A program made the translations under genes and the position numbers. Positions 1 through 64,000 of a stretch of 64,000 bases of DNA are shown one piece after another. This DNA is from a virus. The notes beneath the pieces were generated by a model that was not told the origin of the DNA, made no database searches, and saw only the letters and a program-made list of their open reading frames with translations. The stretch is taken from the IMG/VR virus record IMGVR_UViG_3300036715_000468. The stretch is one strand, 5' to 3'. The stretch's first letter is position 1. Each line of letters starts with the position of its first letter.

Positions 1-105
1 TGATGCAATTAAGAAATCTATGTGACCCTTAACATCTTTCAATGTTCGGTTAAAATCATACGGAGAGACTGTTGTCTCACGCACTTTTATTTGTTTCTTA
101 GTCAT
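1..105 (-). CDS. partial CDS, N-terminal portion of a gene whose 3' end lies upstream of the window start
   Basis: ATG near 103-105 on the minus strand preceded by a GGAG-like RBS; ORF runs off the window edge. Confidence 0.3.
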   Translation of the reverse strand, partial: MTKKQIKVRETTVSPYDFNRTLKDVKGHIDFLIAS

Positions 106-190
106 TTGTTGCTCCGTAAATTAAAAAACCCATATACAAATTATAGTATATGGGCTTTGTGTATGCAAGCGGTTTAACCGCTTATTATAC

Positions 191-1408
191 TTACTTCTTA
201 GCTCTTACCGTTAAGTCTACACCAAGTTCTTTTGCAGTTTTAGCAGTCATTAAGTCTACTAAAGACGCCGCATTATTGCCGCCATTAGCTTGCCCGTTTC
301 CGCCCATAACTACAGCAGGACTCCATGCACCAGGCGCCGCTTTTTCTATAGCTTGAGCATACATTTGATTGATTTTAATCAATGCATCAATTTTTGGCGT
401 AAGTTGTCCGTCAGCTTCCATAACCAAACGCTTACGAGCAGCTTCACCTTCACCACGCAATGTTTCAGATTTCTTAAACGCTTCAGCTTCTTTCACACTT
501 GCATCAGCAATAACTACTCGAGCCTGTGCAGTTGCAATAGTCTTTGCATTTTCTACTTCCTGTTCCCATTTCGCTTTGGATGCATTAGCTTCGCCTTGAC
601 TAATTGTAGTCAACTTTTCTTGCTCTGCTTTGATAGAATTTGCTTTACTAATCTGAACCGCAGTTGTTGCTTTCTGACGCTCAGTGATTTGCTTTTCTAC
701 GTCATCGCTATACTTGATTTGATTGATAGACACAGCTTGCAATACTAGCCCGTAGTCAGTTAATTGGCTCGAACTTTCACGCTCTGGCTTACCGTGTTCA
801 TCCAATACAATCGCTACCATGTTAACGGTTTTGTCTAAATTAGTGATCGGATCTTTAACAACCGTTGCAACTGTTTTAGTCAAGTATGTTCCATGTGCTA
901 ATTGGTCGTCGATATATTTAGGAATGTCTGGTCGTTTCTCTGCCGAGCTTTCTGTCGATGACATAGTGGGGCCAACATTATAAATAACCTTCTGCACTGC
1001 TGTACGCATTAATTGCTGTTCAATTGCAACAATGCTACCGAAATCTCTATGTAGTCGAATAATTTTATCGCATGTCAGTGGCATGGCCCAATTAATGGTT
1101 CCAGAAATATTAGCATGGCCACCATCATTAAACCGAGTTTGGATAGATTCATCGATCGGTTTACCCTGATCCATAGTTGCACTAAATGAAAATTGATCGC
1201 GGCGCGAGTAAGTAGTTATCTTACCCATACCCTGCCACGACCAACCTGGCTCAGTCAAACATGTCATGTTGCCGCTAATACTTTGGCGAACTACGACTGT
1301 TTTTGCATCCACATTCGTCAGTAATTGTGGTAAGATAATTAGTGCAGCAAATAATACTATCACACCAATTACCATTGTGGCGATTCGCCCAATAGTTAAG
1401 TTCATCAT
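191..1408 (-). CDS. flotillin-like SPFH/band-7 membrane protein (YqiK/FloA-like)
   Basis: N-terminal TM helix, SPFH-like core, long Ala/Glu/Lys-rich coiled coil, Gly/Asn-rich C-terminus; architecture matches bacterial flotillins. Confidence 0.75.
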   Translation of the reverse strand: MMNLTIGRIATMVIGVIVLFAALIILPQLLTNVDAKTVVVRQSISGNMTCLTEPGWSWQGMGKITTYSRRDQFSFSATMDQGKPIDESIQTRFNDGGHANISGTINWAMPLTCDKIIRLHRDFGSIVAIEQQLMRTAVQKVIYNVGPTMSSTESSAEKRPDIPKYIDDQLAHGTYLTKTVATVVKDPITNLDKTVNMVAIVLDEHGKPERESSSQLTDYGLVLQAVSINQIKYSDDVEKQITERQKATTAVQISKANSIKAEQEKLTTISQGEANASKAKWEQEVENAKTIATAQARVVIADASVKEAEAFKKSETLRGEGEAARKRLVMEADGQLTPKIDALIKINQMYAQAIEKAAPGAWSPAVVMGGNGQANGGNNAASLVDLMTAKTAKELGVDLTVRAKK

Positions 1409-1650
1409 TCTTTCTTCTCCGATTCTGCCTTACGGCGGTTAACTTGCGACAATAAATCTTGCAAATGTGTATATTGTGCCAGTTCTTCAAGTTCGTGTTG
1501 CGTTTTCGTAATTTCGTCTTTCACCGCAGATTTACGGAAAAATGGAAATAACGGCTCACCCGTATATAACGGGACAATCAATTCTATTATTACAGCAATC
1601 ATCAATAATAATGCTACCATAACAACCAACATATCGATAAAAATTACCAT
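1405..1650 (-). CDS. small membrane protein translationally coupled to the flotillin gene (possible NfeD-like partner)
   Basis: 81 aa, hydrophobic N-terminus, 4-nt overlap with the downstream flotillin gene; YqiJ-YqiK-like arrangement, but it is much shorter than NfeD. Confidence 0.4.
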   Translation of the reverse strand: MVIFIDMLVVMVALLLMIAVIIELIVPLYTGEPLFPFFRKSAVKDEITKTQHELEELAQYTHLQDLLSQVNRRKAESEKKE

Positions 1651-1712
1651 CTACTTCTCCTTATGTAACAAACATATTATACTCTATAATCGGCTTTAAT
1701 GCAAACGGTTTA

Positions 1713-1910
1713 TTATAGTTTACCACCGGCAGCTTTGTAAGCCCTCATATTCCAACCATAATTACTTAATGTATATGAGGCGATACGATTGCGCCCTTTA
1801 CTACCCATCCAACCAACAGGAATCGACAATAACTCGCGCTGGAGTATTTTCTGCATTTCTGCGATGGGTATTCTTACTAGTGCATCGAAGGTGTCTTGTT
1901 CAGTTTTCAT
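1713..1910 (-). CDS. hypothetical protein
   Basis: 65-aa ORF in the minus-strand gene series. Confidence 0.3.
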   Translation of the reverse strand: MKTEQDTFDALVRIPIAEMQKILQRELLSIPVGWMGSKGRNRIASYTLSNYGWNMRAYKAAGGKL

Positions 1911-2243
1911 TTTACATATCTTTCGGCGATGTTATGGCGTCACAGGCTGATTTAGTTGAAATTGTGCATACCCTTAAACAGGTATTGTGCGTAAAAGGAT
2001 AATATGTATAAAAAATTACCATCCGAAGTAGCACAGATTCAGAGTGATGCGGAAAGTATCATTTTGTGTCTTAACGCGACAATGCGTAATTGATGTAAGC
2101 AAACAAGAAGGAAAGAAATGCGCCGAAGAAATTGCCCATCATTAAGTCGCGTAGGCCGGAAGTAACAAGCCAGCCGATAATAAACCATGTGATGTTCGAT
2201 TGATTTCTGAAATACCACATTCTGAATTTGTTTGTAAAGTTAT

Positions 2244-2426
2244 TCATTTTCTTTCCTTATAAAGTGCTTCGCACTCAGTTTTGTTAAGTTTACCACTATC
2301 CATACAGCCAAGAACAAATGCCTTATGTTCCAATTTTTCTTCTGCACTATGTTTCAGAATTACTATTACTGACACAAATACTGCAAATACTGCAAAATAC
2401 ATCGCTAAAGTTGTAAATTTACTCAT
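2244..2426 (-). CDS. small membrane protein
   Basis: 60 aa, one hydrophobic helix; sits in a chain of overlapping small membrane ORFs. Confidence 0.35.
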   Translation of the reverse strand: MSKFTTLAMYFAVFAVFVSVIVILKHSAEEKLEHKAFVLGCMDSGKLNKTECEALYKERK

Positions 2427-2704
2427 CTTCGACTCCTCCTATATGTTCCACTACCTTTTAATTTTTCCCACATCATGTCTTCTGTTTGTCTAACACGGAG
2501 CCATGTAGCCCACGGAATAATGACTGGAAGACTAATAATCCATATCGGAATAATTATTATCGTTAAAATTACAACAAATATCCATATGCAAATATTCATC
2601 ATCGGTGTATCATTAAGAACTAAGCTTTCCAACGTAATGAGACTCCATAATATTCCGGGTATGTCTTTACATACTAATAAAAATTCTTTAAACAAAGCCT
2701 TCAT
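2423..2704 (-). CDS. membrane protein
   Basis: 93 aa with two strongly hydrophobic segments (IWIFVVILTIIIIPIWIISLPVII); overlaps neighbours by 4 nt. Confidence 0.4.
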   Translation of the reverse strand: MKALFKEFLLVCKDIPGILWSLITLESLVLNDTPMMNICIWIFVVILTIIIIPIWIISLPVIIPWATWLRVRQTEDMMWEKLKGSGTYRRSRR

Positions 2705-2746
2705 AACTACTCCTGTACCTTACTGTATTATATTGTCTACCTGCTG

Positions 2747-2935
2747 TCAACCGGCATATTTTAATTTTAGAAAAAGAATGTCGTCCTCGGGTATATCACA
2801 CATAAATGCAATTTCATCGATTGTGTAATATCCGAGGATAAGTCTCCATGCACCGTTTTCGAACCGTGGATGATATACAGTACCGGTTAAACCCGTATAG
2901 CTATATTCGGTAAGTTCGACGGTGCTATTTTCCAT
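2747..2935 (-). CDS. hypothetical protein
   Basis: 62-aa ORF overlapping the phosphatase gene start. Confidence 0.3.
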   Translation of the reverse strand: MENSTVELTEYSYTGLTGTVYHPRFENGAWRLILGYYTIDEIAFMCDIPEDDILFLKLKYAG

Positions 2936-3845
2936 CGAGATCAGCTTGTGTAATTACTACAGGCTCTACTTCGCGAAATGTTGTTTCAGTTGCTTGATAA
3001 AATTTCCAAGTATCCAATTCAACACATGTCAATGCTGCCCAATCCTTAGGAACAATTTCCGCAGATGAATACGGCACTGCCGGTTGCCAATAAGAATTAT
3101 ACGCACCTGTATCAATATTTGTTTGTCCAACAACTGTGACAGGTTTTTGTAAAATTGTGTGGCCCGAAATGATATGTGATAGATCATCATTGAATATGTT
3201 TATCCTTCGGCTCTTTACATTGGCTATAGTTAATTCTTTATTTTCGAGATTTTTACTATACAAGTTATAGAATATATTCCGTGACCATAAAAATGCATCA
3301 CCATCTCCACGCTGTGTAGTAGCTAATGCTAATAAATCGACAGGGTCAGCTAACCGTGCATCAGTAATAGTGCCTGCGTTGGTCGGAAGTTCGGCATGTA
3401 TTAAGTGAAACTTCTTTCCGGATTTTGTATTTACGGTAATAAGAAACGGTAGTTCCTCGACAAGCGGAATTAATTCATGCAGCTCGACACTTTCTTCGGC
3501 TGGAATGCATCCGTCCATTGTATCGTTATATGCTTCGGCACCCCAGAATCCGCCATTCTGGTACCAATAGTTGCCCATAATTCCGCCTTTAAATTTCTGA
3601 ACCATCATCTGTTCGTGGTTAGCAAGCACGGAAGCAAACCAAGGCTCGCGTATTAGTCCCAAACACTTAAGGCTTTCAGGTCCGCGATCAACTAAGTCGC
3701 CGACAGAGAACATACGGTCAACAGTAAGGTCGAAATTAAGTTCTTTTAATAGATTCAGGAATACACTATACGAGCCGTGTAAATCCCCTATGCAGAAATC
3801 TCTGCCAAGTAAATTTGGTGCAAATGTTCTTATTGGGTTTATCAT
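2925..3845 (-). CDS. PPP-family Ser/Thr protein phosphatase or phosphoesterase (lambda PPase / PrpA / ApaH-like) with an extra C-terminal domain
   Basis: GDLHG, GDLVDRGP and ANHE motifs in the first ~100 aa match metallophosphoesterase motifs I-III; an additional ~150-aa C-terminal region. Confidence 0.75.
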   Translation of the reverse strand: MINPIRTFAPNLLGRDFCIGDLHGSYSVFLNLLKELNFDLTVDRMFSVGDLVDRGPESLKCLGLIREPWFASVLANHEQMMVQKFKGGIMGNYWYQNGGFWGAEAYNDTMDGCIPAEESVELHELIPLVEELPFLITVNTKSGKKFHLIHAELPTNAGTITDARLADPVDLLALATTQRGDGDAFLWSRNIFYNLYSKNLENKELTIANVKSRRINIFNDDLSHIISGHTILQKPVTVVGQTNIDTGAYNSYWQPAVPYSSAEIVPKDWAALTCVELDTWKFYQATETTFREVEPVVITQADLDGK

Positions 3846-4282
3846 GTATTTATTCCGAAGTGTGAGTGAATTTGTTTGGCAAAATGTTTGCTCGGCTTAT
3901 AATTTAGGTTCGGCGGGTCTCGCTGTGCTAAACACACATCAGCGCATTCATCGATAATCAATTTTGCGAATTTCTCTATTTGTCCATCCTGAGCATCGTA
4001 ATATGCTTGTAATCCCGATTGTTCTAAAAGTGCTTTAATTCTGCCATTTATGGGCTTGTATTCGCCACGGGAAGACATTGCTTCTCGGGATTGCAGACGT
4101 ATATTTTCTATTTCTGCCAGTAATTCACGTTCCATGTATGTGCCCCATTCACCCGAAGCCCACTCGACTGAATAACCATACTCGCCGTTGAAATCTGAGT
4201 CTGCCGGTAGAAGAATTTCCGTAATCGTGGCTTCTTCATTATCTGCTATTACTAATTCACCGATATTAAATTTTGGTATCAT
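3842..4282 (-). CDS. hypothetical protein (tandem paralog A)
   Basis: 146 aa; ends ...HFGINT, like the next gene; 4-nt overlap. Confidence 0.45.
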   Translation of the reverse strand: MIPKFNIGELVIADNEEATITEILLPADSDFNGEYGYSVEWASGEWGTYMERELLAEIENIRLQSREAMSSRGEYKPINGRIKALLEQSGLQAYYDAQDGQIEKFAKLIIDECADVCLAQRDPPNLNYKPSKHFAKQIHSHFGINT

Positions 4283-4527
4283 GTATCTATTCCGAAATGT
4301 TTCTTAAATTCTTTTGTAACTTCGATAGTTGCTTCATTCCATGCCCTGCGTTCGTCAGTACCCGGCTCATAAGTGCCACATGTAGCTTTTTCACTAATAG
4401 TCATACACTGTTTAATAATCGCAGTAGCAAAGTCTTCGATGTTTCTGGGACTTATTAAAATACGGCCGTTTATCGTCGAGTCATGTCCTGTTGATCTTAT
4501 AAACAGTTTTCTAATTTCTTCGTTCAT
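4279..4527 (-). CDS. hypothetical protein (tandem paralog B)
   Basis: 82 aa; C-terminal ...KKHFGIDT and an internal IIKQC segment parallel the 3842..4282 product. Confidence 0.45.
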   Translation of the reverse strand: MNEEIRKLFIRSTGHDSTINGRILISPRNIEDFATAIIKQCMTISEKATCGTYEPGTDERRAWNEATIEVTKEFKKHFGIDT

Positions 4528-4563
4528 TTATTAACTCCGAGTCAAGTTTATTCCTGGTACTCA

Positions 4564-4776
4564 TTATTTTCCTAATTTAGATAATACTTCTGCTTTACTT
4601 TGTTGTAGCTGACATAAGAACTGTCTATATACTCCTAATGCAGCTATATCCATTTTATCGGGTGCCTCAATAGATTCCAACTCTGATATCTTTTTTACAA
4701 GTGATGCTGCTGCTTCTCTGTGCCTGAGAATATCTGCCTTTAATCCTTTAGCATCTTTCCAGAAAAACTTTTTCAT
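4564..4776 (-). CDS. hypothetical protein
   Basis: 70-aa ORF, 4-nt overlap with the upstream gene. Confidence 0.35.
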   Translation of the reverse strand: MKKFFWKDAKGLKADILRHREAAASLVKKISELESIEAPDKMDIAALGVYRQFLCQLQQSKAEVLSKLGK

Positions 4777-5216
4777 TTTATCAGGCCTTTACGCTTTCTG
4801 CGTTCGATCTCTTTTTTGTAAATTTTTGGCGACATCCGTTGACCACCTATCCAGTATTCCTTCGGATGCCCTTTCGCATCCACTGCCGGGCCATCTAATC
4901 TATGAAATTTACCGTCGACGAGCCAGAATTTACTACCTTTATGCTGATACGCAGGGCCATCTAATCTATGAAAATTACCGTCTTTATACCATGCTTCAAT
5001 GCCATACTTTGTGCTAACATATGCAGGGCCGTATATTCGATGATATACATTCTCCTTATTTATATAGACTGCATCAAGTGGCCCGGTTGCCCACCCCCAC
5101 CAATCTTCCCATAAACGTCCGTTACTATAATAATGTGGCCGGCATGGTGATCGCCACGATTTGTCAATCATTAGCGTTTCGAATAGTGCATCTTCTGATT
5201 TATTGATATCATCCAT
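4773..5216 (-). CDS. MORN-variant repeat protein (YwqK-like)
   Basis: three tandem repeats of W/F-x-x-D-G-K-F-H-R-L-D-G-P-A (HRIYGPAY, HRLDGPAY, HRLDGPAV). Confidence 0.55.
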   Translation of the reverse strand: MDDINKSEDALFETLMIDKSWRSPCRPHYYSNGRLWEDWWGWATGPLDAVYINKENVYHRIYGPAYVSTKYGIEAWYKDGNFHRLDGPAYQHKGSKFWLVDGKFHRLDGPAVDAKGHPKEYWIGGQRMSPKIYKKEIERRKRKGLIK

Positions 5217-5233
5217 CGCTAATTATAGCTTTT

Positions 5234-5584
5234 TTAGTCAGGTCTGTCAAGTTGACAACAAGTTTCCAAGAAAGGTTCGATACCACCAGCCAGTTTAATA
5301 ACCATGGCATCCATTTCCGAAAATAATATTAATCGCTTTGCAGTGAAAAAATAGGGATACTCCATCTTCGACATTCCGCGCTGGTGTCGAGACATAATCG
5401 TATCGGGTAACTCAAACGAATACGCAGTGAAGATTTTCTTTATCAATCGGAAGCCTGTCAGCGATAACCGTAATCCTTCTATGTGCATGAATAATAATTT
5501 GTTTAATGCTAAGTCATCCGATTGCTGATACTCTGCGAAAGATTTCCTTACTTCTATAAAAATTAGTATTTTAAGTGGATGCAT
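5234..5584 (-). CDS. hypothetical protein
   Basis: 116-aa ORF. Confidence 0.4.
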   Translation of the reverse strand: MHPLKILIFIEVRKSFAEYQQSDDLALNKLLFMHIEGLRLSLTGFRLIKKIFTAYSFELPDTIMSRHQRGMSKMEYPYFFTAKRLILFSEMDAMVIKLAGGIEPFLETCCQLDRPD

Positions 5585-5808
5585 TATACAAGCCAGCGAA
5601 TTATTCCGATAATATTAATAAAAACAAAAAAGTAACTTTGGTGTGTTATTACTTTAGGCGCAGTAGTACCATGTAATAAATATATGGATGCAATATTAGA
5701 CAGTAAGAATAATATGTAAGCCCATCCGGATATCGGTATATGTAATGCTAATAATAATGATGCTGATACAGCACCCCACAGCGAGATTCGTTCTAATAGT
5801 TTTTTCAT
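5584..5808 (-). CDS. small membrane protein
   Basis: 74 aa, two hydrophobic helices; 1-nt overlap. Confidence 0.4.
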   Translation of the reverse strand: MKKLLERISLWGAVSASLLLALHIPISGWAYILFLLSNIASIYLLHGTTAPKVITHQSYFFVFINIIGIIRWLV

Positions 5809-5860
5809 AGATTACAGTATAACACATATACAAAAAATAAACAACTAAATCATATAACGA

Positions 5861-5868
5861 GATAAATA
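5861..5868 (+). promoter_or_regulatory. T4 late-promoter-like GATAAATA element 5 nt upstream of the ATG at 5874
   Basis: gataaata-tagat-ATG; no Shine-Dalgarno; same layout recurs at 36971, 52182, 27677(-) and 36934(-). Confidence 0.4.
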
Positions 5869-5873
5869 TAGAT

Positions 5874-6248
5874 ATGAAAATACGTGAGACAATTTTAGAA
5901 CCAATGATAACTCATTTGCTCAATCTATGCAAACAAGAACTGGGAATATCCGAGTTACCTACCGTTCGAATGATAAGTGATGATCCTGCAATTAAGTCGG
6001 GTGATAAGATGTCATTCGGTCAATTCGATGGCCAAACTATAGAAGTAATAACAACTGGAAGACATCCAGTTGACATATTTAGAACGCTGGCGCATGAACT
6101 GACACACTGGAAACAAAAACTTTCAGGTCAGGAGATGGACGGTGAAGACGGTAGCGATATAGAGAACGAAGCTAATGCGCAAGCTGGTGTAATAATGCGT
6201 AAGTTCGGTGAAAAGTATCCCGAGTGTTTTACTAGTTCGCTGCCCTAA
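5874..6248 (+). CDS. small HExxH zinc-metallopeptidase-like protein
   Basis: AHELTHW motif (HExxH) followed by an EN-E-ANAQ segment; 124 aa; a lone plus-strand gene in a minus-strand region. Confidence 0.45.
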   Translation: MKIRETILEPMITHLLNLCKQELGISELPTVRMISDDPAIKSGDKMSFGQFDGQTIEVITTGRHPVDIFRTLAHELTHWKQKLSGQEMDGEDGSDIENEANAQAGVIMRKFGEKYPECFTSSLP

Positions 6249-6570
6249 CATCAAACACTAATCTAAAAGCAGTCTCGTCTTCCGGTGTTAAAATAAGATT
6301 TAGAACTAAATCAGCCTCAAGAGTTTGCATACTATTTATAACTGTGCCGAACGAACGAACTCCTGTATCAGCTACCCATTTATACACATCTGGCAGATAT
6401 TGTTTGACAAAATGTGTTACAACACGGCTATGATATAATACATCGCTTTCATAGAATTCCCTGGGCAATTCTCTCTTACAACTAGACATCCAACTCCAAT
6501 CTACACGACCGACCTTATATACAGAATATATAATGTCGTTGACATGTTGTTTACCGTAATATTTAATCAT
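6232..6570 (-). CDS. hypothetical protein
   Basis: 112-aa ORF. Confidence 0.4.
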   Translation of the reverse strand: MIKYYGKQHVNDIIYSVYKVGRVDWSWMSSCKRELPREFYESDVLYHSRVVTHFVKQYLPDVYKWVADTGVRSFGTVINSMQTLEADLVLNLILTPEDETAFRLVFDVRAAN

Positions 6571-6596
6571 AACATATTATATACTCTTACATGCTA

Positions 6597-6890
6597 CTAG
6601 TCATCGACTTCGGTGCAAACTTCCCCAACTGTTAATTTAACAACAGTAAAATCTGTAGTCTTAAACATCTTATTTAACCGTTCAGCCAAGTTAAAGGCAT
6701 GCCCCGAATTAGAAAAACTTACTTTCTTATATTTTGGGCCAGGATATGAAATAAGGTGGCTAAGTGTCCGAAGATTAATTGGCTTACCTAGATAGAATAC
6801 TGCATAAATCGCATCGGCATTAAGCACTTGTTCAGCTTTATAACTTTTATTTACATTCTCTAAAAGTATTTGTGGTTTAGGTCGAGCCAT
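6597..6890 (-). CDS. hypothetical protein
   Basis: 97-aa ORF; GATAAATA motif on the minus strand 24 nt upstream (plus coordinates 6914..6921). Confidence 0.4.
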
Positions 6891-6913
6891 TACATTTCTC
6901 CAATAATATATAC

Positions 6914-6965
6914 ATATTTATCTAAATATATACTTTTAATGACTATTAGGAAACGATGATAAATA
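6914..6965. promoter_or_regulatory. divergent pair of GATAAATA late-promoter-like elements (minus 6914..6921, plus 6958..6965)
   Basis: tatttatc on plus equals GATAAATA on minus, upstream of 6890; gataaata on plus upstream of 6984. Confidence 0.35.
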
Positions 6966-6983
6966 GCTTACTATGGGAATATT

Positions 6984-7196
6984 ATGAGATTATTTGAATT
7001 GTTTGAAGGGCGAGTAAAGAATGCTGGCATGGACGGTACGTATCAAGCATCTGTACCTAAGCGAGTTGGAAAATTTTGTATATCAATTAATGGAAAGAAA
7101 TGGGGAAATTTCGACACACATAATGCTGCCATGAAAGTAGCAGAACGTAAGTATGCAGAAAATCCCAAATTACATATATCAGTAGTACCTCGTTAA
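6984..7196 (+). CDS. hypothetical protein
   Basis: 70-aa plus-strand ORF. Confidence 0.35.
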   Translation: MRLFELFEGRVKNAGMDGTYQASVPKRVGKFCISINGKKWGNFDTHNAAMKVAERKYAENPKLHISVVPR

Positions 7197-7390
7197 AAAG
7201 TACCACCATCTATAATACGCACTGTGGGCGGTTCCACAACAATTGGCGCAGATACTACCTTGACGACCGGTATAGCTAAGTTATCAATCTCGCTTAATAA
7301 CTCTTTTGCTTCAGCTACAGTCATTCTATATTCTGTCACATTCCGCTGAACGTTCCTTAACCTTGCACGTAGTTTATTGATTTCGGACAT
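7193..7390 (-). CDS. hypothetical protein
   Basis: 65-aa ORF. Confidence 0.3.
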   Translation of the reverse strand: MSEINKLRARLRNVQRNVTEYRMTVAEAKELLSEIDNLAIPVVKVVSAPIVVEPPTVRIIDGGTF

Positions 7391-7393
7391 TAA

Positions 7394-7885
7394 TTACTTG
7401 TTCTTTTCTTTACGATTCTTTGTCAATGATAGACGCATTTCCATTTCAGTCTTCCACGGCCCTGTATATTCGTATGCTTCCAGTGTCGATAGTTTAGGGC
7501 AATATGCAGGCATCCAATTCTTAGGAAAATTAAGGCAATAGTATCCTGCACTGTAATAAACGTCACTGCTCGCCTTTTTACTGAACAATGGTAATTTATT
7601 ACCCTTCAGAATTACTTCGTTCGGCATATCGAAATCTACAGGATATCCATTTATGAAATAATCTTTTTTAACATCTTCTATTGTTGTAGATTCTATAACA
7701 TTACAGAATACATCTTCATTAAAAAATTTGTTGACTTCTTTACGATTAATGAATTGCTGTTTCTCGCCTTTAACCATTAGCACATATTGACTACGAATTT
7801 CAGTCAACAATCCTATTTTGTTTTCTTCGGCATCACCTATTACTAACCAGCAAGTTTCTGTGATAGGCTTTAATTTTACGGACAT
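7394..7885 (-). CDS. hypothetical protein
   Basis: 163-aa ORF. Confidence 0.45.
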   Translation of the reverse strand: MSVKLKPITETCWLVIGDAEENKIGLLTEIRSQYVLMVKGEKQQFINRKEVNKFFNEDVFCNVIESTTIEDVKKDYFINGYPVDFDMPNEVILKGNKLPLFSKKASSDVYYSAGYYCLNFPKNWMPAYCPKLSTLEAYEYTGPWKTEMEMRLSLTKNRKEKNK

Positions 7886-8181
7886 AGTGTTCCTTTAATA
7901 AATTTTGATAATTTTTCAAATTCAGCATAATGAACAGTTAATAATTCATTACCTTTGTAATCTGTAATCGTTGCGTATTCTTCACTTCGACCCTTATAAT
8001 GCACATACGCCTTAAGAGTTGTATTGTTCTTTTTTAAGTGTATAACCGTTCGACCAACAGAAACATCGACACCTTCTCTGACTAGATCACCCATCAACGA
8101 AATTGCATTAGCAGAGAATAGTGATGAGCTCCATCCATTATTCTTTTCGTATTCTTCTAATGACTTATTCATCCCGGCCAT
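7876..8181 (-). CDS. hypothetical protein
   Basis: 101-aa ORF. Confidence 0.4.
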   Translation of the reverse strand: MAGMNKSLEEYEKNNGWSSSLFSANAISLMGDLVREGVDVSVGRTVIHLKKNNTTLKAYVHYKGRSEEYATITDYKGNELLTVHYAEFEKLSKFIKGTLCP

Positions 8182-8191
8182 ATTACGCTCC

Positions 8192-9244
8192 TTAATATTT
8201 CGATTTTAACATAGGCATAAAATCTGCCAAAGTATTTCCAATTTTTGTTAATTGCCATCTACCACAAAATTTCGAAAAGCCAAACCCAATATCAGCTGCT
8301 GGGACAGACTTGACACCTGTCGTCTCTGCAATAGTTACAAGGCATCCAATTTTTATATCCTCGGGAATCTTATCGAGCCTGATAAGTGACTCATTAAAAT
8401 TAAAATCATCGCGGACTGTGTGTTGTGTACCATCGTGGTGTGTAAATTTACACATCATAAAGTTATTCCAATTATAGCCCTTATTATCCCTGTCGGCGTA
8501 TGCCTCGCGTATTCCTATAGATTTCTTAGTGCCCTTCTCACGGACACCCGGATACGAACTAAAGATATTATCTGTCTTGTCGCCTCGTACACACTTTAGA
8601 AATAGTGCATAATTATACCACTCCGGTTCGCATACAAAATGCGGATCTTTGCCACCAGCTTTAATTTTAGCATCTGACGTAAGAACAAATGATAGGCGAT
8701 TGCCATAGTCGTCATATACACCGTCTTGTTTAATCTGTATGTCTTTGACTGGGTCGTATAGCATTACATTAGGAAATGCTAGAAGTTGGAAAAAATCTGA
8801 ATCTGAGCTAATAAGTATATGGTCATCATCAGGATGTGCTTCGATGAATACTGCTATAAGATCGTCTGCTTCTGCATTTGCATTTTGTAACACAGTAACA
8901 TTCGTCTTCTCAGCTAAGTAATTTACTAGATCATCGAATGCCTCAACCAGGATTCCATGATCTTCTTGTTCTTTAAGAGTTTGTTCTGCAAATTTTAATT
9001 TACGATCACCTTTGTAATCGGGATAGACGCCTTTGCGCCATGACCGGCCTTCCATGTGAAATACAACATGTGTACCATTCCATTTTAGGTACTCTTTCTT
9101 CATGCTCTGCAAAATCATATGTAATGCCATGCCAATTGCTGAGTCGATACCCAATGCAGGATTCACCATCTTGATTTGTCTATAAAACAAATTTGATCCA
9201 TCTGTATGAATGAATGTTCGTCGTTTATTAGGGATAAGTGTCAT
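8192..9244 (-). CDS. rnh: RNase H / flap endonuclease (T4 rnh-like 5'-3' exonuclease)
   Basis: N-terminal HTDGSNLFYR and an acidic cluster LISSDSDFFQL, typical of the FEN / T4 RNase H family. Confidence 0.75.
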   Translation of the reverse strand: MTLIPNKRRTFIHTDGSNLFYRQIKMVNPALGIDSAIGMALHMILQSMKKEYLKWNGTHVVFHMEGRSWRKGVYPDYKGDRKLKFAEQTLKEQEDHGILVEAFDDLVNYLAEKTNVTVLQNANAEADDLIAVFIEAHPDDDHILISSDSDFFQLLAFPNVMLYDPVKDIQIKQDGVYDDYGNRLSFVLTSDAKIKAGGKDPHFVCEPEWYNYALFLKCVRGDKTDNIFSSYPGVREKGTKKSIGIREAYADRDNKGYNWNNFMMCKFTHHDGTQHTVRDDFNFNESLIRLDKIPEDIKIGCLVTIAETTGVKSVPAADIGFGFSKFCGRWQLTKIGNTLADFMPMLKSKY

Positions 9245-9309
9245 ATACTATTATACTATGTCTGAATGGGTTTGTCTATAGGTGCGGTTGTGTAAATTTA
9301 TAATGTCGT

Positions 9310-9567
9310 TTACACTTTGGGCAAGCGGCGTTTAGAGTCGATTAAATTACACATGGCTGTATATTCAGCAGGATGTGATCGCCAATATACGACATAGGAT
9401 TCCAAAGGACGATTATAGAAATGGTTAAAAAGGATTCCTTGCCTGCAAGGTTGAATATCGTGCAAGATGTTGCCCGGACACGGGTAGTAATGGTAGATGA
9501 GCTTTTCACGCGGAGTGAGTTTCATTCCGCCGAGACGTTTTTTCATCGCATAATATGAATCCCGCAT
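9310..9567 (-). CDS. hypothetical protein
   Basis: 85-aa ORF. Confidence 0.35.
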   Translation of the reverse strand: MRDSYYAMKKRLGGMKLTPREKLIYHYYPCPGNILHDIQPCRQGILFNHFYNRPLESYVVYWRSHPAEYTAMCNLIDSKRRLPKV

Positions 9568-10211
9568 TATTTGTAACCTTTTCGACCATTTGCTAAGGGA
9601 GTCGTATCGGCGCTCCAGCGTTTCACTGCATCCAGATTGGCTTCCGAGTCAGCAGTGAAATCCCCTGTGCCGTCGAATTCTTCCATGGCAACGTTTCTGC
9701 AAACTTCCATAAACCAAGTATTCACAATAACATCGGGTGTTACACCTGCGTAACCTTCTGCTCGTAGCTTGTCAACAAATTGTTCATTCCAATCAAGTTC
9801 GAAGCTACCTTCTAATGCACTCTTACCACCAAAGTCCATGCTAATAACAGTAACCCACGGCTCGCCACTCATTGTTGCAGATTGCTTGGCATATTCGATT
9901 TCAGTAAGCTTACCTTCGCGTTGATCTAATTCTAGATTAGCAAGTGCTCGTTGCTTCTCGTCCTTAATCAATGTTGCAAGTATACGCTGATATTGTGCTT
10001 GTGTAACCTTACTATATTTTAAGTCCAATTCTGCATACTTGCGTGTCATTTCATCGGCCGAGAAATCGCCGTTCTTAATTTGCAGTAATTTCTGTTCGAG
10101 CTCGAACCCGGTGAGCTCATATTCTGCTTTTGCTATTTCTTTTGTTTTTCCTGCTAATCCCCAGGAGCCGGGCATTAGTGAGAATGGTAATTTAAACATA
10201 TTCTTTTCCAT
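9567..10211 (-). CDS. hypothetical protein
   Basis: 214-aa ORF with a coiled-coil-like centre. Confidence 0.45.
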   Translation of the reverse strand: MEKNMFKLPFSLMPGSWGLAGKTKEIAKAEYELTGFELEQKLLQIKNGDFSADEMTRKYAELDLKYSKVTQAQYQRILATLIKDEKQRALANLELDQREGKLTEIEYAKQSATMSGEPWVTVISMDFGGKSALEGSFELDWNEQFVDKLRAEGYAGVTPDVIVNTWFMEVCRNVAMEEFDGTGDFTADSEANLDAVKRWSADTTPLANGRKGYK

Positions 10212-10425
10212 TTTTTAATGTAAATGCAAGACAATCTTCTTGCGTCTCAAATACAAGCACAATAACTGATTTGAGATTTTCGTATATAACATCTATTTCA
10301 GTTCCGGGATAATCTTTAGTAATCTCAGATAAAGTTTTAGCATTGTTATTTAGGAAACCTAATCTGGTTCGGTAAATCCTGTGTGTGAATTCTGCAGGAT
10401 ATTTCATCTGATATTTCTGCACCAC
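10192..10425 (-). CDS. small protein, member of the C-terminal F-x-F-E-D...A-x-x-F-K-L-K motif family
   Basis: C-terminus ...VFETQEDCLAFTLKNGKEYV. Confidence 0.4.
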   Translation of the reverse strand: MVQKYQMKYPAEFTHRIYRTRLGFLNNNAKTLSEITKDYPGTEIDVIYENLKSVIVLVFETQEDCLAFTLKNGKEYV

Positions 10426-10625
10426 TTTAATTTTACAACTAACGCATCTTCGGCGTTTTCGAAGTATGCGTTGTTATCCCAGTAGCCGCCGAACGAAAAC
10501 CTGCCGTCCGTACCGTTATTTTGACACCAACGTTTTATTGTGTCACTGTGCCCGGATATAGGAACTGCTGTCCATGCCTTTTGTGCTCGTTTTTTGTTTG
10601 TGCAGTGTTTCATACTTCGACCCAA
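10404..10625 (-). CDS. small protein, member of the same C-terminal motif family
   Basis: C-terminus ...YFENAEDALVVKLKWCRNIR. Confidence 0.45.
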   Translation of the reverse strand: MGRSMKHCTNKKRAQKAWTAVPISGHSDTIKRWCQNNGTDGRFSFGGYWDNNAYFENAEDALVVKLKWCRNIR

Positions 10626-10849
10626 GTTTCTGTCGTAATCGTCCTATTGCTTAACCGTTCGACAGTGACATGTGTATATCGCCATTTCGTTGTCGAGTCG
10701 TTTAATGCTACTTGTTTCTTTTGTGCATATTCGATTGCTTCTACTTCGCTAGTAAATCGCAGCGGATTCTCTTTAGTACCGCCGGATCCAAACCAGCTAG
10801 AACCATTTGACCAACCTGTATTTTCTACGATCCACCACTGTTGTTTCAT
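10610..10849 (-). CDS. hypothetical protein
   Basis: 79-aa ORF. Confidence 0.35.
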   Translation of the reverse strand: MKQQWWIVENTGWSNGSSWFGSGGTKENPLRFTSEVEAIEYAQKKQVALNDSTTKWRYTHVTVERLSNRTITTETWVEV

Positions 10850-10967
10850 TTTGTTATCCTATACCCTATTGTCCATAAATCAATTCTTACGAACCAATTC
10901 CCTTCATTCTTACCAAAACCGAATCGTAACATACGGTTATTTATGTCCAGTTCGATCTTAGTTAATG

Positions 10968-11849
10968 TCACGATAAACCTGCATATAAATGCATTTGTAA
11001 GTTTAATTTGAATCCGTAGTCCATGCAGTAACGAGCAGTAAATTTATGATTCTTTTCATTTGCCGCTAAATTTAACACACCTGGTTCCCAGAAATCAATA
11101 ACTTCATCAACAGTGCTACGTTCTGCCATTGTAATTGTGCCTTTTTCGGCGCGGATTAATTTAATAGTTTGTGGTAAGTCATTATAGATATTCATTGGGC
11201 TACAATAAATATCCTTCCCTGTGCGTTCTTTCCATTCGTGCGCCCATTGTGGCACTTGATTATATGGAGACCCTTCGTCGACGCTCATCACAAATTTAAG
11301 ACAGTCTGCGCGATCTAAAATAGTCTTGCTCGGTGCTAGATACTTAACAGCTACACCGTTTTTCTCTGCACATTTCGGCGAACAAACTAAGGTAACACCT
11401 TCGGGTACTAGTGTATCCGGTGTACCGTTACTTTCGACCTGAACTGCTTTAAATGTTGCTAATTGCTTAGTCATAAATGCACTAATATTATCTTGTAACA
11501 ATGGTTCCCCGCCGGTCATCACTAATACGATATTTGGATATTTAATCGAATTAGATCCGTTAGGTAATGCCCACATTGGAACCGTCTTACCTTTATCATT
11601 CCAATAATCACATATTGTGTGATACATTTTAGATTCGATTTCGTCAAAGGTTAACCAATCACCATCATCAAAGAATGTATCACAGAATGAACAATCTAAG
11701 TTGCACTTAGCTAAACGGATGAACAAAGCCGGCATGCCGGAATAAGGACCTTCGCCCTGGAGTGTAAAGAACATGCTTGTTACAAACAAACTATCTTTAG
11801 GTGCATCCTTAAAAAACTTCTTCCCAACAATTTCATTAGTTCCAAACAT
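10968..11849 (-). CDS. queE: radical-SAM 7-carboxy-7-deazaguanine synthase (QueE-like) with a C-terminal extension
   Basis: FFTLQGEGPYSGMPALFIRLAKCNLDCSFCDT: the QueE-specific TLQGEG box followed by the CxxxCxxC radical-SAM cluster. Confidence 0.8.
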   Translation of the reverse strand: MFGTNEIVGKKFFKDAPKDSLFVTSMFFTLQGEGPYSGMPALFIRLAKCNLDCSFCDTFFDDGDWLTFDEIESKMYHTICDYWNDKGKTVPMWALPNGSNSIKYPNIVLVMTGGEPLLQDNISAFMTKQLATFKAVQVESNGTPDTLVPEGVTLVCSPKCAEKNGVAVKYLAPSKTILDRADCLKFVMSVDEGSPYNQVPQWAHEWKERTGKDIYCSPMNIYNDLPQTIKLIRAEKGTITMAERSTVDEVIDFWEPGVLNLAANEKNHKFTARYCMDYGFKLNLQMHLYAGLS

Positions 11850-11912
11850 GATTTATTTTCCTTAATATACGTAAGTATAGCACATTGCTTATAGTTAAGC
11901 AACTATCTATAA

Positions 11913-12209
11913 TTATTTCTTTAATCGTTGATCCCATGTATGCATATACTTCGACAGACGTGTAAATTTATCTGCTTTAGCAGTTTCTATGCCTTCCCAA
12001 GTTAATCCGAAACCCGAATTTACAACAAGCTCGAGCATTGCTAAGACATCTCCGATTTCGGATTCTAAGTGATGTAAATTAGTCTTACCGTCTACTCTTT
12101 TTCCTATCAATCCGAATCGCTTAATCTTCGATGCATCCTGTATTATTTCTGCACATTCTTCTTGTAAAATATTAAGACATTCTTCCTGGTGTTCATTTAT
12201 GTGTTTCAT
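11913..12209 (-). CDS. mazG: MazG-like nucleoside triphosphate pyrophosphohydrolase
   Basis: EECAEIIQ ... ESEIGDVLAML, the all-alpha NTP pyrophosphatase EExxE/D motifs; 98 aa. Confidence 0.65.
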   Translation of the reverse strand: MKHINEHQEECLNILQEECAEIIQDASKIKRFGLIGKRVDGKTNLHHLESEIGDVLAMLELVVNSGFGLTWEGIETAKADKFTRLSKYMHTWDQRLKK

Positions 12210-12519
12210 CTGGGCCTTTAGTGCTTACAAGTTTTTCTATTATTTTATATGCGTCATATGCTTCTTGCAATGCCGGATATTTTTCCTGCATGGTTTCATT
12301 TGGTTGTAAGATTGCTAACCGTTTCTCTAATGCCTCAACCCTTGCTGTAAGTTTATCATATTCAGCGTTAGTTGGATATGACGTCCATGTTGCACCACTC
12401 GTACTGATGCCTGTTACATATTGTGATGTTGCTGCTGCTGATGGATAAACTGTTGTCATTGTATTAGTCACTGTTGCCATATTAATAGGATGGCCGCCCG
12501 TAGAATTCATATTACTCAT
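12193..12519 (-). CDS. hypothetical protein
   Basis: 108 aa, Thr/Ser-rich N-terminus. Confidence 0.4.
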   Translation of the reverse strand: MSNMNSTGGHPINMATVTNTMTTVYPSAAATSQYVTGISTSGATWTSYPTNAEYDKLTARVEALEKRLAILQPNETMQEKYPALQEAYDAYKIIEKLVSTKGPDETHK

Positions 12520-12808
12520 TTGGAAATTTTATCCTAAAAATTAATGCATCGTCTGGATCTTCGAATCCATAAAATACTGATTTTAAATCGTAACATCCTG
12601 ATTGGAAATCTCCATCGTATTTTATGTCGACCGAACCGTTACTGTGAAAATCTATCCAGTTTACCATCTCTGAATAATTTTCGTTGTACCTGTATTCGAG
12701 AATAGTTTTATATTTACTATCGAATACAGGTTGTTGTATTACTATTTCGGCCACTGGCACTTTTTTAGTGAATAACTGTTGTCGGAGTGTATGTAAGAGT
12801 TGCACCAT
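12512..12808 (-). CDS. small protein, member of the C-terminal motif family
   Basis: C-terminus ...FYGFEDPDDALIFRIKFPNE. Confidence 0.45.
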   Translation of the reverse strand: MVQLLHTLRQQLFTKKVPVAEIVIQQPVFDSKYKTILEYRYNENYSEMVNWIDFHSNGSVDIKYDGDFQSGCYDLKSVFYGFEDPDDALIFRIKFPNE

Positions 12809-13133
12809 TTTCAGAATCCTCGCTCACCTCTACCGATATTGCTCGACCTGCATATTTACTAGAAATATAATTGATCAAGTCTTCTGCAAGCATTTCACAG
12901 CTCATATAATCTATTTCAAGAATTGCTTCTTTATACAGACCCTCAAGTTCGCGCTTGAATAAGATAAACTCGATGTCTCTATCATTATGGAATACTTCGG
13001 TTGTTACACGGAAGTGAAACATATGTCTATGTGGGCTACGTAAGAATTCTACCCCTGTCGGAGCATCGGGATAACAGTGTATACCTTCCTTCATAAATGT
13101 TACAAATATTGTTCGTTTCATATTATTTTCCAT
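12765..13133 (-). CDS. possible 6-carboxytetrahydropterin synthase (QueD / PTPS-like T-fold protein)
   Basis: size of ~120 aa and an H-C...H-R-H-M-F pattern resemble the QueD zinc site; lies two genes from queE; the match is weak. Confidence 0.4.
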   Translation of the reverse strand: MENNMKRTIFVTFMKEGIHCYPDAPTGVEFLRSPHRHMFHFRVTTEVFHNDRDIEFILFKRELEGLYKEAILEIDYMSCEMLAEDLINYISSKYAGRAISVEVSEDSENGATLTYTPTTVIH

Positions 13134-13518
13134 TAATTATGTCTATTGTTTTAATAGAAGCCAGATACGGGTCATCGTATCTAATCTCTGCCTCCGCATA
13201 GACAGGTTTCCATGCTAGTGAATAAAACATGGAATAGTGCCTGTTCTTTCCAATTTTTCTAATTCGGAAAAGTAGTTTGGGACGACACATGCCTTCTCTT
13301 TCTTCGTATGTTACTGCAGAGAGAAATTTGCGCATTCGTGTAAGTGGTAGATTAAAAAGTAAATACCACCCGTCGGATACGTGATCGTGATCTAATGCAG
13401 TGCCGTCGGGTAGTCTTTCTATAATACATGTTGATTTAAAACATTCTCCAAAAACAGTAAGGTACGAGTCTTCAAACGCATCTCCTTGTTGTCTTGGTGT
13501 ATTTTTAAATAATTTCAT
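13123..13518 (-). CDS. hypothetical protein
   Basis: 131-aa ORF. Confidence 0.4.
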   Translation of the reverse strand: MKLFKNTPRQQGDAFEDSYLTVFGECFKSTCIIERLPDGTALDHDHVSDGWYLLFNLPLTRMRKFLSAVTYEEREGMCRPKLLFRIRKIGKNRHYSMFYSLAWKPVYAEAEIRYDDPYLASIKTIDIINGK

Positions 13519-13519
13519 A

Positions 13520-13705
13520 TTACTCCTTATCTACATAGCTGACTAATTTAATACTGGAGTTTGATTCGTCAAAACCTTCCGAACGGATCAATGACGATAC
13601 GTATTCGAGAACTTCATCACACCCAGTTTTACCTTCAGCTGTAGATTCTTCCCAGAATTCATCGCCGCCTTCATGTATAACTACTTCGAATACGTATTTT
13701 TTCAT
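13520..13705 (-). CDS. hypothetical protein
   Basis: 61-aa acidic ORF. Confidence 0.3.
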   Translation of the reverse strand: MKKYVFEVVIHEGGDEFWEESTAEGKTGCDEVLEYVSSLIRSEGFDESNSSIKLVSYVDKE

Positions 13706-14589
13706 TTTTTAGTCCTAGCTTTCTGTATAAGTTCTTTAGTTGACAATGGATCCTTTGTTGTTCCCGCTGTATATGCATCAGCAGTCTTTTCTGGCGATAC
13801 CATTGTTGGAATAATAGATTCTAAAGTTCCTTGTGTATCAGGCTTCAGTGATGTTTTAGTCGTAGTGTCAAGACCTAAGGTTCCGTCATTTAACACTGCA
13901 TCTACATCAAATGTTTTATTACTACCTGGAACAACTGCTGCTTCCACGGCTGCTTTAATTAGCTCGACTGCTTCTTTAGGTGAATTATTACCTAAGTCCA
14001 TATATACAATTTTGCGCTCTGGTTCTACAACCGAAGTACCTTCGATAATCATGTCATCGCCGTATTCTGCCCATCCGGTAAATCGGTTACTATCTGTAAC
14101 TTCTGCATGATTCATACACCATACGCCTGGATTAGTGGCAGCGAAATTGATATCATCAATCTTAATTGTTAAATTAGGACTAGATGTGTTCACATGTGGG
14201 ACCGGTACACTAAGGATAGGTACGAAGTTTCTACACTGCCATATACCCTTGTTAAGTATCTCTAATACCATAACATGTTTGTGTGCTGGATAATCAATCG
14301 ATACCATATAGCTCATATCGAGTAATGCCTGGATTTGTTTTTCCCAGTCGCTTGCTAATGTGTTACCTACCATGTACACACCATTTACTTTATCGACTGA
14401 ATCGAATGAACGATTTGCACTTAAAAAGATATGCTTACAGTTATGTTCTTTTGCATATTTAACTATTGTATCAGTATCTTGTAAGCCGACAACGAATAAT
14501 GTCTTCTTACCGAATGCAGTTGTTTGCTCAATCTCTGGTCCGACGAAAAATGTTGCGCCTTCATGACCTTTTCTTACGAATTGTTCCAT
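13702..14589 (-). CDS. hypothetical protein of the modification island (Rossmann-like N-terminus, Thr/Lys-rich tail)
   Basis: 295 aa; N-terminal GATFFVGPE...KKTLFVVG; 4-nt overlap with the upstream glycosyltransferase gene. Confidence 0.45.
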   Translation of the reverse strand: MEQFVRKGHEGATFFVGPEIEQTTAFGKKTLFVVGLQDTDTIVKYAKEHNCKHIFLSANRSFDSVDKVNGVYMVGNTLASDWEKQIQALLDMSYMVSIDYPAHKHVMVLEILNKGIWQCRNFVPILSVPVPHVNTSSPNLTIKIDDINFAATNPGVWCMNHAEVTDSNRFTGWAEYGDDMIIEGTSVVEPERKIVYMDLGNNSPKEAVELIKAAVEAAVVPGSNKTFDVDAVLNDGTLGLDTTTKTSLKPDTQGTLESIIPTMVSPEKTADAYTAGTTKDPLSTKELIQKARTKK

Positions 14590-14590
14590 T

Positions 14591-15682
14591 TTAATTCCTT
14601 ATTAAATTGTTTATTAAATCTGTTGCTGTAGAATATTTTTTTAGACGAGTCATATGTTCTTCTAATTTTATTCTGTATGTATCATAGTGTGACATTACAT
14701 CTATAATTTTATCGATAATATCTTGTTTATGAATTTTATATAAATCAAATGTTTCAGTCCACTCCGACGGATATAAAAAATCTGTGTTGTCAAACATTTC
14801 CGAATAACTTAGTCTTTCCGGAATAAGTGGGATGGTACCCAAAACAGGTCCTTCGATTCCGGTCGAGATTCCATAAGTCTCTTGTTTACTAGCACTAAAT
14901 ACCATTTTAGATTCGCCTAAAAGTGTATGATATTCGTGCTTACTAAGCTGGTTATCCTGGCACACAACAAACTCGTATTGTGGTAACGATAATGCAAGGT
15001 CTCTGAAGATTTCCACTTGTTTCTCTGGTGCAATTCTATGTGGAAACAATATAAGATCACGCTTTACTAAATTTTTATATGGAGCTAGTGTATCTTCCAT
15101 ATATTCCATTGGCCACCCCGTCCGTATAATTTTGCCATTATCGAGCCAATCTTCGACGCACGATCCGTTCGAATTTAATAAATTCCAACAGAACATATTG
15201 ATGTGAAAATCTGTAGCAAAATAGTTGTGATCTAATGCATGGAATATAGCTTTTTCGGTGTGTTTTACCCAATCTTTATTGCCAATCAACCTACCTAGGA
15301 AATCATGGCTATCCCAACTACCTGCGTGAAATAGTCCATGGAATTTCCAATTAAGGTTTAACAAATCCGACATATATCTAAGCTGTATGATAATAGGATT
15401 CCATGCATCTGTAAATAGAAATTGATCATTAATCGTAGTTTCACCACGATTATAATAATCTAGAAAATTACATAACTGTGAACTTTTCCAATAATTCGTA
15501 TCAGAAAAATTCAGAAACGCGCCAGGGGTCACTATCGTATTTTTCTGTATACCGTCGATCTGTATTACGTTAGTCTGCGTGTCAACCGCAGACCTTAGTA
15601 GTTCGGGTATATGTTCGTGCCATTGAGCAGTATATCTCGTTTCTAGTGGTTCGATAGAAAATACCCATATTGTTTGTTTCAT
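14591..15682 (-). CDS. GT-B fold glycosyltransferase (GT1/GT4-like)
   Basis: C-terminal KQETYGISTGIEGPVLGTIPLIPE fits the E-x7-E donor-binding motif of retaining GT-B enzymes. Confidence 0.5.
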   Translation of the reverse strand: MKQTIWVFSIEPLETRYTAQWHEHIPELLRSAVDTQTNVIQIDGIQKNTIVTPGAFLNFSDTNYWKSSQLCNFLDYYNRGETTINDQFLFTDAWNPIIIQLRYMSDLLNLNWKFHGLFHAGSWDSHDFLGRLIGNKDWVKHTEKAIFHALDHNYFATDFHINMFCWNLLNSNGSCVEDWLDNGKIIRTGWPMEYMEDTLAPYKNLVKRDLILFPHRIAPEKQVEIFRDLALSLPQYEFVVCQDNQLSKHEYHTLLGESKMVFSASKQETYGISTGIEGPVLGTIPLIPERLSYSEMFDNTDFLYPSEWTETFDLYKIHKQDIIDKIIDVMSHYDTYRIKLEEHMTRLKKYSTATDLINNLIRN

Positions 15683-16605
15683 TAAGAATAAGCCTCCGTG
15701 CCATAATTGATATATCCTCTTCCGTAACCCGGTGCTCTGTGCAGCCCTTCTGAAAACGCTAACTCTACTTCTGTTTCCCTATCGTAAGACTTACACCAGA
15801 GTGTGCTAACATCGATTAATCCGTCCTGAATCATCGATACAGCTTCTTCCATATAACTATAGAAATGCTCGTTACGTGGACTAGGAAACTTAATATTAGT
15901 AGCATTCCATAAAAATTGTCCAAATGTAATATTTGCAGCAGGGTGTTTTTCAGCAGCAAGTATAATAGTAGCACGTTCCGCATACAAGTTCAAGTCTAGA
16001 TACTCTGGTTTCTCTGAAATATCTATTACGTATTTGAATTTCTTACCCGCTACTTCCTCTACCGAAACCAATTTAGCATTAGTCTGTTTATTCCAAAATT
16101 CTTTATTAGAATTACCTACAACAGTTACTTGAGCAGGTTGGTGCGTATTCATGTTACTCAAATAAGTATAAACAACTGTGGATAAGAATCCAGAACCCAT
16201 AATTAGTATTTCTTCGCCAGCCCAAAATCTTAGTGAGTTTGCAATATTGATAGCACATGCAACTGGTTCGATAATGTATTTAGGCAATAGTTCGGGAATC
16301 TTTACAAACATGCGGTCCGGACAATTATAGTAATCGGCAAATGCTGGCTCGCCACGTGTGGCAACAAAATCACCCTCCTTAATATTTCTGATACTATTAC
16401 CTACTTTAGTAACTATACCGACACTTTCGTGACCTTGTATAGTTTTAGGCAATAACTGAAATGTTCCACAATACATATCGATATCGGATCGACACATGCC
16501 TGTAAAGACAGACTTTACTTCGATTTCGTTTGATGTAATTTCGGGCTTGTCCCACTCTTCGTGGATTATGTCCTGTTTACCTGTTGTATAAAATAGTCTA
16601 GTCAT
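15682..16605 (-). CDS. zinc-dependent medium-chain dehydrogenase (MDR/ADH superfamily)
   Basis: GMCRSDIDMYCG plus GHESVGIV (structural and catalytic Zn motifs) and GSGFLSTV (Rossmann). Confidence 0.7.
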   Translation of the reverse strand: MTRLFYTTGKQDIIHEEWDKPEITSNEIEVKSVFTGMCRSDIDMYCGTFQLLPKTIQGHESVGIVTKVGNSIRNIKEGDFVATRGEPAFADYYNCPDRMFVKIPELLPKYIIEPVACAINIANSLRFWAGEEILIMGSGFLSTVVYTYLSNMNTHQPAQVTVVGNSNKEFWNKQTNAKLVSVEEVAGKKFKYVIDISEKPEYLDLNLYAERATIILAAEKHPAANITFGQFLWNATNIKFPSPRNEHFYSYMEEAVSMIQDGLIDVSTLWCKSYDRETEVELAFSEGLHRAPGYGRGYINYGTEAYS

Positions 16606-17464
16606 CGAATGCCTCTAAGAATTCATGGATCTGAACATCCATGTCGTATGTATTTGTTGTATCTTGTAACATAACACCGTATGCTGCGGCTGGACATAAT
16701 CCAAAATTCCATTCGTATGTTGTGCCGTCTCTGAAAAATAGTGTAATAGATTGCTTATCGTATCCTTCTTTCCATGATGCAGATAACTTTAATGTTACAT
16801 TTCCAATCGTAGTTGCTGCAATTGCAGTATCGTCTACATTATATGTGCCTGTCGGATATACTGATCCATAATCAGTAGAGGAGATACTACCTAGGTTCCA
16901 GCGTTGATAAGCAGCTTGTTCGAATTTTGCTGACTTAAGAGCTTCGGTGCCAAATAGTTTAAGTGCAAAACAATATAGGTGTGGCATTAAGTCTCTCGAT
17001 ATTCCGCCAAATGCAAATTGTTTATGTGTAAACCAGCTACCTGGATTCGGGATACGGTTACCGTTCAGCCAGTTGATGTCTACACCGATAACTTCTTTCT
17101 CTTGTATTAATCTGAATATGTCACCGTAATTATCACGATACATATTATTCTTAACCATATGGAATTGTGTATCACTATATGTTGTGCATAGATCTTTCCA
17201 ACCGAATGAATCTTCCAGACCCGGCTTCTCTACGAAAATACGCTTTGTGCCCGTAGCTGCTAATCCTTCTGCAATCTTACTATGTGTAAAATTTGGAGTG
17301 CAAATTACAGCTATGTCGAATGGTGTTGTTATTTGAGATACATCCCTGTAATTTGCATTAGGTGTTGCAGCATCTAAAATAGATACTTCATATCCTAACT
17401 TATTTAATTCCGGCCAATACACATTGGCGCCAATTCCGCCGAACCCGGCTAATAATGCTTTCAT
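16598..17464 (-). CDS. Gfo/Idh/MocA-family NAD(P)-dependent oxidoreductase
   Basis: N-terminal GFGGIG Rossmann motif and the family-typical EKP motif (FVEKPGL). Confidence 0.65.
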   Translation of the reverse strand: MKALLAGFGGIGANVYWPELNKLGYEVSILDAATPNANYRDVSQITTPFDIAVICTPNFTHSKIAEGLAATGTKRIFVEKPGLEDSFGWKDLCTTYSDTQFHMVKNNMYRDNYGDIFRLIQEKEVIGVDINWLNGNRIPNPGSWFTHKQFAFGGISRDLMPHLYCFALKLFGTEALKSAKFEQAAYQRWNLGSISSTDYGSVYPTGTYNVDDTAIAATTIGNVTLKLSASWKEGYDKQSITLFFRDGTTYEWNFGLCPAAAYGVMLQDTTNTYDMDVQIHEFLEAFDD

Positions 17465-17473
17465 TGTTTTCCT

Positions 17474-17722
17474 TTAATGTTTTAATACATATGCAAGGGC
17501 ATCTTCGCCCGATAACAATACTGTGTCGTGTGGATACACAAGCCATCCATCGCCACGTTTGTCGTGTATCGATAAGACTCTCATTTGTTTTGGAGTCATC
17601 TTTCGAATAGAACAAACTACCATAGCATTATGCCTTGCAATTGCTACATAGTTACCGAGTGCTAACTCGTGTCCTAATATATCTTTGTGTTCAGGGAGTA
17701 TTTTTGGTTTTTTTGTCGGCAT
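17474..17722 (-). CDS. hypothetical protein
   Basis: 82-aa ORF. Confidence 0.35.
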   Translation of the reverse strand: MPTKKPKILPEHKDILGHELALGNYVAIARHNAMVVCSIRKMTPKQMRVLSIHDKRGDGWLVYPHDTVLLSGEDALAYVLKH

Positions 17723-18041
17723 CTATTCTTAGTTCTCGTATAATCATTGCATCAATTTCAGCAGTAATCTGTGTTGCGAGTTTATCACAAATTTCATCTT
17801 CTAAACTATCATATTTCGATTTGGGTGGCGCTGATAATCTTTTGATGATTTCGTCGGCTTCCTCATCTTTAGTTAATCTAACATTTCTTACATATGGCAT
17901 ATGTATCAGGGCCTCGCCTACTGACCAATTTGCTGATAACTTTCGTGACATGGCCACGACTTCAGTTTTCTCTATCCTGATATTCATCAGCTTTGTTTTT
18001 AACCGACGAATTATTTCATCGCCCTCTTCGTCATGCGTCAT
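17691..18041 (-). CDS. hypothetical protein with an internal duplication
   Basis: two ~50-aa repeats each starting DEEGDEIIRRLKTK / DEEADEIIKRLSAP. Confidence 0.45.
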   Translation of the reverse strand: MTHDEEGDEIIRRLKTKLMNIRIEKTEVVAMSRKLSANWSVGEALIHMPYVRNVRLTKDEEADEIIKRLSAPPKSKYDSLEDEICDKLATQITAEIDAMIIRELRIDADKKTKNTP

Positions 18042-18330
18042 AGTTAATTTGCCGTATCAACTTATCGCCCATCCAATGTGACGACATTTCGCTATCGTCT
18101 GTAGCAAGAACTTTTAACATCTTATCGAATTCTTTCTTAGAGATTTCGCGGCCGTCGATGATAGTTTCACCGAGACATTTTTGTGTAACTGGCTCAAACA
18201 AATCATCCTCGCTACCGGATTCGAGCATCACAACTTCATCATATGCATGTGTCAGTTCATCGGCTTCGACAACATAACGATGTCTGAATGTAACAATTGT
18301 GTCAACTAGGTATAATTTCTTCTTGGTCAT
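18031..18330 (-). CDS. hypothetical protein
   Basis: 99-aa ORF. Confidence 0.4.
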   Translation of the reverse strand: MTKKKLYLVDTIVTFRHRYVVEADELTHAYDEVVMLESGSEDDLFEPVTQKCLGETIIDGREISKKEFDKMLKVLATDDSEMSSHWMGDKLIRQINYDA

Positions 18331-18686
18331 GATTTTAGTGCCTCAAAAATAGCATCCCACCGTTCTGCAGGTGTTTTACGTTCCTCGTCTACAAGTGCTG
18401 CAACAGTTTGTGCTTCACCTTCTGGTAGTTTGAAATAAATATCTGCATAGGTACAATCAAAATCAGAATCCTCATCACTATCATACCACGGATGTTCCAT
18501 AGCCATATCAAATACCTCTTGATAATCTTCACGGTTACCGCCACCGCATCGTGTATGAACAACAATGCACCCATCTTTAAGATAGACGTCACGAAATCGT
18601 CCAAAGTCGCCGGTTGTTAACTGAAGTAAATTCATTAATTGTGCAGTATTTGGATTGACACCGTGTACCATATTATATAAACTCAT
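18327..18686 (-). CDS. hypothetical protein
   Basis: 119-aa ORF. Confidence 0.4.
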   Translation of the reverse strand: MSLYNMVHGVNPNTAQLMNLLQLTTGDFGRFRDVYLKDGCIVVHTRCGGGNREDYQEVFDMAMEHPWYDSDEDSDFDCTYADIYFKLPEGEAQTVAALVDEERKTPAERWDAIFEALKS

Positions 18687-18958
18687 TTTACGTCCTTTAA
18701 AATATCTAATATAGATTCTTCATATTCATAGTCTGTAACAAAAAACATTCTATCCACTAAACTAGGAAATCGTCTGTAAGTTGATTTACGTAAAATAGAC
18801 TCTAACCATATTGTATCACCGTTTGTAAGTTTTACCGGATGCCATGCAAACCATGCATGCCAGTTCGTAGAATCCTTACGTAGTTTATATTTCCATTTCA
18901 TAGTTTCCCTTCGAGTTCGTACACACGAGATTCTAGGCGTGTCAGTGATTTCCGCCAA
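18683..18958 (-). CDS. hypothetical protein
   Basis: 91-aa ORF. Confidence 0.35.
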   Translation of the reverse strand: MAEITDTPRISCVRTRRETMKWKYKLRKDSTNWHAWFAWHPVKLTNGDTIWLESILRKSTYRRFPSLVDRMFFVTDYEYEESILDILKDVK

Positions 18959-19116
18959 GTGTCTTGCAGACTAAAATAATAATCACGTTGCCTTTGATCT
19001 AAACTTTTAACGAATTCTCTATTGCTGTCATTCGTTAAATATAGTTCGTCGACTCGTTCTTGGCTAGATGTGTCACGTTCAAACAAATCTGCAAACAGCC
19101 ATTTTAACATTTTCAT
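18898..19116 (-). CDS. hypothetical protein
   Basis: 72-aa ORF. Confidence 0.3.
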   Translation of the reverse strand: MKMLKWLFADLFERDTSSQERVDELYLTNDSNREFVKSLDQRQRDYYFSLQDTWRKSLTRLESRVYELEGKL

Positions 19117-19943
19117 ATTTCAAATTTCCTCGCTAAGTCATAACTCATTCTAAACCCGGATGCATGTTCGTGCCCGCCGCCATCGAACTGCACAGCAATG
19201 TCACCTACATGCACACCGTTTTCTTCTGATCGTAGACCAAATTCACGACCGTCGGGCTTATCGTAATAGTATACAGCAAATGGTTCGTTCTTTGCAAGAG
19301 CGTGACACATATCGGAACCATACATATATGGAACGTTTGCAGCAGGCACATTATATCCCGCAATATTCATTCTACGAACTACAACACCCATTAGCTCCTT
19401 AATGTTTTTAGCCTGGGCACGTTCAATAGCTGTACCTTGCAGAACCTGTTCATCCAAATTCTGATTAAATAACATATCCCAATTTTCGAATGTATAATCG
19501 TAACTGAATATGTTTGCCTGTATTTCGCGTGTTCCTGGCAATAAGAATTTCCAACGATCCCGATCATCAATGTGTTTAATGAATTGTGGTACTTCGATTG
19601 CAGGATAGAAATATTTCCACGTTAACATTGCGCCGCTCTCAGTATTAGCGGGGCTATAGAATTTTTCAAAATTGGATGGGTTAAAATCTGCCAAATCTCG
19701 AATAGCAGTATCGTGGTGGTCGATGTGAATTACTTTTAATGCTTTACTTGTTAGTTCTTCCATTACAGGAAGTTTATAGCTAAAGTCTACCATGTAGACA
19801 ATCTTGCCCGTAACATCGGGCGGTGTTGTTTGATAAAAACCTGCGTAAAATTCCGCATCCGGGTGTATCTTACTTACGATCCATGCTGCTGTGAATCCGT
19901 CTGCACAGTTTCCATGATACACCACTATTATTTTACTCATCAA
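19113..19943 (-). CDS. DHH-family phosphoesterase (nanoRNase / RecJ-like catalytic core)
   Basis: YHGNCADG (DHH motif I/II) and KVIHIDHHD (DHH motif III). Confidence 0.7.
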   Translation of the reverse strand: MMSKIIVVYHGNCADGFTAAWIVSKIHPDAEFYAGFYQTTPPDVTGKIVYMVDFSYKLPVMEELTSKALKVIHIDHHDTAIRDLADFNPSNFEKFYSPANTESGAMLTWKYFYPAIEVPQFIKHIDDRDRWKFLLPGTREIQANIFSYDYTFENWDMLFNQNLDEQVLQGTAIERAQAKNIKELMGVVVRRMNIAGYNVPAANVPYMYGSDMCHALAKNEPFAVYYYDKPDGREFGLRSEENGVHVGDIAVQFDGGGHEHASGFRMSYDLARKFEI

Positions 19944-20010
19944 ATTTCCTTATCTTATTATACTTTTCATATATTTCTTCTATTTCTAAAGGATTCGTGA
20001 TACATGCATA

Positions 20011-20199
20011 TTATACTATTTTATGTTTATTTAGAAACTCATTTAAACTTGTTTTATTATCTTCTAAGTATAATCTAAGGAGTGTTAGGGAGAGTCGATT
20101 TGTGTCACCTATACTCTCAGTATCCATTAGTGAATCTGCACATCTTAGTGCATCGAATATATCTATGCTTGTAATCGGGTATTCTTGTAAATTTCTCAT
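20011..20199 (-). CDS. hypothetical protein
   Basis: 62-aa ORF. Confidence 0.3.
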   Translation of the reverse strand: MRNLQEYPITSIDIFDALRCADSLMDTESIGDTNRLSLTLLRLYLEDNKTSLNEFLNKHKIV

Positions 20200-20430
20200 T
20201 TATTTTCCTTTAGATTGCATACTTTTATGGCGTATATTGCGTCCATGTATTCTGTGAGGCTTGCTCATATATTTTGGTTCGCAGTCTGCAAATACTGAAT
20301 GGGCACAAATAAGCCCATTCAGCATACCATGCATATATTGTACACTCGGATCGTGTGCATGTATACAATCCGTTTGTATTCCGATAAGTCTCTCTAAAGT
20401 GCTAAGGTCTTTTTGTAACTTCTCATTCAT
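20200..20430 (-). CDS. hypothetical small Cys/His-rich protein; start trimmed to an internal Met so that it overlaps the DpdA gene end by only 8 nt
   Basis: the track ORF 20200..20505 overlaps the DpdA 3' end by 83 nt in another frame; the internal start MNEKLQKD lies just after the DpdA stop. Confidence 0.3.
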   Translation of the reverse strand: MNEKLQKDLSTLERLIGIQTDCIHAHDPSVQYMHGMLNGLICAHSVFADCEPKYMSKPHRIHGRNIRHKSMQSKGK

Positions 20431-21985
20431 CTTCTTCTGCAAGGTGCATGTCATCCATATCAGCCATGTCCTGGACATCAGGTGCTTCCTCGACTGAGAC
20501 ATCATCGATTTTATGCCACATATCCTCTTGTCCCATTGTTGTGACTTGCTTCTTATTACCGAAACTAATACTTTCTAGGAATGCAGTATATTCTTCTAAT
20601 AAAGCACGTGGATTAGGTGTTGCTGGATCGAGTAATTTTTCAACAAAGGAGTTAAAATACAAAATGTTATTAGGAACAAATTCATCTTTATTAACAGGCT
20701 TCTTCTTTCCCTGGCGATACCAAGCACTAGGATCTACTGTACCAAGTTTTGCATATGCAACGTCAGCTAATCGATTGATTTCCTGAACTGCATCGATATG
20801 GTTAAAAACGTTGTGCGCCATTACAAGTGCATAAGAAGTTGTGTCCCAGCTTGTCTTACCTTCCTTACCATGCTTGTTTACGTCACCCGGGCCCATAACA
20901 CAGATGTCACCTACTGTTAATCTGTTGTTAATAGGTCCACCGTATGGCATCGCATTTTTAGATTTAGTAAATCCTTTATTGTCTATACCTTTACCCATAG
21001 AATAAGTAAGTCTATCTGCGCTGAAGTGAGTATAATCATAAGATAATGCATACCCACCGGCTGCTACGAATGGCGAAGCAGCATCAAAACTAATACTTAG
21101 ATTTGGGTTATCATGTTTCTTAAGTTGGCGTTCAATCGATGTTAAATAACATGCCCAGTCAAGCCTACCGATACCAAGGAAGTGAATCCAATCCTTCCCT
21201 GCTAACATATTATCGTCACGTAAGTCAAGAATACGACTTAATGTAGTTTTCATTTGTCGCATATTACAACCAGCAAACGCATATCCCTCTAGTGTGCGAT
21301 CGCGTGTATAACCCATTGCTTCGACTGCGTCCGGCATACTATACGGAATAACTCGTTCATACCAGGTTTTAGAGTTGTCTGCATCACTGCCAGACAACAC
21401 ATTTAAAAACTTAGTTGCGCCTGGTACCCTATTACTCATAAAGTATTGCAAATTATACTCAGTTACATCCAAGCAATCTTCGAAACAAGTTAGTCCAGTC
21501 TTTGCACCGAATGGTGGTGTCCACGCAAACGCTGGAACATCGAGTGTCATCGACCAGTCAGCTGTATGTTCTAAGTATCTAAGAATCTCTTCGCGTAACT
21601 TATCACCAGCCGGAGTCTTTACTGTTGTCCAGTCAAGTTTAATAACACCTGTTGCAATTTGGAATCCGCCACTATCACCGATAAGTATTGTTTTCTCTCT
21701 ATCTCGTCCGTGAATCATCGGCGCCGCACGATCACATTTTGCTAAATTTCTATTAGCGTGACCTGCAGAATATAGTCCATATGGATAATGGTAATACGAA
21801 TCTTCAGGTTTTAAGAAGTCGATTCCCTGTATTCCGTGTTCGAATTTTTCTGGCACTCGCTCTGGCTTAATATAATCTGCGATATTTTTGTCGTATCCTA
21901 GCTGTGTTACATAAAAACCACTGATGGCTGGCAAATATTTTGCCCATTTGCCGTCATCGTGCATCTTCCCTAAATCAATTCCCAT
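20423..21985 (-). CDS. dpdA: TGT-family 7-deazaguanine transglycosylase (DpdA-like DNA-modifying enzyme) with an acidic C-terminal tail
   Basis: ILIGDSGGFQIATG matches the catalytic DSGGFQ box of queuine/archaeosine TGT; sits in a phage with QueE; 520 aa. Confidence 0.7.
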   Translation of the reverse strand: MGIDLGKMHDDGKWAKYLPAISGFYVTQLGYDKNIADYIKPERVPEKFEHGIQGIDFLKPEDSYYHYPYGLYSAGHANRNLAKCDRAAPMIHGRDREKTILIGDSGGFQIATGVIKLDWTTVKTPAGDKLREEILRYLEHTADWSMTLDVPAFAWTPPFGAKTGLTCFEDCLDVTEYNLQYFMSNRVPGATKFLNVLSGSDADNSKTWYERVIPYSMPDAVEAMGYTRDRTLEGYAFAGCNMRQMKTTLSRILDLRDDNMLAGKDWIHFLGIGRLDWACYLTSIERQLKKHDNPNLSISFDAASPFVAAGGYALSYDYTHFSADRLTYSMGKGIDNKGFTKSKNAMPYGGPINNRLTVGDICVMGPGDVNKHGKEGKTSWDTTSYALVMAHNVFNHIDAVQEINRLADVAYAKLGTVDPSAWYRQGKKKPVNKDEFVPNNILYFNSFVEKLLDPATPNPRALLEEYTAFLESISFGNKKQVTTMGQEDMWHKIDDVSVEEAPDVQDMADMDDMHLAEEDE

Positions 21986-22019
21986 TAGTTTCCTCTGTAG
22001 TTGTTAGTGTATTTAGGTT

Positions 22020-22772
22020 TTAAGCCTTGCCTGCAGGTAAAATATAGGAATATTTTCCTAAGCCACTGTCGATCTCAATTTTCATTGCACCGGAGTCTGA
22101 GAAGCTCATTGTCGACGAAGACGACGTCTCTGTCAATTTCAAAATACCTAACACCTGCGATAAAGGCCATGACCACTGATGCTTCATTGTACCTGATACC
22201 TTTTCTGCAAACGGTAATATTGTCCTGTCTGTTGGGCCAATACCAACACTAAAGATTAACGTATCTGTTGCATCAACACTTACTACGAAGCGTTTTTCGA
22301 AGCCACCTAAGGTTCCTAACATGTAAGACAACTCTGTAATCTTTTTCTTTTCCGGAGTAATTGTTACATTCCATGGTGCGCCTTTAAATGCAGGTACTTT
22401 AATCTGTTCATTCACCATTGTCTCGCTCATGAAACGATAGTTAGATAGGTGCCCACCACCACTGGAAAATTTAATTTCTGTTGGCGCATTTGCACCGTTA
22501 CGCATTTCGGATACGATTTCTGTTACAGCCTTTTCGCCTGAATATGGTGGAAAATCAATAAAGCCCTTCAATACTGCAATACGCGATAATCCTACTGTTG
22601 TATCGATGCCTGTGATTGGCTGGTATAAGCTACCGAAAATCACAACTGTCTTATCTGCGTCAATTGCTTCTATTTTTGCATCAGTTGTTGTTCCGATAAT
22701 TTTTACCATATCAATAAAGCCTAACGAATTCGTATGCTTAATGATGTCTTTCAAACTGTCTAATATGTTCAT
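22020..22772 (-). CDS. candidate sliding clamp (gp45-like); start trimmed to MNILDSL
   Basis: ~250 aa, directly downstream of the DNA polymerase; AAGGA RBS before the internal Met; loose N- and C-terminal pattern similarity to T4 gp45. Confidence 0.4.
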   Translation of the reverse strand: MNILDSLKDIIKHTNSLGFIDMVKIIGTTTDAKIEAIDADKTVVIFGSLYQPITGIDTTVGLSRIAVLKGFIDFPPYSGEKAVTEIVSEMRNGANAPTEIKFSSGGGHLSNYRFMSETMVNEQIKVPAFKGAPWNVTITPEKKKITELSYMLGTLGGFEKRFVVSVDATDTLIFSVGIGPTDRTILPFAEKVSGTMKHQWSWPLSQVLGILKLTETSSSSTMSFSDSGAMKIEIDSGLGKYSYILPAGKA

Positions 22773-22999
22773 GTTGTTTCCTTGTTTAATAGTTGTGTTT
22801 TTGGTCGTAATGTAATGCATGTATTTCTTGGATCAGTACAAATATAATAATCTGTCAATAATTCAGTTGGCACTGATCCATAAATCATTTCAGCAATATT
22901 AGGATCCATTCGACCGGGTATAATAGCATAAAATTGATTGTTCATTGTGTGTCCTTTAATGCTGTAGTATATAGAATTTCAGTAAGAAAGTCAAGGATT

Positions 23000-25951
23000 T
23001 CACATGTTACTGAAATCAAATAATGTCTCTAAATGTGCATGTTCTTTATTTGTTCTACTAAGATCCCATTTAAGAACACCTAACAAGTTTTCTACCTTCT
23101 TATCTACGATACCTGCCATCATATCTTCACTATCGAACGGGAGACTCAAGAACCATTCCGGCAAATGTGTTTCATCGACGGGATAAGCAATACTTGATAA
23201 TCTATTTTCACTTGTTTCTTTTAATTTACAAATAATAATCTTTTGTCCATCGATGATACGCATAGCATGTTGATCCATATGAACTTCTTTTAACCTATTC
23301 CATGCAAGGCTGGCCGTTACGTGTCCAGGTACATGTAAATTACCTACATGAATCCCTTTCATCTTTTTGAACCCTGCATCTTCAAGTTTGTCTTTATAAT
23401 GAGTTAACTTATTAACTGAACGAGGTGTACCTTGTTGCCACGGTTTCATATCTTCAAATTTTTCTTTGAACAAACGAACCTTCTCTATCACAGCGTTCTC
23501 GCCCTTGTCTGTAAGAGTATCCATCAGTATGTCTGACAAGAATTTTTGCACGAATTTCGGTGTATCTGCGCGTTTTAAATCAAGACCCATAGCCTTTACT
23601 TTGCCTACTTTGCCAGCAACGTCAAGTCTAATACCATCCTTGTCATACATCAAACAAGCATAACGCTTCTTAACCATCCATATACCTGTCTCAGATACTG
23701 TTTCACGTGAACTAGCAATTACACCGGTCGAACGCTTAACTGGCACATGCAAACTAGATAATAAGAATTCGGGAAATGTTGCTGATACAGCTTTAGCTAA
23801 ATCATTATATAAATCCACAACACTTTCCTTTGTCCACAGGATATCGCCATTCTCGATTTCTTCTTTAAGACTAGGGTATGCCGAAAAATAACACGAGTCA
23901 GTATCGCCATATACTATTGACTTACCGTAATGATCATATTCGCCTGTGATCATTTCATTTGTTTTAGCAGCCATATGTTTAGTAATTGTTCTACCAGTTA
24001 AAGTAGTTGATTGCCCTAAGCGTTGATCGAAGAATCTGCTACCTGCATTCAATAACGCACCATATGCAGAGTTAAGGTTAATTTTCTTAACTAGTTGACG
24101 CTTGTCCCAGAAACTGATAATACGTGCTAAGACTGCTTGATCTCTATAAATTGCTTTACCATCCTTAACTGTTAAATTATGTTGGTTCATATATTGCACG
24201 ACACGCTTCTTATGACCCTCAGTAATAAGTTCTCGTAATTTTTTAGGCTTATATGATTCGGAATCTATATAAGGATTTGCCTTTATATCTGTATCACTAA
24301 TATCTTCTATACTAAACAAGTCGCTAGGTACTTTAACACCTGCCATTTTAGCATTATCCGATATATCCTCGTAATTAGTCATAATACCTTGCAACACTTT
24401 ACGTTCACTGTACCATCGTGTTAATAGACTAGGAATTACACCGTCAGCGTCAGTCTTAAAGATTGTCCCGTTTGCACTAATGCACCAAGGTTGACCTCCC
24501 TCAAAGATTAAGTCATGAAGTTCTTTGCCTGTTACTTCATACTCAGACCCGTCTTCCATATCGAGAATTAATTTGTTACCAATGTCCTCATTATAGAAAT
24601 CGTCCATTTCTAATACATGAAATCTATCATTCCACCACGATGCAAATGTATATCTGGCGCCTTTCGCTTCCCATGCTGCAATTGCTGTATTAGTGCGATC
24701 TAGTCTGATCTGTCCAACGATCATTTCTGGACTCATGTTCAACGTTCTAATAACAGACGGATACAAGGATTTCATATCTGTGCTACCAATCCATCTGTGG
24801 AATCCCTTCCTCGGTGTTGCTACCCATCCACCTGCTGCCCTTACGTCTTTTTCACTGCTAGTATGTTTCTTGTCAGGACAAATCATATTACGATTATGTG
24901 CTTCCATTAACACGTTTTGGTCTGTTACTGCAACCGCACCCATAACCTTAGGAATCAATACACAGCTAGAATGCGCAATCGAATTAGCTAAGTCGATAAA
25001 CTGTAATTTCTTATCAAGTTTATCTAACAAACGTGTATCTTGAAGGTTGTATTCTAAGAATTTCCTAAAATCATCGTTATACAATTCGTCGAGTGTTCCT
25101 TCGTATGCAATTTTTGTTTCGTCAAGTTCAATTTCTGCAATCGCATTTAACGCATAGCTATGTCGTTCTTCATAGTTGTATTGTTTGTAAATCTGCATAT
25201 AATCCATCGAAATTCGACCAATTAAATCATATGTCAACGCTTCGCGACCACCACGTTCATACTTACGTTCTTTCGGCGATTGATCCCATAGACAGAGTCT
25301 ACGAGCTTCGTGTTTACCTAATACTTTCTTTATACGATTTACTACATACGGAATATCATACGCTTCTGAATTCCATCCCGATAATACATCTGCATCAGAT
25401 ATTACATCGATAAACGCATTTAGCATTTCAACTTCGGTCTTAAACAGAACTACATTACCTACTTCATCTGCAATTGCCGATGCTTCTTCCCACGTTAATG
25501 TCTCGGGAGGAAATGCTAGACAGATAATTTCGTCAAGCCATTGTAAATGAACCGATATAGCAGTTATATAATTGTCTGCATCAGCAGCTTCGGACCAACC
25601 TTCTTCTTTATCAAAGCTAGTCTCAATATCGAAAAAGGCTACATTTAGCGCAGGTGCTTCGCCCGAATGATAATTATGTTCTAAGCAACGTCCTATGGGA
25701 TTAACATCGGATTCCCATTTCTTAACATTACCTGACATTGTCTTAACTAATTTTTGTTTTTCAGTAAATGACTGTGGGACAATCTTCTTGAGTGTATTTC
25801 CATAGATTGATTTATGTGATCCACGCGGATCACTAACATAGAAATGATAGTCGGGCGGATATTCTTTATAAACTCTTTTACCGTTTATACGTTCTACTAC
25901 CTTAATTACTTCTTCTTTGCCGTTCCTGTTAAAATAACTGTCGACATACAT
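23000..25951 (-). CDS. family-B DNA polymerase (T4 gp43-like)
   Basis: FDIETS (exo I), DMKSLYPSVI (pol motif A) and IVYGDTDSCYF (motif C, YGDTDS). Confidence 0.95.
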   Translation of the reverse strand: MYVDSYFNRNGKEEVIKVVERINGKRVYKEYPPDYHFYVSDPRGSHKSIYGNTLKKIVPQSFTEKQKLVKTMSGNVKKWESDVNPIGRCLEHNYHSGEAPALNVAFFDIETSFDKEEGWSEAADADNYITAISVHLQWLDEIICLAFPPETLTWEEASAIADEVGNVVLFKTEVEMLNAFIDVISDADVLSGWNSEAYDIPYVVNRIKKVLGKHEARRLCLWDQSPKERKYERGGREALTYDLIGRISMDYMQIYKQYNYEERHSYALNAIAEIELDETKIAYEGTLDELYNDDFRKFLEYNLQDTRLLDKLDKKLQFIDLANSIAHSSCVLIPKVMGAVAVTDQNVLMEAHNRNMICPDKKHTSSEKDVRAAGGWVATPRKGFHRWIGSTDMKSLYPSVIRTLNMSPEMIVGQIRLDRTNTAIAAWEAKGARYTFASWWNDRFHVLEMDDFYNEDIGNKLILDMEDGSEYEVTGKELHDLIFEGGQPWCISANGTIFKTDADGVIPSLLTRWYSERKVLQGIMTNYEDISDNAKMAGVKVPSDLFSIEDISDTDIKANPYIDSESYKPKKLRELITEGHKKRVVQYMNQHNLTVKDGKAIYRDQAVLARIISFWDKRQLVKKINLNSAYGALLNAGSRFFDQRLGQSTTLTGRTITKHMAAKTNEMITGEYDHYGKSIVYGDTDSCYFSAYPSLKEEIENGDILWTKESVVDLYNDLAKAVSATFPEFLLSSLHVPVKRSTGVIASSRETVSETGIWMVKKRYACLMYDKDGIRLDVAGKVGKVKAMGLDLKRADTPKFVQKFLSDILMDTLTDKGENAVIEKVRLFKEKFEDMKPWQQGTPRSVNKLTHYKDKLEDAGFKKMKGIHVGNLHVPGHVTASLAWNRLKEVHMDQHAMRIIDGQKIIICKLKETSENRLSSIAYPVDETHLPEWFLSLPFDSEDMMAGIVDKKVENLLGVLKWDLSRTNKEHAHLETLFDFSNM

Positions 25952-26202
25952 TAACCCAATCCCCCGGATTTATATAATTCTTCCAGTTCTTCCCAGTCTT
26001 CGCGCTGGTCATTCATCTTGCCTTTTTGACAGATCTTGATAAGTTTATTTAACTGTGCAGGTTTTACTTCTAATTCTTCTGCTATTGATTTAACTGTATC
26101 GCTTAGACCTGCCTTTAAGTCTTCCACTTCTTGTAGAACACTCACGCCATCTTTAATTAATTGTTTTAGTCGTGCGATGTTTTCGGGGCTTAATTTCGCC
26201 AT
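25951..26202 (-). CDS. hypothetical protein translationally coupled to the DNA polymerase
   Basis: 83 aa; 1-nt overlap with the polymerase start. Confidence 0.4.
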   Translation of the reverse strand: MAKLSPENIARLKQLIKDGVSVLQEVEDLKAGLSDTVKSIAEELEVKPAQLNKLIKICQKGKMNDQREDWEELEELYKSGGLG

Positions 26203-26287
26203 ATAACTCCTTGTAGTTGCTTTGTGTTTTACTTAGCGTTTAAGTTATTATAACTTCAGCTATTGCGAAAATCAAGAATTTCGGGGA

Positions 26288-27670
26288 TTAGAAACGGCCT
26301 GTAGCATTTCCGGGGGTACCGTTGTTAGTACCTTTGTATTGATGGTCATCGTAACCGTGTATGGGTGATAGCAAACCTTTTCTTTGTGTCTCATCGGCAA
26401 CTGCTTGGCCGAAACGATACATTTGGTCGGGCATTACTCTGTTAAGCCATTCTACTATAAGTGGTCTAATATCACGACCCGGGTCAGTTTCTTCTAACGA
26501 AGTAAATTGATCGTTTAATTCGTCATCATTGATAATTTCCGATATGTAAATAGGTGCTACGATAGCTGGAATCGGTTTTTCCATTAAACGCTTAACCATT
26601 TCGAAATCTTCGGGCGTGAGCGGAAGTTTATGAACTGCTTCGGATAATTTTTCACCGCGCTGCCTGGCTTTAGAAAGTTTACCTACTGCTTGTTTCATTC
26701 CACTCATACGCTTTTTAGCATGGGCACTCGAGCTTTCTTTGTCCACGCCTGCTTTTGCCTTAGCAATATGCCCCTCTGCATCTTTGCCCGATTTACCAAA
26801 ATAACTCTTTAGTGTGTTAACTGATAATTCGTCCAATTCTTCAACCTCGGATAGACGTTTAAGTTCGACTGCATTTATTGTGGAAGGTGTTCTTACCACA
26901 GGTTTATATATAGATGCCCTTGCTATATCACTCCTGTCTATTTCTCTCCGTATTGCTCTTAATGACGATGCTTCTATCTGTCTTATGCGTTCACGATGCA
27001 CTCCAAACACTTTTGCCACTTCTTCGAGTGTCATGCCGTCCATAAATCGCATTTTTATTACATCCTGGTGCCTCGGTAATAATACTTTCATGTATTTCGC
27101 TATTAACTTTTTAGCATCTATACTATCGGTATCAAGGTCGTAGCTATGTAATGGATCACTTGCTATAGATCTTAGTTGTTCTGCGTTGTCTGCAGGATCT
27201 GGGCGCAATGTAGGCATTTTCTCACCATTGTATGTATCGCTGTCCGGATTATATGTCGATGTTTGTCGATTAGGTCGCGCCTCGGTTACAGGAGTAACAG
27301 GGCGTTTTCCGTATCTATATCCGCCATACTTATTATCTAATCTGTCGACTGCTCTAGACGCTCTTGACAAACTAGAGTATGGTTTGCCTACAACTTTACC
27401 AGTCTGACGATCATATACTTCATATTGCTTGTCTTCCGTATTTTCAGCACTCTCAGCTACATTATTTTTCTTAATAATATCCTTAAGTGCGATATAGTCA
27501 GCTTTTAATTTAGACTTTAGGAAATCACGAGCAGTACCTGCAGCCATGCCACAAAGTTTATCAACATACAGATCCATCCGGACTTGTAAAGTGTCGATTT
27601 GCTTCATAGACTTTGTTGATAGACCTTTATCTATCATGGACTTCGGTAGCAGGAGTTCTAGTATTTTCAT
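26288..27670 (-). CDS. protein carrying a sigma-70 region-4 (-35 binding HTH) domain without a recognisable region 2
   Basis: LPRHQDVIKMRFMDGMTLEEVAKVFGVHRERIRQIEASSLRAIRREI is a near-canonical sigma region 4.2; the rest (460 aa) is unrelated and low-complexity. Confidence 0.65.
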   Translation of the reverse strand: MKILELLLPKSMIDKGLSTKSMKQIDTLQVRMDLYVDKLCGMAAGTARDFLKSKLKADYIALKDIIKKNNVAESAENTEDKQYEVYDRQTGKVVGKPYSSLSRASRAVDRLDNKYGGYRYGKRPVTPVTEARPNRQTSTYNPDSDTYNGEKMPTLRPDPADNAEQLRSIASDPLHSYDLDTDSIDAKKLIAKYMKVLLPRHQDVIKMRFMDGMTLEEVAKVFGVHRERIRQIEASSLRAIRREIDRSDIARASIYKPVVRTPSTINAVELKRLSEVEELDELSVNTLKSYFGKSGKDAEGHIAKAKAGVDKESSSAHAKKRMSGMKQAVGKLSKARQRGEKLSEAVHKLPLTPEDFEMVKRLMEKPIPAIVAPIYISEIINDDELNDQFTSLEETDPGRDIRPLIVEWLNRVMPDQMYRFGQAVADETQRKGLLSPIHGYDDHQYKGTNNGTPGNATGRF

Positions 27671-27676
27671 ATTATG

Positions 27677-27684
27677 TATTTATC
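27677..27684 (-). promoter_or_regulatory. GATAAATA element 6 nt upstream of the start of 26288..27670
   Basis: minus strand reads GATAAATA-cataat-ATG; no Shine-Dalgarno. Confidence 0.4.
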
Positions 27685-27707
27685 TAGATACGAAAATAAA
27701 CTCAAAA

Positions 27708-27732
27708 TAAAAGGGACCGAAGTCCCTTTTAA
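27708..27732 (-). terminator. rho-independent terminator hairpin
   Basis: gggaccgaagtccc stem flanked by A and T runs. Confidence 0.6.
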
Positions 27733-27743
27733 GTATATCTAAA

Positions 27744-28109
27744 TTAGATATCAAACTGTGCTGCCACAGAACGTGGAACCAAACTAATGTTTAGTTCTTG
27801 TGCTTTGCTAACAATAGCAGGCAATACAAACAATGCGCCAGGGATGGCAACGATGCCGGCGAATGTAGTTGCTTTAGCTAATTCTACAGCCTTTTTATTT
27901 GCACTAGTAATTTCGTTAATTGTTGCAGTACCAGTTGCAGCTTTCTGGTAAACCTTCATTACTTCTTGGCTATTTGCGTATTCTGTTTCGAATACTTTTT
28001 GGACTTTCTCCATTACTACTTTTACATCTTCTGGCGTCTTAGGGACGTTCGAATAGAATGCTGTAACTGAGTTTAAAAAGTCTTGTGGTGTTTTCATTGT
28101 GCTAAACAT
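27744..28109 (-). CDS. hypothetical C-terminally membrane-anchored protein
   Basis: 121 aa, hydrophobic segment near the C-terminus; an exact TATAAATA lies 67 nt upstream. Confidence 0.45.
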   Translation of the reverse strand: MFSTMKTPQDFLNSVTAFYSNVPKTPEDVKVVMEKVQKVFETEYANSQEVMKVYQKAATGTATINEITSANKKAVELAKATTFAGIVAIPGALFVLPAIVSKAQELNISLVPRSVAAQFDI

Positions 28110-28175
28110 AATATATTTCCTTGTGAGTGTGATTTGTTGTCTCCCAGTGAGTGCAACAAATTATTATTATACACT

Positions 28176-28183
28176 ATTTATAT
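28176..28183 (-). promoter_or_regulatory. T4-type late promoter (exact TATAAATA)
   Basis: tatttata on the plus strand equals TATAAATA on the minus strand, upstream of 27744..28109. Confidence 0.45.
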
Positions 28184-28218
28184 AAAAAATGCTGCAACCG
28201 CACATTTATTGGTAAATA

Positions 28219-28461
28219 TTACTCTTTTGCTTTAGGTTCAGTTGTTTCTTTAAGTTTAACACCAGCGCCACCAGCAACAAGTAAGCTACCGTATGCAATA
28301 CCAAAATTTACCATGTCAAATTTGCCGTTTTTATACAAATCGTGCCCTGTAAATGCTAAGAACGTAAGTATACCCGCAAACCATAAAGCTCTGGCTGGGT
28401 CATACGTTTTTCCGTCGGGACCAGTAAACCAATCATTAATTACTTTTTTAATTAAAATCAT
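28219..28461 (-). CDS. small two-TM membrane protein, possible holin
   Basis: 80 aa, two hydrophobic helices, charged C-terminus; adjacent to tail-fibre genes. Confidence 0.35.
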   Translation of the reverse strand: MILIKKVINDWFTGPDGKTYDPARALWFAGILTFLAFTGHDLYKNGKFDMVNFGIAYGSLLVAGGAGVKLKETTEPKAKE

Positions 28462-28521
28462 TATAATACCTCCTAATTATATTATACTATATTTATCAAA
28501 ATATTACGAAAATGGATCCAA

Positions 28522-28550
28522 TAAAAAGCCCCACTAAAGGGGCTTTTAAT
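28522..28550 (-). terminator. rho-independent terminator after the tail-fibre gene
   Basis: aagcccc-acta-aaggggctt hairpin followed by a T-run on the minus strand. Confidence 0.6.
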
Positions 28551-28567
28551 TTAATTAACTATGTTAA

Positions 28568-31468
28568 TTATTGAGCTACTTGGTAAGTGAAGATCACTTT
28601 TGCTGTCGCGCCTGCGCTATTTCCAGATGCTGCAACTGTTGCAATAACCTGAGCTGAGCCAGCTTCTGTAACGAAACATTCTGACATATACATACCAGCA
28701 ACTTGTGCATCATTTTCGCCTGATGACATGTAAGCCGATGTGCTACCGGATTTACCGATAGACAATAAAGCTGCAGAATCAGCAATACTAACAATAACCT
28801 TAACAGAAAGAACTGTTGAACCTGCTGGCATTGCTGTGCCGATGTTTACTGTACCATTTGCATCAAGTGGAACTGTAACTTGGTAAGCCTTAATTGCACC
28901 AGCAGAAGCACCGGAAGCAATAGCATCATCAACATACTGTTTGTTAGTTAATGCTGCAGGAACTGCTGCAATAGCTGCTGCATATTGAGCCGCTGTTGGA
29001 CCTGTTACAGTAACATAGTTAGATGTACCAGACAAATCAACGATAACATTTCCAGTAACTGCCTTCAATGTTAATGTTGTGTTACCCTGAACAAGCAATG
29101 CAGTACCAGCGTCTGATTGAATTTTACCAGAACCTGCAGGACCAACAATAACCGAACCAGTGCCAGTAGGCATAAGAACTACGTTACCATTAGTAGAAGT
29201 AGCAGTAACCTTCAAGTCAACACCGTCTGCAACAATTGTACCGCCGTTGCCGCCACCAACTGTCAATGTATCAGCTGCACCGGAAACAAATGTTAATCCA
29301 GCACTTGTTATAACAGGGCTTGTACCGTTACCGATCATTACCTGGTTAGCACCTAATGTAACTACACCAGTACCACCGTGTGCTACGTCAACTGTATTAA
29401 GAGAAACTGCACCGGACGATGTGCTAAATGATGCAGAGTTAAAACTAGCAACACCTTTTGCAAGTGTTGTTGCATCAGCTGCTGTAACAGTATATGTACT
29501 ACCTGTTACTGAAGTTGAAATACCTTGTAATGCTGTACCTTGGATAAGTTGTGTTCCACCTAATGAAACAGAACCTGAACCACTATCTGCATTTAATGTG
29601 ATTGATGAGTTTGCAAGCATAGCATTTGTAACGCCAGCTGCAGAAATCTTCAAACCAGTACCAGACTGTTGTAATCCACCAGCGCCTTCCAACACCAATG
29701 TCAACTGACCGCCTGTTAACAATGTTGTCAACTGAATAGCTTCAGCAGCAACGATGTCAAGACCAATTTCGCCTGATGGTAAGTTAGTAACACCAGCACC
29801 AAGAATAGCACTGATAACATTACCTGTAACATCAATACCAATGCCGCCTGTGTAAGCACCAGCACCAGAGAATTGAGTCCATACTTCAGGAGTTGACAAC
29901 GACGTCAATACTGCTGTTTGTACCCAACCTGTGTTAGCATATGTACCCTGTTCAACAAATACCGATGCACCATTCAATTCGTCAAACGTATTTGCGTCTG
30001 AAGAACGAACTAACGGAGTCGATGTTGTATCGAAAATATAGATACCATTATCTTGACCTGCTGTTTGACCAGTTAACAATAAGCGTTGACCGATTGTAAT
30101 TGTGTGTCCACCGAATGTTGCTGTACCTGGATTAGAGATAGTAACATTTGTTGAAGACATTGTGTGAACTGCTTGTTTCCACGAAAGACCTGTAACTGCA
30201 TTGTCAACATAGTTCTTAGTTGCTGCATCAGTTGCATTAGTTGGATCTGGAAGACCTGTAACTGTTGCACCGCCAGTGAATGACAAACTACCTGACATTG
30301 AGTCACCAGTAATATTTACATATGTACCGTCAACCAATGTTGTGATATCACCTGTAACTACTGCTGTTGTACCTGATACACGACCGAAACCGTCACGTGT
30401 AATTTTTAAGAATGTACCTGTTCCAGCATTAGTGACTGTTGCTAAACCGATATCTGTGTTAGAAGAAACACCGTCACCGTTTGTAACAACGATTTCACCA
30501 GCTGCACCAGAGAATGTACGTGATGTTGAAGTACCGTCTGCTGTAATTACATAGTAACCGGGTGTTGTATTAGCTTCTAAAGCTGACAAGTTATTAGCAA
30601 GAACAAATGTTGGGGAACCAGCGACACCAGATGCGTTAGTGATTGTAAAACCACGTATAGGAGCAGTTAATGATGTTGATGAATATGTATCAGCACCAGT
30701 CTGAACCATAAGTCCTGTCGAAGTTTTTGCTGCTAAAGCTGCAAGACCTGCGTCATATGCTTGTACACCTGAAGTTGCGCCTGGCAAACCTTGTGACCAA
30801 TCAGTTCCACCTGGGTTACCGTAGATTACGTTACCTGGTGCGCCTACTGGAAAAATTTCTTCCAATGTATTTTTGCCTTCGACACCAGCTGCTAAGTTAT
30901 TAAGGGCTGTTGTCAAATCAGTAGCACCGCCAAACAATATATCAGTAAGTGCTCCTGCAACATTAGATGTACCATTGGAGTTAACCATTGTACCAAGTGT
31001 TGCTTCGATATTGTCGACTTCTATCTGTAATGTAGCTACACTACCTGTCGACCCAAGTGTTGTCCATGTTGTACCGTTGAAGAATTCAACTGTAGATGCT
31101 GTTGGTACGTCGTTATTAACGCGAACCATACCAGTTGCACCAGTTGGACGACCTGCTGTATTACCGATAGGGGCAACAAATGCTTTAGAACCGTCGAATT
31201 GGAATACGCCTGCGCCTTGACGGCTAAGTGTTGTATCGCCACCGACACTTATTGTACCTGAGGTAGCAGTTAATACTAAATTACCTGTTGTTGCAGTTAC
31301 GTTACCTGCCGATGTTGTTACGCTTGAAGCTGTAACTGCTGCATCAGTCGAACCGTCTGCTGCCTTGAAATTGAACGTGCCTGCATTGTTGATAAGACGC
31401 GTACCGGCCTTACCGAATTGTAGGTCAGTACCTACACCAATCAGCCCGAAGTTTTTTACATTTGCCAT
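28568..31468 (-). CDS. large tail fibre protein (Thr/Gly/Ser/Ala-rich)
   Basis: 966 aa, low-complexity beta-rich composition typical of long tail fibres; late-promoter motif and GGAG RBS upstream. Confidence 0.7.
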   Translation of the reverse strand: MANVKNFGLIGVGTDLQFGKAGTRLINNAGTFNFKAADGSTDAAVTASSVTTSAGNVTATTGNLVLTATSGTISVGGDTTLSRQGAGVFQFDGSKAFVAPIGNTAGRPTGATGMVRVNNDVPTASTVEFFNGTTWTTLGSTGSVATLQIEVDNIEATLGTMVNSNGTSNVAGALTDILFGGATDLTTALNNLAAGVEGKNTLEEIFPVGAPGNVIYGNPGGTDWSQGLPGATSGVQAYDAGLAALAAKTSTGLMVQTGADTYSSTSLTAPIRGFTITNASGVAGSPTFVLANNLSALEANTTPGYYVITADGTSTSRTFSGAAGEIVVTNGDGVSSNTDIGLATVTNAGTGTFLKITRDGFGRVSGTTAVVTGDITTLVDGTYVNITGDSMSGSLSFTGGATVTGLPDPTNATDAATKNYVDNAVTGLSWKQAVHTMSSTNVTISNPGTATFGGHTITIGQRLLLTGQTAGQDNGIYIFDTTSTPLVRSSDANTFDELNGASVFVEQGTYANTGWVQTAVLTSLSTPEVWTQFSGAGAYTGGIGIDVTGNVISAILGAGVTNLPSGEIGLDIVAAEAIQLTTLLTGGQLTLVLEGAGGLQQSGTGLKISAAGVTNAMLANSSITLNADSGSGSVSLGGTQLIQGTALQGISTSVTGSTYTVTAADATTLAKGVASFNSASFSTSSGAVSLNTVDVAHGGTGVVTLGANQVMIGNGTSPVITSAGLTFVSGAADTLTVGGGNGGTIVADGVDLKVTATSTNGNVVLMPTGTGSVIVGPAGSGKIQSDAGTALLVQGNTTLTLKAVTGNVIVDLSGTSNYVTVTGPTAAQYAAAIAAVPAALTNKQYVDDAIASGASAGAIKAYQVTVPLDANGTVNIGTAMPAGSTVLSVKVIVSIADSAALLSIGKSGSTSAYMSSGENDAQVAGMYMSECFVTEAGSAQVIATVAASGNSAGATAKVIFTYQVAQ

Positions 31469-31507
31469 TTAAATCTCCTATTATAGGCCTTAACGGCCCT
31501 CTTTGTT

Positions 31508-31515
31508 ATTTATCC
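31508..31515 (-). promoter_or_regulatory. GATAAATA late-promoter-like element about 40 nt upstream of tail fibre gene 28568..31468
   Basis: tatttatc on the plus strand; followed by a GGAG RBS before the ATG. Confidence 0.4.
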
Positions 31516-31529
31516 AAAAAAATCATTTA

Positions 31530-32636
31530 TTATACATATGAGACTATAATTTGCGCTGATCCAACTACCGTTCCACCGTTCACATATGTTGCTGTTATTT
31601 CGACATCTCCTGCAGGAGTGTCTGTTCCAAATAATATATCTGACATTGTCGAATACACACCGATACTTGTTAAATCTATCTCTGTAATTGTCATTAGTGC
31701 TGATGGCATTACTACGGATGCTGCTGGAATATTATATCCTATTTCTAATGTTGTACCTGGAATAATAAACGATACAGGCACTTCAACAGTAATAAGTGTA
31801 ATTCTACCACCTGTCGGTAAAGTACCGATAATAGTAGTTCCTGGAGAAAACGGAGTTAATGTAAATTCGATTGTCGATGAATCTGATATCGAAGTTTCTT
31901 GTCTAGATATTAGTGTCCATCCATTTGATGGTCCCGAAATTGTATAAATCCAATAACTCCACTGGTTTACATAATTTCCTGCACCGTCATCAGAATTGAT
32001 GACATATGATTGGGTTCCTAACATCGTAGGCAATGCATTTCTTGTTGTTAAGTCTGCTACAACATTAACACCTGTTCCCAACGACGGTGTCCACACTGTA
32101 CCATTCCAAACAAGAATTTTACCGACATCAGTAGTATTATTAAGTGTATCACTTAACGGTGATATATTATATAATGAACCGGCTGTTCCTAAAGATGCGA
32201 CCGGCGCAAGTCCTGTAATGCTTGTAACTGGTATAGTGGTAGAATAGACCAACTGTGTTCCAGTTGCATTCCATAATACATAACCGTTTGAAAGCGGGGG
32301 TTTTGTCGTGTCACTTAATCCGGCGAAACTAAAACTGCTACTTGTCGGCTTGTTTAGCAGAGTATTATAATCTGTGAATGAATTTTCCCACAGACTAGTA
32401 AATGCGTTATATGTTAATGATTGACCCGAAAGAAGGGAAAGTGACGGACTATCTACTGTGGGCGATACATTAAGTAATTCACCTAATTTGGATGCGCCAC
32501 CGCTACCGCCCGTTGGGGTAGCATTAACAAATGCTTTTCTTGTCGAGTCATATCTTAATGTCTGACCATCGATAATATTCTTAATATAGAACGTTGGTAC
32601 ATATTGATTTAAGAGGGTATTTTGACCTATTATCAT
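31530..32636 (-). CDS. tail fibre or receptor-binding protein
   Basis: 368 aa, Thr/Ser/Gly-rich, same composition as the neighbouring large fibre. Confidence 0.6.
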   Translation of the reverse strand: MIIGQNTLLNQYVPTFYIKNIIDGQTLRYDSTRKAFVNATPTGGSGGASKLGELLNVSPTVDSPSLSLLSGQSLTYNAFTSLWENSFTDYNTLLNKPTSSSFSFAGLSDTTKPPLSNGYVLWNATGTQLVYSTTIPVTSITGLAPVASLGTAGSLYNISPLSDTLNNTTDVGKILVWNGTVWTPSLGTGVNVVADLTTRNALPTMLGTQSYVINSDDGAGNYVNQWSYWIYTISGPSNGWTLISRQETSISDSSTIEFTLTPFSPGTTIIGTLPTGGRITLITVEVPVSFIIPGTTLEIGYNIPAASVVMPSALMTITEIDLTSIGVYSTMSDILFGTDTPAGDVEITATYVNGGTVVGSAQIIVSYV

Positions 32637-32646
32637 TTTCTGTTCC

Positions 32647-33084
32647 TTATAGACTTAATAAGACTTTATCAATCTGTCCGTACTGCCAAGTGTTCCATTG
32701 CACATTCACTGGTGACGGTTGAAGATAATCTCGAGTTAATACTGCTCTTAGGAAAACAAAATTTCCTATAAATGTCGTTGCCATTGACCCTGTGTCGCCA
32801 CCGTTATTTCCTGTTGGTGCATACGGGTCAATCGGAAATGGTATGAATGGAGTATTTATATCGCCGTTTGGATTTAATTTAATCCAGAACCAATCTTCGG
32901 GTTTTGGATCTAGCGCAAGTGTGCCTTGTAAGCCAAAACCGCCTACTAGATTTTGATATATTACTTGCACAGTATGTATGCCGTCTGTATAGCCGTAATA
33001 AGCATCAGCCCTTATTGGCTCTCCGATAACATTCCAGTGTGTACCGGTATTTGTCATCATCAGAACTGATTTTCTAATTGCCAT
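32647..33084 (-). CDS. hypothetical tail-fibre-associated protein
   Basis: 145 aa, upstream of the fibre genes; GATAAATA 33 nt upstream. Confidence 0.45.
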   Translation of the reverse strand: MAIRKSVLMMTNTGTHWNVIGEPIRADAYYGYTDGIHTVQVIYQNLVGGFGLQGTLALDPKPEDWFWIKLNPNGDINTPFIPFPIDPYAPTGNNGGDTGSMATTFIGNFVFLRAVLTRDYLQPSPVNVQWNTWQYGQIDKVLLSL

Positions 33085-33116
33085 TACTTTATCTCCAAAG
33101 TCGAATATTTATTATA

Positions 33117-33137
33117 TATTTATCTGTTCGATAAATA
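33117..33137. promoter_or_regulatory. divergent pair of GATAAATA elements (minus 33117..33124, plus 33130..33137)
   Basis: AT-rich 76-bp intergenic region between divergent genes 33084 and 33161. Confidence 0.35.
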
Positions 33138-33160
33138 TATAAACTTGATGGATAATAGAA

Positions 33161-33868
33161 ATGAAATTATACGAAATTATTAATACAGAATATAAGACAA
33201 AAGATATAGATGGCGAATTTGATTTAGATCAAATGTCTATTAATAAAAAAGCTGCTATGAAAACAGTTCCACCTTACGGGGAAAGAGGTGGTAACGGATA
33301 TTATGCAACTGTCGATGTTGATGCAAATACGCCTATGGATGCTAAAAAGACGTATCACGAACCAACAGCAAGGGTCGAGGGCGATGCTTATTATATGTAT
33401 ATTAAGACAGTTACAAATAGTGGGTTAGCACAATCGAATCCATACTTCCCAAGAGTGTATAAAGTAGAAGTCGAGCGTGATAGTGCAGGACGAAAGAAGC
33501 CTAGTTTCGAGATGGAGACACTTATGACTGCTACAGAGTTTGACAGTGAAGCACTATATAATATGGGTAAAAAAATGTTTAATAAGTTTGATGATATGTT
33601 GCCGTATGGCAGAGACAGTAATTCATCTCAACTTAACCATGCGATTGTGAATGCTATGAAATACGTGATAATGAATGATTCATATGCCGACGTTAAGGAC
33701 AAGAAATTAATACAGGCACTAAGAGTAATTACTGATATTATAGATGAAAGTATTGACAGTTTTCATCTAGATTTACATGCAGGTAATATTATGTTACGTG
33801 GTACAAAAAATGGTCCACAGGTAGTATTAACTGACCCCGTAGCTGATACACAACAGAAAGCAACATAG
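33161..33868 (+). CDS. protein-kinase-like fold protein (APH / Kdo-kinase / eukaryotic-like kinase catalytic loop)
   Basis: HLDLHAGNIMLR (Brenner-type H-x-D-x-x-x-x-N catalytic loop) followed by VVLTDPVAD (DFG-like metal-binding Asp). Confidence 0.45.
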   Translation: MKLYEIINTEYKTKDIDGEFDLDQMSINKKAAMKTVPPYGERGGNGYYATVDVDANTPMDAKKTYHEPTARVEGDAYYMYIKTVTNSGLAQSNPYFPRVYKVEVERDSAGRKKPSFEMETLMTATEFDSEALYNMGKKMFNKFDDMLPYGRDSNSSQLNHAIVNAMKYVIMNDSYADVKDKKLIQALRVITDIIDESIDSFHLDLHAGNIMLRGTKNGPQVVLTDPVADTQQKAT

Positions 33869-33888
33869 GCCCCGAAGGGCCTATGTTG
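33861..33888. terminator. bidirectional terminator hairpin between convergent genes
   Basis: aacataggccc-cgaa-gggcctatgtt, an 11-bp perfect stem. Confidence 0.55.
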
Positions 33889-33899
33889 TAGTATAGTAT

Positions 33900-36116
33900 T
33901 TAAACTACAATTAATGCTTCTGTTACGGGTGGATGCGGATCAATAACAAGTTCGCCGTCGACACAATCAACATTAACACGGCCGCCATCTTTTAACTTAC
34001 CGAATAAGATTTCTTTAGATAATACCTTTTTAATCTTCTCTTCGAATAAGCGTTCAAACGGTCTTGCACCCATTAATGGGTCATAACCATTTGTAGCAAG
34101 CCAGTCACGTGCCTGCTGAGTTACATTAAGTGTAATGTTCTTTGGAGCAAGCATTACATCTGTTTTCTCAACTTCGGCATTAACAATCAAATTCATTTCA
34201 TTCATTGTTAGTTTGTTAAATTTAACAATACCATCTAAACGATTTCTAAATTCTGGGCTAAAGAATTTTTTGATTTCAGCTTCAACAACTGCGCCGTTAT
34301 CTTGGCTACCAAAACCAATCTTTAATTTCTCAGCATCTGCTGCACCTAAGTTAGCAGACATAATAATGATTACGTTTGAGAAATCTACTGTCTTACCTTT
34401 AGACGATGTTAAGCGACCGTCATCCATTACTTGCAATAATACAGTTAATACGTCAGGATGGGCCTTTTCAACTTCATCGAGCAATAATACACAGTTCGGA
34501 TTAGTATCCACTACCTGAATCAATTGTCCTTCACCCATTTTACCTTCGCCGTGTCCTACAAAACCTGGAGGGGCACCAATAAATTTAGATACTGTATGCT
34601 TTTCCATGTATTCAGACATATCAAAACGTGCAAAGTGAACGCCGAGTGATTCAGCAAGTTTCTTAGCAGTATAAGTCTTACCAGTACCGGTTGGGCCAGT
34701 AAATAAGAAGCTACCGATAGGCTTAGTTGGATTACGCAATCCAGCCTTAGACATAAAGATTGCTTCAACAAGTTTGTCAATAGCAACATCTTGTCCATAC
34801 ACTTTGTTCTTTATACGTGGTGCAAGATTTTCCAACGCACTGTTTTCCTTCATGTCGATCATCTCAACAGGAATATGTGCAATTTTTGCAGCCTGGCGAA
34901 CAACGGAATCTATCGTCACTATTTTTTCTTCACGTAACTTAGCGATGGCACCGGCCGAATCCATAACGTCGATTGCTTTGTCCGGGAAGAACTTAGACTT
35001 CATATAACGTCCCGACAAATCTACGCACATATCTGTCGCGCCTTCTTCGAATGTTACACCGTGGAACTTCTCGTATTGATATGCAATACCGCGAAGAATA
35101 AGTTTTGTTTCTTCTGCAGACGGTTGATTAATATCGTACTTCTGGAAACGACGCAACAGTGCTTTATCTTTTTCGAAGTGTTCGTGGAACTCATCGTATG
35201 TTGTAGCGCCGACACACATTAATTGGCCCTTAGCAAGCATAGGCTTTAACATGTTACCTGCATCCATCTGGCTACCAGTCGTAGAACCTGCGCCTAAAAT
35301 CATGTGTATTTCATCAATAAACATAATGCAGTTACCGAGTTTTTTAACTTGGTCTAACACACCTTTCAAACGTTCTTCGAAGTCACCGCGGAATTTCGTA
35401 CCAGCTAACAAAGCACTGATATCTAAACTGTATACAACCTTATCTTGCAATGCTTTTGGAACTTCTTTATTTATAATCTTCAGTGCCAAGCCTTCTGCTA
35501 ATGCAGTTTTACCCACACCAGGCTCGCCGACATACACAACATTGTTCTTTTTACGACGAGCTAAGATTTCGATAGTATCGACAACTTCGCGTTCACGTCC
35601 GATCACCGGATCAATTGCACCATCTGTTGCTTCTTTATTTAAGTTACGTGCATACAAGTCTAAGAAAGTGTCTTCTTGTGTTGCTTGTTTCTCGTCTGCC
35701 TTACGCAAATGTTCGATAATTTTTTCTCTAGACACGCCGTATTTGCCTAAGAAATAATGTGAGTGGCTTGTTTCTTCGCTTAATATACTTAACAAAATAG
35801 CTTCGTTGCTAAGTTCGGCGCGGCCGCTAAATACTGCTTGTGTCAGCGCTCGCTGGAATGTGCGTTGTAATACAGCCGTGCGTTTTGCGGGTATGTCTTT
35901 TAGTGCGTCCGGCTTTTTAAGTGCAGGATCACCCAAAAATTGTATAGTCTCCGTCTTAATTTTAGCTGGTTGCCCGCCAATAGCAAGGATAAGTTCATTA
36001 ACTTCTTTCTCATGTAACAGAGATAATAATACATGCTCTAATGTTACATATTCGTGATTGTTGTCATTTGCGATTGCAACTGCGCGTTCAATCATTTTCT
36101 CTACCTTCTTAGTCAT
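33900..36116 (-). CDS. clpA: ClpA-type AAA+ unfoldase (ATP-dependent Clp protease ATP-binding subunit)
   Basis: ClpA-like N-domain (EYVTLEHVLLSLL), two AAA modules with Walker A GEPGVGKTA and GPTGTGKT, no ClpB middle domain, a KIGFG ClpP-docking loop; 738 aa. Confidence 0.9.
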   Translation of the reverse strand: MTKKVEKMIERAVAIANDNNHEYVTLEHVLLSLLHEKEVNELILAIGGQPAKIKTETIQFLGDPALKKPDALKDIPAKRTAVLQRTFQRALTQAVFSGRAELSNEAILLSILSEETSHSHYFLGKYGVSREKIIEHLRKADEKQATQEDTFLDLYARNLNKEATDGAIDPVIGREREVVDTIEILARRKKNNVVYVGEPGVGKTALAEGLALKIINKEVPKALQDKVVYSLDISALLAGTKFRGDFEERLKGVLDQVKKLGNCIMFIDEIHMILGAGSTTGSQMDAGNMLKPMLAKGQLMCVGATTYDEFHEHFEKDKALLRRFQKYDINQPSAEETKLILRGIAYQYEKFHGVTFEEGATDMCVDLSGRYMKSKFFPDKAIDVMDSAGAIAKLREEKIVTIDSVVRQAAKIAHIPVEMIDMKENSALENLAPRIKNKVYGQDVAIDKLVEAIFMSKAGLRNPTKPIGSFLFTGPTGTGKTYTAKKLAESLGVHFARFDMSEYMEKHTVSKFIGAPPGFVGHGEGKMGEGQLIQVVDTNPNCVLLLDEVEKAHPDVLTVLLQVMDDGRLTSSKGKTVDFSNVIIIMSANLGAADAEKLKIGFGSQDNGAVVEAEIKKFFSPEFRNRLDGIVKFNKLTMNEMNLIVNAEVEKTDVMLAPKNITLNVTQQARDWLATNGYDPLMGARPFERLFEEKIKKVLSKEILFGKLKDGGRVNVDCVDGELVIDPHPPVTEALIVV

Positions 36117-36126
36117 TTTATTTTCC

Positions 36127-36927
36127 TTAAATATTAATTGAATCTCTGTGTGTCAATGTTTTTAAAACTTCCGCTTGTGCAACAGTCAGTGCCTTCGGAA
36201 TAGTAATAGTGATGCGAACTAATATATCACCATGTTTATCAAGTTCGGGGTTTCTCATTCCTTTGCCTGATAATTTAACTATTTGCCCGGGCTGTATGCC
36301 TGCTGGTATTACAAACTGTAGTTTAACACCATCTAAGTGGTCTAGTATAGCATCCATGCCAACCATGGCCTCGATAGCATCAATTGTTACGTCAACTAGT
36401 AAATCGTCATTAGATCGTTTAAATTTAAAATGCTGTTGTATATCAACACGATACATTTTGTTATCAACAAAAAATTTAGTTCCAGATCTTGCTCCTCGTG
36501 GAACATTAATCACTGCTGACGAACTAACTCTTATCGACTTACCTATATATGCATCTGCAAGAGATATCGTTAATATATGTGTTGTTGTTTGTTGTTGCTG
36601 CGGTTGCTGTGGTCGTTGATTGAAGAATGCCTTAAACATCTCATCGAACTGTGCTGTATCAGTGCTCTGATGTGTCCAACTAGACCTGTTATTTGAAAAT
36701 CCTGGTCCGGCATGGCCATAGGTATCATATTCTTTGCGTTTTTCGAGATCACTCAATACTTCATATGCGTCTTTTGCTTCTTTAAACTTTTCCTCGGCTG
36801 CTGCGGAGCCTTCCCCGGGATTTCGATCAGGATGAAACTTCATCGCTAGGCGTTTATATCTGCCTTTAATTTCTTCAGCGGTAGCAGTTCGTTCTAACCC
36901 TAATATTTCATAATAATCTTTTTTCAT
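36127..36927 (-). CDS. DnaJ-like J-domain co-chaperone (CbpA/DnaJ type, no zinc finger)
   Basis: N-terminal J domain DYYEILGL...[12 protein letters not shown] with HPD; a Q-rich linker ([10 protein letters not shown]) instead of a G/F region; C-terminal substrate-binding-like domain. Confidence 0.85.
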
Positions 36928-36933
36928 ATACTA

Positions 36934-36978
36934 TATTTATCGTAAGTAGTCATCTCTACACATTATAAAAGATAAATA
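36934..36978. promoter_or_regulatory. divergent pair of GATAAATA elements, each 5-6 nt from its ATG (minus 36934..36941 for dnaJ-like; plus 36971..36978 for the endonuclease)
   Basis: minus: GATAAATA-tagtat-ATG; plus: gataaata-agtat-ATG; neither has a Shine-Dalgarno. Confidence 0.4.
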
Positions 36979-36983
36979 AGTAT

Positions 36984-37748
36984 ATGTCAAAATATAAGCC
37001 TCGTGGAACAGCAATATCTTTAGCAAAACGGATGCCATTATCCGAATTTATAGATAAAGCTAAAATAATACATAATAATAAATATGACTACAGTTATGTA
37101 GATTATATTAACGCACATACGCATATAAAAATTATATGCCCCGAACACGGCGAGTGGATGCAAACCCCGATGAGTCATACTACGCGAAAATGTGGATGTC
37201 CTACCTGTGGGAATATCAAAAAAGGTATTTCCAAAAAAATATCATCATATAATAAATTTATTCTATTTGCAAAAAACTTCCATAATAACAAATATACATA
37301 TCTGGACGAAACATTCACTGGGATAACATCTATAATGAAAATTATCTGTCCAGTTCATGGAGAATTCTCCCAATCACCCGATGTCCATAAACGTGCCGGG
37401 TGTCAACGATGCGGATCAGGACCAGTTTCCGAAGCATCACAAGTATGGCTAGATTCTTTACATATATGTAAAGAATATCGAGAAATTTGGATTAAACTCG
37501 GATCTAAACGAATTAAGGTAGACGCATATGATCCGAATACAAACACTATATATGAATACTGGGGCGATTATTGGCACGGTAATCCCGATACATATGATCA
37601 TAAAAAGGTAAATTCGAATAATAAGAAAACATTCGGCGAATTATATTCTTTAACTATGGAAAGAATATCTCTTATAGAATCTGCAGGATATGCCCTTGTT
37701 CAAGTGTGGGAGAAAGACTGGTTAAAATCTATAAGTAATACGCCCTAA
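36984..37748 (+). CDS. freestanding homing-endonuclease-like protein (duplicated zinc-ribbon module plus a C-terminal Vsr / PD-(D/E)xK-like domain)
   Basis: two repeats of [10 protein letters not shown]...[14 protein letters not shown]...GC; C-terminus [22 protein letters not shown] resembles the Vsr/DUF559 core; a plus-strand insertion between dnaJ-like and infA. Confidence 0.5.
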
Positions 37749-37943
37749 TGTAAGATCATAACATGAAAGTTCCACTTCCACCAAATCATTTAATAAAATT
37801 TGAATATTATTCTTTCTAATTTTACCACTAATAACGGCATTAAGGGTGTGTCCGTTTTCTAATTTAACTTTAAATTTTGCTCCTGGTGCTGCATCAGTAA
37901 CACGCCCTTTTGTGACAATCATGCCATCTTTATCTTTAGCCAA
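37722..37943 (-). mobile_element. see CDS call below (placeholder removed)
   Basis: ignore; duplicate of the infA CDS entry that follows. Confidence 0.
37722..37943 (-). CDS. infA: translation initiation factor IF-1 homolog
   Basis: [73 protein letters not shown] aligns along its whole length with bacterial IF-1 (S1-like OB fold). Confidence 0.85.
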
Positions 37944-37947
37944 CTTA

Positions 37948-38700
37948 TTAGTTCCTATATGTTATTTGTGTATCTTTTAGCAACATTATCTTATTGTCAT
38001 AATTAACGGAAAGATATTTTCCTATTGGTAAAACTTGGCAATTTCCTAAAATGCTTAATAATATCTTAGCTTCATAAGGATCTCGACCTACCATAAAAGC
38101 AGACTCACTTAGGAAATTTCTACCAATAATAGTATCATAATCTCCTACATCAATAACTTCTGCAATCACTTTCTTACCGTTCCCTGCTAGTGTAACAAAG
38201 TTACCGTCAATAGTCAAGTCTGCGACTAAGGAAGCACTAAAAAATTTCTCAATAGATTCTTTCATTTCTTTCATTTTAAACTCATCCTTTGGTACATAGT
38301 CTGCGGGGTCGATAATAACATAATTGTATAATTCTGGGTCATTGTATGCAAATGATTGTCCGTTGGAAAAATATGTAGTTACAGTCCAGTCCATCGATCC
38401 ACTTAAATTACCTATATCTGTTAAGAGTGCTTGGAATTTATTCGGAAAAGTATCGTCACGATTCATTTCGACAAATACAAGATATCGACCTTCCTCATCG
38501 GTGTTAGGGCTTACTTCGACATCTAATGTATCGATAAATCCACGTTGAATAAATGTATTAAGATCTGCCGCTGGCTCTTCATCTGTAAGATAAAATGCAA
38601 CAACAATAACATCTACATCGTCGCCAGCTTTTGGCTCAAATTCGTCGATAGAGACGTCGGGCAATATAGTTCCCGCCAAGTCGCCATTCTTTAAGCTCAT
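37948..38700 (-). CDS. hypothetical protein
   Basis: 250-aa acidic ORF. Confidence 0.5.
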
Positions 38701-39299
38701 ACTTCTTCCTCCGGTGGCATCATATCACTAGTATCATCCATACCCATGCCCTGATCTTCTTCTGGCGCCATTTCCTCTTGCGGAGCTTCATCAAATGCAT
38801 CTGCTAGTTCTGCATTAGTATCATCGATGTCGCGCTGAATAATATCATCTGTTTGTTCTAATCCACGGCTGATATATTTCATCGGTAGTTCTATAGTTAC
38901 TAACCAAATTTCATGCTCAGCCATTTTAGCTCGTTTAGTTTGTGGGTCTACCCAGTCCTGCGGGCCTTCCACTTTTACAGGCTTTTTAAAAACACCTTTC
39001 CTAAAATTTACTTTTGCGCCTAACTTTGTTAACCGTAGTCCAGCATTTGGGTCGGGCATCATAGCGTAAGGATACATGAATACAACTTTGTACCAATAAC
39101 GACTAATAGTCGGGCCTTCGACCAGTTCGCCCAATATCCAATTCTTATATGCAAATATCTCTGCATTATCTAGTGTGCGCTCAAATTCGATCAGAGTGCT
39201 TAATATATCATTGCCCTTAGAGATATTTACAAGGGTTGTTTTTATCGTATCAAGATCCGTCATGTATTCCTTTTTGTCTATCCATATGCTATTTATCAA
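38697..39299 (-). CDS. hypothetical protein with an acidic C-terminal tail; probable true start at Met13 (about 39263)
   Basis: the TTG start called by the track lies inside a GATAAATA element; an in-frame ATG 36 nt downstream has an AAGGA RBS; the C-terminus is DE-rich ([26 protein letters not shown]). Confidence 0.5.
   Translation of the reverse strand: MINSIWIDKKEYMTDLDTIKTTLVNISKGNDILSTLIEFERTLDNAEIFAYKNWILGELVEGPTISRYWYKVVFMYPYAMMPDPNAGLRLTKLGAKVNFRKGVFKKPVKVEGPQDWVDPQTKRAKMAEHEIWLVTIELPMKYISRGLEQTDDIIQRDIDDTNAELADAFDEAPQEEMAPEEDQGMGMDDTSDMMPPEEEV
39290..39297 (-). promoter_or_regulatory. GATAAATA late-promoter-like element
   Basis: tatttatc on the plus strand, 28 nt upstream of the likely ATG of the acidic-tail gene. 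Confidence 0.4.
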
Positions 39300-39471
39300 T
39301 AATATGTAAGGTTCGTAAAATGTTGAATATAGTATATATTTACGTATGTTATGGTAAATACTTGTGTATGCAAATTACACTCGATACATTAATCGAAGTT
39401 CCCCGGGGTAGACAATTCCTGTCTAACAGCCCCATCGTCCCACAAAAACTAACTCAGCCAGGAGCATCATC

Positions 39472-40233
39472 TTGAGAAAAACTAGAAAAGAAGACACAAA
39501 ATCTGCAACAAAATCTTCACAAAACTCACGCACATCTTACCAACGGACCGATCCATCAGTAGTCAATGTAGTTAAACTCGCAAATAGAAATTATAAACGA
39601 GTAGAGATACTTCCACGCAATACTGCCCAAGAAGTTTATGTAGATGCACTATTGGAAAAACGTATAGTATTTGCAGTTGGGCCGGCGGGAACGGGTAAAA
39701 CATTACTAGGCGTACTGAGAGCTATCAAGGCTTTACGTGAAGGTGAAATTACAAAAATTATATTGACACGCCCTGCCGTCAGTGTAGACGAGAAGCACGG
39801 ATTTTTACCGGGTGACTTAAATGCTAAGATGGAACCTTGGACTAAACCTATTTTCGACGTATTCGAAGAACACTACGGGTTGTTGGAAACTAAAAAAATG
39901 TTGGAAGACGGGATCATTGAAATTGCACCATTGGGTTTCATGCGCGGTCGCACATTTAAGAATGCGTATGTCATTGCAGACGAAATGCAAAATTCAACTC
40001 CTGACCAGATGAAGATGTTGTTAACAAGGATAGGCGAAGGATGTTCTATGATCATTACAGGAGATATGAAACAACATGATCGTGGATTTGATAAGAATGG
40101 TTTAAAAGATTTTCTAGAACGTTTTAAAACAGCACCTAAGAAGTCAATGGCAATTTGTTTGTTCGAACGACAGCATGTCGAACGTGACGAGCTAGTCGGT
40201 GAGATACTTGATGTTTATGGAGACGACGAATAA
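39472..40233 (+). CDS. phoH: PhoH-like ATPase
   Basis: Walker A GPAGTGKT and the conserved PhoH core; an AGGAG RBS; the start codon appears to be TTG. Confidence 0.85.
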   Translation: MRKTRKEDTKSATKSSQNSRTSYQRTDPSVVNVVKLANRNYKRVEILPRNTAQEVYVDALLEKRIVFAVGPAGTGKTLLGVLRAIKALREGEITKIILTRPAVSVDEKHGFLPGDLNAKMEPWTKPIFDVFEEHYGLLETKKMLEDGIIEIAPLGFMRGRTFKNAYVIADEMQNSTPDQMKMLLTRIGEGCSMIITGDMKQHDRGFDKNGLKDFLERFKTAPKKSMAICLFERQHVERDELVGEILDVYGDDE

Positions 40234-40236
40234 AAC

Positions 40237-40259
40237 AAAAGCCCCGAAAGGGGCTTTTT
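40237..40259. terminator. bidirectional rho-independent terminator
   Basis: aaaagccccgaaaggggctttt between convergent genes. Confidence 0.65.
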
Positions 40260-40264
40260 AGTGA

Positions 40265-40624
40265 CTAATCTCTAGGTAGTAGACTATTTGCACTTCTATT
40301 TCTATTTTGACTTCTGCTTATCTCAGACAACTGGCGTTCATATCGTTCCTTTAATGCAGATTCGACTGGTGGCAATTTTTGTTCTTTAGATTGGGCTTTC
40401 TTAACATCCAATTCGAATAATTTATCTTCTAACATCTGTCTGCGTAGAGTTTGCGAAGTATCTTGGATAAGATCTTGTGTCTGAAGTTTTTCCTTAATTA
40501 CATCTACTGCATGTGCATATCGACTGTCGATAGTAAATAGTGCAGTAACTAATGTGATGACAGTTCCGATTGAGCCAAACGCCACTTTACCGATGTTATC
40601 TTTAATAAGTGCTTTAATTTCCAT
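40265..40624 (-). CDS. hypothetical membrane-anchored protein
   Basis: 119 aa, one TM near the N-terminus, charged C-terminus. Confidence 0.4.
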   Translation of the reverse strand: MEIKALIKDNIGKVAFGSIGTVITLVTALFTIDSRYAHAVDVIKEKLQTQDLIQDTSQTLRRQMLEDKLFELDVKKAQSKEQKLPPVESALKERYERQLSEISRSQNRNRSANSLLPRD

Positions 40625-40654
40625 AGTATATCCTTAACGATATACTATTTATAA

Positions 40655-40849
40655 TTATTCGGGGATTTTATTCCAGATACGTTCGTGTAGGAAATATAAG
40701 ATTGTATTAGCAATAAATTGATTAATAGCTATAGATCCGGCTACAGTGATACTACCTGTTAATAAAAATGCTATTAGTAGTGTAGTCGAACTTCCAATTA
40801 TACGCCAAGATATACTTTTTAAAAGACTTCGTTTAAAACTGTCTTGCAT
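40655..40849 (-). CDS. small membrane protein
   Basis: 64 aa, two hydrophobic helices. Confidence 0.35.
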   Translation of the reverse strand: MQDSFKRSLLKSISWRIIGSSTTLLIAFLLTGSITVAGSIAINQFIANTILYFLHERIWNKIPE

Positions 40850-41282
40850 AATTACTCTTTATATGATTGCCAATAGTATGTGCATAGGCATCGGCATCCT
40901 GTTCAGTAACGTGGAAATCATATAATACAGGGCGTTCAAATATACTGTTAGTATCCTCGAAACGACCCGCTGCTAAGGTATCGACCCATATGGTCCAGTC
41001 CGCAGCAAAAATCTCTCTCATCTCGGTAAGTGGTGCAACAAAATCTGCCATAACATAATCGGTAGTCGACACCGAAGCAAGTTCATACATTCGATATGCT
41101 TGACGAAGCCGGCCCTCTATTGTAAAATCCCAATCATTATATTTCTTACGAATATCGTCAGCATTTATCCAATCTACGGAATTATTATCCGATAGCTCTC
41201 TTAATAATGCAAGAGCTAAGGTTGTCTTCCCACTGCCAGGAAGACCCATTATTAATATTTTAAGTGACATATCCGTTAACAA
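40833..41282 (-). CDS. P-loop kinase (possible polynucleotide or nucleotide kinase)
   Basis: Walker A LIMGLPGSGKTTLA; 149 aa; translationally coupled to the HAD phosphatase gene. Confidence 0.55.
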   Translation of the reverse strand: MLTDMSLKILIMGLPGSGKTTLALALLRELSDNNSVDWINADDIRKKYNDWDFTIEGRLRQAYRMYELASVSTTDYVMADFVAPLTEMREIFAADWTIWVDTLAAGRFEDTNSIFERPVLYDFHVTEQDADAYAHTIGNHIKSNYARQF

Positions 41283-41878
41283 TTATATTCATTACAAACC
41301 GTACTATAAATTTCTTCCCACGGAGTTGTGTGACTAACTGTAGGAAATAAATCAGTCTTATAATGGGAGTTATACGGATGGTCAATCAATACTGTTTTTA
41401 GCCCTGCTTCGTGCCCTGCTTCGGCTTGACGCATGTGATCTTCAATCCAGAAATAACCCGATGCTTCCCAGTTCATTAAAATATTTGCTTTACTTGCACC
41501 CATCTCGATACAATTAATTTCATCAAATACATCGCCGAATAACTTTAGTAGATTTTGCGTCCTATAGTGTTTTGCTATAGGTGCATCACTTATACTAGTA
41601 ACAGCTATGAATCTGAATCCTTTTTCCACAAGTTTATTAACATACTTAACCGAATCTGCAAATGCTGATAACTCAGCTATACGTGAACTCTCGTTAAATT
41701 CCATAATATACTTATGGGATTCTGATGAGGAAATATTATGACGTAACATAAGACTATACTCGGAGTCGGTACCAGGAATTTGTGGGTGACCTTTTTCGGC
41801 CATAAATTCATTAAAACTGGATGCCCAGTCCAAGAGTACGCCGTCACAATCGGTTAATATAATTTTATTCTTAGTCAT
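41276..41878 (-). CDS. HAD-superfamily phosphatase (possible polynucleotide 3'-phosphatase or 5'-nucleotidase)
   Basis: N-terminal ILTDCDGVLLDW (DxDG[TV] HAD motif I); 200 aa. Confidence 0.6.
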   Translation of the reverse strand: MTKNKIILTDCDGVLLDWASSFNEFMAEKGHPQIPGTDSEYSLMLRHNISSSESHKYIMEFNESSRIAELSAFADSVKYVNKLVEKGFRFIAVTSISDAPIAKHYRTQNLLKLFGDVFDEINCIEMGASKANILMNWEASGYFWIEDHMRQAEAGHEAGLKTVLIDHPYNSHYKTDLFPTVSHTTPWEEIYSTVCNEYNC

Positions 41879-42143
41879 GTGTTATCCTTAAATATCTATT
41901 AATCCAGTCACATTGGACACCAAGATTCTGAATTTCGGCCGGTGCATTGTAATGACATCTCATTGTAGGTTCTGCTAATAGCGAATCTGTGTGTAAATCA
42001 ATCCGTATATCGTCTATTTCTTTACATAATTTATAAAGCCGTGCATCCAGAGCAGTCATATTTTTATTACCATATGGCCACTCTTTTTCGCTCGTGTTAT
42101 GCATGATCAAAGATTGTACGGGCGCGAACGTTACCAAATTCAT
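41871..42143 (-). CDS. hypothetical protein
   Basis: 90-aa ORF. Confidence 0.35.
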   Translation of the reverse strand: MNLVTFAPVQSLIMHNTSEKEWPYGNKNMTALDARLYKLCKEIDDIRIDLHTDSLLAEPTMRCHYNAPAEIQNLGVQCDWINRYLRITHD

Positions 42144-42522
42144 CAGTAAACAGTGGCACGGACGGTTCTACTTCTGCTTCTACTTTTGCTATAGGAGACT
42201 TCTCTGCGATAGGTGGCTTAACTTGCTGTTCTTTATAAGATACATCTAATTCAGCTAACTGCTTAGGATATTTTGTTTCGATATAATTTTCAAAATGATC
42301 GTAACTTTCCATGCCGAGGTGTTGGCCTGACAATAACCTCCTGTTAAGGTAATCGGCTGTAGAACTAGACATAGTAATATGTTGTTTCTTAAGATGGTTT
42401 ACAAATTCAATTGTTTCAACCATTTCCCAATCAGATTCGATTGGTTTACGTGATCCGACCCTGTTATTCTTTTTAAGAACTCGTTTGTGTGATATAACAA
42501 TAAAAACTTTCTCTTTACTCAT
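42097..42522 (-). CDS. possible clamp-loader small subunit (gp62-like), by position only
   Basis: 4-nt overlap with the upstream gp44-like gene, as for T4 genes 44/62; no convincing sequence match. Confidence 0.3.
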   Translation of the reverse strand: MSKEKVFIVISHKRVLKKNNRVGSRKPIESDWEMVETIEFVNHLKKQHITMSSSTADYLNRRLLSGQHLGMESYDHFENYIETKYPKQLAELDVSYKEQQVKPPIAEKSPIAKVEAEVEPSVPLFTDEFGNVRARTIFDHA

Positions 42523-43457
42523 GATATGCCCTTTGCAATTAATTCGAGTTCTACTAGTGTCGCTGAAAGGCAGATTTCCACATCAGCGCACATCGTATGT
42601 TTTACTAGTCCATCTCTGATAGCCAAAATAGCTCTATTCTGTTTATCGTCCTCTTGTCCCCATACTGCTAAATTCTGATACATAAATGTATAGATATCTT
42701 CATATTCGTCTCGTCCTGCTTTCTGACAAATAAGTGTTCTTGCTTCCTTATACTTTCCGGCCCTAAATAGACTAATCATATCAATTTTATAATCTGATAC
42801 TACTTCTGAATCTGCGTCCGGTGATGTTAATTTACCACCAAACGAATTAGCCTGAATCATACTGATTCCCCTGCGCAAGTCGGGATATGTCTTCTGAACA
42901 ATCTCTTCTAATGCATCGGGATCGATAACGACACCCTCAAGATCCAACACGTTAACTAGACGCATGAAGAATTCACTTGTGTCTAATTTTTCGATATGCA
43001 TACGGCCTGTCTCACATCTAGATTTAATAGCATCAATAATCTTATGAGGATGATTGCATGTTAATAAAAATCTGACAGAGCTTGCATACTTCTCTAAAGT
43101 GCCACGTAAGACGCCTTGCGCTGCGGGTGATAATCCATCTGCCTCATCTAAGAAAATATATTTTATATCTCCAGCGCCCATTGTTTCGGAAAATCGTGTT
43201 ATTGTATCTCTGATAAAATCGACACCGTTATCTTTAGATGCATTAACCTCTAATACATCAAATGGATCAACGCCGAGTTCATTTAATAATACTTTAATGA
43301 GAGTGGATTTACCTGTACCCGGTGAGCCCGATAGTAACATATGCGGAAGTGCTCCGCCAGATATCCATTTATTAATTTGTTTCTTTTGTTTCTCGTCTTT
43401 GAATACATAGTCGGCGACTGTTTTTGGCCGGTACGATTCTGTCCATAGTTTCTTCAT
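42519..43457 (-). CDS. clamp-loader ATPase (T4 gp44 / RFC small-subunit-like AAA+)
   Basis: ESYRPKTV...LLSGSPGTGKST (RFC box II/III), DEAD-like FLDEADGL, SRC box IKSRC. Confidence 0.85.
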   Translation of the reverse strand: MKKLWTESYRPKTVADYVFKDEKQKKQINKWISGGALPHMLLSGSPGTGKSTLIKVLLNELGVDPFDVLEVNASKDNGVDFIRDTITRFSETMGAGDIKYIFLDEADGLSPAAQGVLRGTLEKYASSVRFLLTCNHPHKIIDAIKSRCETGRMHIEKLDTSEFFMRLVNVLDLEGVVIDPDALEEIVQKTYPDLRRGISMIQANSFGGKLTSPDADSEVVSDYKIDMISLFRAGKYKEARTLICQKAGRDEYEDIYTFMYQNLAVWGQEDDKQNRAILAIRDGLVKHTMCADVEICLSATLVELELIAKGIS

Positions 43458-43468
43458 CTAGTTCTTTC

Positions 43469-43822
43469 TTAAAACGGTCGTGTTGTTACAAATTCTGAAA
43501 ATATATCTGTCTCTTGCACTGTATCCGAAACTAACAGAACCGACTTAGGATATTCTACTGCCCACAACGGTAATTCTTGATTAGCTTCGTCTTTAATTTT
43601 GATCATCCTTGTCCAACGACCATTTTCTATCAGAATCCACTGACCTACGCGGATTGCACCAAGTGCTTCTATGTCTTCGCCAACAGCATATACTTTTGCC
43701 CAACGTGGACGAATACCCTCGCTCTTGCCGTCATCAGCAGGAATAATAATTCCATTCACGGTCCTAGTGCCTCGTTCGAGTTCAGTTACGAGAACCTTAC
43801 CCTTCATTGCTTTAATTTCCAT
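43469..43822 (-). CDS. GroES-like co-chaperonin (Cpn10 / T4 gp31-like)
   Basis: MKGKVLVTELERGTRTVNGIIIPAD...AKVYAVGED...IRVGQWILI parallels GroES IRPLHDRVIVKR...GGIVLP...GEVLAVGNG...VKVGDIVIF. Confidence 0.55.
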   Translation of the reverse strand: MEIKAMKGKVLVTELERGTRTVNGIIIPADDGKSEGIRPRWAKVYAVGEDIEALGAIRVGQWILIENGRWTRMIKIKDEANQELPLWAVEYPKSVLLVSDTVQETDIFSEFVTTRPF

Positions 43823-44162
43823 CAGTGTCGCCTTCTACGATAATGTCACCCGACGGCAATTCTGTTTCTTTCTTTACCGTGGCTGGTGCAGCTGGCTTAG
43901 TTACCTTAACTGCTTTAGTTTGTTCAATTGTAGCATCAGGTGCAATAGGTTGTCTACCTTTCAAACCTGTATTAACAACAACTGACTGAACACGATGATT
44001 TTCTCGCGCAATTTGATCTGCTGTTTTTGTTACTTTGCCACCCTTAATTTGGTCGCCTTTGGCGTTAACTGGCATGTTTCCAATTGCTGCCGTTTTTTCA
44101 TTTTCACGAGCCAATGACTCCATGTCAATTGTTGCTCCGCGATACGATGTATGTTTACTCAT
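43812..44162 (-). CDS. hypothetical protein
   Basis: 116 aa, basic, Lys/Thr/Ala-rich. Confidence 0.4.
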   Translation of the reverse strand: MSKHTSYRGATIDMESLARENEKTAAIGNMPVNAKGDQIKGGKVTKTADQIARENHRVQSVVVNTGLKGRQPIAPDATIEQTKAVKVTKPAAPATVKKETELPSGDIIVEGDTDGN

Positions 44163-44328
44163 TTTATTTCTCCAGTGAAATATTTATACCATTATCTTGA
44201 CCAATTTTAATAAAATCGTCAAAAAATTCTTTACTCATTCTAGTAATTATGTATCCGTCGACTTCCGTATACGGTATCGAAATTGACCGTTGTGATAATC
44301 TATCATATTTTATTTTAATGTAATTCAT

Positions 44329-44856
44329 CTATTTTAAGAAATCCTTAATATCAAGCCCATATTTTAAGCTGTCTACGAAGTGTGTACCTATGAGGAAAAG
44401 ACAAAAACTACTGACACTCGATCCTCTTCCAACACCCCACACCTGTCCGTTCTTTCTCATATGGTCGATCAAGTATATGAATAGGCGTAACAGCATGATT
44501 AAGTCACGCTCTTTATATAATTTATATTCTTCGTCAACCCGGTCCTTCTCTTGTTGCGTACCACATTTATTAATAAGCCACGAATAAACATCTAGTTGCT
44601 GATATATCACTGGAAAAATCCACTCATTAGAACATTGTTCATGAAAGTCATCGAATGACAGCTCTTCGGGTGCTTCATTTAAAAATGTAACTGTTTCTTG
44701 TAATAGTGCAGCTTGGTATTGTTGAAATAATGTAATCTCCTCATCGAGGATTACATTAAGGTGACTTATATTCTTACCCTGCAATAAAAGTTCTCTAAGT
44801 TTATCACTAGTTAATGCAACTTGTCCATACTTATTCGCTTTTACAATGTCAGTCAT
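44329..44856 (-). CDS. hypothetical protein
   Basis: 175-aa ORF. Confidence 0.45.
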   Translation of the reverse strand: MTDIVKANKYGQVALTSDKLRELLLQGKNISHLNVILDEEITLFQQYQAALLQETVTFLNEAPEELSFDDFHEQCSNEWIFPVIYQQLDVYSWLINKCGTQQEKDRVDEEYKLYKERDLIMLLRLFIYLIDHMRKNGQVWGVGRGSSVSSFCLFLIGTHFVDSLKYGLDIKDFLK

Positions 44857-44857
44857 A

Positions 44858-45574
44858 TTATTCTATCTTTTTCGGTATCCATTTATCGACCTGCACAATT
44901 TTTGCAGGTTCTCTTACTAGACCGATATGTGTCTCGTTTACTTCTGCCATTATATTGTTAAATTCGACCAGAGGGTCAATTATATTACCAAACAATTCTT
45001 CGTCAGGCAGAACATTACCCTCTGGACGAATAAACTCGAAACAGAATCCATCGCTTCTTAGCCACCACGGCTGTGCATCTTTAGCAACACCTTCTGTATA
45101 ATATTCTTTTGTATTAATCGGTAATGCATAGTCACCATTAGTGCAATCGAATGTATAATGTAAAGTCGAGTCACTTCCTTTAAGATGTATCTCACCGACT
45201 AATAGATCCGGGCTTGCTAATGCCGAAATTTTCGAATGTAGTAACTGTATCAATAGTTCGTCACCCGTATTTCCCGGACAAAACATCATAATATTGGAAG
45301 TAAGATTAGCTATGTATAGATCGTCTGGATTAGTAACATCCACAGTAATAATATTTGGTAAATTTGTATCTAACCAAAAATATACTTTCTGATAAGTTAT
45401 GCCAGCTTCGTATTCAGTTTCTTCCTTAGCTTTACCCTTCTTCCCTGTTGCAACAAGATCTACCCTTAATTGCCAATCCACTGGTGTCAGTGAACCATCT
45501 TGTAATCGTATACCCGAAAAATCATATTCGAGTGTCATATGGCTCTTGATAAGATGCCTACCCCTTTTTATCAT
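44858..45574 (-). CDS. hypothetical protein
   Basis: 238-aa ORF. Confidence 0.45.
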   Translation of the reverse strand: MIKRGRHLIKSHMTLEYDFSGIRLQDGSLTPVDWQLRVDLVATGKKGKAKEETEYEAGITYQKVYFWLDTNLPNIITVDVTNPDDLYIANLTSNIMMFCPGNTGDELLIQLLHSKISALASPDLLVGEIHLKGSDSTLHYTFDCTNGDYALPINTKEYYTEGVAKDAQPWWLRSDGFCFEFIRPEGNVLPDEELFGNIIDPLVEFNNIMAEVNETHIGLVREPAKIVQVDKWIPKKIE

Positions 45575-45585
45575 AACAAATGCCC

Positions 45586-45834
45586 TTAATCATCTAATTT
45601 ACCTAATTCTATCGGGTTGTTTGAATCAGGAAATTTCTTCTTGAATTCCTCATCCGATATGTTCTGTTGCCTTTCCCGACGCTCATCTTCGAGTGCTTGT
45701 ATAACCTCTAATATACTACGAACAGTTGGATTATGTCCTAGGCCAACTTGTGCATTCATATACGAATAAGCCCTTCCTAACCTTTCGAGAATTCCCTCAT
45801 CCGACAAACTTTTTACATCTAAAAATGGGTGCAT
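45586..45834 (-). CDS. hypothetical protein
   Basis: 82-aa ORF. Confidence 0.35.
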   Translation of the reverse strand: MHPFLDVKSLSDEGILERLGRAYSYMNAQVGLGHNPTVRSILEVIQALEDERRERQQNISDEEFKKKFPDSNNPIELGKLDD

Positions 45835-45877
45835 AGATACTCCTGTGGTGCTATATATTTATAATAACACAAAAATA

Positions 45878-46276
45878 TTATGTTTTTTGCTGGGCCGATA
45901 CATCTTCGTATATATTTTCATGTATAGTGAATAACATACTCGACGGCCACATAACCACGTGAGTAACTTTTTTATCAAGTCCTAAACGAAACTGTAATGC
46001 ATCTAATTCGGATTCGAAACAGATGTATGCATGTTTGACGCTTTCCTTCTGGCTCCCGGCCAAGACTTGTAATACTACCTGTAACTGAGAAACATCCTGT
46101 CGACGTTCTAGTAATTCAGTATAACCCCACGAGCCTTGCATTTTTCTGTATGTGCTACGAGTAAGTTTACTATATTCGGTGTCAGAGTCGGGGTTAGGGT
46201 AGCCCGGATATTCTATCTGTAAAACATACGGATCAGGAAAAGGTATCTTACTGCGCGTGTGTATTAATCTTATCAT
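45878..46276 (-). CDS. protein with an internal copy of the F-x-F-E-x-x-x-D-A-L-x-F-[KR]-L motif
   Basis: ...HAYICFESELDALQFRLGLDKK... Confidence 0.4.
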   Translation of the reverse strand: MIRLIHTRSKIPFPDPYVLQIEYPGYPNPDSDTEYSKLTRSTYRKMQGSWGYTELLERRQDVSQLQVVLQVLAGSQKESVKHAYICFESELDALQFRLGLDKKVTHVVMWPSSMLFTIHENIYEDVSAQQKT

Positions 46277-46515
46277 ACATACTCGTGATGTCTTTTGTGG
46301 AAAGCCGTCATGTCAGATTTCTCTGAAAACCTAATTACAACGAATTGGCCCATATCAATTTCTGCATATAATCCTCGCACAGTTTCTAATCCCGTATAGA
46401 ACTCTTCGCTGCGGCGATAGAATGTTGCCGGATTTAATCGTACAGACATCCAGTCTGCTGTATAATTATCGAGACGTACGGGATCACCTGTAATACATTT
46501 TCCGATCTGTTTCAT
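46273..46515 (-). CDS. small protein, probable member of the C-terminal motif family
   Basis: C-terminus ...FVVIRFSEKSDMTAFHKRHHEYV. Confidence 0.35.
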   Translation of the reverse strand: MKQIGKCITGDPVRLDNYTADWMSVRLNPATFYRRSEEFYTGLETVRGLYAEIDMGQFVVIRFSEKSDMTAFHKRHHEYV

Positions 46516-46518
46516 TTA

Positions 46519-46806
46519 TTAGTCCAGTCTCTTGTAGTGTAACTTCAGCCATTTATTGTATATAGCGGTTGCTAGTTCGTCTTGTGTGATTGTCTCATCA
46601 GCTGTTAAGGTTCTTGCCCTTTCAATCGAAACCGAATATTCGGCGCCGGATACTGTCCTGATCAATATAAAGGTATCGCCTTTTAGTCTGTCTATCACTA
46701 AATCTTCGTCTCCAGCTTTATCAGTCTTTAGTGCAATAGATTCGATAAACTTGAGATGCACAATATCATTTGTTTCAGTATAAACTACGTCAAGTCGATA
46801 TACCAT
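46519..46806 (-). CDS. hypothetical protein
   Basis: 95-aa ORF. Confidence 0.35.
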   Translation of the reverse strand: MVYRLDVVYTETNDIVHLKFIESIALKTDKAGDEDLVIDRLKGDTFILIRTVSGAEYSVSIERARTLTADETITQDELATAIYNKWLKLHYKRLD

Positions 46807-47075
46807 TATAGCAGACTTAGATATAAAGCAGTAGATGAATCGAAATCTTCTCTAAAGATATAAATTTTCGGACTGACCGGTTTACCTGTCTTAAGTGTCT
46901 TTAATACACGGCCCTCCATAGTCCAGTTTTCCTCGCCCTTGCCGACATTTGTATTAAGCCAGTTGACGAGCTTATAGAAATGATCACGATCTCTGATCGT
47001 AACACGGAAGGTATGAATTGCGTTTTGTTCCTTCAGGTTAACCGGAGTTTCCTGTGGAGTAGTTTGCTTAGTCAT
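46806..47075 (-). CDS. hypothetical protein
   Basis: 89-aa ORF. Confidence 0.35.
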   Translation of the reverse strand: MTKQTTPQETPVNLKEQNAIHTFRVTIRDRDHFYKLVNWLNTNVGKGEENWTMEGRVLKTLKTGKPVSPKIYIFREDFDSSTALYLSLL

Positions 47076-47137
47076 ATTACACTTTCTAAAGTTATTTGTT
47101 AAGTATTAATTATACACTTATATAATCGTAGTGTCAA

Positions 47138-47452
47138 TTATCTAGTAAGACTTTCCCTAGTTATAATTTGTGCAAGTTCCTCTGCTAGATTCTCACCATT
47201 AACGATAATATATAATTCGTTTCTAGTTCGATCCGTTTTATTATCGTAGGATCTGGTCTGAATTATCTTTCCACCGTTAGCATTATATACTGATATATTT
47301 AATCCTTCGGCATTAGTATCAAAATTAGAACTAGATTTACTTATTGACCCGATCCGATTAGCGTGGCCACGATTCACAAGCGATGGACCGTCCATATCTA
47401 GTTTATCAGCAAAGTCACGTAATTTACGTATTATTGAATGTCTAATTCCCAT
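47138..47452 (-). CDS. hypothetical protein
   Basis: 104-aa ORF. Confidence 0.35.
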   Translation of the reverse strand: MGIRHSIIRKLRDFADKLDMDGPSLVNRGHANRIGSISKSSSNFDTNAEGLNISVYNANGGKIIQTRSYDNKTDRTRNELYIIVNGENLAEELAQIITRESLTR

Positions 47453-47648
47453 ATTTACCCCAAGTTAATTTAAATACAAGTAAGGATGGTTCGTCCTTAA
47501 ATGCGTATGTTAATGTTTCGTTGTTATAGTACCAGTCAACACATTCTTTACCGATACATTCGTTACACCATTTTTGCATAACTCCACCTGTATGAATAAT
47601 CTTCAATGCAATTTGATATGGCCACACTGTTTTATTTAAGTGTCTCAT
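47442..47648 (-). CDS. small protein, member of the C-terminal motif family
   Basis: C-terminus ...YAFKDEPSLLVFKLTWGKYGN. Confidence 0.4.
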   Translation of the reverse strand: MRHLNKTVWPYQIALKIIHTGGVMQKWCNECIGKECVDWYYNNETLTYAFKDEPSLLVFKLTWGKYGN

Positions 47649-47845
47649 ATAAATTTCAATTTAAAAATCAATGCATCAGCTTCTTCAATAAAACAAAATG
47701 TTGCTATCATATCGTACTTACCAGAGAAATCACTAACATCTATATTGTCGAATGTGCTTAATGATAACTTATTACTATGACAATAATCTAACATATCATT
47801 TACTTTTTCACCCGACGGGTCATTTATGCTGATGCTATATGTCAT
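47645..47845 (-). CDS. small protein, member of the C-terminal motif family
   Basis: C-terminus ...FCFIEEADALIFKLKFI. Confidence 0.45.
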   Translation of the reverse strand: MTYSISINDPSGEKVNDMLDYCHSNKLSLSTFDNIDVSDFSGKYDMIATFCFIEEADALIFKLKFI

Positions 47846-48060
47846 AACCCTAATAATTTCCTAATTACTAAATATTCTTCCCAAGCCGCTCGTAGTGCAG
47901 GATACATTATTAATTGCTTAGGCGTTGGGCACTTACTCTTTTCGTATTCCGACGATATCAGTATTTGTTCCCAACTTGTGCCCGTCCCTTGATTTTGAGT
48001 ATCATAATACATATCACCTATAAGCGGGTGTAAGGGTTTATAATATGTTACATTGGCCAT
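47842..48060 (-). CDS. hypothetical protein
   Basis: 72-aa ORF. Confidence 0.35.
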   Translation of the reverse strand: MANVTYYKPLHPLIGDMYYDTQNQGTGTSWEQILISSEYEKSKCPTPKQLIMYPALRAAWEEYLVIRKLLGL

Positions 48061-48470
48061 GTTAACTCAAATAATGTAGCGTGTGTTGTATTAGCAAAAT
48101 AAATTTCTAATGTACCGGTCGTAATATTTCCTATACCCCAGTCCCAATCCGTGCCCTGAATGCCAATATGTTCTTCCAGCCACGGACGGTAATGCTGATT
48201 TGGTTCAGAATCAAGCCCACGCATAAATGGACGAGTTGCAGTATGTAATGTTATCATATCAGATATTATCTGCGGATACTTTCTAAATAATATATATTCA
48301 TAATTTGCTGACATATTAAATATTAAGCCGGCTGGTGCAGCCATCGGCTGCACAGCAAGTATATCATTGGCCAGAATTGTCGGCATACATTGTCTGATCA
48401 ATGGCATCATTGCCTTTCTAAATGTCTCCATCTTCCCTGTTATCGGAATTGTATGCATCAAATTTCCCAC
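48048..48470 (-). CDS. protein with the family motif at its C-terminus
   Basis: C-terminus ...IYFANTTHATLFELTWPM. Confidence 0.4.
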   Translation of the reverse strand: MGNLMHTIPITGKMETFRKAMMPLIRQCMPTILANDILAVQPMAAPAGLIFNMSANYEYILFRKYPQIISDMITLHTATRPFMRGLDSEPNQHYRPWLEEHIGIQGTDWDWGIGNITTGTLEIYFANTTHATLFELTWPM

Positions 48471-48840
48471 CCGGGTAACGAGCTTCTAGTTTTGCTACAT
48501 TATCTGCAATAACTCGATTAGGATCTAATCCCAGTGAACGACATGCATTAGTCCAGTACCAGATTACATCACCCAATTCTTTGGATGCATGAGCTTTGGT
48601 TTCTTCAGTGAATGCCTTACTATGAAAGACTGCCTTTTTAACAATCTCGGAAAACTCACCCGCTTCGCCCGACATACCCATTGCTGATGTAATTAACAAT
48701 GGGACATTAACATCTGGCCCTCCATCGTTACCGTCTAACCGATCACAACTATTCATGAATGAAGTTAAGTCATTACTTTCTTTGCTTGTAATGGCTGTAA
48801 CAAAATCTGTGTATTTTTTTAAGTCGATATTTTTTGTCAT
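48418..48840 (-). CDS. mazG: MazG-like nucleoside triphosphate pyrophosphohydrolase (second copy)
   Basis: GEAGEFSEIVKK and ELGDVIWY motifs. Confidence 0.65.
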   Translation of the reverse strand: MTKNIDLKKYTDFVTAITSKESNDLTSFMNSCDRLDGNDGGPDVNVPLLITSAMGMSGEAGEFSEIVKKAVFHSKAFTEETKAHASKELGDVIWYWTNACRSLGLDPNRVIADNVAKLEARYPGGKFDAYNSDNREDGDI

Positions 48841-48852
48841 ATTTTTCCTATG

Positions 48853-49995
48853 TTAAATATATGTATTTTTTCTTACGTGTTTCACTATTTTATAGAATTT
48901 AGTAAAATTGTCAAGTGAATGAAGACCTGGATGATTATTCGTCGACCATATTGTTCTACGGCGATCAGTTAATATAAGTTTTTCACACGGTTCTAAATTC
49001 GGTAAATTCACTACTGCTAATCTATCGAAACTATCTATCGAAATAGTCGATAAACTATGTGCCGAATATGGAAAGTCTACTAAGAATCTGTTACACGATG
49101 CATCCTCTAATAATAATACACCTATATCCGTTTCTATTCTTGCTGCCCTAAAAATAATTTTTGCTTCGTCTTTCGTTATTTCTTCGAAAGTGAGAGAAAC
49201 TTTTGGATCTGAATGTGCTGATACATGTTTAATATCGTTGTTAGCCCCGGAATACGTAGATACAGCGAATGTTCCGACGCCGTCATTTATATCTACGTTC
49301 ATACTCTCTATTGCCTGTTCCCGCGTCATTGGGTTAGGTGTCTTGTTAATTACTTTTAATATTTTTAAATCGCTACCGAAGTGATATCTACCTGGCGATA
49401 ATTCTATAATTTGTCGCCTCGGATATGTGTCTACTTTATACCCTATACCTGTAGATAGTGTTAGCTGACCGTATAACGATGCTACGCCCATATATATGCC
49501 TGTTAGCTTACTTTGCAGTAATACTGTATCGCCTATTTGCACATCTGTTATTTCTACTTTATTTTCCATTAACTCCGTATTTCCCACTGCCTCGTTAAAC
49601 TTAGCCGATGTTACCGGAATTAATGTTAATCTTGTTTCAGAATTTTGTCTTGCCCATATACATTTTTCCTGAATTAATCCTTCTGTAATTCCTGTAACAT
49701 GTAAAATATTTTCTAAGTTTTGAGCTGATATCCTAACAAGGAATCCGCGTGGATCAATTACTAACCATGTCTGATCAATTGAACCCCAGCTCTTTCTATC
49801 AGATTTATATAGTGTGAATCCTGGAAGTGGTATATTATCATGTTCGTTAATAACGGAATATTTTTGAGTTATTGTAGCAAGTTTTTTCTTTTCTGTTGTT
49901 GTTGTACCTAACGGGATCAATTCTGCTTCAGGTAGTTCATATCGATGTCCCGTTGCATTCATAGCAGCGTATATAGTTTTTGCAATATTAAGCAT
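48853..49995 (-). CDS. hypothetical protein
   Basis: 380-aa ORF with no recognisable motif. Confidence 0.5.
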   Translation of the reverse strand: MLNIAKTIYAAMNATGHRYELPEAELIPLGTTTTEKKKLATITQKYSVINEHDNIPLPGFTLYKSDRKSWGSIDQTWLVIDPRGFLVRISAQNLENILHVTGITEGLIQEKCIWARQNSETRLTLIPVTSAKFNEAVGNTELMENKVEITDVQIGDTVLLQSKLTGIYMGVASLYGQLTLSTGIGYKVDTYPRRQIIELSPGRYHFGSDLKILKVINKTPNPMTREQAIESMNVDINDGVGTFAVSTYSGANNDIKHVSAHSDPKVSLTFEEITKDEAKIIFRAARIETDIGVLLLEDASCNRFLVDFPYSAHSLSTISIDSFDRLAVVNLPNLEPCEKLILTDRRRTIWSTNNHPGLHSLDNFTKFYKIVKHVRKNTYI

Positions 49996-49996
49996 A

Positions 49997-50359
49997 TTAT
50001 TGTGATAGTTTTAAAAGTAATTGATAGTCTTCATACGCCCGTTGTAGTACCGGATTATTGCTACGGATAAATTCTTCTTTTCTAGATTCGTTAGCACGAT
50101 TTATATCTTCGCTTAATTCATAAAATCCGTCGAGACGCAAATTTGCAGTGAATATTATTGAACACTTCCCTGCTATGTTATATGTTTGTCCATGTAACGA
50201 ATACACATTTGAGTCGTTACCTTCTGCACGAATCGTTGTAATTACACCGTATCTATCAAACTGACTCGAGAATCTGGCATAGTTCGCATCATCCATTCGA
50301 CACTCCAAATCCAAATTGCATCTTAAACATTGTTGCATCAACACCGTCTTCGAATCCAA
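49997..50359 (-). CDS. hypothetical protein
   Basis: 120-aa ORF. Confidence 0.4.
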   Translation of the reverse strand: MDSKTVLMQQCLRCNLDLECRMDDANYARFSSQFDRYGVITTIRAEGNDSNVYSLHGQTYNIAGKCSIIFTANLRLDGFYELSEDINRANESRKEEFIRSNNPVLQRAYEDYQLLLKLSQ

Positions 50360-50531
50360 ACTTGTTGCCGCCCAACATTGTCCAACGACCTTCTAAATTA
50401 TTAATACACCACATGACAATTCCTTGCTGCGCAATTTCATGATAAGGTATATTTAAGTTTGTAAATGTCCATGTCGACGAATCTGTATTCCTAACCAGTT
50501 CATTCATGGGTATGTATGTGTTTTTGTCCAT
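50289..50531 (-). CDS. small protein, member of the C-terminal motif family
   Basis: C-terminus ...FGFEDGVDATMFKMQFGFGVSNG. Confidence 0.4.
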   Translation of the reverse strand: MDKNTYIPMNELVRNTDSSTWTFTNLNIPYHEIAQQGIVMWCINNLEGRWTMLGGNKFGFEDGVDATMFKMQFGFGVSNG

Positions 50532-50596
50532 GTATTACCCTATATTGTTTTACAAGTGTAACATTTTTTAACTACTTTGTCAATTTTGGCAAAAAT

Positions 50597-50623
50597 AAAG
50601 CCGACCCAAAGAGTCGGCTTTAT
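50597..50623 (-). terminator. rho-independent terminator
   Basis: aaagccgac-ccaaagag-tcggcttt followed by TTTATTTTT on the minus strand. Confidence 0.6.
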
Positions 50624-50641
50624 GATTGGCTGCATATATTG

Positions 50642-51361
50642 TTACATATACGGTTTCCATGTATCGCGGGTATGTGCTAACCTGTTAGCAATTACATACA
50701 AGGAGATTGGATTGTGTCCTAACCCTAAGTGACATGCTCCCGGAATTTCTATATTTTCTCGTTGGAATCCATCATCCTCGATAGATGCTGCCCAGTCAAC
50801 TACGCCATCACTTTTACTATAGATAGAAGTGAATGGCACTGGCGGAGGTTCTGCAATACGCTTTAAGACATTCGGATCCTTGTGACTAAGATCCTTACTA
50901 AGTAACTCATATAAGAAATCTGCATTAGTCCCTGCAATATCTTTAAATGGTGTTCCTAATGTGATAACTTGACGCACAATATCTGGTGCAACTTTTGCCA
51001 TTTCCCTAGCATAGATTCCGCCTAGGCTCCAACCTATTATACTTACTTGTTGACCACCTGCTGATTCCGATACTGTCTGAACTAAATTTGTTAGTTCAAC
51101 TAACATGGTTTCCATACCTTTTTGTGGTCCCATATTTCTACCTAGTCCCCAGGGACGAGCATCATACCCTAATCCGTTAAGGAAGGTACGGGCAAAATGT
51201 GTTGAACCATCTGCCGTACCTAACCCGGGTAAAACTATTACAGGATGTCCATCTCCCTTCGGAGAAATATAATTTAACGGTGTGCTTAACAGCCAACCTA
51301 ATCCATATTCATATGCTGCCCGCACAACTTCGACACTTAACAACAGTTTAGATGGAGTCAT
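50642..51361 (-). CDS. alpha/beta-hydrolase fold esterase/lipase-like protein
   Basis: GWSLGG nucleophile elbow (GxSxG) and a PGLGTADG oxyanion-region-like segment. Confidence 0.6.
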   Translation of the reverse strand: MTPSKLLLSVEVVRAAYEYGLGWLLSTPLNYISPKGDGHPVIVLPGLGTADGSTHFARTFLNGLGYDARPWGLGRNMGPQKGMETMLVELTNLVQTVSESAGGQQVSIIGWSLGGIYAREMAKVAPDIVRQVITLGTPFKDIAGTNADFLYELLSKDLSHKDPNVLKRIAEPPPVPFTSIYSKSDGVVDWAASIEDDGFQRENIEIPGACHLGLGHNPISLYVIANRLAHTRDTWKPYM

Positions 51362-51495
51362 ATATCATCCCTTATAATACGTATATTTATATGAACTTAT
51401 AGAGATTATCTATCCTATCGAACATTATAATATTTTTCTTTATCGTTTAGTAATAATTATCTACGATATCACGGAGATAATTGTAAACACAAAAT

Positions 51496-52092
51496 TTAAA
51501 TCCTGCGTGTAATAATTTGATCTGCCAAGCCCATTTCCAGTGCTTGTGGCGCTGTCAACCATTTATCACGGTCCAAGTATTGTTTGAATTGATCAAACGT
51601 TACGCCTTTGGAATTGTGCTTAACATACAGTTCTGTCATCTCAGCTTTGATACGAAGACCTTCGATCAAGTCAATTTCCATATCAGACACCTTACCGCGT
51701 GTTCCCGATGATGGTTGATGGATCATTGTAATTGCATGTGGTAACAAATAGCGATGACCTGGCTCGCCTGCCTGAGCAATGAATGAACCCATGCTTGCAG
51801 CCATACCTGTTACATATGTGTGTACCGGACATTTTATATATTGCATAAGATCATAGACGCCCATGCCGTCGTAAACAGATCCACCCGGTGAATTAACATA
51901 AAGATTGATTGGCTGTTCTGGATTTTCTGCTTCGAGAAATAACATCTGTGCAATTAAGATATTGCACATATTAGTTTCTACTTCACCTGTCATAAAAATA
52001 ACACGTTCTTTCATCAGGCGGGAATATAAATCGTATGAACGTTCACCGCGAGATGTATTTTCTACTACCATAGGTACTAATACGTTTTTCAT
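51496..52092 (-). CDS. clpP: ClpP proteolytic subunit of ATP-dependent Clp protease
   Basis: near-collinear with bacterial ClpP ([11 protein letters not shown]...[12 protein letters not shown]...YVNSPGG...GMAASMGS...MIHQP), including the catalytic Ser and His motifs; 198 aa. Confidence 0.95.
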
Positions 52093-52181
52093 TTGTGTGT
52101 CCTTTTTAAATGTTGTTGGGGTAATTCACATATACATTATATACGACTGTAATAATAATGTCTACCGATACCAAAAACTTT

Positions 52182-52189
52182 GATAAATA
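52182..52189 (+). promoter_or_regulatory. GATAAATA element 5 nt upstream of the ATG at 52195
   Basis: gataaata-gtatt-ATG; the TTG start called by the track overlaps the motif. Confidence 0.4.
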
Positions 52190-52194
52190 GTATT

Positions 52195-52479
52195 ATGTCA
52201 ATACTTAAAAAAGATCAAACAAATATATGTCCCGTATGCAATAGTCATAAAATTTTCACAGTTAAATATTGCTCTAAAGAATGCAAATCTACAGGCGTAG
52301 CTAAATCATGTAAAGATACTTTTATAAAGAACTTCGGTGTTAGTAATCCATCTAAAGAAGTAAAATCAGCCTATACACATGCCGCTGATTTAGAGAAAAA
52401 TCTATTAAAACAACAAGCATGTATCAATGATGGATTTAATTTCGAATTCATGATCTTTGTTAAAGGTATGTTACAATGA
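52195..52479 (+). CDS. zinc-ribbon protein, possible homing-endonuclease remnant (start moved to the ATG)
   Basis: CPVCNS...KYCSKEC; plus-strand island with the same GATAAATA-N5-ATG layout as the endonuclease gene at 36984. Confidence 0.35.
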   Translation: MSILKKDQTNICPVCNSHKIFTVKYCSKECKSTGVAKSCKDTFIKNFGVSNPSKEVKSAYTHAADLEKNLLKQQACINDGFNFEFMIFVKGMLQ

Positions 52480-52865
52480 AAATCAGGGATATTCTTAACG
52501 AGGATGCTACATGCTCCGTTGCCCGCTTTTACAAAGAGGCAGGAAAAGACTACGAGAAATTTTATAATCCTGAGGTAGTTAAATACCAGGAAGAAAATTC
52601 TAAGTATTATGATGAATACTTCAAAAAATGGTTTAATGAAGATATAGTGCCCGTTTTCTTAAAGCCTGTAACTAAGCCTCAAGAACCATATACTAATGCA
52701 CCTAAAGGAAGTAAATTGCAATCCCCGGGTTATAGAGGATTACAATATGCACTTGCATCGGCCGGGCTACCATATAATCACGAAGTCCAACGTTACGAAA
52801 ACAATCCATCTAGAATGCTTACATCACAAACGATGGATGCGACCCGCAACAACAACGGAAACTAA
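52476..52865 (+). CDS. hypothetical protein
   Basis: 129 aa, overlaps the previous plus-strand gene by 4 nt. Confidence 0.4.
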   Translation: MKIRDILNEDATCSVARFYKEAGKDYEKFYNPEVVKYQEENSKYYDEYFKKWFNEDIVPVFLKPVTKPQEPYTNAPKGSKLQSPGYRGLQYALASAGLPYNHEVQRYENNPSRMLTSQTMDATRNNNGN

Positions 52866-52867
52866 GA

Positions 52868-53053
52868 TTACTTCGCTTCTTTGCGAGCGTTCTTTGTTTC
52901 TGTAATTTCGTTACGACGAACCTTAACTAACTTAGCTAAGTCCTGCAATGCAGCTCGTGCGCGTGTTCCAGCAGAAGCATTACCTGCTTCAAATTTTGCA
53001 TCTTCTTTCTCAAATGCATCTACTGCATCTTTAATTGCTTGTTGTGTTGACAT
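52868..53053 (-). CDS. small Lys/Ala-rich histone H1/Hc1-like DNA-binding protein
   Basis: 61 aa; SAGTRARAALQDLAKLVKVRRNE resembles the Hc1/H1-like AAQRVRxxSxKLxKxxKxxR pattern. Confidence 0.35.
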   Translation of the reverse strand: MSTQQAIKDAVDAFEKEDAKFEAGNASAGTRARAALQDLAKLVKVRRNEITETKNARKEAK

Positions 53054-53531
53054 AATGTCTCCGTTAAATTATTATAATTTTTAGTGCGGAATGCACTGAC
53101 CAAATTGTAGGTCTTTATACTAATTGATTTTTAATATCAACTAATTTTTTATAATATTCGTTAGCAGATACTATATCCCGATCAGTTTCATAACCAGGGC
53201 CTATTTCATTAATAAAAATAGTTATTCTGTTTAACGCAATATCTATATCAGCATCTAGCATAGTCCTTCTTTGGATACTCTTGCCGATGATAGAATATAA
53301 AGATAATATTAAGTTATATCGATCATTAAAATCATATTCTATATTTTTAATTTTAAAAAGATTTATCTTCGTCAGTTATTTCTGTTAGCTTCATCTTCTT
53401 TTTTCCATTCCTCAATTCTTTTTCTTAATTCTTCATTACCTTTTATTAAATCATTATGTAATTTATGCAGGAATTCCTGAGATTCTGGAGAATTTAGATA
53501 TTTCTTTTTGTGGATTAATTCATCTAGTTTT

Positions 53532-53714
53532 TCATCCATGCTCCCCCGAATTATCGACTTCTGTGTCGACTACATCTTCTTCCTTAGTTTCTTTTTTGCC
53601 AAAAGTCCTTTCCCATCCATCACGGAAATTTTCTGTTGACGATTTAGTGATAATAGCATCACCTGTTATATCATTCTTTGCTGTCATATTATTCCTTATA
53701 TATCGATAGTTCAT
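53532..53714 (-). CDS. hypothetical protein
   Basis: 60-aa ORF. Confidence 0.25.
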   Translation of the reverse strand: MNYRYIRNNMTAKNDITGDAIITKSSTENFRDGWERTFGKKETKEEDVVDTEVDNSGEHG

Positions 53715-54234
53715 TGTTGTTACATGAATAGGAATATATTATAGACTCTTTTATGTTTACATCGACATTAAAATTCTTTGGCACCGAGCCACCTGGATCA
53801 TTTTTGGCTCTAGCGCCCGTATACCTGGTACTGGATTTGAGTTTCTTTATATCATACCCTGAAGAGATGGCAAATTTTTTTATTTCGTTGAATACCCATT
53901 TCATTGCTACATGTCCCATATCTACACCAGTATTTTGATCTCCAATCGAAGTATGTACTATTTTACTTGGATCGACCTTTGATTGATTTGGTATAATATT
54001 ATCGACTATAATTGCATTAGGATTATCGTTATATATAGAGAAATCAATATGAATCACCATATCGGATGTATTCCTTTCCCGAACCTCAGCACCGTAGTAA
54101 TGATTTCCTAACTCCGTATGAATTTGATTAAATGATATATTTAACTCATTTACTGGGTCGCTGTATGATTCGAGTAAATCGACTACGCCCTCAGTAAAAT
54201 AAAAGTATTTTGTATCTATTTCGATTAATTTCAT
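53689..54234 (-). CDS. hypothetical protein
   Basis: 181-aa ORF. Confidence 0.45.
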   Translation of the reverse strand: MKLIEIDTKYFYFTEGVVDLLESYSDPVNELNISFNQIHTELGNHYYGAEVRERNTSDMVIHIDFSIYNDNPNAIIVDNIIPNQSKVDPSKIVHTSIGDQNTGVDMGHVAMKWVFNEIKKFAISSGYDIKKLKSSTRYTGARAKNDPGGSVPKNFNVDVNIKESIIYSYSCNNNELSIYKE

Positions 54235-55007
54235 TATTCAATGCCTAAAGCTTTATGAACACTTGCTGCAAAATCTGGGTCAAAATTATCTGCACTCTCG
54301 TTTAATGAATCCATATTCTTTGTTGCCCATAGCCAATATGATTTAGGAATATCTACCATCAATTCCCCTTTATGCTTTCCAAATTGCATTTTATCGTAAA
54401 TAATCGGTGCTGATGACCATTCTTCGATCTGCGGGCCATAAGGTTGATTTGGATCAAGTAAATCCATAGATTCCATTAAGTCAATCAATACTTCGAGTAG
54501 TTTCCCTGTCATAAAACAATCGTTTGCTGCTCTGTGCGAATACATATCTTCGGGAACGTCTAGGTCAAGTGCAAATCGTAAATATGGCAGACTTGTGCTT
54601 TCGATTTCTTCCATACCTTTAAAAAGCTTTTTACACATACGCCACGTGCAGATCGATTTTGTCGGCATAGTGATTCCGTGATTTTGTCCAACCTTCATAT
54701 CATAGAAATAGTTATGGCCAATTGCATATCCCGTTGAGTAACTGTCGACAACTGATTGGAATACTTCTCTCGAGTCGATAAATGTAGGTTTGTCTTCTAC
54801 CATCTTATCTGTTATGTATGTTATGGATTTAACCATAGCAGGAATACCGCCGGCAACTGGCTTATGTAACTCCTGGAACATTGCCCATGTATCGTTTTCC
54901 CTGATACAAAATCCTGATTCGATTACCTCAGCTGTCTGATAATTGACACCTGTTGTTTCAAAATCTATAATCATGCATTGTTTAAAAAAATCTTCTTTGT
55001 GTGACAT
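54234..55007 (-). CDS. DnaQ-like DEDDh 3'-5' exonuclease with a C-terminal extension
   Basis: Exo I MIIDFETTG, Exo II GHNYFYDMK, Exo III YSHRAANDC; C-terminal FGKHKG...PKSYWLW box. Confidence 0.8.
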   Translation of the reverse strand: MSHKEDFFKQCMIIDFETTGVNYQTAEVIESGFCIRENDTWAMFQELHKPVAGGIPAMVKSITYITDKMVEDKPTFIDSREVFQSVVDSYSTGYAIGHNYFYDMKVGQNHGITMPTKSICTWRMCKKLFKGMEEIESTSLPYLRFALDLDVPEDMYSHRAANDCFMTGKLLEVLIDLMESMDLLDPNQPYGPQIEEWSSAPIIYDKMQFGKHKGELMVDIPKSYWLWATKNMDSLNESADNFDPDFAASVHKALGIE

Positions 55008-55073
55008 ATGTTCTCCGATAGTGCTTATTATAGCGAATACTTATTAGAAAGTCAAAGTTTCAGTCGTGAAAAG

Positions 55074-55091
55074 TGGTGCCGTAGCACCACT
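55074..55091 (-). terminator. hairpin terminator
   Basis: gtggtgc-cgta-gcaccac followed by a TTTTCAC run on the minus strand. Confidence 0.4.
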
Positions 55092-55118
55092 AAGGGATAC
55101 AGGTAAACTTCTACCTAT

Positions 55119-55295
55119 TCTTTATTCAGATTCTTATTCCTTTGAAGTTTTCCGCCAGCCTTGGCCGACTTGTCCCACTTCTTAGAATACTCTGCGTGTG
55201 CAGCATCTGTTTCTTTTTGTGCAGCATCAGCATTAGCTTGTCGTTTATCACTAACCGATTTGCGTAATGCTGCTGAAATTTCATCTAAACGCATG
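55119..55295 (-). CDS. unlisted small Lys-rich ORF (about 58 aa), translationally coupled downstream of the 606-aa gene
   Basis: my own hand translation on the minus strand (MRLDEISAALRKSVSDKRQANADAAQKETDAAHAEYSKKWDKSAKAGGKLQRNKNLNKE); TAATCATG stop/start overlap. Confidence 0.3.
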
Positions 55296-55296
55296 A

Positions 55297-57117
55297 TTAT
55301 CTGCCGTAGCCTTTCATGTTACCTAGTTTAGCAAAACGCTGCATCCATTCTAATACTTCTGGATCTACGCCTTCTTTGATATCTTCTATATCGTCTTCTT
55401 TATCAGCTTTAGAATCATAATCTCTCTCATGCTTCAAACCTGTAGCAGTCTTAGTAGTTTTACCGTCTTCTTTCTTATCTTTCTTAGCAAGGTCTCTCCA
55501 AGGATTTTTATCATCAGATTCTTCCTTTACATTTTTACGGCCCCGTGCTTGTGCCCATTCCTCGTCTCCTTTAGTACCACGTGGACCACTTGTCGATGGT
55601 TGACTTTCTTTAATCTTTCCGCCAAGTGTTTTCATGCCCAATACTGGCGCAACTGATTCGACAAGCTTGTCATATTTTTTAAGTGTTGCTATCATTGCTG
55701 CTACGTCTTTGTCTACATTATTTTCCATAATTTCATTTCCTATAAATTTAATTGATTCTGGCATTGTCGGCGCTGTACCCGGTGGATATTGGCCACCGCC
55801 TGTTGGGCCAGCGCCGCCGCCCATTGAACCTATTTCGCCGCCTGTAGCAGCACCCATATCTTCGTCGTCTTCTTCTAGCTCTTTGTCTTCTTCTAGCTCT
55901 TTGTCTTCGCCCAGGTCTTCGTCTAGGTCTCTATCTTCTAACATAAATTTAACTAATTGTTTTATACTTTCCATTTGTGGTTCCTGGGCCGGTGCATGTA
56001 ATTGCGGTGTTTCTGCTGGTGCCTGTAATGATTGCTCTATGTCGTCTTTCTCAGGCTTTGCCTTTTTACGAACTTCATCTGTAAAATATCCCCTATCTAC
56101 AAATTTATGTAATTTTTCTATTTCCTGATCTATCTCATATGTCTTAATCTTAAAATCGTTCCCTTGCAAGGTCGGGTCGACTGAAAGATCTGCAAATGCT
56201 TTTTCCATCTGCGGTTTTTTTTCTTTTAATGCCGATGATAGATCTGTGAATAAATACGGAAATTTCTGACTTACCGTAGCTGCATTGGCTGGACGATCAG
56301 TTATATCCATAAAATTAGGCCCACCTGCATCAAATTGATATTTTTCAGTTTGACTTAGTTCCTTCTTACCGTCATCGTCGGTAACATTAACTGTCTCGTC
56401 TTCTGCATTTTTCGTCTTTGCATAAGGAAATAATTGAAATAGCATTGCTGCATCACTGTATCTATGGTAGTGTGTATCACTATTTGAATTTGCTGTACAC
56501 CATTGTGTACCTAATCCTAATGCACATCCAGCGGCACGATTTAATGTAGTATAAATTCTATAATCATCATTATCGACAAGTTTAATGCTCTTAGCCATTT
56601 TGTTTCTGGCAGCATTTTTAGATGCATCGCGCAAAGCTCCTAATTTATCTTTATAGTGTGTTGTCATATAATACCCGACATCACGAACGCTGTTAAATTT
56701 AGGCAAATCTTTATGGTTTGGATCTAACATATTACGATTCTTTAATAAGTACCAATCGCACAGGTTCATATTCATAACACCTGTTAAATCTTCCCAATTA
56801 TGACTACCTGCTATATATCGTCTTACAATCCAGTCACTATTTACTCCATCACGAGAATAAACAATACCTTCATATCCCTCGCGCTCAATGTTATCGATAT
56901 TTTCTAAGAACCATTGTGCTAATTGTTCATCTGGCGCCTTTTGGTATGACCTACTTGCACCCGGCGGAAATGCACCCGGGTGTGAACGTGCATCGTCCCG
57001 AATCGCATCAGCGAGATTGACTACTAAATTCTTATCATTCATTACCCGCTGACTGCCTTTTGTTAAGGCAGCAGCTTCAATAAGAAAAGCTTCGATGAGT
57101 GACTTTAATAAACTCAT
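55297..57117 (-). CDS. large acidic protein of unknown function (late gene; possible virion or ejected protein)
   Basis: 606 aa; DKELEEDKELEEDDED repeat; Gly-rich segment; coupled to the 1124-aa gene. Confidence 0.6.
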   Translation of the reverse strand: MSLLKSLIEAFLIEAAALTKGSQRVMNDKNLVVNLADAIRDDARSHPGAFPPGASRSYQKAPDEQLAQWFLENIDNIEREGYEGIVYSRDGVNSDWIVRRYIAGSHNWEDLTGVMNMNLCDWYLLKNRNMLDPNHKDLPKFNSVRDVGYYMTTHYKDKLGALRDASKNAARNKMAKSIKLVDNDDYRIYTTLNRAAGCALGLGTQWCTANSNSDTHYHRYSDAAMLFQLFPYAKTKNAEDETVNVTDDDGKKELSQTEKYQFDAGGPNFMDITDRPANAATVSQKFPYLFTDLSSALKEKKPQMEKAFADLSVDPTLQGNDFKIKTYEIDQEIEKLHKFVDRGYFTDEVRKKAKPEKDDIEQSLQAPAETPQLHAPAQEPQMESIKQLVKFMLEDRDLDEDLGEDKELEEDKELEEDDEDMGAATGGEIGSMGGGAGPTGGGQYPPGTAPTMPESIKFIGNEIMENNVDKDVAAMIATLKKYDKLVESVAPVLGMKTLGGKIKESQPSTSGPRGTKGDEEWAQARGRKNVKEESDDKNPWRDLAKKDKKEDGKTTKTATGLKHERDYDSKADKEDDIEDIKEGVDPEVLEWMQRFAKLGNMKGYGR

Positions 57118-60100
57118 TATGTCAATGCTACCAAACTATCTCTTAATGCATCTAACACAGGCTTCAATGCTGCTGAATTACCTTCTGCAGCAGATCTCAG
57201 GAACTCTTCAAATTCAGGTGTATATGACTGTGAACCCGATGCCTGAATAAGTGCATTTCTTAACTGTTGTTTTAATGCATACGCACCTTCACCCGCTAAA
57301 GGACCCGATGTATCAATTGTAGCAAGCAACTGCTTTAGTTTACCGCCACTCTGTGCAATTTTTGTTGCTGCTTCAAAATTGCCGCCATCGATATAACGCT
57401 TTGCTCTATTGTTAATCTGACCTAATGCTTGGTTCGCCAATGTTTTTAAAACTGGACGAACTCTAGTAAGAATCTTTGAAACTGCGTCAGCTTGATTAAA
57501 TGCAGGAACTTTCTTCATATCTGCACGTTTAGCCATTTTATCTCTTTCAACAGATCCGGTCGATGCTTCAATATCCTGCGGTTCGCCTTTATCGCCCCTG
57601 ATTCCCCAAAAGCCCGATACCCAGACATATTTAAGTGTACCAATTTCTTCTGCTAATAGATTAAAGACGTTGTAAGGAACCTGTGTATCTTTACCATGTG
57701 CCATACCCATACGTGTTCTAATTACTGTAGGATCTTGTGTCGTAAATTGATCATCTGGATTCTTCGGAGTCTTAACTTCTTTTTCAGGAGCCTGGAACAA
57801 TGATGAATCAAGTTTAGCTCCATCGTTCTTAAAAGCAACTACTTGATATTTAAGATTTGAATCTCCTGAAGGATTATATGTTTTACGTTTTTCCGCATAA
57901 CGTGTTGTCATATGGTCGATATAAGCTTGCGAAGGCTTAATACCTGCGACGCCGTCTGTTCCTTGAACAATAACAAAGTTATCTGGATTACTCTTAAATT
58001 CTGTCCACAATACGTTCTTATTAAACGGTAACTGGCGTAATTCGGATTCATTACCTAGCTTGTGTTTACCGTGTAGGAATTTTACTAAATTCTGGCCACC
58101 CTCGTTTCTTTTTCCATTTGGTAGTTTACCGACCTTCTGACTAAGTGTGCTTTCTTCAATTTCTTCTTCGTCTAATGCTGTTTCTCTTAAGATTGCATTG
58201 ATTTCTTCATCCCACTTAATCTGTTCGAATAAGGTAGGTTTAAGCACTGATAGTATGCTAGATTCGCGTAATCTCGGCATATTTCCGGGGCCAGGACGAC
58301 CTAACTGCGCATTACCACTACCAAAAGATTTTGCATCTTTATCTGGGTAAGCATAGATATATTGACCTGCTTGATCTCTGACAACATGGAATCTGATACC
58401 ATTCGCCTTAAATTCTTTTACATCTGGTTTGTAGCCCGGGATAGCCATTCCGTGACTTACATCCACCGATCCCATATCTTCAGCATTGTCGCGTAACCAT
58501 CCTGCTACAGCTCGCATCTCTGCTTCTGTATTCGGGCCTTGCCCATCAACATTAGCCATTGTCTGAATTTGTTCTACAGGTGTATTAGTAAACATACCAA
58601 ATACTTGACGACCCATTCCGCGGATATTTCTGTCTCCGAATCCTGGCAAATTATTTACGTTATGCCAATCCGGTGTTTGCATTCCAGATGCTTGCATTGC
58701 CTGACTAATAACAGATGGAACATCTCTTGCTGTTCTTATCATTAATTCATTCTGCGGAGTATCAGGTGTTGTATTTGCAAGTTCGCCTTCGCCTGCACCG
58801 GCGTATGGACTAATGCGATTCATTAAGTCACGCATTGTCTGTGATGGATTCATTCCACGAAGCTGATTTTGTGTATCTGCTCTTGATGCTGATGGTAAAT
58901 GCATCGGCGAATCTCCAGCGGCAATATTGCCGTCAGTATCAACGTCTGCAGGCAGATATGTCGGACGCGGGTTTAATACATCGTCTAAATCATCCAATGG
59001 ATCATACATTTTAGTCTTTGTTGGTTTTGGAGCAGGCTCAAAAGCTTCGGATATATCGCCAGTTACCTGTGAATGTATTTGTTGTAGCTGCTCCGGGGAC
59101 ATACTTCTTAATTCATCTTCGTTATAAAGTTTATTCGAATTACTAATCCCCATCTCTTGCATATATGCAATAGTCGAAATCATGTAAGTTAATTCGTCAT
59201 CTTCATCGCCTTCGAATTCCGAATCATCGTCGTCGCCCATATCCATACCGCCATTACGCTGCGTATCGTTGGCATACATTCCGTCGTCTTCTGGTCGATC
59301 ACCGTCTTCGTAATCGCCGAAGCCGTCGTATTCATCTTCGTCGAGATTATCTTCGCCATATGTCATGGGAGAATTTTCACCGCCGGATTTTCTAAATTCC
59401 GTCTTAGTTACGATATCGCCTAACTTGACGCCTTTGCCAGACCGACCTTTCTCTGGCTGTTCGAATTCCATTTCTTCTTCTTCGACAGGCATGTTACCAC
59501 CTTTAAGTGGCATTACTTTGTTTGGAACTGCTGCGAATGGAATTTCAAATCCGTCTTCGTCATCTTCTTCCATACCCACTTCTTCTAATCCACTATATTC
59601 GTCTGCGCCGATATCTTGCATGCCAGAATCCAAGTCACACTGCATTGCATCGTGCTCATGATCTTCGTGACCACATGTAGGACATGCACTATGCATACCT
59701 GGCTCAGCCATATCCACGCCACCGATAACAATAGCTGCTTCTGGACCATCTGTATCATTATTCTGTGCAGGGAAGCATGTAGCACAATCCCAGCTACCAC
59801 AACCACATTCCGGTGCAGCTGGCATACTTGCACCAATATCGCCGCCTTCGTTTGACAGTGCTTCTTCTACTGTTGAAATCCATTTTGAAAATTCGTCTCT
59901 GTGGTCCATCTCTGGCTCCTTTTCTATTTTTACGTTTTGGGAACCAAGCGACATTGGAGATAGGTTACCGTCATTGTCTGTTTGGCTAAATCTTTCTTTT
60001 GCTGCTTGTTCTTGAATTGAACTTACGTTCGCTGTAGGTACGACAATTTCTCTATTGTCAAAGCTAATAATGCAATCTAATCCGCTTGTGCTATATGCAA

Positions 60101-60491
60101 TGAAAATACCGAAGCCTGGACCAATAACTGAACCGAATACATCTTCGATCTTTACCATATCGCCTGCGCGGAGTTCCGGAGCATTATTCATTGTGCCGAT
60201 TGTGTCAGGTACTACGCTTTTATGTGTCCAGCTGTTACTGTTTGTATATGGGTCTTCGTAATCACGATTTGGTAGGGAGAAATCGCCAAATTTTAATTCA
60301 CGTATAACACCCTTAATTTCGATCATTGCGCCCTGTGCTGTATCACGAATAAAACGGCCTGTGCCGCCACCGTAAGTAGGGTCAATCATCACTGTAGCAT
60401 TTTTCTCAACATTTACATTCTTTGCTGGTTGGTCGGCGATGGTAGGAGGAACTGTCTCCATAATCTTCAACCATTTTCTAAATTCTGACAT
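57117..60491 (-). CDS. very large protein of unknown function with Cys/His clusters and long acidic stretches (late gene)
   Basis: 1124 aa; CGCGSWDCATCF and CPTCGHEDHEHD clusters; poly-acidic DE-rich regions; GATAAATA late motif and a GAGGGA RBS upstream. Confidence 0.6.
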   Translation of the reverse strand: MSEFRKWLKIMETVPPTIADQPAKNVNVEKNATVMIDPTYGGGTGRFIRDTAQGAMIEIKGVIRELKFGDFSLPNRDYEDPYTNSNSWTHKSVVPDTIGTMNNAPELRAGDMVKIEDVFGSVIGPGFGIFIAYSTSGLDCIISFDNREIVVPTANVSSIQEQAAKERFSQTDNDGNLSPMSLGSQNVKIEKEPEMDHRDEFSKWISTVEEALSNEGGDIGASMPAAPECGCGSWDCATCFPAQNNDTDGPEAAIVIGGVDMAEPGMHSACPTCGHEDHEHDAMQCDLDSGMQDIGADEYSGLEEVGMEEDDEDGFEIPFAAVPNKVMPLKGGNMPVEEEEMEFEQPEKGRSGKGVKLGDIVTKTEFRKSGGENSPMTYGEDNLDEDEYDGFGDYEDGDRPEDDGMYANDTQRNGGMDMGDDDDSEFEGDEDDELTYMISTIAYMQEMGISNSNKLYNEDELRSMSPEQLQQIHSQVTGDISEAFEPAPKPTKTKMYDPLDDLDDVLNPRPTYLPADVDTDGNIAAGDSPMHLPSASRADTQNQLRGMNPSQTMRDLMNRISPYAGAGEGELANTTPDTPQNELMIRTARDVPSVISQAMQASGMQTPDWHNVNNLPGFGDRNIRGMGRQVFGMFTNTPVEQIQTMANVDGQGPNTEAEMRAVAGWLRDNAEDMGSVDVSHGMAIPGYKPDVKEFKANGIRFHVVRDQAGQYIYAYPDKDAKSFGSGNAQLGRPGPGNMPRLRESSILSVLKPTLFEQIKWDEEINAILRETALDEEEIEESTLSQKVGKLPNGKRNEGGQNLVKFLHGKHKLGNESELRQLPFNKNVLWTEFKSNPDNFVIVQGTDGVAGIKPSQAYIDHMTTRYAEKRKTYNPSGDSNLKYQVVAFKNDGAKLDSSLFQAPEKEVKTPKNPDDQFTTQDPTVIRTRMGMAHGKDTQVPYNVFNLLAEEIGTLKYVWVSGFWGIRGDKGEPQDIEASTGSVERDKMAKRADMKKVPAFNQADAVSKILTRVRPVLKTLANQALGQINNRAKRYIDGGNFEAATKIAQSGGKLKQLLATIDTSGPLAGEGAYALKQQLRNALIQASGSQSYTPEFEEFLRSAAEGNSAALKPVLDALRDSLVALT

Positions 60492-60518
60492 CGTATCCCT
60501 CGTTTATTTCAATATACT

Positions 60519-60526
60519 TATTTATC
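60519..60526 (-). promoter_or_regulatory. GATAAATA late-promoter-like element 28 nt upstream of the 1124-aa gene
   Basis: tatttatc on the plus strand. Confidence 0.4.
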
Positions 60527-60546
60527 ACAGAAGGTAGAGTTCGAAG

Positions 60547-60570
60547 TCAAAAAAAAGACTACCGAAGTAG
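60547..60570 (-). terminator. rho-independent terminator
   Basis: agactac-cgaa-gtagtct with an A8 run before and a T-run on the minus strand. Confidence 0.6.
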
Positions 60571-60735
60571 TCTTATGCATTGTTAGTGGAATTAAGTTCC
60601 TGTTCTATTATATAATCTGCCATTTCTGGTAGAAGTATTAAAAACATTCTATCATAGTGTGTTGCACAATATGATTTATAAGGAATAGCAGGATGTAAAC
60701 ATTTTTCATTATCACATCCTATCCATGTGCAAATT

Positions 60736-61065
60736 TTAGTCATCTAGCTCTTCTAAATGTTCCATGATAATAATATCATATTCGTATTTGACAGCATACT
60801 CAATTATTTCCGACAATTCGATTTCAGTTTCTGAAGTTGCCCACCATAATACGCGAGTCGGATCAATATCTTCGAATCCTGTTAATACTGCTATAGATTG
60901 CTCTAGATATGATGTGTAACTACCAAATATATCTGTATACGGGCCTAACGTAGCACTCAATATTTCTGTATACGGTATTACTTGAATTGTGCTAATGACC
61001 TCGCCGGAAAGCTCAGCTACTGAATAAGCTGTTCCTAGTGATGCAATATCTGTAATTTTATACAT
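60736..61065 (-). CDS. hypothetical protein
   Basis: 109-aa acidic ORF. Confidence 0.4.
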   Translation of the reverse strand: MYKITDIASLGTAYSVAELSGEVISTIQVIPYTEILSATLGPYTDIFGSYTSYLEQSIAVLTGFEDIDPTRVLWWATSETEIELSEIIEYAVKYEYDIIIMEHLEELDD

Positions 61066-61106
61066 GTTATTCTCCAGTTGATTTATGTTTGTATTCTTAC
61101 TATTAT

Positions 61107-62144
61107 TTATAATAGATGAATAAACCTATGTTTATTATCGTAAAATCTTGTTGAGCCAACCATTCTATCTAGTGTTGCTCTACCAATTATATCGGCAGTG
61201 AATCCCTCAATCTCATCTTCAACTTCGTCGACAGGTATATCTTCGACAGTAATATTTGATACATTAATTGTTGCCGATCCATCGTCTGGTACGTTGCCCA
61301 ATAATACAGGGAAGAAAGTAACTTTTGCATTACCCTCCAGTATCTCTTTATAATTCACAGATACATAGTATTCTAGTGTGTCGGGTTCTATATAAAGTAT
61401 CGAATGGAAATCTCTGCTATCAGAGCTTACTAAGCCGAATAACTCACACTTAGATCCGCCTAATGTATATATTTTATTTTCATCGATTACATTCGACGAA
61501 CCTTTGCCAAATAATATATGATTGAAATAGGCATTTTCTCTTGCAATAATATTTCTAAAATAGAATGATAACCCCGATATATTATTTTGATAAAATGTTG
61601 ATAAATTAAGTCTTGCCCTGGGATTAATTATGTAATTTGTTACTGCATTTAATGCACTAAAGCTTTCTATCTCTTCAATGATTTCGGCTTCTAACCCGTC
61701 GGCTATGTTAAACACGATAACTGAATTATAGAATGTTTCATAATCAGCAGTGTATTTTACATAAATTGGCTCGTCGATCTCTCCGACAATTTGAAATGTC
61801 GTGTGATTCTGACACACTAAGTATGCTAGTGTCGAAAATACTTCCGGATTATATAGATTTTTCGGATTCGTAGCCATGTTATGTTCTAGCGAATTTTTTA
61901 TAATAATACCTGGGTGATCAAATATAGCTTGGCTTACACGAATTTCATTACCCGATACTAATACTATTAATCCTGTAATAGCTGGATCAACAATCATCTG
62001 AACTTTATTGTTCTGTATTAAAAACCGTTGTTCGAAAAATGTATCTAACTTTGTGTTTTTATATTTGTCCTGTGTAGACGAAGATAATAACTCTTGATAG
62101 TATTTTCCTAAAAAGGCTTTTATTTGTATTAAATTTTCTGACAT
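61107..62144 (-). CDS. hypothetical protein
   Basis: 345-aa ORF. Confidence 0.5.
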   Translation of the reverse strand: MSENLIQIKAFLGKYYQELLSSSTQDKYKNTKLDTFFEQRFLIQNNKVQMIVDPAITGLIVLVSGNEIRVSQAIFDHPGIIIKNSLEHNMATNPKNLYNPEVFSTLAYLVCQNHTTFQIVGEIDEPIYVKYTADYETFYNSVIVFNIADGLEAEIIEEIESFSALNAVTNYIINPRARLNLSTFYQNNISGLSFYFRNIIARENAYFNHILFGKGSSNVIDENKIYTLGGSKCELFGLVSSDSRDFHSILYIEPDTLEYYVSVNYKEILEGNAKVTFFPVLLGNVPDDGSATINVSNITVEDIPVDEVEDEIEGFTADIIGRATLDRMVGSTRFYDNKHRFIHLL

Positions 62145-62169
62145 TTATTTCTCGTTAAGACGGACTATA

Positions 62170-62478
62170 TTATAGTTCTTCGAATGTTGGTGTCAATGGG
62201 AAGTTATTTGCTCTAGCAAAACTAATAGTTTCTAAAGTTTTTTCTTCAGCTACTTCACGTGTATATGGCGATCCTGCAATACCCTGTCCAGTAACATGTA
62301 TTGCGTGAGTTATATCTACGGCATCATCGACGGTACGATGGAAAATGTCTGTAAGAACTTTAATTACAAAGTCGAATGTAGACTTATCATCATTATGCAA
62401 TAAGACCTTATACATTTTTGGAATCTGGACTTTTATGGTCTCAGTTGTTTTTTCAATAATTTCTATTTCAGTTGCCAT
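62170..62478 (-). CDS. clpS: ClpS N-degron adaptor of ClpAP
   Basis: PKMYKVLLHNDDKSTFDFVIKVL...AIHVTGQGIAGSPYTREVAEEK...ARANNFPL is collinear with E. coli ClpS, including the NDD and His N-degron-binding residues. Confidence 0.9.
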   Translation of the reverse strand: MATEIEIIEKTTETIKVQIPKMYKVLLHNDDKSTFDFVIKVLTDIFHRTVDDAVDITHAIHVTGQGIAGSPYTREVAEEKTLETISFARANNFPLTPTFEEL

Positions 62479-62561
62479 GATTTGCGTCCTTTAGTGTGTA
62501 GCATACATTATTACACACCCGGGGTCTCTAAGTCAATTGGGTTTACTCGATAATATCTATG

Positions 62562-63509
62562 CTAATGGTGCGAAAATAACGATTTAAAAAAGTTTATTAT
62601 AGCCTCAAATATACCAGTACTCTGTGTTGGTTCTACTGACACAATAGGTGATGTACTTTCAATAGGAGCACTTGTGATAACGATATTGAACGGTTCGACA
62701 AATTGTTGATCATATAATGTAGGTGAACCGTCTAGTTCAGGGACTTGTTCGAGTCCATTTGTTTTCATAAAACTATCCATAGATAATATAAGATTTCTAT
62801 AAGTAATAGACGTATTAGATGCAGCAGCTAATAATGCAGCAGTTGCAGCACCCTGAGGGACACCGTTAATGACGGCATCTGCAGATGTCTGGTCGGCATG
62901 ACATCCAGCAATTAATAATGCACTTGCATTAATATCTTTAGATGCTGTCCAGTCAACTAGTGTTCTAGTTTTTAACTGATTAACAATCTTTGTAGGCGGC
63001 TTTAAGTAGCGAGCACCTTTTGTCTTTTTTGAAGATGCAGGTTTTACTAATTCTTTTGTACCATTAAGGCTTTCCGTTTGATTTAACATTGTCCCAGAAT
63101 GACAGCTATCTAAAATTACAGTAGTATTAACACCGTTAGGAACTTTATTGAAAATCTTACGTAAATCATTATCGGAGATAACTTTGTTCAGCCAATCTAA
63201 GTCAATCGGGCAAATTATTTCTTCAAACCCGTCTGGCTCGACTGAACTAGGAATTTGTGAGCCGTGTCCACTATAATGAAACACAATTACATCGCCAGAT
63301 TGCGTATCCGCTGTCAACCAAGCGAGACCTGCCTTAATTCCGGACGTCGTTGCTTCTTTTTCGAGGATCTGTTTAATATCTGTAAAACCTCGGGCTGTTA
63401 AAAAATCCTTCATATGTGTCGAATCATTTATACAACCATGTAATTCATTGCTAGTACCGACATAATTAATGGCTACTAATAGGGCGCGTTTTTTCATGTG
63501 AACCTCCAA
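62562..63509 (-). CDS. metacaspase/orthocaspase-like C14 cysteine protease
   Basis: catalytic His in VFHYSGHGS and Cys in ILDSCHSGT (the D-[AS]-C-H-S-G metacaspase signature); N-terminal ALLVAINY strand. Confidence 0.75.
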   Translation of the reverse strand: MEVHMKKRALLVAINYVGTSNELHGCINDSTHMKDFLTARGFTDIKQILEKEATTSGIKAGLAWLTADTQSGDVIVFHYSGHGSQIPSSVEPDGFEEIICPIDLDWLNKVISDNDLRKIFNKVPNGVNTTVILDSCHSGTMLNQTESLNGTKELVKPASSKKTKGARYLKPPTKIVNQLKTRTLVDWTASKDINASALLIAGCHADQTSADAVINGVPQGAATAALLAAASNTSITYRNLILSMDSFMKTNGLEQVPELDGSPTLYDQQFVEPFNIVITSAPIESTSPIVSVEPTQSTGIFEAIINFFKSLFSHH

Positions 63510-63521
63510 CTGTTCACATAT

Positions 63522-63914
63522 TTATCTTTCGATGATTAGTCTCTCTGTGCTACAACAATCTATTAATGTTTTATATACTTCCTGCTCTACATTTATACAG
63601 CCCGATGTAACAAATCTGTCTTTTACAGTTGGACTATGTAATCTTTCTAATCGGCGTTGATCGGGGAGAAGTAACCAAACCCTATGTATTGCATAGATCA
63701 TACGTGTATCCTCCGAAAATTGCAAGATATCGCCGCCGTAACCCGGGGAAGTAGTGCTCAGGTGCTTAAGAGTAAACTCACCTACAGGTGTTCGATTATC
63801 CTTACCTAATAGTACCGGGTGACATTCTTTTATATTATTATTTGTAAAACAAATTGTAGCAAGTGCTAGACTGACAATTATAGACATATTTTTATCCATT
63901 AAAAAAGGCTGCAA
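63522..63914 (-). CDS. secreted or membrane-anchored L,D-transpeptidase-like (YkuD-fold) protein
   Basis: hydrophobic N-terminal signal/TM segment; IHRVW...VTSGCINV matches the H...S/T-x-G-C-[IV] catalytic motif. Confidence 0.55.
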   Translation of the reverse strand: MQPFLMDKNMSIIVSLALATICFTNNNIKECHPVLLGKDNRTPVGEFTLKHLSTTSPGYGGDILQFSEDTRMIYAIHRVWLLLPDQRRLERLHSPTVKDRFVTSGCINVEQEVYKTLIDCCSTERLIIER

Positions 63915-63930
63915 TGCAGCCTTTTTGTGT
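63905..63930 (-). terminator. rho-independent terminator
   Basis: aggctgc-aat-gcagcct flanked by A6 and T5 runs. Confidence 0.65.
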
Positions 63931-63940
63931 TAGTAGTATT

Positions 63941-64000
63941 ACTGTGCAATTTTCTTTTTAGCTACTTCCAAAATAACTGGGAGTTCTCTAATAAGTGTAA
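63941..64000 (-). CDS. partial CDS (C-terminal end of a gene starting beyond the window end)
   Basis: minus-strand frame ending ...VAKKKIAQ-stop just upstream of the terminator. Confidence 0.3.

Follow-up and report, generated by a model that had tools for sequence, protein, structure and literature searches.

A probable T4-late-like promoter box next to start codons and predicted leaderless mRNAs in a family of uncultured jumbo phages

In phage T4, late promoters (TATAAATA) function with gp55, gp33 and the gp45 clamp. Their box lies at positions -13 to -6 and is followed by an A/T-rich segment, and its first position varies, with A at -13 in nine sites (PMC2988020). T4-like cyanophages have a NATAAATA late promoter, predicted in silico (PMC2984593), and for the Rak2-like jumbo phages CBB and GAP32 an ATAAATA late promoter has been predicted together with a gp55-like gene (PMC5259590). 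The phages of both groups encode a gp55-like factor, and their predicted promoters precede structural genes; a box abutting the start codon has not been described for either group (PMC5259590, PMC2984593).

Here, we analyze a 64,000-nucleotide stretch of viral DNA (the window) from a member of an uncultured family of jumbo phages with genomes of roughly 360-385 kb and a T4-type DNA polymerase. This phage is one of the T4-core "group 2" jumbo phages. Its recurrent box, GATAAATA, differs from the eight-base T4 box at the first position only, contains the core heptamer of the Rak2-like and cyanophage promoters, and fits the T4-family NATAAATA consensus (PMC2984593, PMC2988020). T4 late promoters and the window box also have in common the lack of a -35 element, A/T-rich downstream DNA, occurrence on both strands and association with virion genes, and the family B polymerase of T4 type is found in both phages. 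Unlike in T4, G is preferred at the first box position in the window family.

Placement of the box in the window

A first-pass annotation had described a recurrent octamer upstream of many genes, and the recurrence is stronger than it claimed. GATAAATA occurs 14 times in the window compared with 7.2 expected copies, and 0 of 100 dinucleotide shuffles reach 14. Five copies are on the (+) strand (5861, 6958, 33130, 36971, 52182) and nine on the (-) strand (6915, 27677, 28490, 31507, 33117, 36934, 39290, 60519, 63519). All 14 lie in the non-coding part of the window, about 10% of its length (1.12 copies expected there; Poisson P about 2e-11), while the 57.8 kb of coding sequence contains none (6.2 expected; P = 0.002), and all are oriented toward a gene start 5-38 nt downstream. 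By contrast, TATAAATA is not enriched in the window overall (11 copies vs 10.9 expected); six of the 11 copies are intergenic, each 18-65 nt upstream of a start with a Shine-Dalgarno (SD) sequence. Frequently, the box directly follows an intrinsic terminator or lies between divergent start codons, which are only 56-93 bp apart. The three divergent GATAAATA pairs reported earlier are all real.

At five genes, the ATG is 5-6 nt from GATAAATA and no SD was found, exactly as first annotated. The protein assignments also hold, including the HELTH motif, the CxxC pairs, DnaJ, sigma region 4 and HNH. The features of this short class are:

5861-5868 (+), GATAAATA box, spacer of 5 nt (TAGAT) to ATG 5874
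5874-6248 (+), HExxH protein gene, predicted leaderless
27708-27731 (-), intrinsic terminator (hairpin and T-run), ending 23 nt upstream of the 27677 box
27677-27684 (-), GATAAATA box, spacer of 6 nt (CATAAT) to ATG 27670
26288-27670 (-), gene for a 460-aa region-4 protein, predicted leaderless
36934-36941 (-), GATAAATA box, spacer of 6 nt (TAGTAT) to ATG 36927
36127-36927 (-), dnaJ-like gene, predicted leaderless from the box promoter
36971-36978 (+), GATAAATA box, spacer of 5 nt (AGTAT) to ATG 36984
36984-37748 (+), HNH endonuclease gene, predicted leaderless
52182-52189 (+), GATAAATA box, spacer of 5 nt (GTATT) to ATG 52195
52195-52479 (+), Zn-ribbon protein gene (CPVC...CSKEC), predicted leaderless

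The other nine GATAAATA copies are followed by leaders of 18-38 nt, most with an SD. Together with the intergenic TATAAATA copies, these leadered boxes and one associated hairpin are:

6915-6922 (-), GATAAATA, 24 nt leader with GGAG, gene 6597-6890 (MARPKP...)
6958-6965 (+), GATAAATA, 18 nt to ATG 6984, divergent from 6915
28490-28497 (-), GATAAATA after a terminator, 28 nt leader with AGGAGG, gene 28219-28461
31507-31514 (-), GATAAATA, 38 nt leader with AGGAG, 966-aa head-decoration-like gene 28568-31468
31485-31500 (-), conserved hairpin (GGCC-loop-GGCC)
33117-33124 (-), GATAAATA, 32 nt leader with GGAG, virion-protein gene 32647-33084
33130-33137 (+), GATAAATA, 23 nt to ATG 33161, divergent from 33117 and 5 bp apart
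39290-39297 (-), GATAAATA, 26 nt leader with AAGGA, virion-protein gene 38697-39263
60519-60526 (-), GATAAATA after a terminator, 27 nt leader with GAGGG, 1124-aa gene 57117-60491
63519-63526 (-), GATAAATA, 21 nt leader with GGAGG, gene 62562-63497
28175-28182 (-), TATAAATA, 65 nt leader, gene 27744-28109
40646-40653 (-), TATAAATA, 21 nt leader with SD, gene 40265-40624
44181-44188 (-), TATAAATA, 18 nt leader with GGAG, gene 43812-44162
45856-45863 (-), TATAAATA, 21 nt leader with AGGAG, gene 45586-45834
51384-51391 (-), TATAAATA, 22 nt leader with SD, gene 50642-51361
61104-61111 (-), TATAAATA, 38 nt leader with GGAG, gene 60736-61065

Three positions in this list (28175, 31507 and 6915) correct earlier ones that were off by one (28176, 31508, 6914), and two GATAAATA copies (28490 and 63519, both on the (-) strand) had been missed. 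The TTG starts noted at 52180 and 39299 are indeed mechanical output of the ORF caller; the 39290 box is not leaderless, its in-frame start being ATG 39263, and the ATG 4 nt after this box opens an ORF of only 11 codons. The GGCC hairpin begins 6-8 nt after the 31507 box and, thus, near the predicted 5' end of the leader. Several window copies of GATAAATA are followed within 0-3 nt by TATAAT, TATATA or TATATT.

Spacing and conservation across the family

Among 170 unique GATAAATA sites in the window and its relatives, the spacer between box and ATG is bimodal with a mode of 5 nt: 50 sites have 4-7 nt, two have 8-14 nt and about 80 have 15-60 nt. These counts include orthologues, which are not independent events, and cover 36 downstream protein families, about 16 of which have a short-spacer member. 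Permuted control 8-mers gave no such peak. A core SD is present at 71 of the 80 leadered sites (89%) and at two of the 50 short sites (4%). All starts in the short class are ATG, with no GTG or TTG among them. Where orthologues differ in class, the spacer goes from 4-6 nt straight to 15 nt or more, together with the gain of an SD, and never to 8-14 nt.

The upstream regions of orthologues have diverged and the box is the sole conserved element, with its spacing kept. For instance, box, 5 nt and ATG are retained at the HExxH gene in all six orthologues, and in L172-L178 the spacer and flank sequences differ. The region-4 protein has conserved N- and C-terminal domains with an inserted sigma-70 region 4 domain, and its gene has a 4-6 nt spacer at 27 of 29 unique orthologous sites; the two exceptions have leaders of 16 and 56 nt, both with SD. 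In 20 of 31 orthologous upstream regions of this gene, a hairpin of varying stem sequence ends 7-34 nt before the box, so that neither a -35 element nor a leader would fit in between. With a terminator this close, a gene would need its own promoter. In relatives, infA and dnaJ are neighbours; here, the HNH endonuclease gene lies between them. Leadered genes also keep their class, with 21-28 nt in 8/8 orthologues of gene 6597-6890 and 38-54 nt in 16/16 orthologues of the head-decoration-like gene. The 6958 box, by contrast, is 18 nt from its ATG here and 5-7 nt in relatives (spacers 5, 6, 7, 7, 7, 18), and the spacer of the 33130 box is 4 nt in one orthologue. At gene 27744-28109, the orthologous promoter in relatives is GATAAATA and not TATAAATA.

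A similar layout is found in a second uncultured clade, which encodes a gp55-like factor. In about 30 loci of this clade, NATAAATA, with all four bases at N, lies 4-5 nt before the ATG of a gp25-like baseplate gene and the 9-14 nt zone is likewise empty. There, the box and the stop region at the end of the preceding gene overlap, and translational coupling could therefore contribute in that clade.

With a window-wide excess of only two-fold, the box might be taken for an A/T-rich octamer that happens to recur in intergenic DNA rich in A and T; however, the non-coding excess with depletion from coding DNA, the orientation and the conservation in diverged orthologues oppose this, and the bimodal spacing together with the non-coding confinement refutes a chance origin. 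Alternatively, the box could be an operator for a phage DNA-binding regulator, with the true -10 in the TATAAT-like sequence that often follows it, as at 28490 (GATAAATA-TAG-TATAAT). We find this highly improbable. For short-class genes, this -10 would run into the ATG and transcription would then begin within the gene, yet protein N-terminal conservation begins at this ATG; in DnaJ, the J domain runs from residue 4, which fixes the start at ATG 36927. Moreover, the positions after the box are merely A/T-rich family-wide, with no hexamer, and an A/T-rich downstream segment is also a feature of T4 late promoters (PMC2988020).

Predicted transcription start and recognition of the box

Taking these data as a whole, we consider it likely that GATAAATA, with TATAAATA as a minor variant, is a T4-late-like box, recognized in the manner of a -10 element at a promoter that is specific to the phage and would not need a -35 element. 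In this model, RNA polymerase, presumably the host core enzyme with a phage gp55-like factor, would start 5-7 nt downstream of the box. From the arrangement of the DNA we infer this start position, the recognizing factor, the late timing and the leaderless translation of the short class. With the T4 box at -13 to -6 (PMC2988020), the modal spacer of 5 nt puts the A of the ATG at +1, and messages from boxes 4-6 nt before an ATG would probably have neither leader nor ribosome-binding site. Thus, the mRNAs for the region-4-containing protein, the HExxH protein, DnaJ, the HNH endonuclease and the Zn-ribbon protein would begin with AUG and be translated without leader or SD. In the leadered class, the same box would act 15-60 nt upstream of a normal SD start. 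Leadered sites are enriched in A at the 5th-6th nt after the box, the place of the A of the ATG in short sites. Virion-protein genes stand behind leadered boxes, and "late" is suggested by these genes only; the short-class genes are non-structural and lend the term no support. By a simple 4-mer test, about one third of the window genes have no strong SD, so that SD absence alone is weak evidence. Both parts of the earlier reading, promoter and leaderless message, survived every indirect test run.

The same geometry is seen for sigma-70-type promoters, which lie 5-6 nt before the conserved ATGs of three other genes in a layout kept in relatives, and which therefore support a -10-type box with a start at the A of the ATG. 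These promoters, and a fourth at dnaJ, are:

5222-5250 (-), perfect TTGACA-N17-TATAAT, 5 nt (TAGCG) to ATG 5216 of gene 4773-5216, leaderless arrangement
5816-5844 (-), TTGTTT-N17-TGtTATACT, 7 nt to ATG 5808 of gene 5584-5808, leaderless arrangement
9250-9278 (-), TAGACA-N17-TATAAT, 5 nt to ATG 9244 of exonuclease gene 8192-9244, leaderless arrangement
36962-36990 (-), perfect TTGACA-N17-TATAAT, in tandem 20 nt upstream of the dnaJ box

In the orthologues of gene 4773-5216 in L172, L173 and L174, the -35, -10, 5 nt and ATG are kept, and in 6/7 orthologues of gene 5584-5808, 5-6 nt separate an (extended) -10 element from the ATG. The transcript predicted from the tandem promoter has a 28 nt leader without SD and, thus, dnaJ at least need not rely on a leaderless message.

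This last transcript would include the box, which brings up a reading at the RNA level: transcripts would start further upstream, and GAUAAAUA at -13 to -6 would stand in for the SD, its A/U-rich sequence serving as a signal for ribosome (S1) loading or re-initiation. The short-class box does sit where an SD would be, many window genes do without a strong SD, and the overlap with the upstream stop region in the second clade points the same way. Nevertheless, we regard this as very unlikely because the same box precedes SD-bearing genes at 15-60 nt, with no fixed relation to the start at most sites, terminators end 7-34 nt upstream, no further conserved promoter element is seen between divergent genes, an enhancer model does not predict an empty 8-14 nt zone, and consensus sigma-70 -10 boxes have the same 5-6 nt spacing to ATG. 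Likewise, the second role as a translation signal that the first-pass annotation suggested is not needed, and it fits poorly with the variable position of the box before SD genes.

Homologues of gp55, gp33 and gp45, which T4 has, were not found in the window, in the 6 kb to the left of it or in family loci totalling about 0.8 Mb, which represent only a fraction of each genome. This would suit a promoter whose box serves as an unusual -10 for the host primary sigma factor or for some other factor than gp55, and the phage clearly uses host-type consensus promoters elsewhere. Under this reading, TTGAC after upstream terminators would help some copies: in region-4 gene orthologues, the terminator T-run is often followed by TTGAC(T/A), which lies 10-27 nt before the box, and at 60519 the order is TTGACT, 18 nt, GATAAA. 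However, a distance of 10-27 nt is incompatible with a fixed 16-18 nt spacer, the family-wide position-weight profile upstream of the box has no conserved -35 element, and on direct reading no register of GATAAATA has T-12, A-11 and T-7, the key bases of a sigma-70 -10, together. Given also the match to the T4-family consensus and the same geometry in the gp55-bearing clade, we consider recognition by the host primary sigma or another such factor unlikely.

Comparison with known systems

The phage-specific promoter proposed here differs from its relatives in where the box can stand. The 29 TATAAATA copies in 150 kb of T4 are 13-52 nt from ORF starts and none is at 12 nt or less, whereas 30-40% of the window-family boxes are 4-7 nt from an ATG. 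The gp25-like gene has an SD ahead of it in the cultured relatives that were checked; in CBB and an Asteriusvirus it has no adjacent box, in Atu_ph07 it is preceded by TATAAATA, 35 nt and a GTG, and in PA5oct by GATAAATA, 23 nt and a GTG. Thus, the start-codon-abutting layout is absent from T4, Atu_ph07, PA5oct and the Rak2-like phages checked.

In poxvirus late promoters (TAAATG), the core also overlaps or abuts the start codon, and late messages are essentially without a templated leader, having a 5' poly(A) head made by slippage and a cap. The likeness is an analogy only: the polymerase is unrelated and the two systems have no evolutionary connection.

Leaderless mRNAs from -10-proximal starts are also known in bacteria and their phages; they include lambda cI from PRM and are abundant in Deinococcus and Actinobacteria. 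The AUG of such a message is also +1 and follows the -10 by about 6 nt; an SD is absent, and the start must be AUG (PMC4007540; Brock et al. 2008 via PMC5312081). The short class of the window shares the -10-proximal AUG, the lack of an SD and the AUG start. Unlike in these systems, the proposed promoter in the window family is of the T4 late type and not sigma-70, and the layout is conserved gene by gene alongside strong SD use.

Placement of the box in the window

The T4-late-promoter-like octamer, here called the box, is present in the window in a main form, GATAAATA, and a minor variant, TATAAATA. The main form has 14 copies where dinucleotide shuffles lead one to expect 7.2, and 0 of 100 shuffles reach 14. 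This two-fold overall excess understates the signal. Based on analytic Markov expectations and a curated gene map, non-coding DNA (~10% of the window) holds all 14 copies against 1.12 expected (P about 2e-11), whereas the 57.8 kb of coding DNA hold none against 6.2 expected (P = 0.002). Moreover, a gene start lies 5-38 nt downstream of every copy, and all 14 boxes are oriented towards it. For TATAAATA, there is no overall enrichment in the window. Of its 11 copies, six are in intergenic DNA, and each of these is followed 18-65 nt downstream by a start that has a Shine-Dalgarno (SD) sequence.

Five GATAAATA boxes lie so close to an ATG that the messages are predicted to be leaderless, and the positions and spacers in the first-pass annotation are exact for all of them:

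5861 (+), 5 nt before the ATG at 5874, gene for the HExxH protein
27677 (-), 6 nt before the ATG at 27670, gene for the region-4 protein (26288-27670, 460 aa, with a sigma-70 region 4 insert)
36934 (-), 6 nt before the ATG at 36927, dnaJ
36971 (+), 5 nt before the ATG at 36984, gene for the HNH endonuclease
52182 (+), 5 nt before the ATG at 52195, Zn-ribbon gene

The remaining nine copies are followed by leaders of 18-38 nt, with a GGAG-type SD in most. The boxes listed earlier are all real and the three divergent pairs are confirmed, although three coordinates were off by one and the copies at 28490 (-) and 63519 (-) had been missed. Behind the box at 39290 (-), the gene has a 26-nt leader with AAGGA and an ATG at 39263, and just an 11-codon ORF starts 4 nt after the box. 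This ORF (39253-39285 (-), MDRQKGIHDGS) overlaps the SD and ATG of the virion gene 38697-39263 and, therefore, may be a leaderless upstream ORF.

DNA and protein searches against cultured phages identified no near cultured relative of the window. The sole match is the family B polymerase, which shares 39-43% identity with the enzymes of Sinorhizobium phage Phosso, Agrobacterium phage Atu_ph07, a Vibrio jumbo phage and Rak2-like/Asteriusvirus phages, i.e. T4-core "group 2" jumbo phages. Members of this group carry genes for sigma factors and gp33 orthologues but none for an RNA polymerase of their own (PMC7824862). Uncultured IMG/VR contigs of up to 360-385 kb represent close relatives, whose polymerases are ~80% identical. 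Complete contigs of the family include IMGVR_UViG_3300009709_000001 (385 kb), 3300037466_002980, 3300045971_000577 and 3300017716_001697, and contigs identical to the window are found in JGI samples 3300035661 and 3300035182 and in run SRR11723144. Besides the polymerase, the window encodes DnaJ, IF1, virion proteins and a ClpB-like double-AAA ATPase, the gene for which (33900-36116 (-)) adjoins dnaJ (36127-36927 (-)), so that the phage carries its own chaperone set. A QueE-like radical SAM protein (10968-11849 (-), PHROG 2076) hints at 7-deazaguanine modification of the phage DNA.

Spacing between box and start codon in the phage family

We surveyed the spacer to the first ATG of the ORF at 170 unique GATAAATA sites, pooled from the window and loci of its uncultured relatives. 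The spacer is 4-7 nt at 50 sites (short class), 8-14 nt at two sites and 15-60 nt at about 80 sites (leadered class), and permuted octamers of the same composition have no spacing peak. The proteins downstream fall into 36 families, among them:

Region-4 protein family: short in 27/29 sites
HExxH protein family: short in 6/6, 5 nt each
MRLFEL... protein family: short in 5/6
966-aa head-decoration-like protein family: leadered in 16/16, 38-54 nt
MAIRKS... virion protein family: leadered in 10/10
MARPKP... protein family: leadered in 8/8

Families that switch class jump from mode to mode, e.g. from 4 to 23, from 4 to 60, from 5 to 18-37, and from 6 to 15 or 26 nt. Of the leadered sites, 71 of 80 carry a core SD 4-mer, vs 2 of 50 short sites. 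All 50 short-class genes begin with ATG, and neither a GTG nor a TTG candidate was found 4-7 nt after the box among the 170 sites. In orthologues of the region-4 gene, the upstream flanks are unalignable, while GATAAATA is kept with the ATG 4, 5 or 6 nt away; the rare orthologues with a longer spacer (16 or about 56-60 nt) have gained AGAGG or GGGG before the ATG.

Conservation of the short-class proteins starts at residue 1-4, which argues that the box-adjacent ATG is the true start. With a 6-nt spacer, the TAA of the box is in frame and closes any upstream extension of the ORF. Gene callers misplace the starts of these genes: in the JGI model, the region-4 protein (P0001, 449 aa) begins 11 codons past the predicted leaderless ATG, and a mechanical ORF caller does, as had been pointed out, choose a TTG inside the box.

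With a transcription start 5-7 nt after the box, a message would have either no leader or one of at least ~10 nt that accommodates an SD and its spacing, and an empty zone at 8-14 nt is what is then expected. Because about a third of the window genes lack a strong SD in a crude test, the case for leaderless messages is built on geometry and conservation and not on SD absence alone. In this jumbo phage family, a box 4-6 nt before the ATG marks a conserved gene class whose messages are probably leaderless.

The two box forms appear as alternatives at one orthologous promoter, which follows a conserved terminator and has TATAAATA in the window (28175-28182 (-)) and GATAAATA in four relatives (L016, L018, L023 and L067). 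Thus, G and T are interchangeable at position 1, and this position (-13) varies in T4 too (PMC2988020). Among 62 family TATAAATA sites, none has a short spacer.

The box as a promoter and its possible reader

Several features liken the box to T4 late promoters. The octamer itself is of the T4 type (14 GATAAATA and six intergenic TATAAATA copies). A position profile of 130 sites has no conserved -35 element and only a T-rich region at -1 to -5, and terminators take up the -35 region upstream of the box. The ten positions that follow the box are each most often A or T at leadered sites. PHROG virion/head families lie behind the boxes at 31507, 33117 and 39290; the short-class genes are non-structural. 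The T4 late box spans -13 to -6 (PMC2988020), and the modal 5-nt spacer would accordingly set the A of the ATG at +1. A is also enriched at the fifth to sixth nt after the box at leadered sites, i.e. where the A of the ATG lies at short sites. Together, this enrichment and the 4-6 nt ATG spacing are consistent with a box centred roughly one helical turn ahead of the site where transcription would start.

Alternatively, as the first-pass annotation proposed, the box next to an ATG could double as a translation signal in the RNA. Upstream of the region-4 gene, 20 of 31 unique regions contain a GC-rich hairpin with a T-run whose end is 7-34 nt from the box, as identified with 90 nt of context. 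The stems differ (GGGAC/GTCCC, GGGGC/GCCCC, GGTCC/GGACC and GGATGC/GCATCC), and in three regions the gap from terminator to ATG is just 19-21 nt, leaving space for the box alone. Similarly, the divergent ATGs of dnaJ and the HNH endonuclease gene are 56 bp apart, and the ATG of the HExxH gene is 65 bp from that of its divergent neighbour. Terminators, divergent ATGs, the lack of a -35 signal, A enrichment and T4 geometry all favour a promoter over an RNA signal. By sequence criteria, the box is a real, conserved and -35-independent promoter element of T4 late type that favours G as its first base.

GATAAATA does not fit a sigma-70 -35/-10 promoter. The TTGAC found after some terminators sits 10-27 nt from the box and not at a fixed 16-18 nt; T-12, A-11 and T-7 occur together in no register of the box; and the window has genuine consensus sigma-70 promoters as separate elements. 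In total, five perfect TTGACA-N16-18-TATAAT promoters are present against 0.14 expected:

5222-5250 (-), perfect sigma-70 promoter
36962-36990 (-), perfect sigma-70 promoter
47109-47137 (-), perfect sigma-70 promoter
54943-54971 (+), perfect sigma-70 promoter, antisense to gene 54234-55007
62169-62196 (-), perfect sigma-70 promoter

These promoters serve as an internal calibration. Gene 4773-5216 (-) has its ATG 5 nt after the end of the promoter at 5222-5250. The exonuclease gene 8192-9244 (-) is preceded by TAGACA-N17-TATAAT-AGTAT-ATG, and its orthologues retain TTGACA or TAGACA, N17, TATAAT, 5-6 nt and ATG; in the protein, MHTFIHTDG begins one to two residues past the start. At gene 5584-5808 (-), an extended -10 element lies 5-7 nt before the ATG in six of seven genomes. 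Family-wide, the distance from TATAAT to the ATG of an ORF peaks at 5-7 nt. Thus, conserved sigma-70-type promoters 5-7 nt before three ATGs indicate that the leaderless layout is not restricted to the GATAAATA class. These promoters of well-understood geometry show that this phage family habitually places start codons at the predicted +1, and that GATAAATA occupies the place expected of a -10 element. From promoter geometry only, we infer that the 5' end of the short-class transcripts is at the A of the AUG.

The sigma-70 promoter at 36962-36990 (TTGACA-N17-TATAAT) lies 20 nt upstream of the dnaJ box. With the promoters in tandem, dnaJ could also be produced as a message with a 28-nt leader and no SD. 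Read as their reverse complement, the first codons of the divergent endonuclease gene form the -35 hexamer of this promoter. In the relatives L001-L004, dnaJ directly follows infA, which encodes IF1. In the window, the HNH endonuclease gene (36984-37748 (+)) separates infA (37722-37943 (-)) from dnaJ on the opposite strand and overlaps the infA 3' end by 27 nt. It looks as if insertion of a homing endonuclease created the divergent box pair 36934/36971. The dnaJ-based loci of relatives are mostly non-syntenic, and dnaJ follows infA there without a box.

A conserved hairpin with GGCC-loop-GGCC (31485-31500 (-)) lies a few nt after the predicted leader 5' end of the 966-aa head-decoration-like gene. 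It is kept in 16 of 16 orthologues with a nearly invariant stem, and it may stabilise the 5' end of this leader.

A T4-type late promoter raises the question of gp55. We searched for gp55, gp33 and gp45 using phmmer with T4 and Atu_ph07 sequences, a profile of 80 gp55-like sequences and a motif regex, and found no homologue in the window, the 6 kb beyond its left end, locus L182 or the family loci, which cover part of each ~370 kb genome. Likewise, none of the best 80 of >570 gp55 relatives is on a known family contig. The region-4 protein was considered as a sigma factor and as the reader of the box. It is not a sigma factor: only residues about 178-252 are sigma-like, resembling region 4 of the primary type. 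Many homologues do not have this segment, which is inserted between N- and C-terminal domains that are conserved in the family, and the family has no profile similarity to gp55. Possibly, the region-4 protein binds the beta flap, like gp33 or as a decoy.

The predicted layout in other T4-related phages

Another jumbo clade, which encodes a long gp55-like protein, had only 18 GATAAATA in the 727 kb first sampled, with short spacers almost absent. We also examined a second, gp55-encoding uncultured clade (around the gp55-like protein P0102) with 10 kb flanks. Here, in about 30 distinct loci, the gp25-like baseplate wedge gene has its ATG 4-5 nt after NATAAATA, in which all four bases occur first. 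The same holds for three other gene families, and no NATAAATA site lies 9-14 nt before an ATG. In L236 (around 2700) and L241 (around 2200), two loci of this clade, GATAAATA lies 5 nt before the ATG of the gp55-like gene itself, which suggests possible autoregulation. The box in this clade overlaps the end of the upstream gene, making translational coupling possible there. With this caveat, the clade links the start-abutting geometry, as predicted from sequence, to gp55-encoding genomes and to an undoubted late gene.

By contrast, the gp25-like gene of cultured relatives has a leader, with a plain SD in CBB and an Asteriusvirus; Atu_ph07 has TATAAATA, 35 nt, AAGGA and GTG; and PA5oct has GATAAATA, 23 nt, CAGGA and GTG. 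The PA5oct transcriptome paper describes sigma-70-like promoters only. For the Rak2-like phages CBB and GAP32, ATAAATA upstream of structural genes together with a gp55-like gene has been proposed as a T4-like late system (PMC5259590). In the literature searched, we found no earlier account of T4-type late promoters that give leaderless messages. Across 150 kb of T4, the distance between TATAAATA and an ORF start is 13-52 nt for the 29 copies and never below 13 nt, unlike in the window family with its short class. Thus, the predicted layout is common to the window family and the second uncultured clade and is absent from T4 and the cultured relatives examined.

We speculate, while considering it rather improbable, that several uncultured T4-related giant-phage clades run a dedicated leaderless regulon with ATGs exactly at +1 of host-type and gp55-type promoters. 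If so, translation of its genes would be independent of SD pairing, e.g. while SD-dependent initiation is shut down or altered, and the regulon would act together with phage IF1, DnaJ, the ClpB-like ATPase and an RNA-polymerase-directed, region-4-bearing protein. The absence of the layout from T4 and the cultured relatives would then point to a lineage-specific feature of host or phage translation.

T4-type late transcription is a classic system, but its promoters have been regarded as normal units with leaders. Here, a T4-type box repeatedly abuts the start codon, and this layout is conserved gene by gene in two uncultured giant-phage clades. If 5' ends confirm the predicted starts, this would represent phage-wide leaderless translation that is tied to promoters of an alternative class. 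With the spacing rule (4-7 nt or at least 15 nt), annotations can be corrected and transcription units predicted in metagenomic jumbo phages, and the cultured relatives with the same box and leadered GTG starts provide a direct experimental handle.

Follow-up and report, generated by a model that had tools for sequence, protein, structure and literature searches.

A 64,000-nt metagenomic viral sequence (IMG/VR record IMGVR_UViG_3300036715_000468), analysed over its whole length and referred to here as the window, encodes an enzyme of 7-deazaguanine synthesis together with a putative transglycosylase and several sugar enzymes, and so poses the question of whether this phage replaces guanine in its own DNA, and with what. 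The window is a relative of the Pseudomonas jumbo phage PA5oct, and its gene cluster most likely directs the replacement of guanine by 7-deazaguanine in the phage's own DNA. All open reading frames (ORFs) named in the initial annotation are present, on the minus strand, and the 7-deazaguanine DNA-modification island that it proposed is supported by a DpdA/TGT fold, conserved aspartates, QueE, and reports of guanine modification in PA5oct. The tools used support the assignment of the genes to families or folds, the conservation of catalytic residues, and a conserved gene set, with presence counts based on 35 related viral loci that had sufficient flanking sequence. On balance we favour the view that a PA5oct-like jumbo phage encodes, in this module, the core of a 7-deazaguanine DNA-hypermodification system that operates without QueC.

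Precursor synthesis and the predicted base

The ORF at 10968..11849 (minus strand) encodes a radical SAM protein with the motifs FFTLQGEG and CNLDCSFC (CxxxCxxC), matches phrog_2076 ("QueE-like radical SAM"; E 3.7e-45), and retrieves 268 phage records by tblastn, most of them annotated as QueE. Judged by motifs and matches, it is a clear phage QueE (7-carboxy-7-deazaguanine synthase), as had been proposed from TLQGEG and CxxxCxxC. Five NCBIfam QueE models also match (E 6.6e-20 to 5e-8), but none of these matches reaches the curated cut-off of its model. FolE, QueD, QueC, and QueF were not found in the window by tblastn; QueC and FolE had already been reported as not visible there, but FolE and QueD proved to lie just outside, at 6–8 kb from its end, on a contig (L014) that overlaps window positions 51107–64000 at 99.992% identity. 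The FolE on this contig matches PF01227 and NCBIfam (E 1.5e-39, below the curated cut-off), and the QueD matches PF01242. The search beyond the window thus recovered FolE and QueD, but not QueC: neither QueC nor QueF was found in the window, the 35 related loci fetched, or the PA5oct genome. FolE and QueD of the same genome would convert GTP to CPH4, and QueE would yield 7-carboxy-7-deazaguanine (CDG).

The T-fold ORF at 12765..13133 (minus strand) had been put forward as a QueD-like candidate; the T-fold stands, but QueD is rejected because the protein carries LxxxHRHxF (as FLRSPHRHMF) in place of the QueD motif CxxxHGH, and is 36% identical (E 2e-20) to gp040/CGPG_00067 of Cellulophaga phage phiST, which is DpdL. 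It also matches phrog_17812 (E 8e-31) and has homologs in 29 phage records, PA5oct gp166 and ACP17 gp125 among them. By the phiST precedent, this QueD paralog would act as a CDG decarboxylase and generate 7-deazaguanine (DG); the decarboxylase activity of DpdL is itself a prediction, and heterologous expression of dpdL plus dpdA from phiST or ACP17 made no dDG (PMC10516641). Because DpdL is encoded and QueC is absent, the gene content points to DG, and not to preQ0 or CDG, as the end product, where the initial annotation had left CDG, preQ0, or a further derivative. A modification of the DG type appears reasonably probable.

Putative transglycosylase and replication context

Base exchange would fall to a long-form DpdA-like guanine transglycosylase of 520 aa (20423..21985, minus strand), by which guanine in phage DNA would be swapped for the deazaguanine base via the TGT mechanism. 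The protein contains an IGDSGGFQ motif, and its confident AlphaFold model has a TIM-barrel core and an acidic, disordered C-terminal tail (pLDDT <50 at residues 477–520); both the unusual length and the tail had been remarked on initially. It has no sequence match in Pfam, PHROG, NCBIfam, or PDB, and no significant match to any TGT or DpdA model, including PF01702, so that its assignment as a TGT is based on fold and motifs. The best fold-search matches are to DpdA and TGT, DpdA first, and those in BFVD include phage DpdAs, such as DpdA3 of phiST. Three TGT aspartates are retained (D104, D149, and D301), of which Asp301 would be the nucleophile and Asp104 and Asp149 would bind the base; the catalytic triad is strictly conserved. 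The protein belongs to a large family of its own (916 clusters at 50% identity). From the model, the protein can be placed in the TGT/DpdA superfamily, in line with the TGT-family transglycosylase with a DSGGFQ box that had been claimed here; HMM comparison gave matches for QueE, below cut-off, but not for PF01702 or the DpdA models. We consider it likely that this enzyme carries out deazaguanine modification with DNA as its substrate. The family profile matches ACP17 gp123 (96.6% probability, E 5e-10), whereas similarity to 9g DpdA1 was not detectable, and the match to phi3ST:2 DpdA reached only 22% probability. A dpdA has been credited to ACP17 with the gene left unnamed (PMC10516641), and gp123 is a candidate for it.

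Directly upstream of the DpdA-like gene, both on the minus strand, are a conserved 266-aa protein (22020..22820; phrog_12062, unknown function) and a family-B DNA polymerase (23000..25951; the copies in relatives match DNA_pol_B Pfam domains), which constitute a replication context. This arrangement is kept across 80 loci (polymerase in 74/80, 266-aa protein in 78/80). Identification of the 266-aa protein as a sliding clamp was not confirmed.

The MazG and DHH proteins assigned to the island are both present as ORFs, but not as module core. The former is a small MazG-like NTP pyrophosphohydrolase of 98 aa (11913..12209, minus strand; PF03819 at 22.2 bits against a cut-off of 22; phrog_4856, E 1.5e-16), and the latter a DHH/DHHA1 phosphoesterase of 276 aa (19113..19943, minus strand; phrog_4771, E 1.5e-89). 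Because they occur in only 7/35 and 1/35 related loci, respectively, both appear to be lineage extras, and the DHH phosphoesterase, shared with the close relatives L007 and L008, probably lies outside the module.

Sugar enzymes and alternative readings

The ORF at 14591..15682 (minus strand) encodes a GT-B/GT4-like glycosyltransferase (GT) of 363 aa (the "GT_A" type), the fold of which resembles a pterin glucosyltransferase, the glycosyltransferase of phage HY126 (the DNA of which contains arabinosylated 5-hydroxy-dC), and the T4 DNA alpha-GT. It is a conserved module member: a GT4-like enzyme, of one of two interchangeable types that occupy the same position, is encoded in 34 of the 35 related loci, and DpdL in as many. 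Adjacent to it, o295 (13702..14589, minus strand; function unassigned) comprises a domain of ~170 aa followed by a window-specific T/S/A/K-rich tail; it has no match in Pfam, PHROG, or PDB, either as a single sequence or as a profile. Its homologs (~170 aa) adjoin the DpdA-like gene and DpdL in 33/35 loci, and ACP17 gp122 is 30% identical (E 1e-15). On this evidence o295, which the initial annotation did not flag, belongs to the module. In one locus (L027) the DpdA-like gene and QueE are accompanied by neither DpdL, GT, nor o295 up to 10 kb away.

The two oxidoreductases reported in the island are a Zn-ADH/MDR-family dehydrogenase of 307 aa (15682..16605, minus strand; PF08240 ADH_N, E 1.9e-10), most similar in PDB to xylitol, sorbitol, and alcohol dehydrogenases (N-terminal domain match only), and a GFO/IDH/MocA-family protein of 288 aa (16598..17464, minus strand; PF01408 at 25.1 bits against a cut-off of 24; PF22725, E 1e-5), closest in PDB to Gfo/Idh/MocA oxidoreductases, inositol 2-dehydrogenase, and the sugar-oxidising DgpA. 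The dehydrogenase occurs in 5/35 related loci, invariably with the GFO gene; a bona fide GalE (UDP-glucose 4-epimerase) follows the GT in 13/35, with scores of 291 and 329 bits (cut-off 262) for two copies tested. By its distribution the GFO/ADH pair is a variable accessory, relatives having GalE instead.

The GT, probably with o295, would transfer a hexose-type sugar from a UDP-sugar donor to the deazaguanine, either in DNA or as the free base, and the GFO/ADH pair (or GalE in relatives) would tailor the sugar or its donor. Because plain 7-deazaguanine lacks an obvious hydroxyl on which an O-glycosyltransferase could act, attachment of a sugar would require an additional step or an unusual N- or C-linkage. 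The conservation of a sugar-transferring enzyme within a deazaguanine cluster suggests a sugar-decorated form of the base that is so far undescribed; the literature searched yielded no report of a deazaguanine glycosylated in phage DNA. The glycosylation proposal is strengthened by a GT near-universal in the module, with ACP17 added to the 34/35 loci. That the module is a deazaguanine DNA-modification system with the GT as a component is somewhat favoured, and glycosylation of the base itself, with its sugar and attachment site, is put forward tentatively, at slightly less than even chances.

The DNA might instead contain plain 2'-deoxy-7-deazaguanosine, as in phiST, with the GT, o295, and sugar-nucleotide enzymes merely co-travelling in an unrelated role (host envelope glycans, phage proteins, or another base). 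phiST makes dDG without a GT, DG offers no obvious O-acceptor, and the usual substrates of GT4 enzymes are sugars, lipids, and small molecules; furthermore, most of the 35 loci represent one phage lineage (DNA polymerases 41–87% identical among most loci examined), so that co-occurrence is partly inherited synteny rather than independent selection. However, in 34/35 loci the GT is embedded in the cluster, with DpdL on one side and FolE or QueE on the other, and where loci differ, a GT of another type occupies that position instead of the gene being lost. The DNA polymerase of the distant ACP17 is only 24% identical, yet in this phage the same core (o295-like, DpdA-like, GT, DpdL, and QueE) is contiguous in another genomic setting, with the GT between the DpdA-like gene and DpdL. 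ACP17 DpdL and DpdA alone yielded no dDG in E. coli (PMC10516641), which fits missing partners. We regard the plain dDG reading as rather unlikely.

That the 520-aa protein is instead a tRNA-guanine transglycosylase acting on host or phage tRNAs, and not on phage DNA, is very improbable: it has neither the canonical TGT zinc motif (CxCxxC...H) nor a PUA or other tRNA-binding module, no tRNA is found in the window, and the gene lies in a replication neighbourhood, has phage DpdAs such as phiST DpdA3 among its BFVD matches, and co-occurs with DpdL, whose predicted product DG is, to our knowledge, known from DNA only. PA5oct DNA itself behaves as guanine-modified: it is reported to resist cleavage at G-containing restriction sites, and to be targeted by a nuclease that senses guanine modification (PMC12191111). 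The resistance is reported as partial and motif-like (PMC12191111), which fits sequence-selective exchange after replication better than entry of deazaguanine as a dNTP before or during replication. In the latter case MazG would remove dGTP, the adjacent polymerase would incorporate the analogue, and the TGT-like protein would act elsewhere, such as in salvage or nucleotide-level exchange. Such a route would draw on the tight linkage of the module to a DNA polymerase and on a second MazG-like gene in the window (48418..48840), and a passage in PMC10516641 cites CP220 literature for free ADG nucleoside in infected cells; but the small MazG is infrequent, the catalytic triad is strictly conserved, and no phosphoribosyl- or deoxyribosyl-transferase or base-specific kinase was identified in the cluster, and we consider this route improbable.

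Comparison with known systems

One cultured counterpart is PA5oct (Wroclawvirus), which encodes FolE (gp231), QueD (gp226), QueE (gp162), DpdL (gp166), GT (gp167), and a DpdA-like protein (gp168); within gp162–gp168, the direct homologs of the window genes comprise QueE and the DpdA-like protein, GT, and DpdL (49, 41, and 47% identity, respectively), and the stretch of the cluster compared yielded no homolog of o295. In the Acidovorax phage ACP17, gp122–gp126 encode the o295-like protein, DpdA-like protein, GT (36%), DpdL (48%), and QueE (44%), with QueD and FolE beside them. Most of the module genes are annotated as hypothetical in both phages, and, unlike the window, neither has the GFO/ADH pair or the DHH gene.

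Among phage DNA glycosyltransferases, the T4 alpha- and beta-glucosyltransferases act on 5-hmC, and RB69, DLP3, and HY126 have arabinosylated 5-hydroxy-dC systems; in all of these the acceptor is a hydroxylated or hydroxymethylated pyrimidine, whereas the presumed acceptor of the window GT is a purine analogue, 7-deazaguanine, for which no case was found in the literature searched. The fold of the window GT also has more in common with generic GT4 enzymes than with the T4 alpha-GT. With the DpdA/TGT superfamily (bacterial DpdA, PDB 7UI4; Z. mobilis TGT; phage DpdA1–4), the 520-aa protein shares the TIM barrel and the motifs DSGG(F/Y)Q, H/Y-x-L/M-G-x-G, and the nucleophile aspartate in (F/Y)D; it differs in an additional N-terminal segment, a long helical C-terminal region and the acidic tail, as well as in having no PF01702 match or zinc site.

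phiST encodes FolE, QueD, QueE, MazG, DpdL, and DpdA3 adjoining its polymerase, and has dDG in its DNA (PMC10516641; Cui/Hutinet et al., NAR 2023). The window resembles it in encoding enzymes for CDG synthesis but no QueC, together with a transglycosylase of the TGT superfamily, a pyrophosphatase of the MazG type (although BLAST-level similarity between the small MazG and that of phiST was not detectable), an adjoining replicative polymerase, and a DpdL homolog with the same LxxxHRHxF signature. The window transglycosylase is twice as long as the 259-aa DpdA3, to which its similarity is marginal (hhalign 69.8% over 83 columns; Foldseek E 1.4e-3), and the polymerase is of family B rather than Pol III alpha; furthermore, the window encodes the glycosyltransferase, o295 protein, and sugar-nucleotide enzymes that phiST lacks.

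Phage affiliation and genes for the deazaguanine precursor

Nearly all genes of the window lie on the minus strand (GC ~38%), and their protein products tie the phage to the group of the Pseudomonas jumbo phage PA5oct (Wroclawvirus). PA5oct gp168 is 49% identical to the product of the 520-aa ORF (20423..21985, minus strand), and the window and PA5oct share a gene order that runs from DNA polymerase through a conserved protein of ~250 aa to gp168 and, further along, QueE (gp162 in PA5oct) and a 5'-3' exonuclease. The 11-kb module region has no nucleotide match by megablast among 50,697 phage records, and several metagenomic contigs carry identical or near-identical copies of window proteins. 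Every ORF named in the initial annotation was found in its place, and domain and family searches confirmed, at family level, the small MazG (11913..12209), the DHH phosphoesterase (19113..19943), the ADH_N-domain dehydrogenase ADH307 (15682..16605, minus strand), and the GFO/IDH/MocA oxidoreductase GFO288 (16598..17464, minus strand). The reading of this region as a deazaguanine island is supported, and is sharpened below.

The QueE at 10968..11849 (minus strand) was correctly recognized: it contains the TLQGEG and CxxxCxxC motifs, matches phrog_2076 (E 3.7e-45), and is matched by 268 phage records, mostly annotated as QueE. Its best NCBIfam models are five QueE equivalogs, all of which score under their curated cut-offs (71.5 bits vs. 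200), which marks it as a divergent QueE of the phage type. In agreement with the initial failure to see QueC and FolE, tblastn with FolE, QueD, QueC, and QueF queries from four phages found none of these genes in the window. A JGI contig (L014) overlaps window positions 51107-64000 at 99.992% identity and continues for another 8.1 kb, with genes for FolE (PF01227; best NCBIfam FolE match E 1.5e-39, under the curated cut-off) and a phage-type QueD (PF01242; 62% identical to the QueD of phage ACP17). The phage is therefore able to make 7-carboxy-7-deazaguanine (CDG). The proposal to look for the missing genes elsewhere in the genome was borne out for FolE, but not for QueC or QueF, which were found neither in the window nor in the PA5oct genome nor in 35 related loci. 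The PA5oct genome encodes FolE (gp231), QueD (gp226), a T-fold paralog (gp230), QueE, DpdL, a glycosyltransferase (GT), and the DpdA-like protein; QueC and QueF were detected there neither by tblastn nor in the annotation, both of which cover the genome outside 200-208 kb, a segment that the neighboring calls show to contain tail and structural genes. PA5oct gp064, annotated as a tRNA(Ile)-lysidine synthetase, was considered as a hidden QueC and rejected, as the QueC of phage phi3ST:2 has no tblastn match in PA5oct.

Three T-fold paralogs are present in PA5oct: gp230 and gp226 (L012:19206-19724 and 21501-21971, respectively) and gp166. Of these, gp226 groups with phage QueD, gp230 is a second PTPS-like protein, and gp166 is DpdL; the phage QueDs compared have CxxxHG[YW], vs. 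CxxxHGH in Escherichia coli. In a close relative (L006:16134-17996, Logan SRR29774567 contig), QueE is 620 aa long and contains an intein (Intein_splicing, Hom_end_hint, PT-HINT), and the DNA polymerase of PA5oct is split by a homing endonuclease.

Elsewhere, the genome is unusual in its set of host-like genes for proteostasis and translation. The extension L014:1-8144 encodes a ClpX-like ATPase, ribosomal protein S21, a caspase-like peptidase C14, and a YkuD domain protein, and ClpS, ClpP, and RNase T are encoded in the segment that L014 shares with the window. The window also encodes DnaJ (36127..36927), PhoH (39472..40233), a sigma-70 region-4 protein (26288..27670), a clamp-loader AAA+ protein (42519..43457), and an SPFH/Band-7 protein (191..1408). 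A small ORF (17691..18041, minus strand) that lies between the oxidoreductase genes and DHH has a 25-residue local match to the major head protein phrog_138, and its counterpart in a relative (L008:13741-13968) is tagged PF07068 Gp23; judged by this similarity, it may be a capsid-gene fragment or mimic.

A long-form DpdA-like transglycosylase

The 520-aa protein has no match in Pfam, PHROGs, NCBIfam, or PDB sequences, whether searched as a single sequence or as a profile, and structure was therefore used. A confident model built from 40 homologs (pLDDT 82.8, pTM 0.85) has the TGT-type (beta/alpha)8 barrel fold, with the last ~44 residues, the acidic tail, disordered. Alignment of the family with Zymomonas mobilis TGT by hhalign (85.8% probability; reference sequence verified against PDB 1enu) pairs SMTLD149 with MAFD156, HFLGIG with YLMGVG, and SFD301 with MFD280. 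D104, D149, and D301 match the catalytic aspartates D102, D156, and D280 of the Z. mobilis enzyme, the equivalence of D104 and D102 being taken from the motif (DSGGFQ vs. DSGGYQ) and the other two from hhalign. Across 61 homologs (26-51% identity), S73, G75, D104, S105, G107, P151, H268, G271, and D301 are invariant, and D149 is conserved in at least 90%. The base-binding aspartates and nucleophile of TGT are therefore in place, and the assignment of this ORF to the TGT family holds on the barrel fold and the three aspartates.

The zinc site of bacterial and archaeal TGTs (CxCxxC...H) is absent from the sequence of the 520-aa protein; the one Cys C-terminal to D301 (C362) lacks conservation in the wider family. 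The TGT model PF01702, proposed as a check in the initial annotation, did not match the window protein, and matched only 4 of the 61 family members, weakly (best E 0.0045). The accepted phage DpdAs of phiST and phi3ST:2 likewise lack a Pfam match, so that this model discriminates poorly.

A profile search of 1.84 billion representatives recovered 916 clusters, and the 520-aa protein therefore represents a large uncharacterised family. Its link to phiST DpdA3 is weak: hhalign gives 69.8% probability (E 4e-5) over 83 columns only, Foldseek gives E 1.4e-3, and HMMER with the family profile did not find phiST DpdA3. The two also differ in length, with 520 aa in the window protein vs. 259 aa in phiST DpdA3 (CGPG_00065; subfamily ~260 aa). 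The connection to ACP17 gp123 is clear (hhalign 96.6%, E 5e-10). The protein was not assigned to DpdA1 or DpdA2: hhalign with the family profile gave no signal against the DpdA1 of phage 9g, and 22% against phi3ST:2 DpdA. Here we treat the 520-aa protein as a long-form branch of its own within the DpdA/TGT superfamily, not filed under DpdA1-4. A scan of species-representative bacterial and archaeal genomes with two close peptide patterns found no close relatives.

The acidic tail described in the initial annotation is present, and short motifs within it are kept in the 40 homologs. This region (window 20423..20560, ~45 C-terminal residues) is non-random across these homologs, retaining an aromatic "LFG/MW" patch, P-x-x-[ED]-[ED]-[LM]-A, and a terminal [ED]DLI-x-[LI]-DE. 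It looks like a putative docking peptide for a partner protein, which, given the adjoining polymerase, could be a replisome component or SSB. The 3' end of the 520-aa gene shares 83 nt with a 101-aa ORF (20200..20505, minus strand). A relative has a 74-aa homolog of this ORF (59% identity), and the true start of the window ORF is therefore probably further downstream.

DpdL, the glycosyltransferase, and associated sugar genes

The ORF at 12765..13133 (minus strand) had been described as a QueD-like T-fold candidate. The ORF is real, but QueD function was rejected: the catalytic Cys motif is absent, and the protein groups with DpdL. It is 36% identical to phiST gp040 (E 2e-20), which, from gene order, is CGPG_00067, the DpdL of the 2023 NAR paper. 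DpdL is defined by a change of the QueD motif CxxxHGH to LxxxHRHxF (PMC10516641); the window protein reads FLRSPHRHMF, with L31, H35, H37, and F39 invariant in seven homologs. DpdL homologs are present in 29 phage records, with PA5oct gp166 and ACP17 gp125 among them. The genomic context is also that of DpdL, with DpdA, FolE, QueD, and QueE present and QueC absent (window plus L014, PA5oct genome, and the 35 loci). DpdL has been proposed to decarboxylate CDG to 7-deazaguanine (DG), the base being seen as dDG in phiST DNA and the activity being predicted (PMC10516641). The absence of QueC together with the presence of DpdL is the phiST pattern, which points to a product of the DG type and away from preQ0, preQ1, ADG, or G+. 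The initial annotation had left the end product uncertain among CDG, preQ0, and a further derivative; the evidence favors a DG-type base and speaks against preQ0, the base itself being inferred.

The window GT (14591..15682, minus strand), a GT4-like enzyme, has the GT-B fold of two Rossmann domains with a C-terminal nucleotide-sugar binding domain. Its homologs, PA5oct gp167 (41% identity, E 3e-85) and ACP17 gp124 (36%, E 3e-64), are both situated between the DpdA-like gene and DpdL. To survey the module, 80 IMG/VR loci encoding relatives of the 520-aa protein were sampled from more than 597 and scored for module genes by BLASTP, with counts restricted to the 35 loci whose downstream flank reached at least 7 kb. 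DpdL was present in 34/35 loci, as was a GT (window type in 25, a second type in nine), and the family of o295, a conserved 295-aa protein (13702..14589, minus strand), in 33. QueE was found in 26/35 and FolE in 25/35, many loci that lack one or the other merely ending early. An SDR enzyme was encoded in 13 of the loci, the small MazG in seven, GFO288 and ADH307 (always paired) in five, DHH in one, and QueC or QueF in none. In the usual arrangement, polymerase is followed by the 250-aa protein, DpdA-like protein, o295, DpdL, GT, (GalE), FolE, and, further on, QueE and exonuclease.

The second GT type shares only 23-24% identity with that of the window, yet occupies the identical position in the cluster. 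Two SDR copies exceed the NCBIfam cut-off for GalE, UDP-glucose 4-epimerase (291 and 329 bits vs. 262). The window variant carries the GFO/ADH pair; among proteins of solved structure, sugar, polyol, and inositol dehydrogenases come closest to it. ACP17 is distant (polymerase 24% identical, other neighbors differing), yet its QueD (gp119), FolE (gp121), o295-like (gp122), DpdA-like (gp123), GT, DpdL, and QueE genes are clustered. The retention of the GT slot despite the swap of type, the embedded sugar-nucleotide enzymes, and the conserved ACP17 block together suggest that sugar transfer is part of the pathway, that a UDP-hexose serves as donor, and that phages differ in the sugar. Throughout the 80 loci, GFO288 and ADH307 occur together in six. 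The sole clear exception to the module is a 310-kb contig (IMG/VR 3300020277_000001), in which the pair lies upstream of DNA polymerase (L027:4232-6155) and DpdL, GT, and o295 were not found within the 20 kb examined.

The o295 family has no meaningful match in Pfam (40 members searched), PDB (profile), or PHROGs. Several identities were tried and rejected: o295 is related neither to the DpdB/ParB-like partner (phi3ST:2 gp51) nor to the phiST gp041 ATPase, and comparison with PA5oct gp167 and ACP17 gp124 was negative, those genes matching the GT instead. The window copy has an extra T/S/A/K-rich tail of ~110 residues as its C-terminal third (13702..14030); homologs are mostly 167-190 aa and lack it, and in the closest relatives (258-275 aa) the tail is shorter. 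The window MazG is unrelated to phiST MazG at the BLAST level. A second, larger MazG-like pyrophosphohydrolase is encoded at 48418..48840 (minus strand; 140 aa, PF03819 E 6.7e-8), 40% identical to PA5oct gp206, which adjoins dCMP deaminase; the phage therefore has two MazG-type enzymes. A role as sliding clamp for the 266-aa protein beside the polymerase, guessed from its position, was not confirmed by BLASTP against the RHph_I1_18 clamp, PDB, or PHROGs.

Proposed pathway, alternatives, and relation to known systems

We tentatively propose, with somewhat less than even confidence, that jumbo phages of the widespread PA5oct-like clade, with their many metagenomic relatives, and ACP17-like phages contain a glycosylated 7-deazaguanine in their DNA, made by long-form DpdA, DpdL, the GT4-like GT, and o295, with the sugar varied by exchanges of GT, GalE, and GFO/ADH. 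In the mechanism that we consider most likely, FolE, QueD, and QueE would generate CDG, as family or fold assignments and conserved residues indicate, and DpdL would convert CDG to DG, by correlation with phiST. The DpdA-like enzyme would then exchange G for the deazaguanine in phage DNA via the covalent-intermediate mechanism of TGT, again judging by family or fold assignment and conserved residues; its fixed place beside the polymerase and its conserved acidic tail suggest that this could be coupled to replication. Finally, the GT would add a sugar, perhaps aided by o295 readying or presenting the acceptor, a step to which conservation of the gene neighborhood points. Because DG has no hydroxyl, either o295 would install one, or the sugar would be attached at N2, O6, or a ring carbon. 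N2-glycosylated 7-deazaguanines occur among natural products (huimycin, dapiramicins). Under glycosylation of DG, o295 would be a ~170-aa enzyme not recognised before, and may create or present the acceptor.

The alternatives differ in which part of this scheme they dispense with. The GT block could have nothing to do with DNA, the product being plain dDG; the phiST precedent accords with this, while a GT in 34/35 loci accords with a joint pathway, and we regard plain dDG as unlikely, though worth keeping in mind. Incorporation at the nucleotide level, with MazG removing dGTP, would fit the two MazG-like genes of this phage; with the small MazG in seven of the 35 loci and a TGT-like active site in the 520-aa protein, it appears improbable. 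That the 520-aa enzyme acts on tRNA is very improbable in our judgment: replication-gene context, co-occurrence with DpdL, and the restriction resistance of PA5oct are indirect evidence that the putative substrate is DNA.

For PA5oct, DNA "hypermodified on G" and sensed by END nucleases has been described, and the phage is restricted by an END nuclease otherwise active only on G-modified phages; the authors of that study noted QueE and a PTPS gene but did not identify the base (PMC12191111). The literature searched contained no report of a glycosylated deazaguanine in phage DNA, and none in which PA5oct nucleosides were analyzed by mass spectrometry. The preferred reading is weakest in that its supporting loci are mostly of common ancestry.

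Eight 7-deazaguanine derivatives are known from phage DNA; none is known to bear a sugar or to have been identified by chemical means in a jumbo phage. A glycosylated 7-deazaguanine would be the first reported sugar-decorated purine analogue in a genome, and would take DNA glycosylation beyond the pyrimidines. It would also add a new transglycosylase branch (916 sequence clusters) and a new enzyme family, and a diversifying sugar "coat" would bear on evasion of restriction, CRISPR, DNA-glycosylase, and type IV defenses, as well as on metagenome sequencing artefacts. PA5oct is a phage-therapy candidate, and its likely complete gene set can now be named: FolE, QueD, QueE, DpdL, long DpdA, GT, and o295 where present. 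Both PA5oct and ACP17 are in culture and allow direct testing.

Expression of phiST or ACP17 DpdL with DpdA in E. coli yielded no dDG, and other enzymes were suggested to be needed (PMC10516641); obvious candidates for these are o295 and the GT, both conserved, and their absence is a concrete candidate reason for the failure. DG modification of the phiST type is a known pathway class; what is new here is a DpdA branch of long form, a GT and o295 as conserved members, and sugar enzymes that vary.

Follow-up and report, generated by a model that had tools for sequence, protein, structure and literature searches.

Closest described systems

Plain dDG has been reported in the DNA of Cellulophaga phage phiST; the same study defined LxxxHRHxF as the signature of DpdL and predicted that this protein decarboxylates 7-carboxy-7-deazaguanine, and heterologous tests of that prediction in E. 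coli failed (PMC10516641). Phage DNA glycosylation has been described in the T-even phages, where the alpha- and beta-glucosyltransferases of T4 glucosylate hmC, and in further systems with glycosylated 5hmC or 5hoC (10.1101/2023.12.21.572611; PMC13326640). The only precedent that we found for glycosylation of a 7-deazapurine ring away from N9 is that of huimycin and dapiramicin, for which a GT4-type enzyme, HuiG in the case of huimycin, is proposed to glycosylate the base at N2 (PMC7439116). The DNA of the Pseudomonas jumbo phage PA5oct reportedly withstands restriction enzymes that have G in their sites, and the chemistry of the modification is undefined (PMC12191111).

Organization of the locus

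The window analysed here is a 64,000 nt stretch of the virus record IMGVR_UViG_3300036715_000468. The genes for which coordinates are given are all on the minus strand. The four genes of the original prediction, a sugar-chemistry cassette between queE/queD-like genes and dpdA, were confirmed. They encode a divergent Gfo/Idh/MocA-type NAD(P) oxidoreductase (288 aa, 16598..17464), a divergent medium-chain (Zn) dehydrogenase/reductase or MDR (307 aa, 15682..16605), a GT-B (GT4-like) glycosyltransferase (363 aa, 14591..15682) and an uncharacterized enzyme-like protein, here called U295 (295 aa, 13702..14589). The junctions between them are -8, -1 and +1 nt, where negative values are overlaps.

The tight co-directional string does not end with U295. 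It runs on through two small ORFs of 61 and 131 aa (13123..13705) to the gene for the 122-aa QueD-like T-fold protein DpdL (12765..13133), with junctions of -4, +1 and -11 nt, and from there towards the gene for a QueE-like radical SAM 7-carboxy-7-deazaguanine synthase (10968..11849). The small ORFs matched no known family and are lineage-specific: among 84 related loci, two have a homolog of the 61-aa product and none has one of the 131-aa product. On the other side of the cassette is the gene for a 520-aa DpdA-family (TGT-like) DNA transglycosylase (20423..21985).

Proteins encoded by the locus

The glycosyltransferase belongs to a family that has no Pfam model. It had no match in Pfam or NCBIfam and no sequence match in the PDB, including with a profile query, and the only PHROG match was to phrog_4356 (1.7e-4). 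Its assignment is based on the fold, which has two Rossmann-like domains with a cleft between them, the arrangement that defines GT-B enzymes, and on a pair of Glu residues. These are spaced as E268-x8-E277, and not as the E-x7-E given in the original prediction, although the latter spacing is found in homologs and both Glu are invariant. R216 and K221, basic residues of the phosphate-binding type, are also invariant. The roles of these four residues are presumed from what is generally known of GT4 enzymes. The nearest folds are those of GT4 enzymes that act on small molecules, namely sucrose-phosphate synthase, BshA and a pterin glucosyltransferase, and the T4 DNA glucosyltransferase is less near.

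The Gfo/Idh/MocA assignment was borne out by a score of 25.1 bits with PF01408 (cutoff 24) and by both predicted motifs, GFGGIG at residues 7-12 (GxGxxG of the N-terminal Rossmann domain) and EKP at 79-81. The score with PF22725 was slightly below the cutoff (25.9 bits, cutoff 27). The catalytic-type Asp-x3-His motif of the C-terminal alpha/beta domain is D158-x3-H162, and among 18 phage homologs both residues are kept in 90 % or more. Matches to PDB sequences, which include inositol 2-dehydrogenase and DgpA, are remote (E 1e-4 to 3e-3), and the levoglucosan dehydrogenase model gave only 18 bits (cutoff 650).

The MDR protein matched ADH_N (PF08240, GroES-like; 41.4 bits, cutoff 23.5) and phrog_2640. 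The residues at the catalytic zinc-ligand positions of the family (Cys, His-Glu) are C38 and H59-E60, which are kept in 19 homologs together with C117. However, the Cys-rich zinc site that had been predicted is not present. Many MDR members have a four-Cys structural zinc lobe and some lack it; here it is absent, and the five Cys of the protein (38, 46, 95, 117 and 271) are not clustered.

U295 is modelled as an alpha/beta domain of about 170 aa followed by a disordered tail. The original prediction described it as Rossmann-like, which could not be demonstrated. The fold matches are weak, and there was no sequence match in Pfam, PHROG, NCBIfam or the PDB. The family comprises 657 representatives at 50 % identity, most of them stand-alone proteins of about 170 aa, and one related locus, L055, encodes a fusion of the U295 domain with DpdL. 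Where the fourth protein has a tail, it is often rich in Lys (KPAAK-like), and such a composition may permit DNA binding.

The neighbour at 12765..13133, originally called queD-like, was re-assigned. It does not contain the QueD signature CxxxHGH and in its place has LRSPHRHMF at residues 31-39, conforming to LxxxHRHxF, and it is therefore DpdL. It is 48 % identical to DpdL of ACP17 and 37 % identical to CGPG_00067 of phiST. The QueE protein matched phrog_2076 (3.7e-45) and, below the cutoff of that model, TIGR04322 (6.6e-20), and contains CNLDCSFC at residues 49-56. The window yielded no match for FolE or QueD.

The DpdA-family protein has no sequence match in Pfam or the PDB. It includes DSGGFQ at residues 104-109, a motif of the catalytic-Asp DSGGxQ type that is invariant in 34 homologs. 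Using hhalign, it aligned with a 424-aa ORF adjoining the glycosyltransferase gene of ACP17, the presumed dpdA of that phage (probability 95.9 %, E 6e-9), and with a protein of phage X1 annotated as TGT (77 %). The probability for DpdA3 of phiST (CGPG_00065) was only 14.8 %.

Comparison with described systems

The locus shares with phiST a pathway of FolE/QueD/QueE type, a DpdL with LxxxHRHxF and a TGT-like transglycosylase gene, grouped next to genes for replication. Both also have a MazG-like gene, which in the window is about 35 kb away. However, phiST lacks homologs of the glycosyltransferase, U295, Gfo and MDR proteins, and its DpdA3 is only 259 aa long and scarcely aligns with the 520-aa protein. 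With the T-even and the other 5hmC/5hoC systems, the shared features are a phage GT-B enzyme whose gene adjoins base-modification genes, a phage-encoded supply of nucleotide sugars that varies with the lineage, and nuclease evasion as the presumed role. They differ in the pyrimidine hydroxymethylase, a thymidylate-synthase homolog that is the source of the hydroxyl in T-even phages and was not found among the larger window ORFs scanned.

Huimycin and dapiramicin share with the locus a 7-deazapurine that is derived via FolE, QueD and QueE and decorated with a sugar by an enzyme of the GT-B/GT4 type. Huimycin is, however, a secondary metabolite of actinomycetes, in which the free base (preQ0, O-methylated) is glycosylated at N2, QueC is needed, and DpdA and DpdL are not involved. 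In the window, QueC was not found and a DpdA-family gene is present, and, whereas HuiG-family enzymes carry PF13439, the phage glycosyltransferase has no Pfam match. Nucleic acids with a glycosylated derivative of 7-deazaguanine are also known from eukaryotic tRNA, in the form of galactosyl- and mannosyl-queuosine. However, the nucleic acid is RNA, the sugar is attached through the cyclopentenediol hydroxyl of queuosine, a nucleoside beyond the reach of this module, and the enzymes are unrelated.

PA5oct and its relatives (Wroclawvirus) encode homologs of all four proteins as well as DpdA, DpdL and QueE, and their replication module is broadly syntenic with that of the window. Identities are 27-49 %, and include 49 % for the DpdA-family protein (EST35_0316), 35 % for MDR (EST35_0363) and 27 % for Gfo (EST35_0362). 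The PA5oct cassette is split, with DpdA-glycosyltransferase-DpdL 28 kb from Gfo-MDR-fourth gene, and its fourth protein has no tail. We know of no published function for any of the PA5oct cassette or module genes.

Distribution of the genes in related genomes

Linkage was counted in 55 viral contigs in which the glycosyltransferase gene is flanked by 5 kb or more in each direction. DpdL was within 5 kb of the glycosyltransferase in 53 of the 55 and the DpdA-family transglycosylase in 40. Many of these cases belong to a single large group of related phages in which the gene order is conserved, and several loci are near-duplicates. The linkage is also kept in PA5oct, ACP17, Phosso, Xanthomonas phage X1 and integrative elements of Methylobacterium, and it persists where DNA polymerase identity is 24-32 % and the gene order is shuffled (ACP17, L044, L050, L054, L058 and L072). 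In X1, where the glycosyltransferase is 25 % identical, the order is FolE ... glycosyltransferase, TGT, DpdL, QueE. The Methylobacterium elements contain a minimal triad, in the order DpdA, a 201-aa ORF, DpdL and glycosyltransferase, and FolE, QueD and QueE were not detected in the 17 kb examined. DpdL was found without this glycosyltransferase in phiST and about seven further phage lineages. That the glycosyltransferase is almost never found without DpdL, while DpdL sometimes occurs without the glycosyltransferase, fits a step downstream of DpdL. No deazaguanine genes were found in the 12.8 kb examined around a remote branch of the glycosyltransferase family (24 % identity) in the Xanthomonas PhiXhv phages.

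The other cassette genes are less constant. U295 is a frequent companion of the glycosyltransferase/DpdL pair, present in about half of the loci; in ACP17, as in most contigs, no more than 2 kb separates its gene from DpdL, and among isolated phages it is confined to those that also carry the glycosyltransferase. Gfo and MDR are present in 14-15 of the 55 contigs (about one quarter), never one without the other, and outside PA5oct they are always within the stretch from DpdA to the glycosyltransferase. The order Gfo-MDR-glycosyltransferase-DpdL-DpdA is found in L044, L050, L054, L058 and L072, despite polymerase identities of 28-32 %. In one locus a SulP permease gene is located between Gfo and MDR, and homing endonucleases and small ORFs also gather in the region. 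The glycosyltransferase is a core component together with DpdL and DpdA, and U295 and the Gfo/MDR pair are accessories. The four genes are a packed string in the window but not a true unit.

Related modules carry other sugar genes, including complete nucleotide-sugar pathways. RmlA, RmlC and RmlD are found with an RmlB-like gene; a GHMP kinase and a cytidylyltransferase accompany an NTP-transferase-HAD fusion, as for heptose-type activation; and cupin, SDR and UDP-glucose dehydrogenase-family genes occur with that of a sugar C-methyltransferase. In the closest relatives, an epimerase/dehydratase gene directly follows DpdL, and FolE frequently follows the glycosyltransferase directly. The Gfo/MDR pair looks like one sugar-tailoring variant among these modules. 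Enzymes that hydroxylate or hydroxymethylate are not a universal part of the module.

Proposed pathway and alternative explanations

With moderate confidence, we propose that these genes form the sugar branch within a 7-deazaguanine DNA-modification module of the DpdL type. The fusion of the U295 domain to DpdL, the restriction data for PA5oct with its four homologs and the huimycin and dapiramicin precedent all favour this, besides the packing and linkage of the genes. GTP would be converted to 7-carboxy-7-deazaguanine by FolE and QueD, supplied from elsewhere in the phage genome or by the host, and the QueE of the window, and the predicted decarboxylase DpdL would yield 7-deazaguanine, which the DpdA-family transglycosylase would exchange for guanine in the phage DNA. 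The GT-B enzyme would add a sugar from a nucleotide sugar to the deazaguanine, most likely on DNA but possibly on the free base prior to insertion. Gfo and MDR may act as a pair to oxidize a ring hydroxyl of the sugar, or to oxidize and re-reduce (epimerize) it, on the donor or after transfer, and the fourth protein may be an enzyme that works beside DpdL. The product is most likely a glycosylated 7-deazaguanine in DNA, with the chemical steps, their order and the acceptor atom all deduced from the genes. As 7-deazaguanine has no hydroxyl, the sugar would need to be attached at a ring carbon (C7/C8) or at N2. This weighs against the proposal, as do the nearness of the glycosyltransferase fold to small-molecule GT4 enzymes, the failed tests of DpdL, the low frequency of Gfo and MDR, the relatedness of many of the loci, the lack of matches for FolE and QueD in the window and the PhiXhv branch. 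The bulky, variable sugar is predicted to shield the DNA from attack by nucleases and by enzymes recognizing plain 7-deazaguanine. The earlier suggestion that a sugar is made or tailored and then placed on DNA, for example on a deazaguanine, is thus partly supported, by the linkage of the glycosyltransferase to DpdL and DpdA and by the nucleotide-sugar pathways of related modules. Its alternative, glycosylation of virion proteins, finds no support in the gene context. Our literature searches found no published description of such a system, in agreement with the original statement that none has been described in phage, and, if correct, the proposal would make this the first DNA reported to have a glycosylated modified purine.

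The missing hydroxyl in dDG, the position of FolE immediately after many of the glycosyltransferase genes and the proposed action of HuiG on a free 7-deazapurine would also suit a small-molecule glycoside as the product of these enzymes, either of a pterin, as in the biopterin glucoside of cyanobacteria, or of a free deazapurine, as in huimycin. Such a compound could serve as a sink, as a regulator or against host defences. We consider this unlikely. The glycosyltransferase follows DpdL plus DpdA and not FolE or QueD alone, and in the 17 kb examined of the minimal Methylobacterium element only the former were detected with it. Replacement of whole sugar pathways suggests selection on a recognized structure, for which a metabolic sink has no need, and the Lys-rich tails of the fourth protein, if they do bind DNA, also point away from a small molecule. 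It is similarly improbable that only the glycosyltransferase belongs to the module and that Gfo and MDR, possibly along with the fourth gene, have no connection with it and are auxiliary metabolic genes in a plastic part of the replication module, for example for host sugars or inositol. The low frequency of the pair, its distance from the glycosyltransferase in PA5oct, the plasticity of the region, the intervening SulP gene and a divergence too great for substrates to be assigned would all be expected of such genes. However, Gfo and MDR always occur together, keep their placement in distant phages with different gene orders, and overlap or abut the start of the glycosyltransferase gene in the window. 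Even in PA5oct, they remain joined to the fourth gene, which in most contigs and in ACP17 is close to DpdL.

All characterized phage DNA glycosyltransferases that we found in the literature act on 5hmC, 5hmU or 5hoC, and six of the 84 loci include a thymidylate-synthase homolog. The enzyme could accordingly act in T-even fashion on a hydroxymethylated or hydroxylated pyrimidine, with the deazaguanine genes merely clustered nearby, but this is very unlikely. Thymidylate-synthase or hydroxymethylase homologs were not found in most loci or among the scanned ORFs of the window, beyond which the genome extends, and no thymidylate-synthase homolog was seen in the minimal DpdA/DpdL/glycosyltransferase elements. 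The restriction data for PA5oct indicate a modified G.

Organization of the four genes

The four minus-strand ORFs originally predicted at 13702-17464 are present exactly at those coordinates. They encode a Gfo/Idh/MocA-type protein (16598-17464, 288 aa), an MDR-type dehydrogenase (15682-16605, 307 aa), a glycosyltransferase (14591-15682, 363 aa) and a fourth protein (13702-14589, 295 aa), and the junctions between consecutive genes are an 8-nt overlap, a 1-nt overlap and a 1-nt gap. The packing continues via two small ORFs into a 122-aa gene (12765-13133) and then towards QueE, so the tightly packed unit is longer than four genes. The composition of the window is uniform (33-43 % G+C), and a scan for consensus promoters and terminators performed no better than on shuffled sequence. 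Isoelectric points were uninformative, as all family-assigned proteins of the module, including DpdA, are acidic.

Neighbouring deazaguanine genes

The 122-aa gene, on the minus strand, had been described as queD-like. However, its product carries the DpdL signature LRSPHRHMF and not the CxxxHGH of QueD. The motif LxxxHRHxF separates DpdL, the predicted 7-carboxy-7-deazaguanine (CDG) decarboxylase, from QueD (Cui et al., PMC10516641). The window DpdL is 48 % identical to the phage ACP17 protein tested by Cui et al. and 37 % identical to CGPG_00067 of the Cellulophaga phage phiST. The identity of QueE (10968-11849, minus strand) is clear.

The 520-aa protein (20423-21985, minus strand) matched no family in Pfam or PHROG, and an hmmsearch with its profile did not reach TGT structures. 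It contains an invariant DSGGFQ, and was placed solely by hhalign against phage DpdA proteins, which gave probabilities of 95.9 % (E 6e-9) for the 424-aa ORF beside the ACP17 glycosyltransferase, presumed to be the dpdA of that phage, 77 % for a TGT-annotated protein of phage X1 and 15 % for phiST DpdA3, with which it hardly aligns. On these alignments we assign it to the DpdA family and claim no subfamily.

Queries from related phages found no FolE, QueD, phosphoribosyltransferase, HIT or GalE-like genes in the 64-kb window, and the approximately 6 kb beyond its left-hand end contains no gene with a deazaguanine-pathway Pfam annotation. An exact-protein search with genes at the right-hand end returned no record. 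As the relatives are jumbo phages, the genome is probably much larger than the window. A MazG-like nucleotide pyrophosphatase is encoded at 48418-48840 (minus strand; phrog_229, 3.6e-43), whereas in phiST a MazG-like gene directly adjoins DpdL. The window protein may lower the level of canonical dGTP or sanitize the pool of nucleotides.

Linkage of the glycosyltransferase to DpdL

Viral contigs were scanned with the glycosyltransferase alignment, which gave 80 loci, and linkage was counted in the 55 loci where the glycosyltransferase has 5 kb or more of sequence to either side. DpdL lies within 5 kb of it in 53 of the 55 and a detectable DpdA in 40, while the fourth gene is this close in 27, the MDR gene in 15 and the Gfo gene in 14. 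The linked genes are on the same strand throughout, usually in the order polymerase, clamp, DpdA, [Gfo, MDR], [fourth gene], DpdL, glycosyltransferase, FolE, ..., QueE, where brackets denote genes that are not always present. Several of these loci are near-duplicates and most come from one broad phage group with conserved order. However, the set is kept despite rearrangement in distant lineages whose polymerases are only 28-32 % identical (L044, L050, L054, L058 and L072), and synteny alone does not explain the linkage.

DpdL is found without this glycosyltransferase in phiST, for which plain 7-deazaguanine in DNA (dDG) was reported, and in about seven other lineages, but the glycosyltransferase is almost never found without DpdL. 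This asymmetry fits a glycosyltransferase step that builds on the DpdL product.

The smallest versions are in Methylobacterium (L103, from the 885-kb contig of sp. NFXW15, and L098-L100), where integrative elements, with a serine recombinase and a VapE-like gene on their flanks, contain only a DpdA-like gene, a 201-aa ORF, DpdL and the glycosyltransferase. Such elements suggest that the module has temperate or mobile forms, which may rely on deazaguanine precursors of the host. In Pseudooctadecabacter jejudonensis (L102, 7404-10560), a weak Vut_1 match (26.4 bits; cutoff 27.2) is followed by the glycosyltransferase and then a DpdA-like gene; DpdL was not detected at this locus. The Vut_1 family includes the YhhQ queuosine-precursor transporters. 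A C5-cytosine methylase gene is nearby.

Of 84 related loci, 40 (e.g. L061, 11958-12464) have inside the module a phosphoribosyltransferase gene (PF00156), which the window lacks. It mostly lies downstream of the glycosyltransferase, in the company of FolE and HIT genes, and a HIT-family gene is found in 16 of the 84. The phosphoribosyltransferase might salvage guanine released by DpdA or synthesize a deazaguanine nucleotide.

Relatives among isolated phages

No isolated phage matched the region in a DNA search at near identity. In protein comparisons, the window shows synteny with the replication modules of the Pseudomonas jumbo phage PA5oct and the Sinorhizobium phage Phosso. PA5oct has homologs of all four genes, in two trios 28 kb apart, namely the adjacent DpdA (EST35_0316), glycosyltransferase (0317) and DpdL (0318), and Gfo (0362), MDR (0363) and the fourth gene (0364). 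According to a 2025 preprint (PMC12191111), PA5oct has QueE and PTPS-like genes, and its DNA is resistant to several enzymes whose sites contain G; the authors inferred a modified G without giving its chemical identity. The T4-like ACP17 (24 % polymerase identity) carries QueD, FolE, the fourth gene, DpdA, glycosyltransferase, DpdL and QueE, and in Xanthomonas phage X1 a glycosyltransferase of 25 % identity has FolE on one side and TGT-DpdL-QueE on the other.

The glycosyltransferase and the fourth protein

Neither protein matched Pfam, NCBIfam or PDB sequences, including in profile searches. The predicted model of the third protein has an unambiguous GT-B fold (pLDDT 89), and it is by this modelled fold only that we identify it as a glycosyltransferase. 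T4 DNA alpha-glucosyltransferase scored only 15.7 against the model. The possibility that the N-terminal, acceptor domain is more conserved than the donor domain was rejected (mean pairwise identity 47 % versus 58 %), though the N-terminal domain nonetheless has 35 nearly invariant positions. Metagenomes contain at least 8000 members of the family. In Xanthomonas phage PhiXhv-12 (L106, 3735-6969), a distant homolog (24 % identity) is preceded by GlmS and an LmbE/BshB-like deacetylase. Most genes in the 12.8 kb examined there are hypothetical, and none is annotated as a deazaguanine gene. This homolog may be part of another system, one of amino-sugar modification, and the link to DpdL holds for the closer glycosyltransferase family and not for the remote PhiXhv branch.

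The fourth protein is predicted, with confidence, to form an alpha/beta domain of about 170 aa followed by a disordered tail. It has many invariant polar residues, its sequence contains no radical-SAM Cys cluster, and a search of a viral fold library returned solely the ACP17 homolog. The family comprises 657 representatives at 50 % identity, mostly stand-alone proteins of about 170 aa, and 1054 metagenomic members. It is an uncharacterized, enzyme-like family. Among isolated phages the gene is confined to those that carry the glycosyltransferase, and its usual place is immediately before DpdL. At one viral locus (L055, 8555-9538), a single 327-aa ORF joins the N-terminal domain of the fourth protein (aa 13-179) to a DpdL domain (aa 211-324). 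This single case could be a Rosetta-stone fusion or else an artefact caused by a frameshift in the assembly.

In the tail (residues ~185-295) and in the homologs P0002-P0012, two short motifs are conserved, (E/T)LGLD and AAEAYA.G...DPL, and in many homologs KPAAK-like repeats rich in Lys come after them. The PA5oct and ACP17 homologs lack the tail. The Lys-rich composition could point to DNA binding. The weak fold matches of the fourth protein include STAS domains, which SulP transporters carry as their cytoplasmic domain.

The two dehydrogenases and the sugar pathways

The Gfo protein scores 25.1 bits with PF01408, barely above the cutoff. It contains GFGGIG, EKP and a D158-x3-H162 pair that is kept among phage homologs, and looks like a divergent but intact Gfo/Idh/MocA oxidoreductase. 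The solved structures that it matches weakly are ring dehydrogenases of sugars or inositol. The MDR protein has a clear ADH_N domain with conserved C38, H59 and E60, but it has no four-Cys structural zinc lobe, and the Cys-rich zinc site attributed to it is therefore absent. For both proteins no curated model came near its cutoff, and hence no substrate can be assigned. As the nearest relatives of the pair, which are remote, oxidize ring hydroxyls of hexoses, glucosides and inositols, it is a reasonable guess, and only a guess, that the two form an oxidation-reduction pair that epimerizes or oxidizes the sugar. A gene for a SulP-family permease (PF00916, 7.6e-42) lies between the Gfo and MDR homologs in the phage contig L011 (6618-7790) and also in L012.

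Nucleotide-sugar pathways differ between lineages within the same module. L030 and L031 have an epimerase/dehydratase with RmlA, RmlC and RmlD, apparently a complete route to dTDP-rhamnose. L067 and L075-L076 have an NTP-transferase-HAD fusion together with a GHMP kinase, L074 has ORFs of matching size, and a cytidylyltransferase-like gene is found in L067, L075, L077, L079 and L082; taken as a set, these genes look similar to heptose-type activation. The genes of L010 are those for a sugar C-methyltransferase, a cupin, an SDR, a UDP-glucose dehydrogenase-family protein and an epimerase/dehydratase, and L027 carries the last two types. In L022 and L023, the closest relatives of the window (83 % polymerase identity), an epimerase/dehydratase directly follows DpdL, whereas the window has small ORFs at this position. 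In these stretches the glycosyltransferase is the sole such enzyme recognized. Phage cytosine glycosylation clusters likewise swap whole sugar pathways around one conserved transferase, and the swapping suggests selection on the identity of a displayed sugar. On this reading, the Gfo and MDR pair is one more sugar-tailoring variant. The pair could instead be unrelated auxiliary genes, as their patchy distribution and their split location in PA5oct would allow, but they are constantly paired inside the module across distant lineages.

Proposed modification

The best-supported model runs from QueE via DpdL and DpdA to the glycosyltransferase. QueE would produce CDG, which DpdL would convert to 7-deazaguanine for DpdA to place in DNA, and the glycosyltransferase would add a sugar tailored by the accessory enzymes, at the level of either the DNA or the free base. 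The model is weakest at the acceptor, because 7-deazaguanine has no hydroxyl group and its glycosylation would need unusual chemistry; no universal hydroxylating enzyme was found across the module loci. A pyrimidine acceptor, as in T-even phages, is a rival reading, but no hydroxymethylase was found among the larger window ORFs scanned or in most loci. With 7-deazaguanine as acceptor, the nucleophilic pyrrole carbons C7 or C8 could yield a C-glycoside, though we know of no precedent for this by a GT4-like enzyme on a pyrrole carbon. Alternatively, the exocyclic N2 could yield an N2-glycoside, for which there is a precedent in the proposed route to huimycin, where the GT4-type enzyme HuiG would attach a sugar at N2 of a free 7-deazapurine (PMC7439116). 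ACP17 DpdL and DpdA produced no dDG in E. coli, and the authors considered that other enzymes are possibly needed (PMC10516641). A need for the glycosyltransferase or the fourth gene would fit this failure.

We tentatively propose, as a possibility that falls somewhat short of an even chance, that the module makes the first glycosylated purine in any DNA, with a sugar directly on the 7-deazaguanine ring (as a C7/C8 C-glycoside or an N2-glycoside), attached by a new GT-B family acting with DpdL and DpdA, and exchanged between lineages via interchangeable cassettes (rhamnose, heptose, branched, or tailored by Gfo and MDR as in the window). To our knowledge, DNA glycosylation occurs only on modified pyrimidines, and 7-deazaguanine DNA modifications carry only small C7 substituents. 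A sugar on a deazapurine would join these two known kinds of modification. The original statement that no such phage DNA glycosylation system had been described agrees with full-text searches of a literature that covers few subscription journals, so an earlier report may exist. The searches found no glycosylated deazaguanine in DNA and no discussion of this glycosyltransferase, and the word 'glycosyl' is absent from the main deazaguanine paper.

If the proposal is correct, the at least 8000 metagenomic homologs would make this a common, overlooked DNA chemistry. It could also explain the missing dDG in the ACP17 experiment, the G modification of PA5oct, a therapeutic candidate, and escape from defence enzymes that recognize plain 7-deazaguanine. 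The idea is directly testable in the cultured phages PA5oct, ACP17, Phosso and X1.

Other genes in the window

A homing-endonuclease gene interrupts the family-B DNA polymerase of PA5oct (L003, 1-3209) and of many related contigs. Unlike in PA5oct, the window polymerase (23000-25951) is a single intact 983-aa ORF. Further genes encode a Band_7/SPFH-family protein (191-1408), a NinI-like Ser/Thr phosphatase (2925-3845), a sigma-factor-like protein (26288-27670), a Lon-like ATP-dependent protease (33900-36116; phrog_4871, 5.6e-247) and PhoH (39472-40233).
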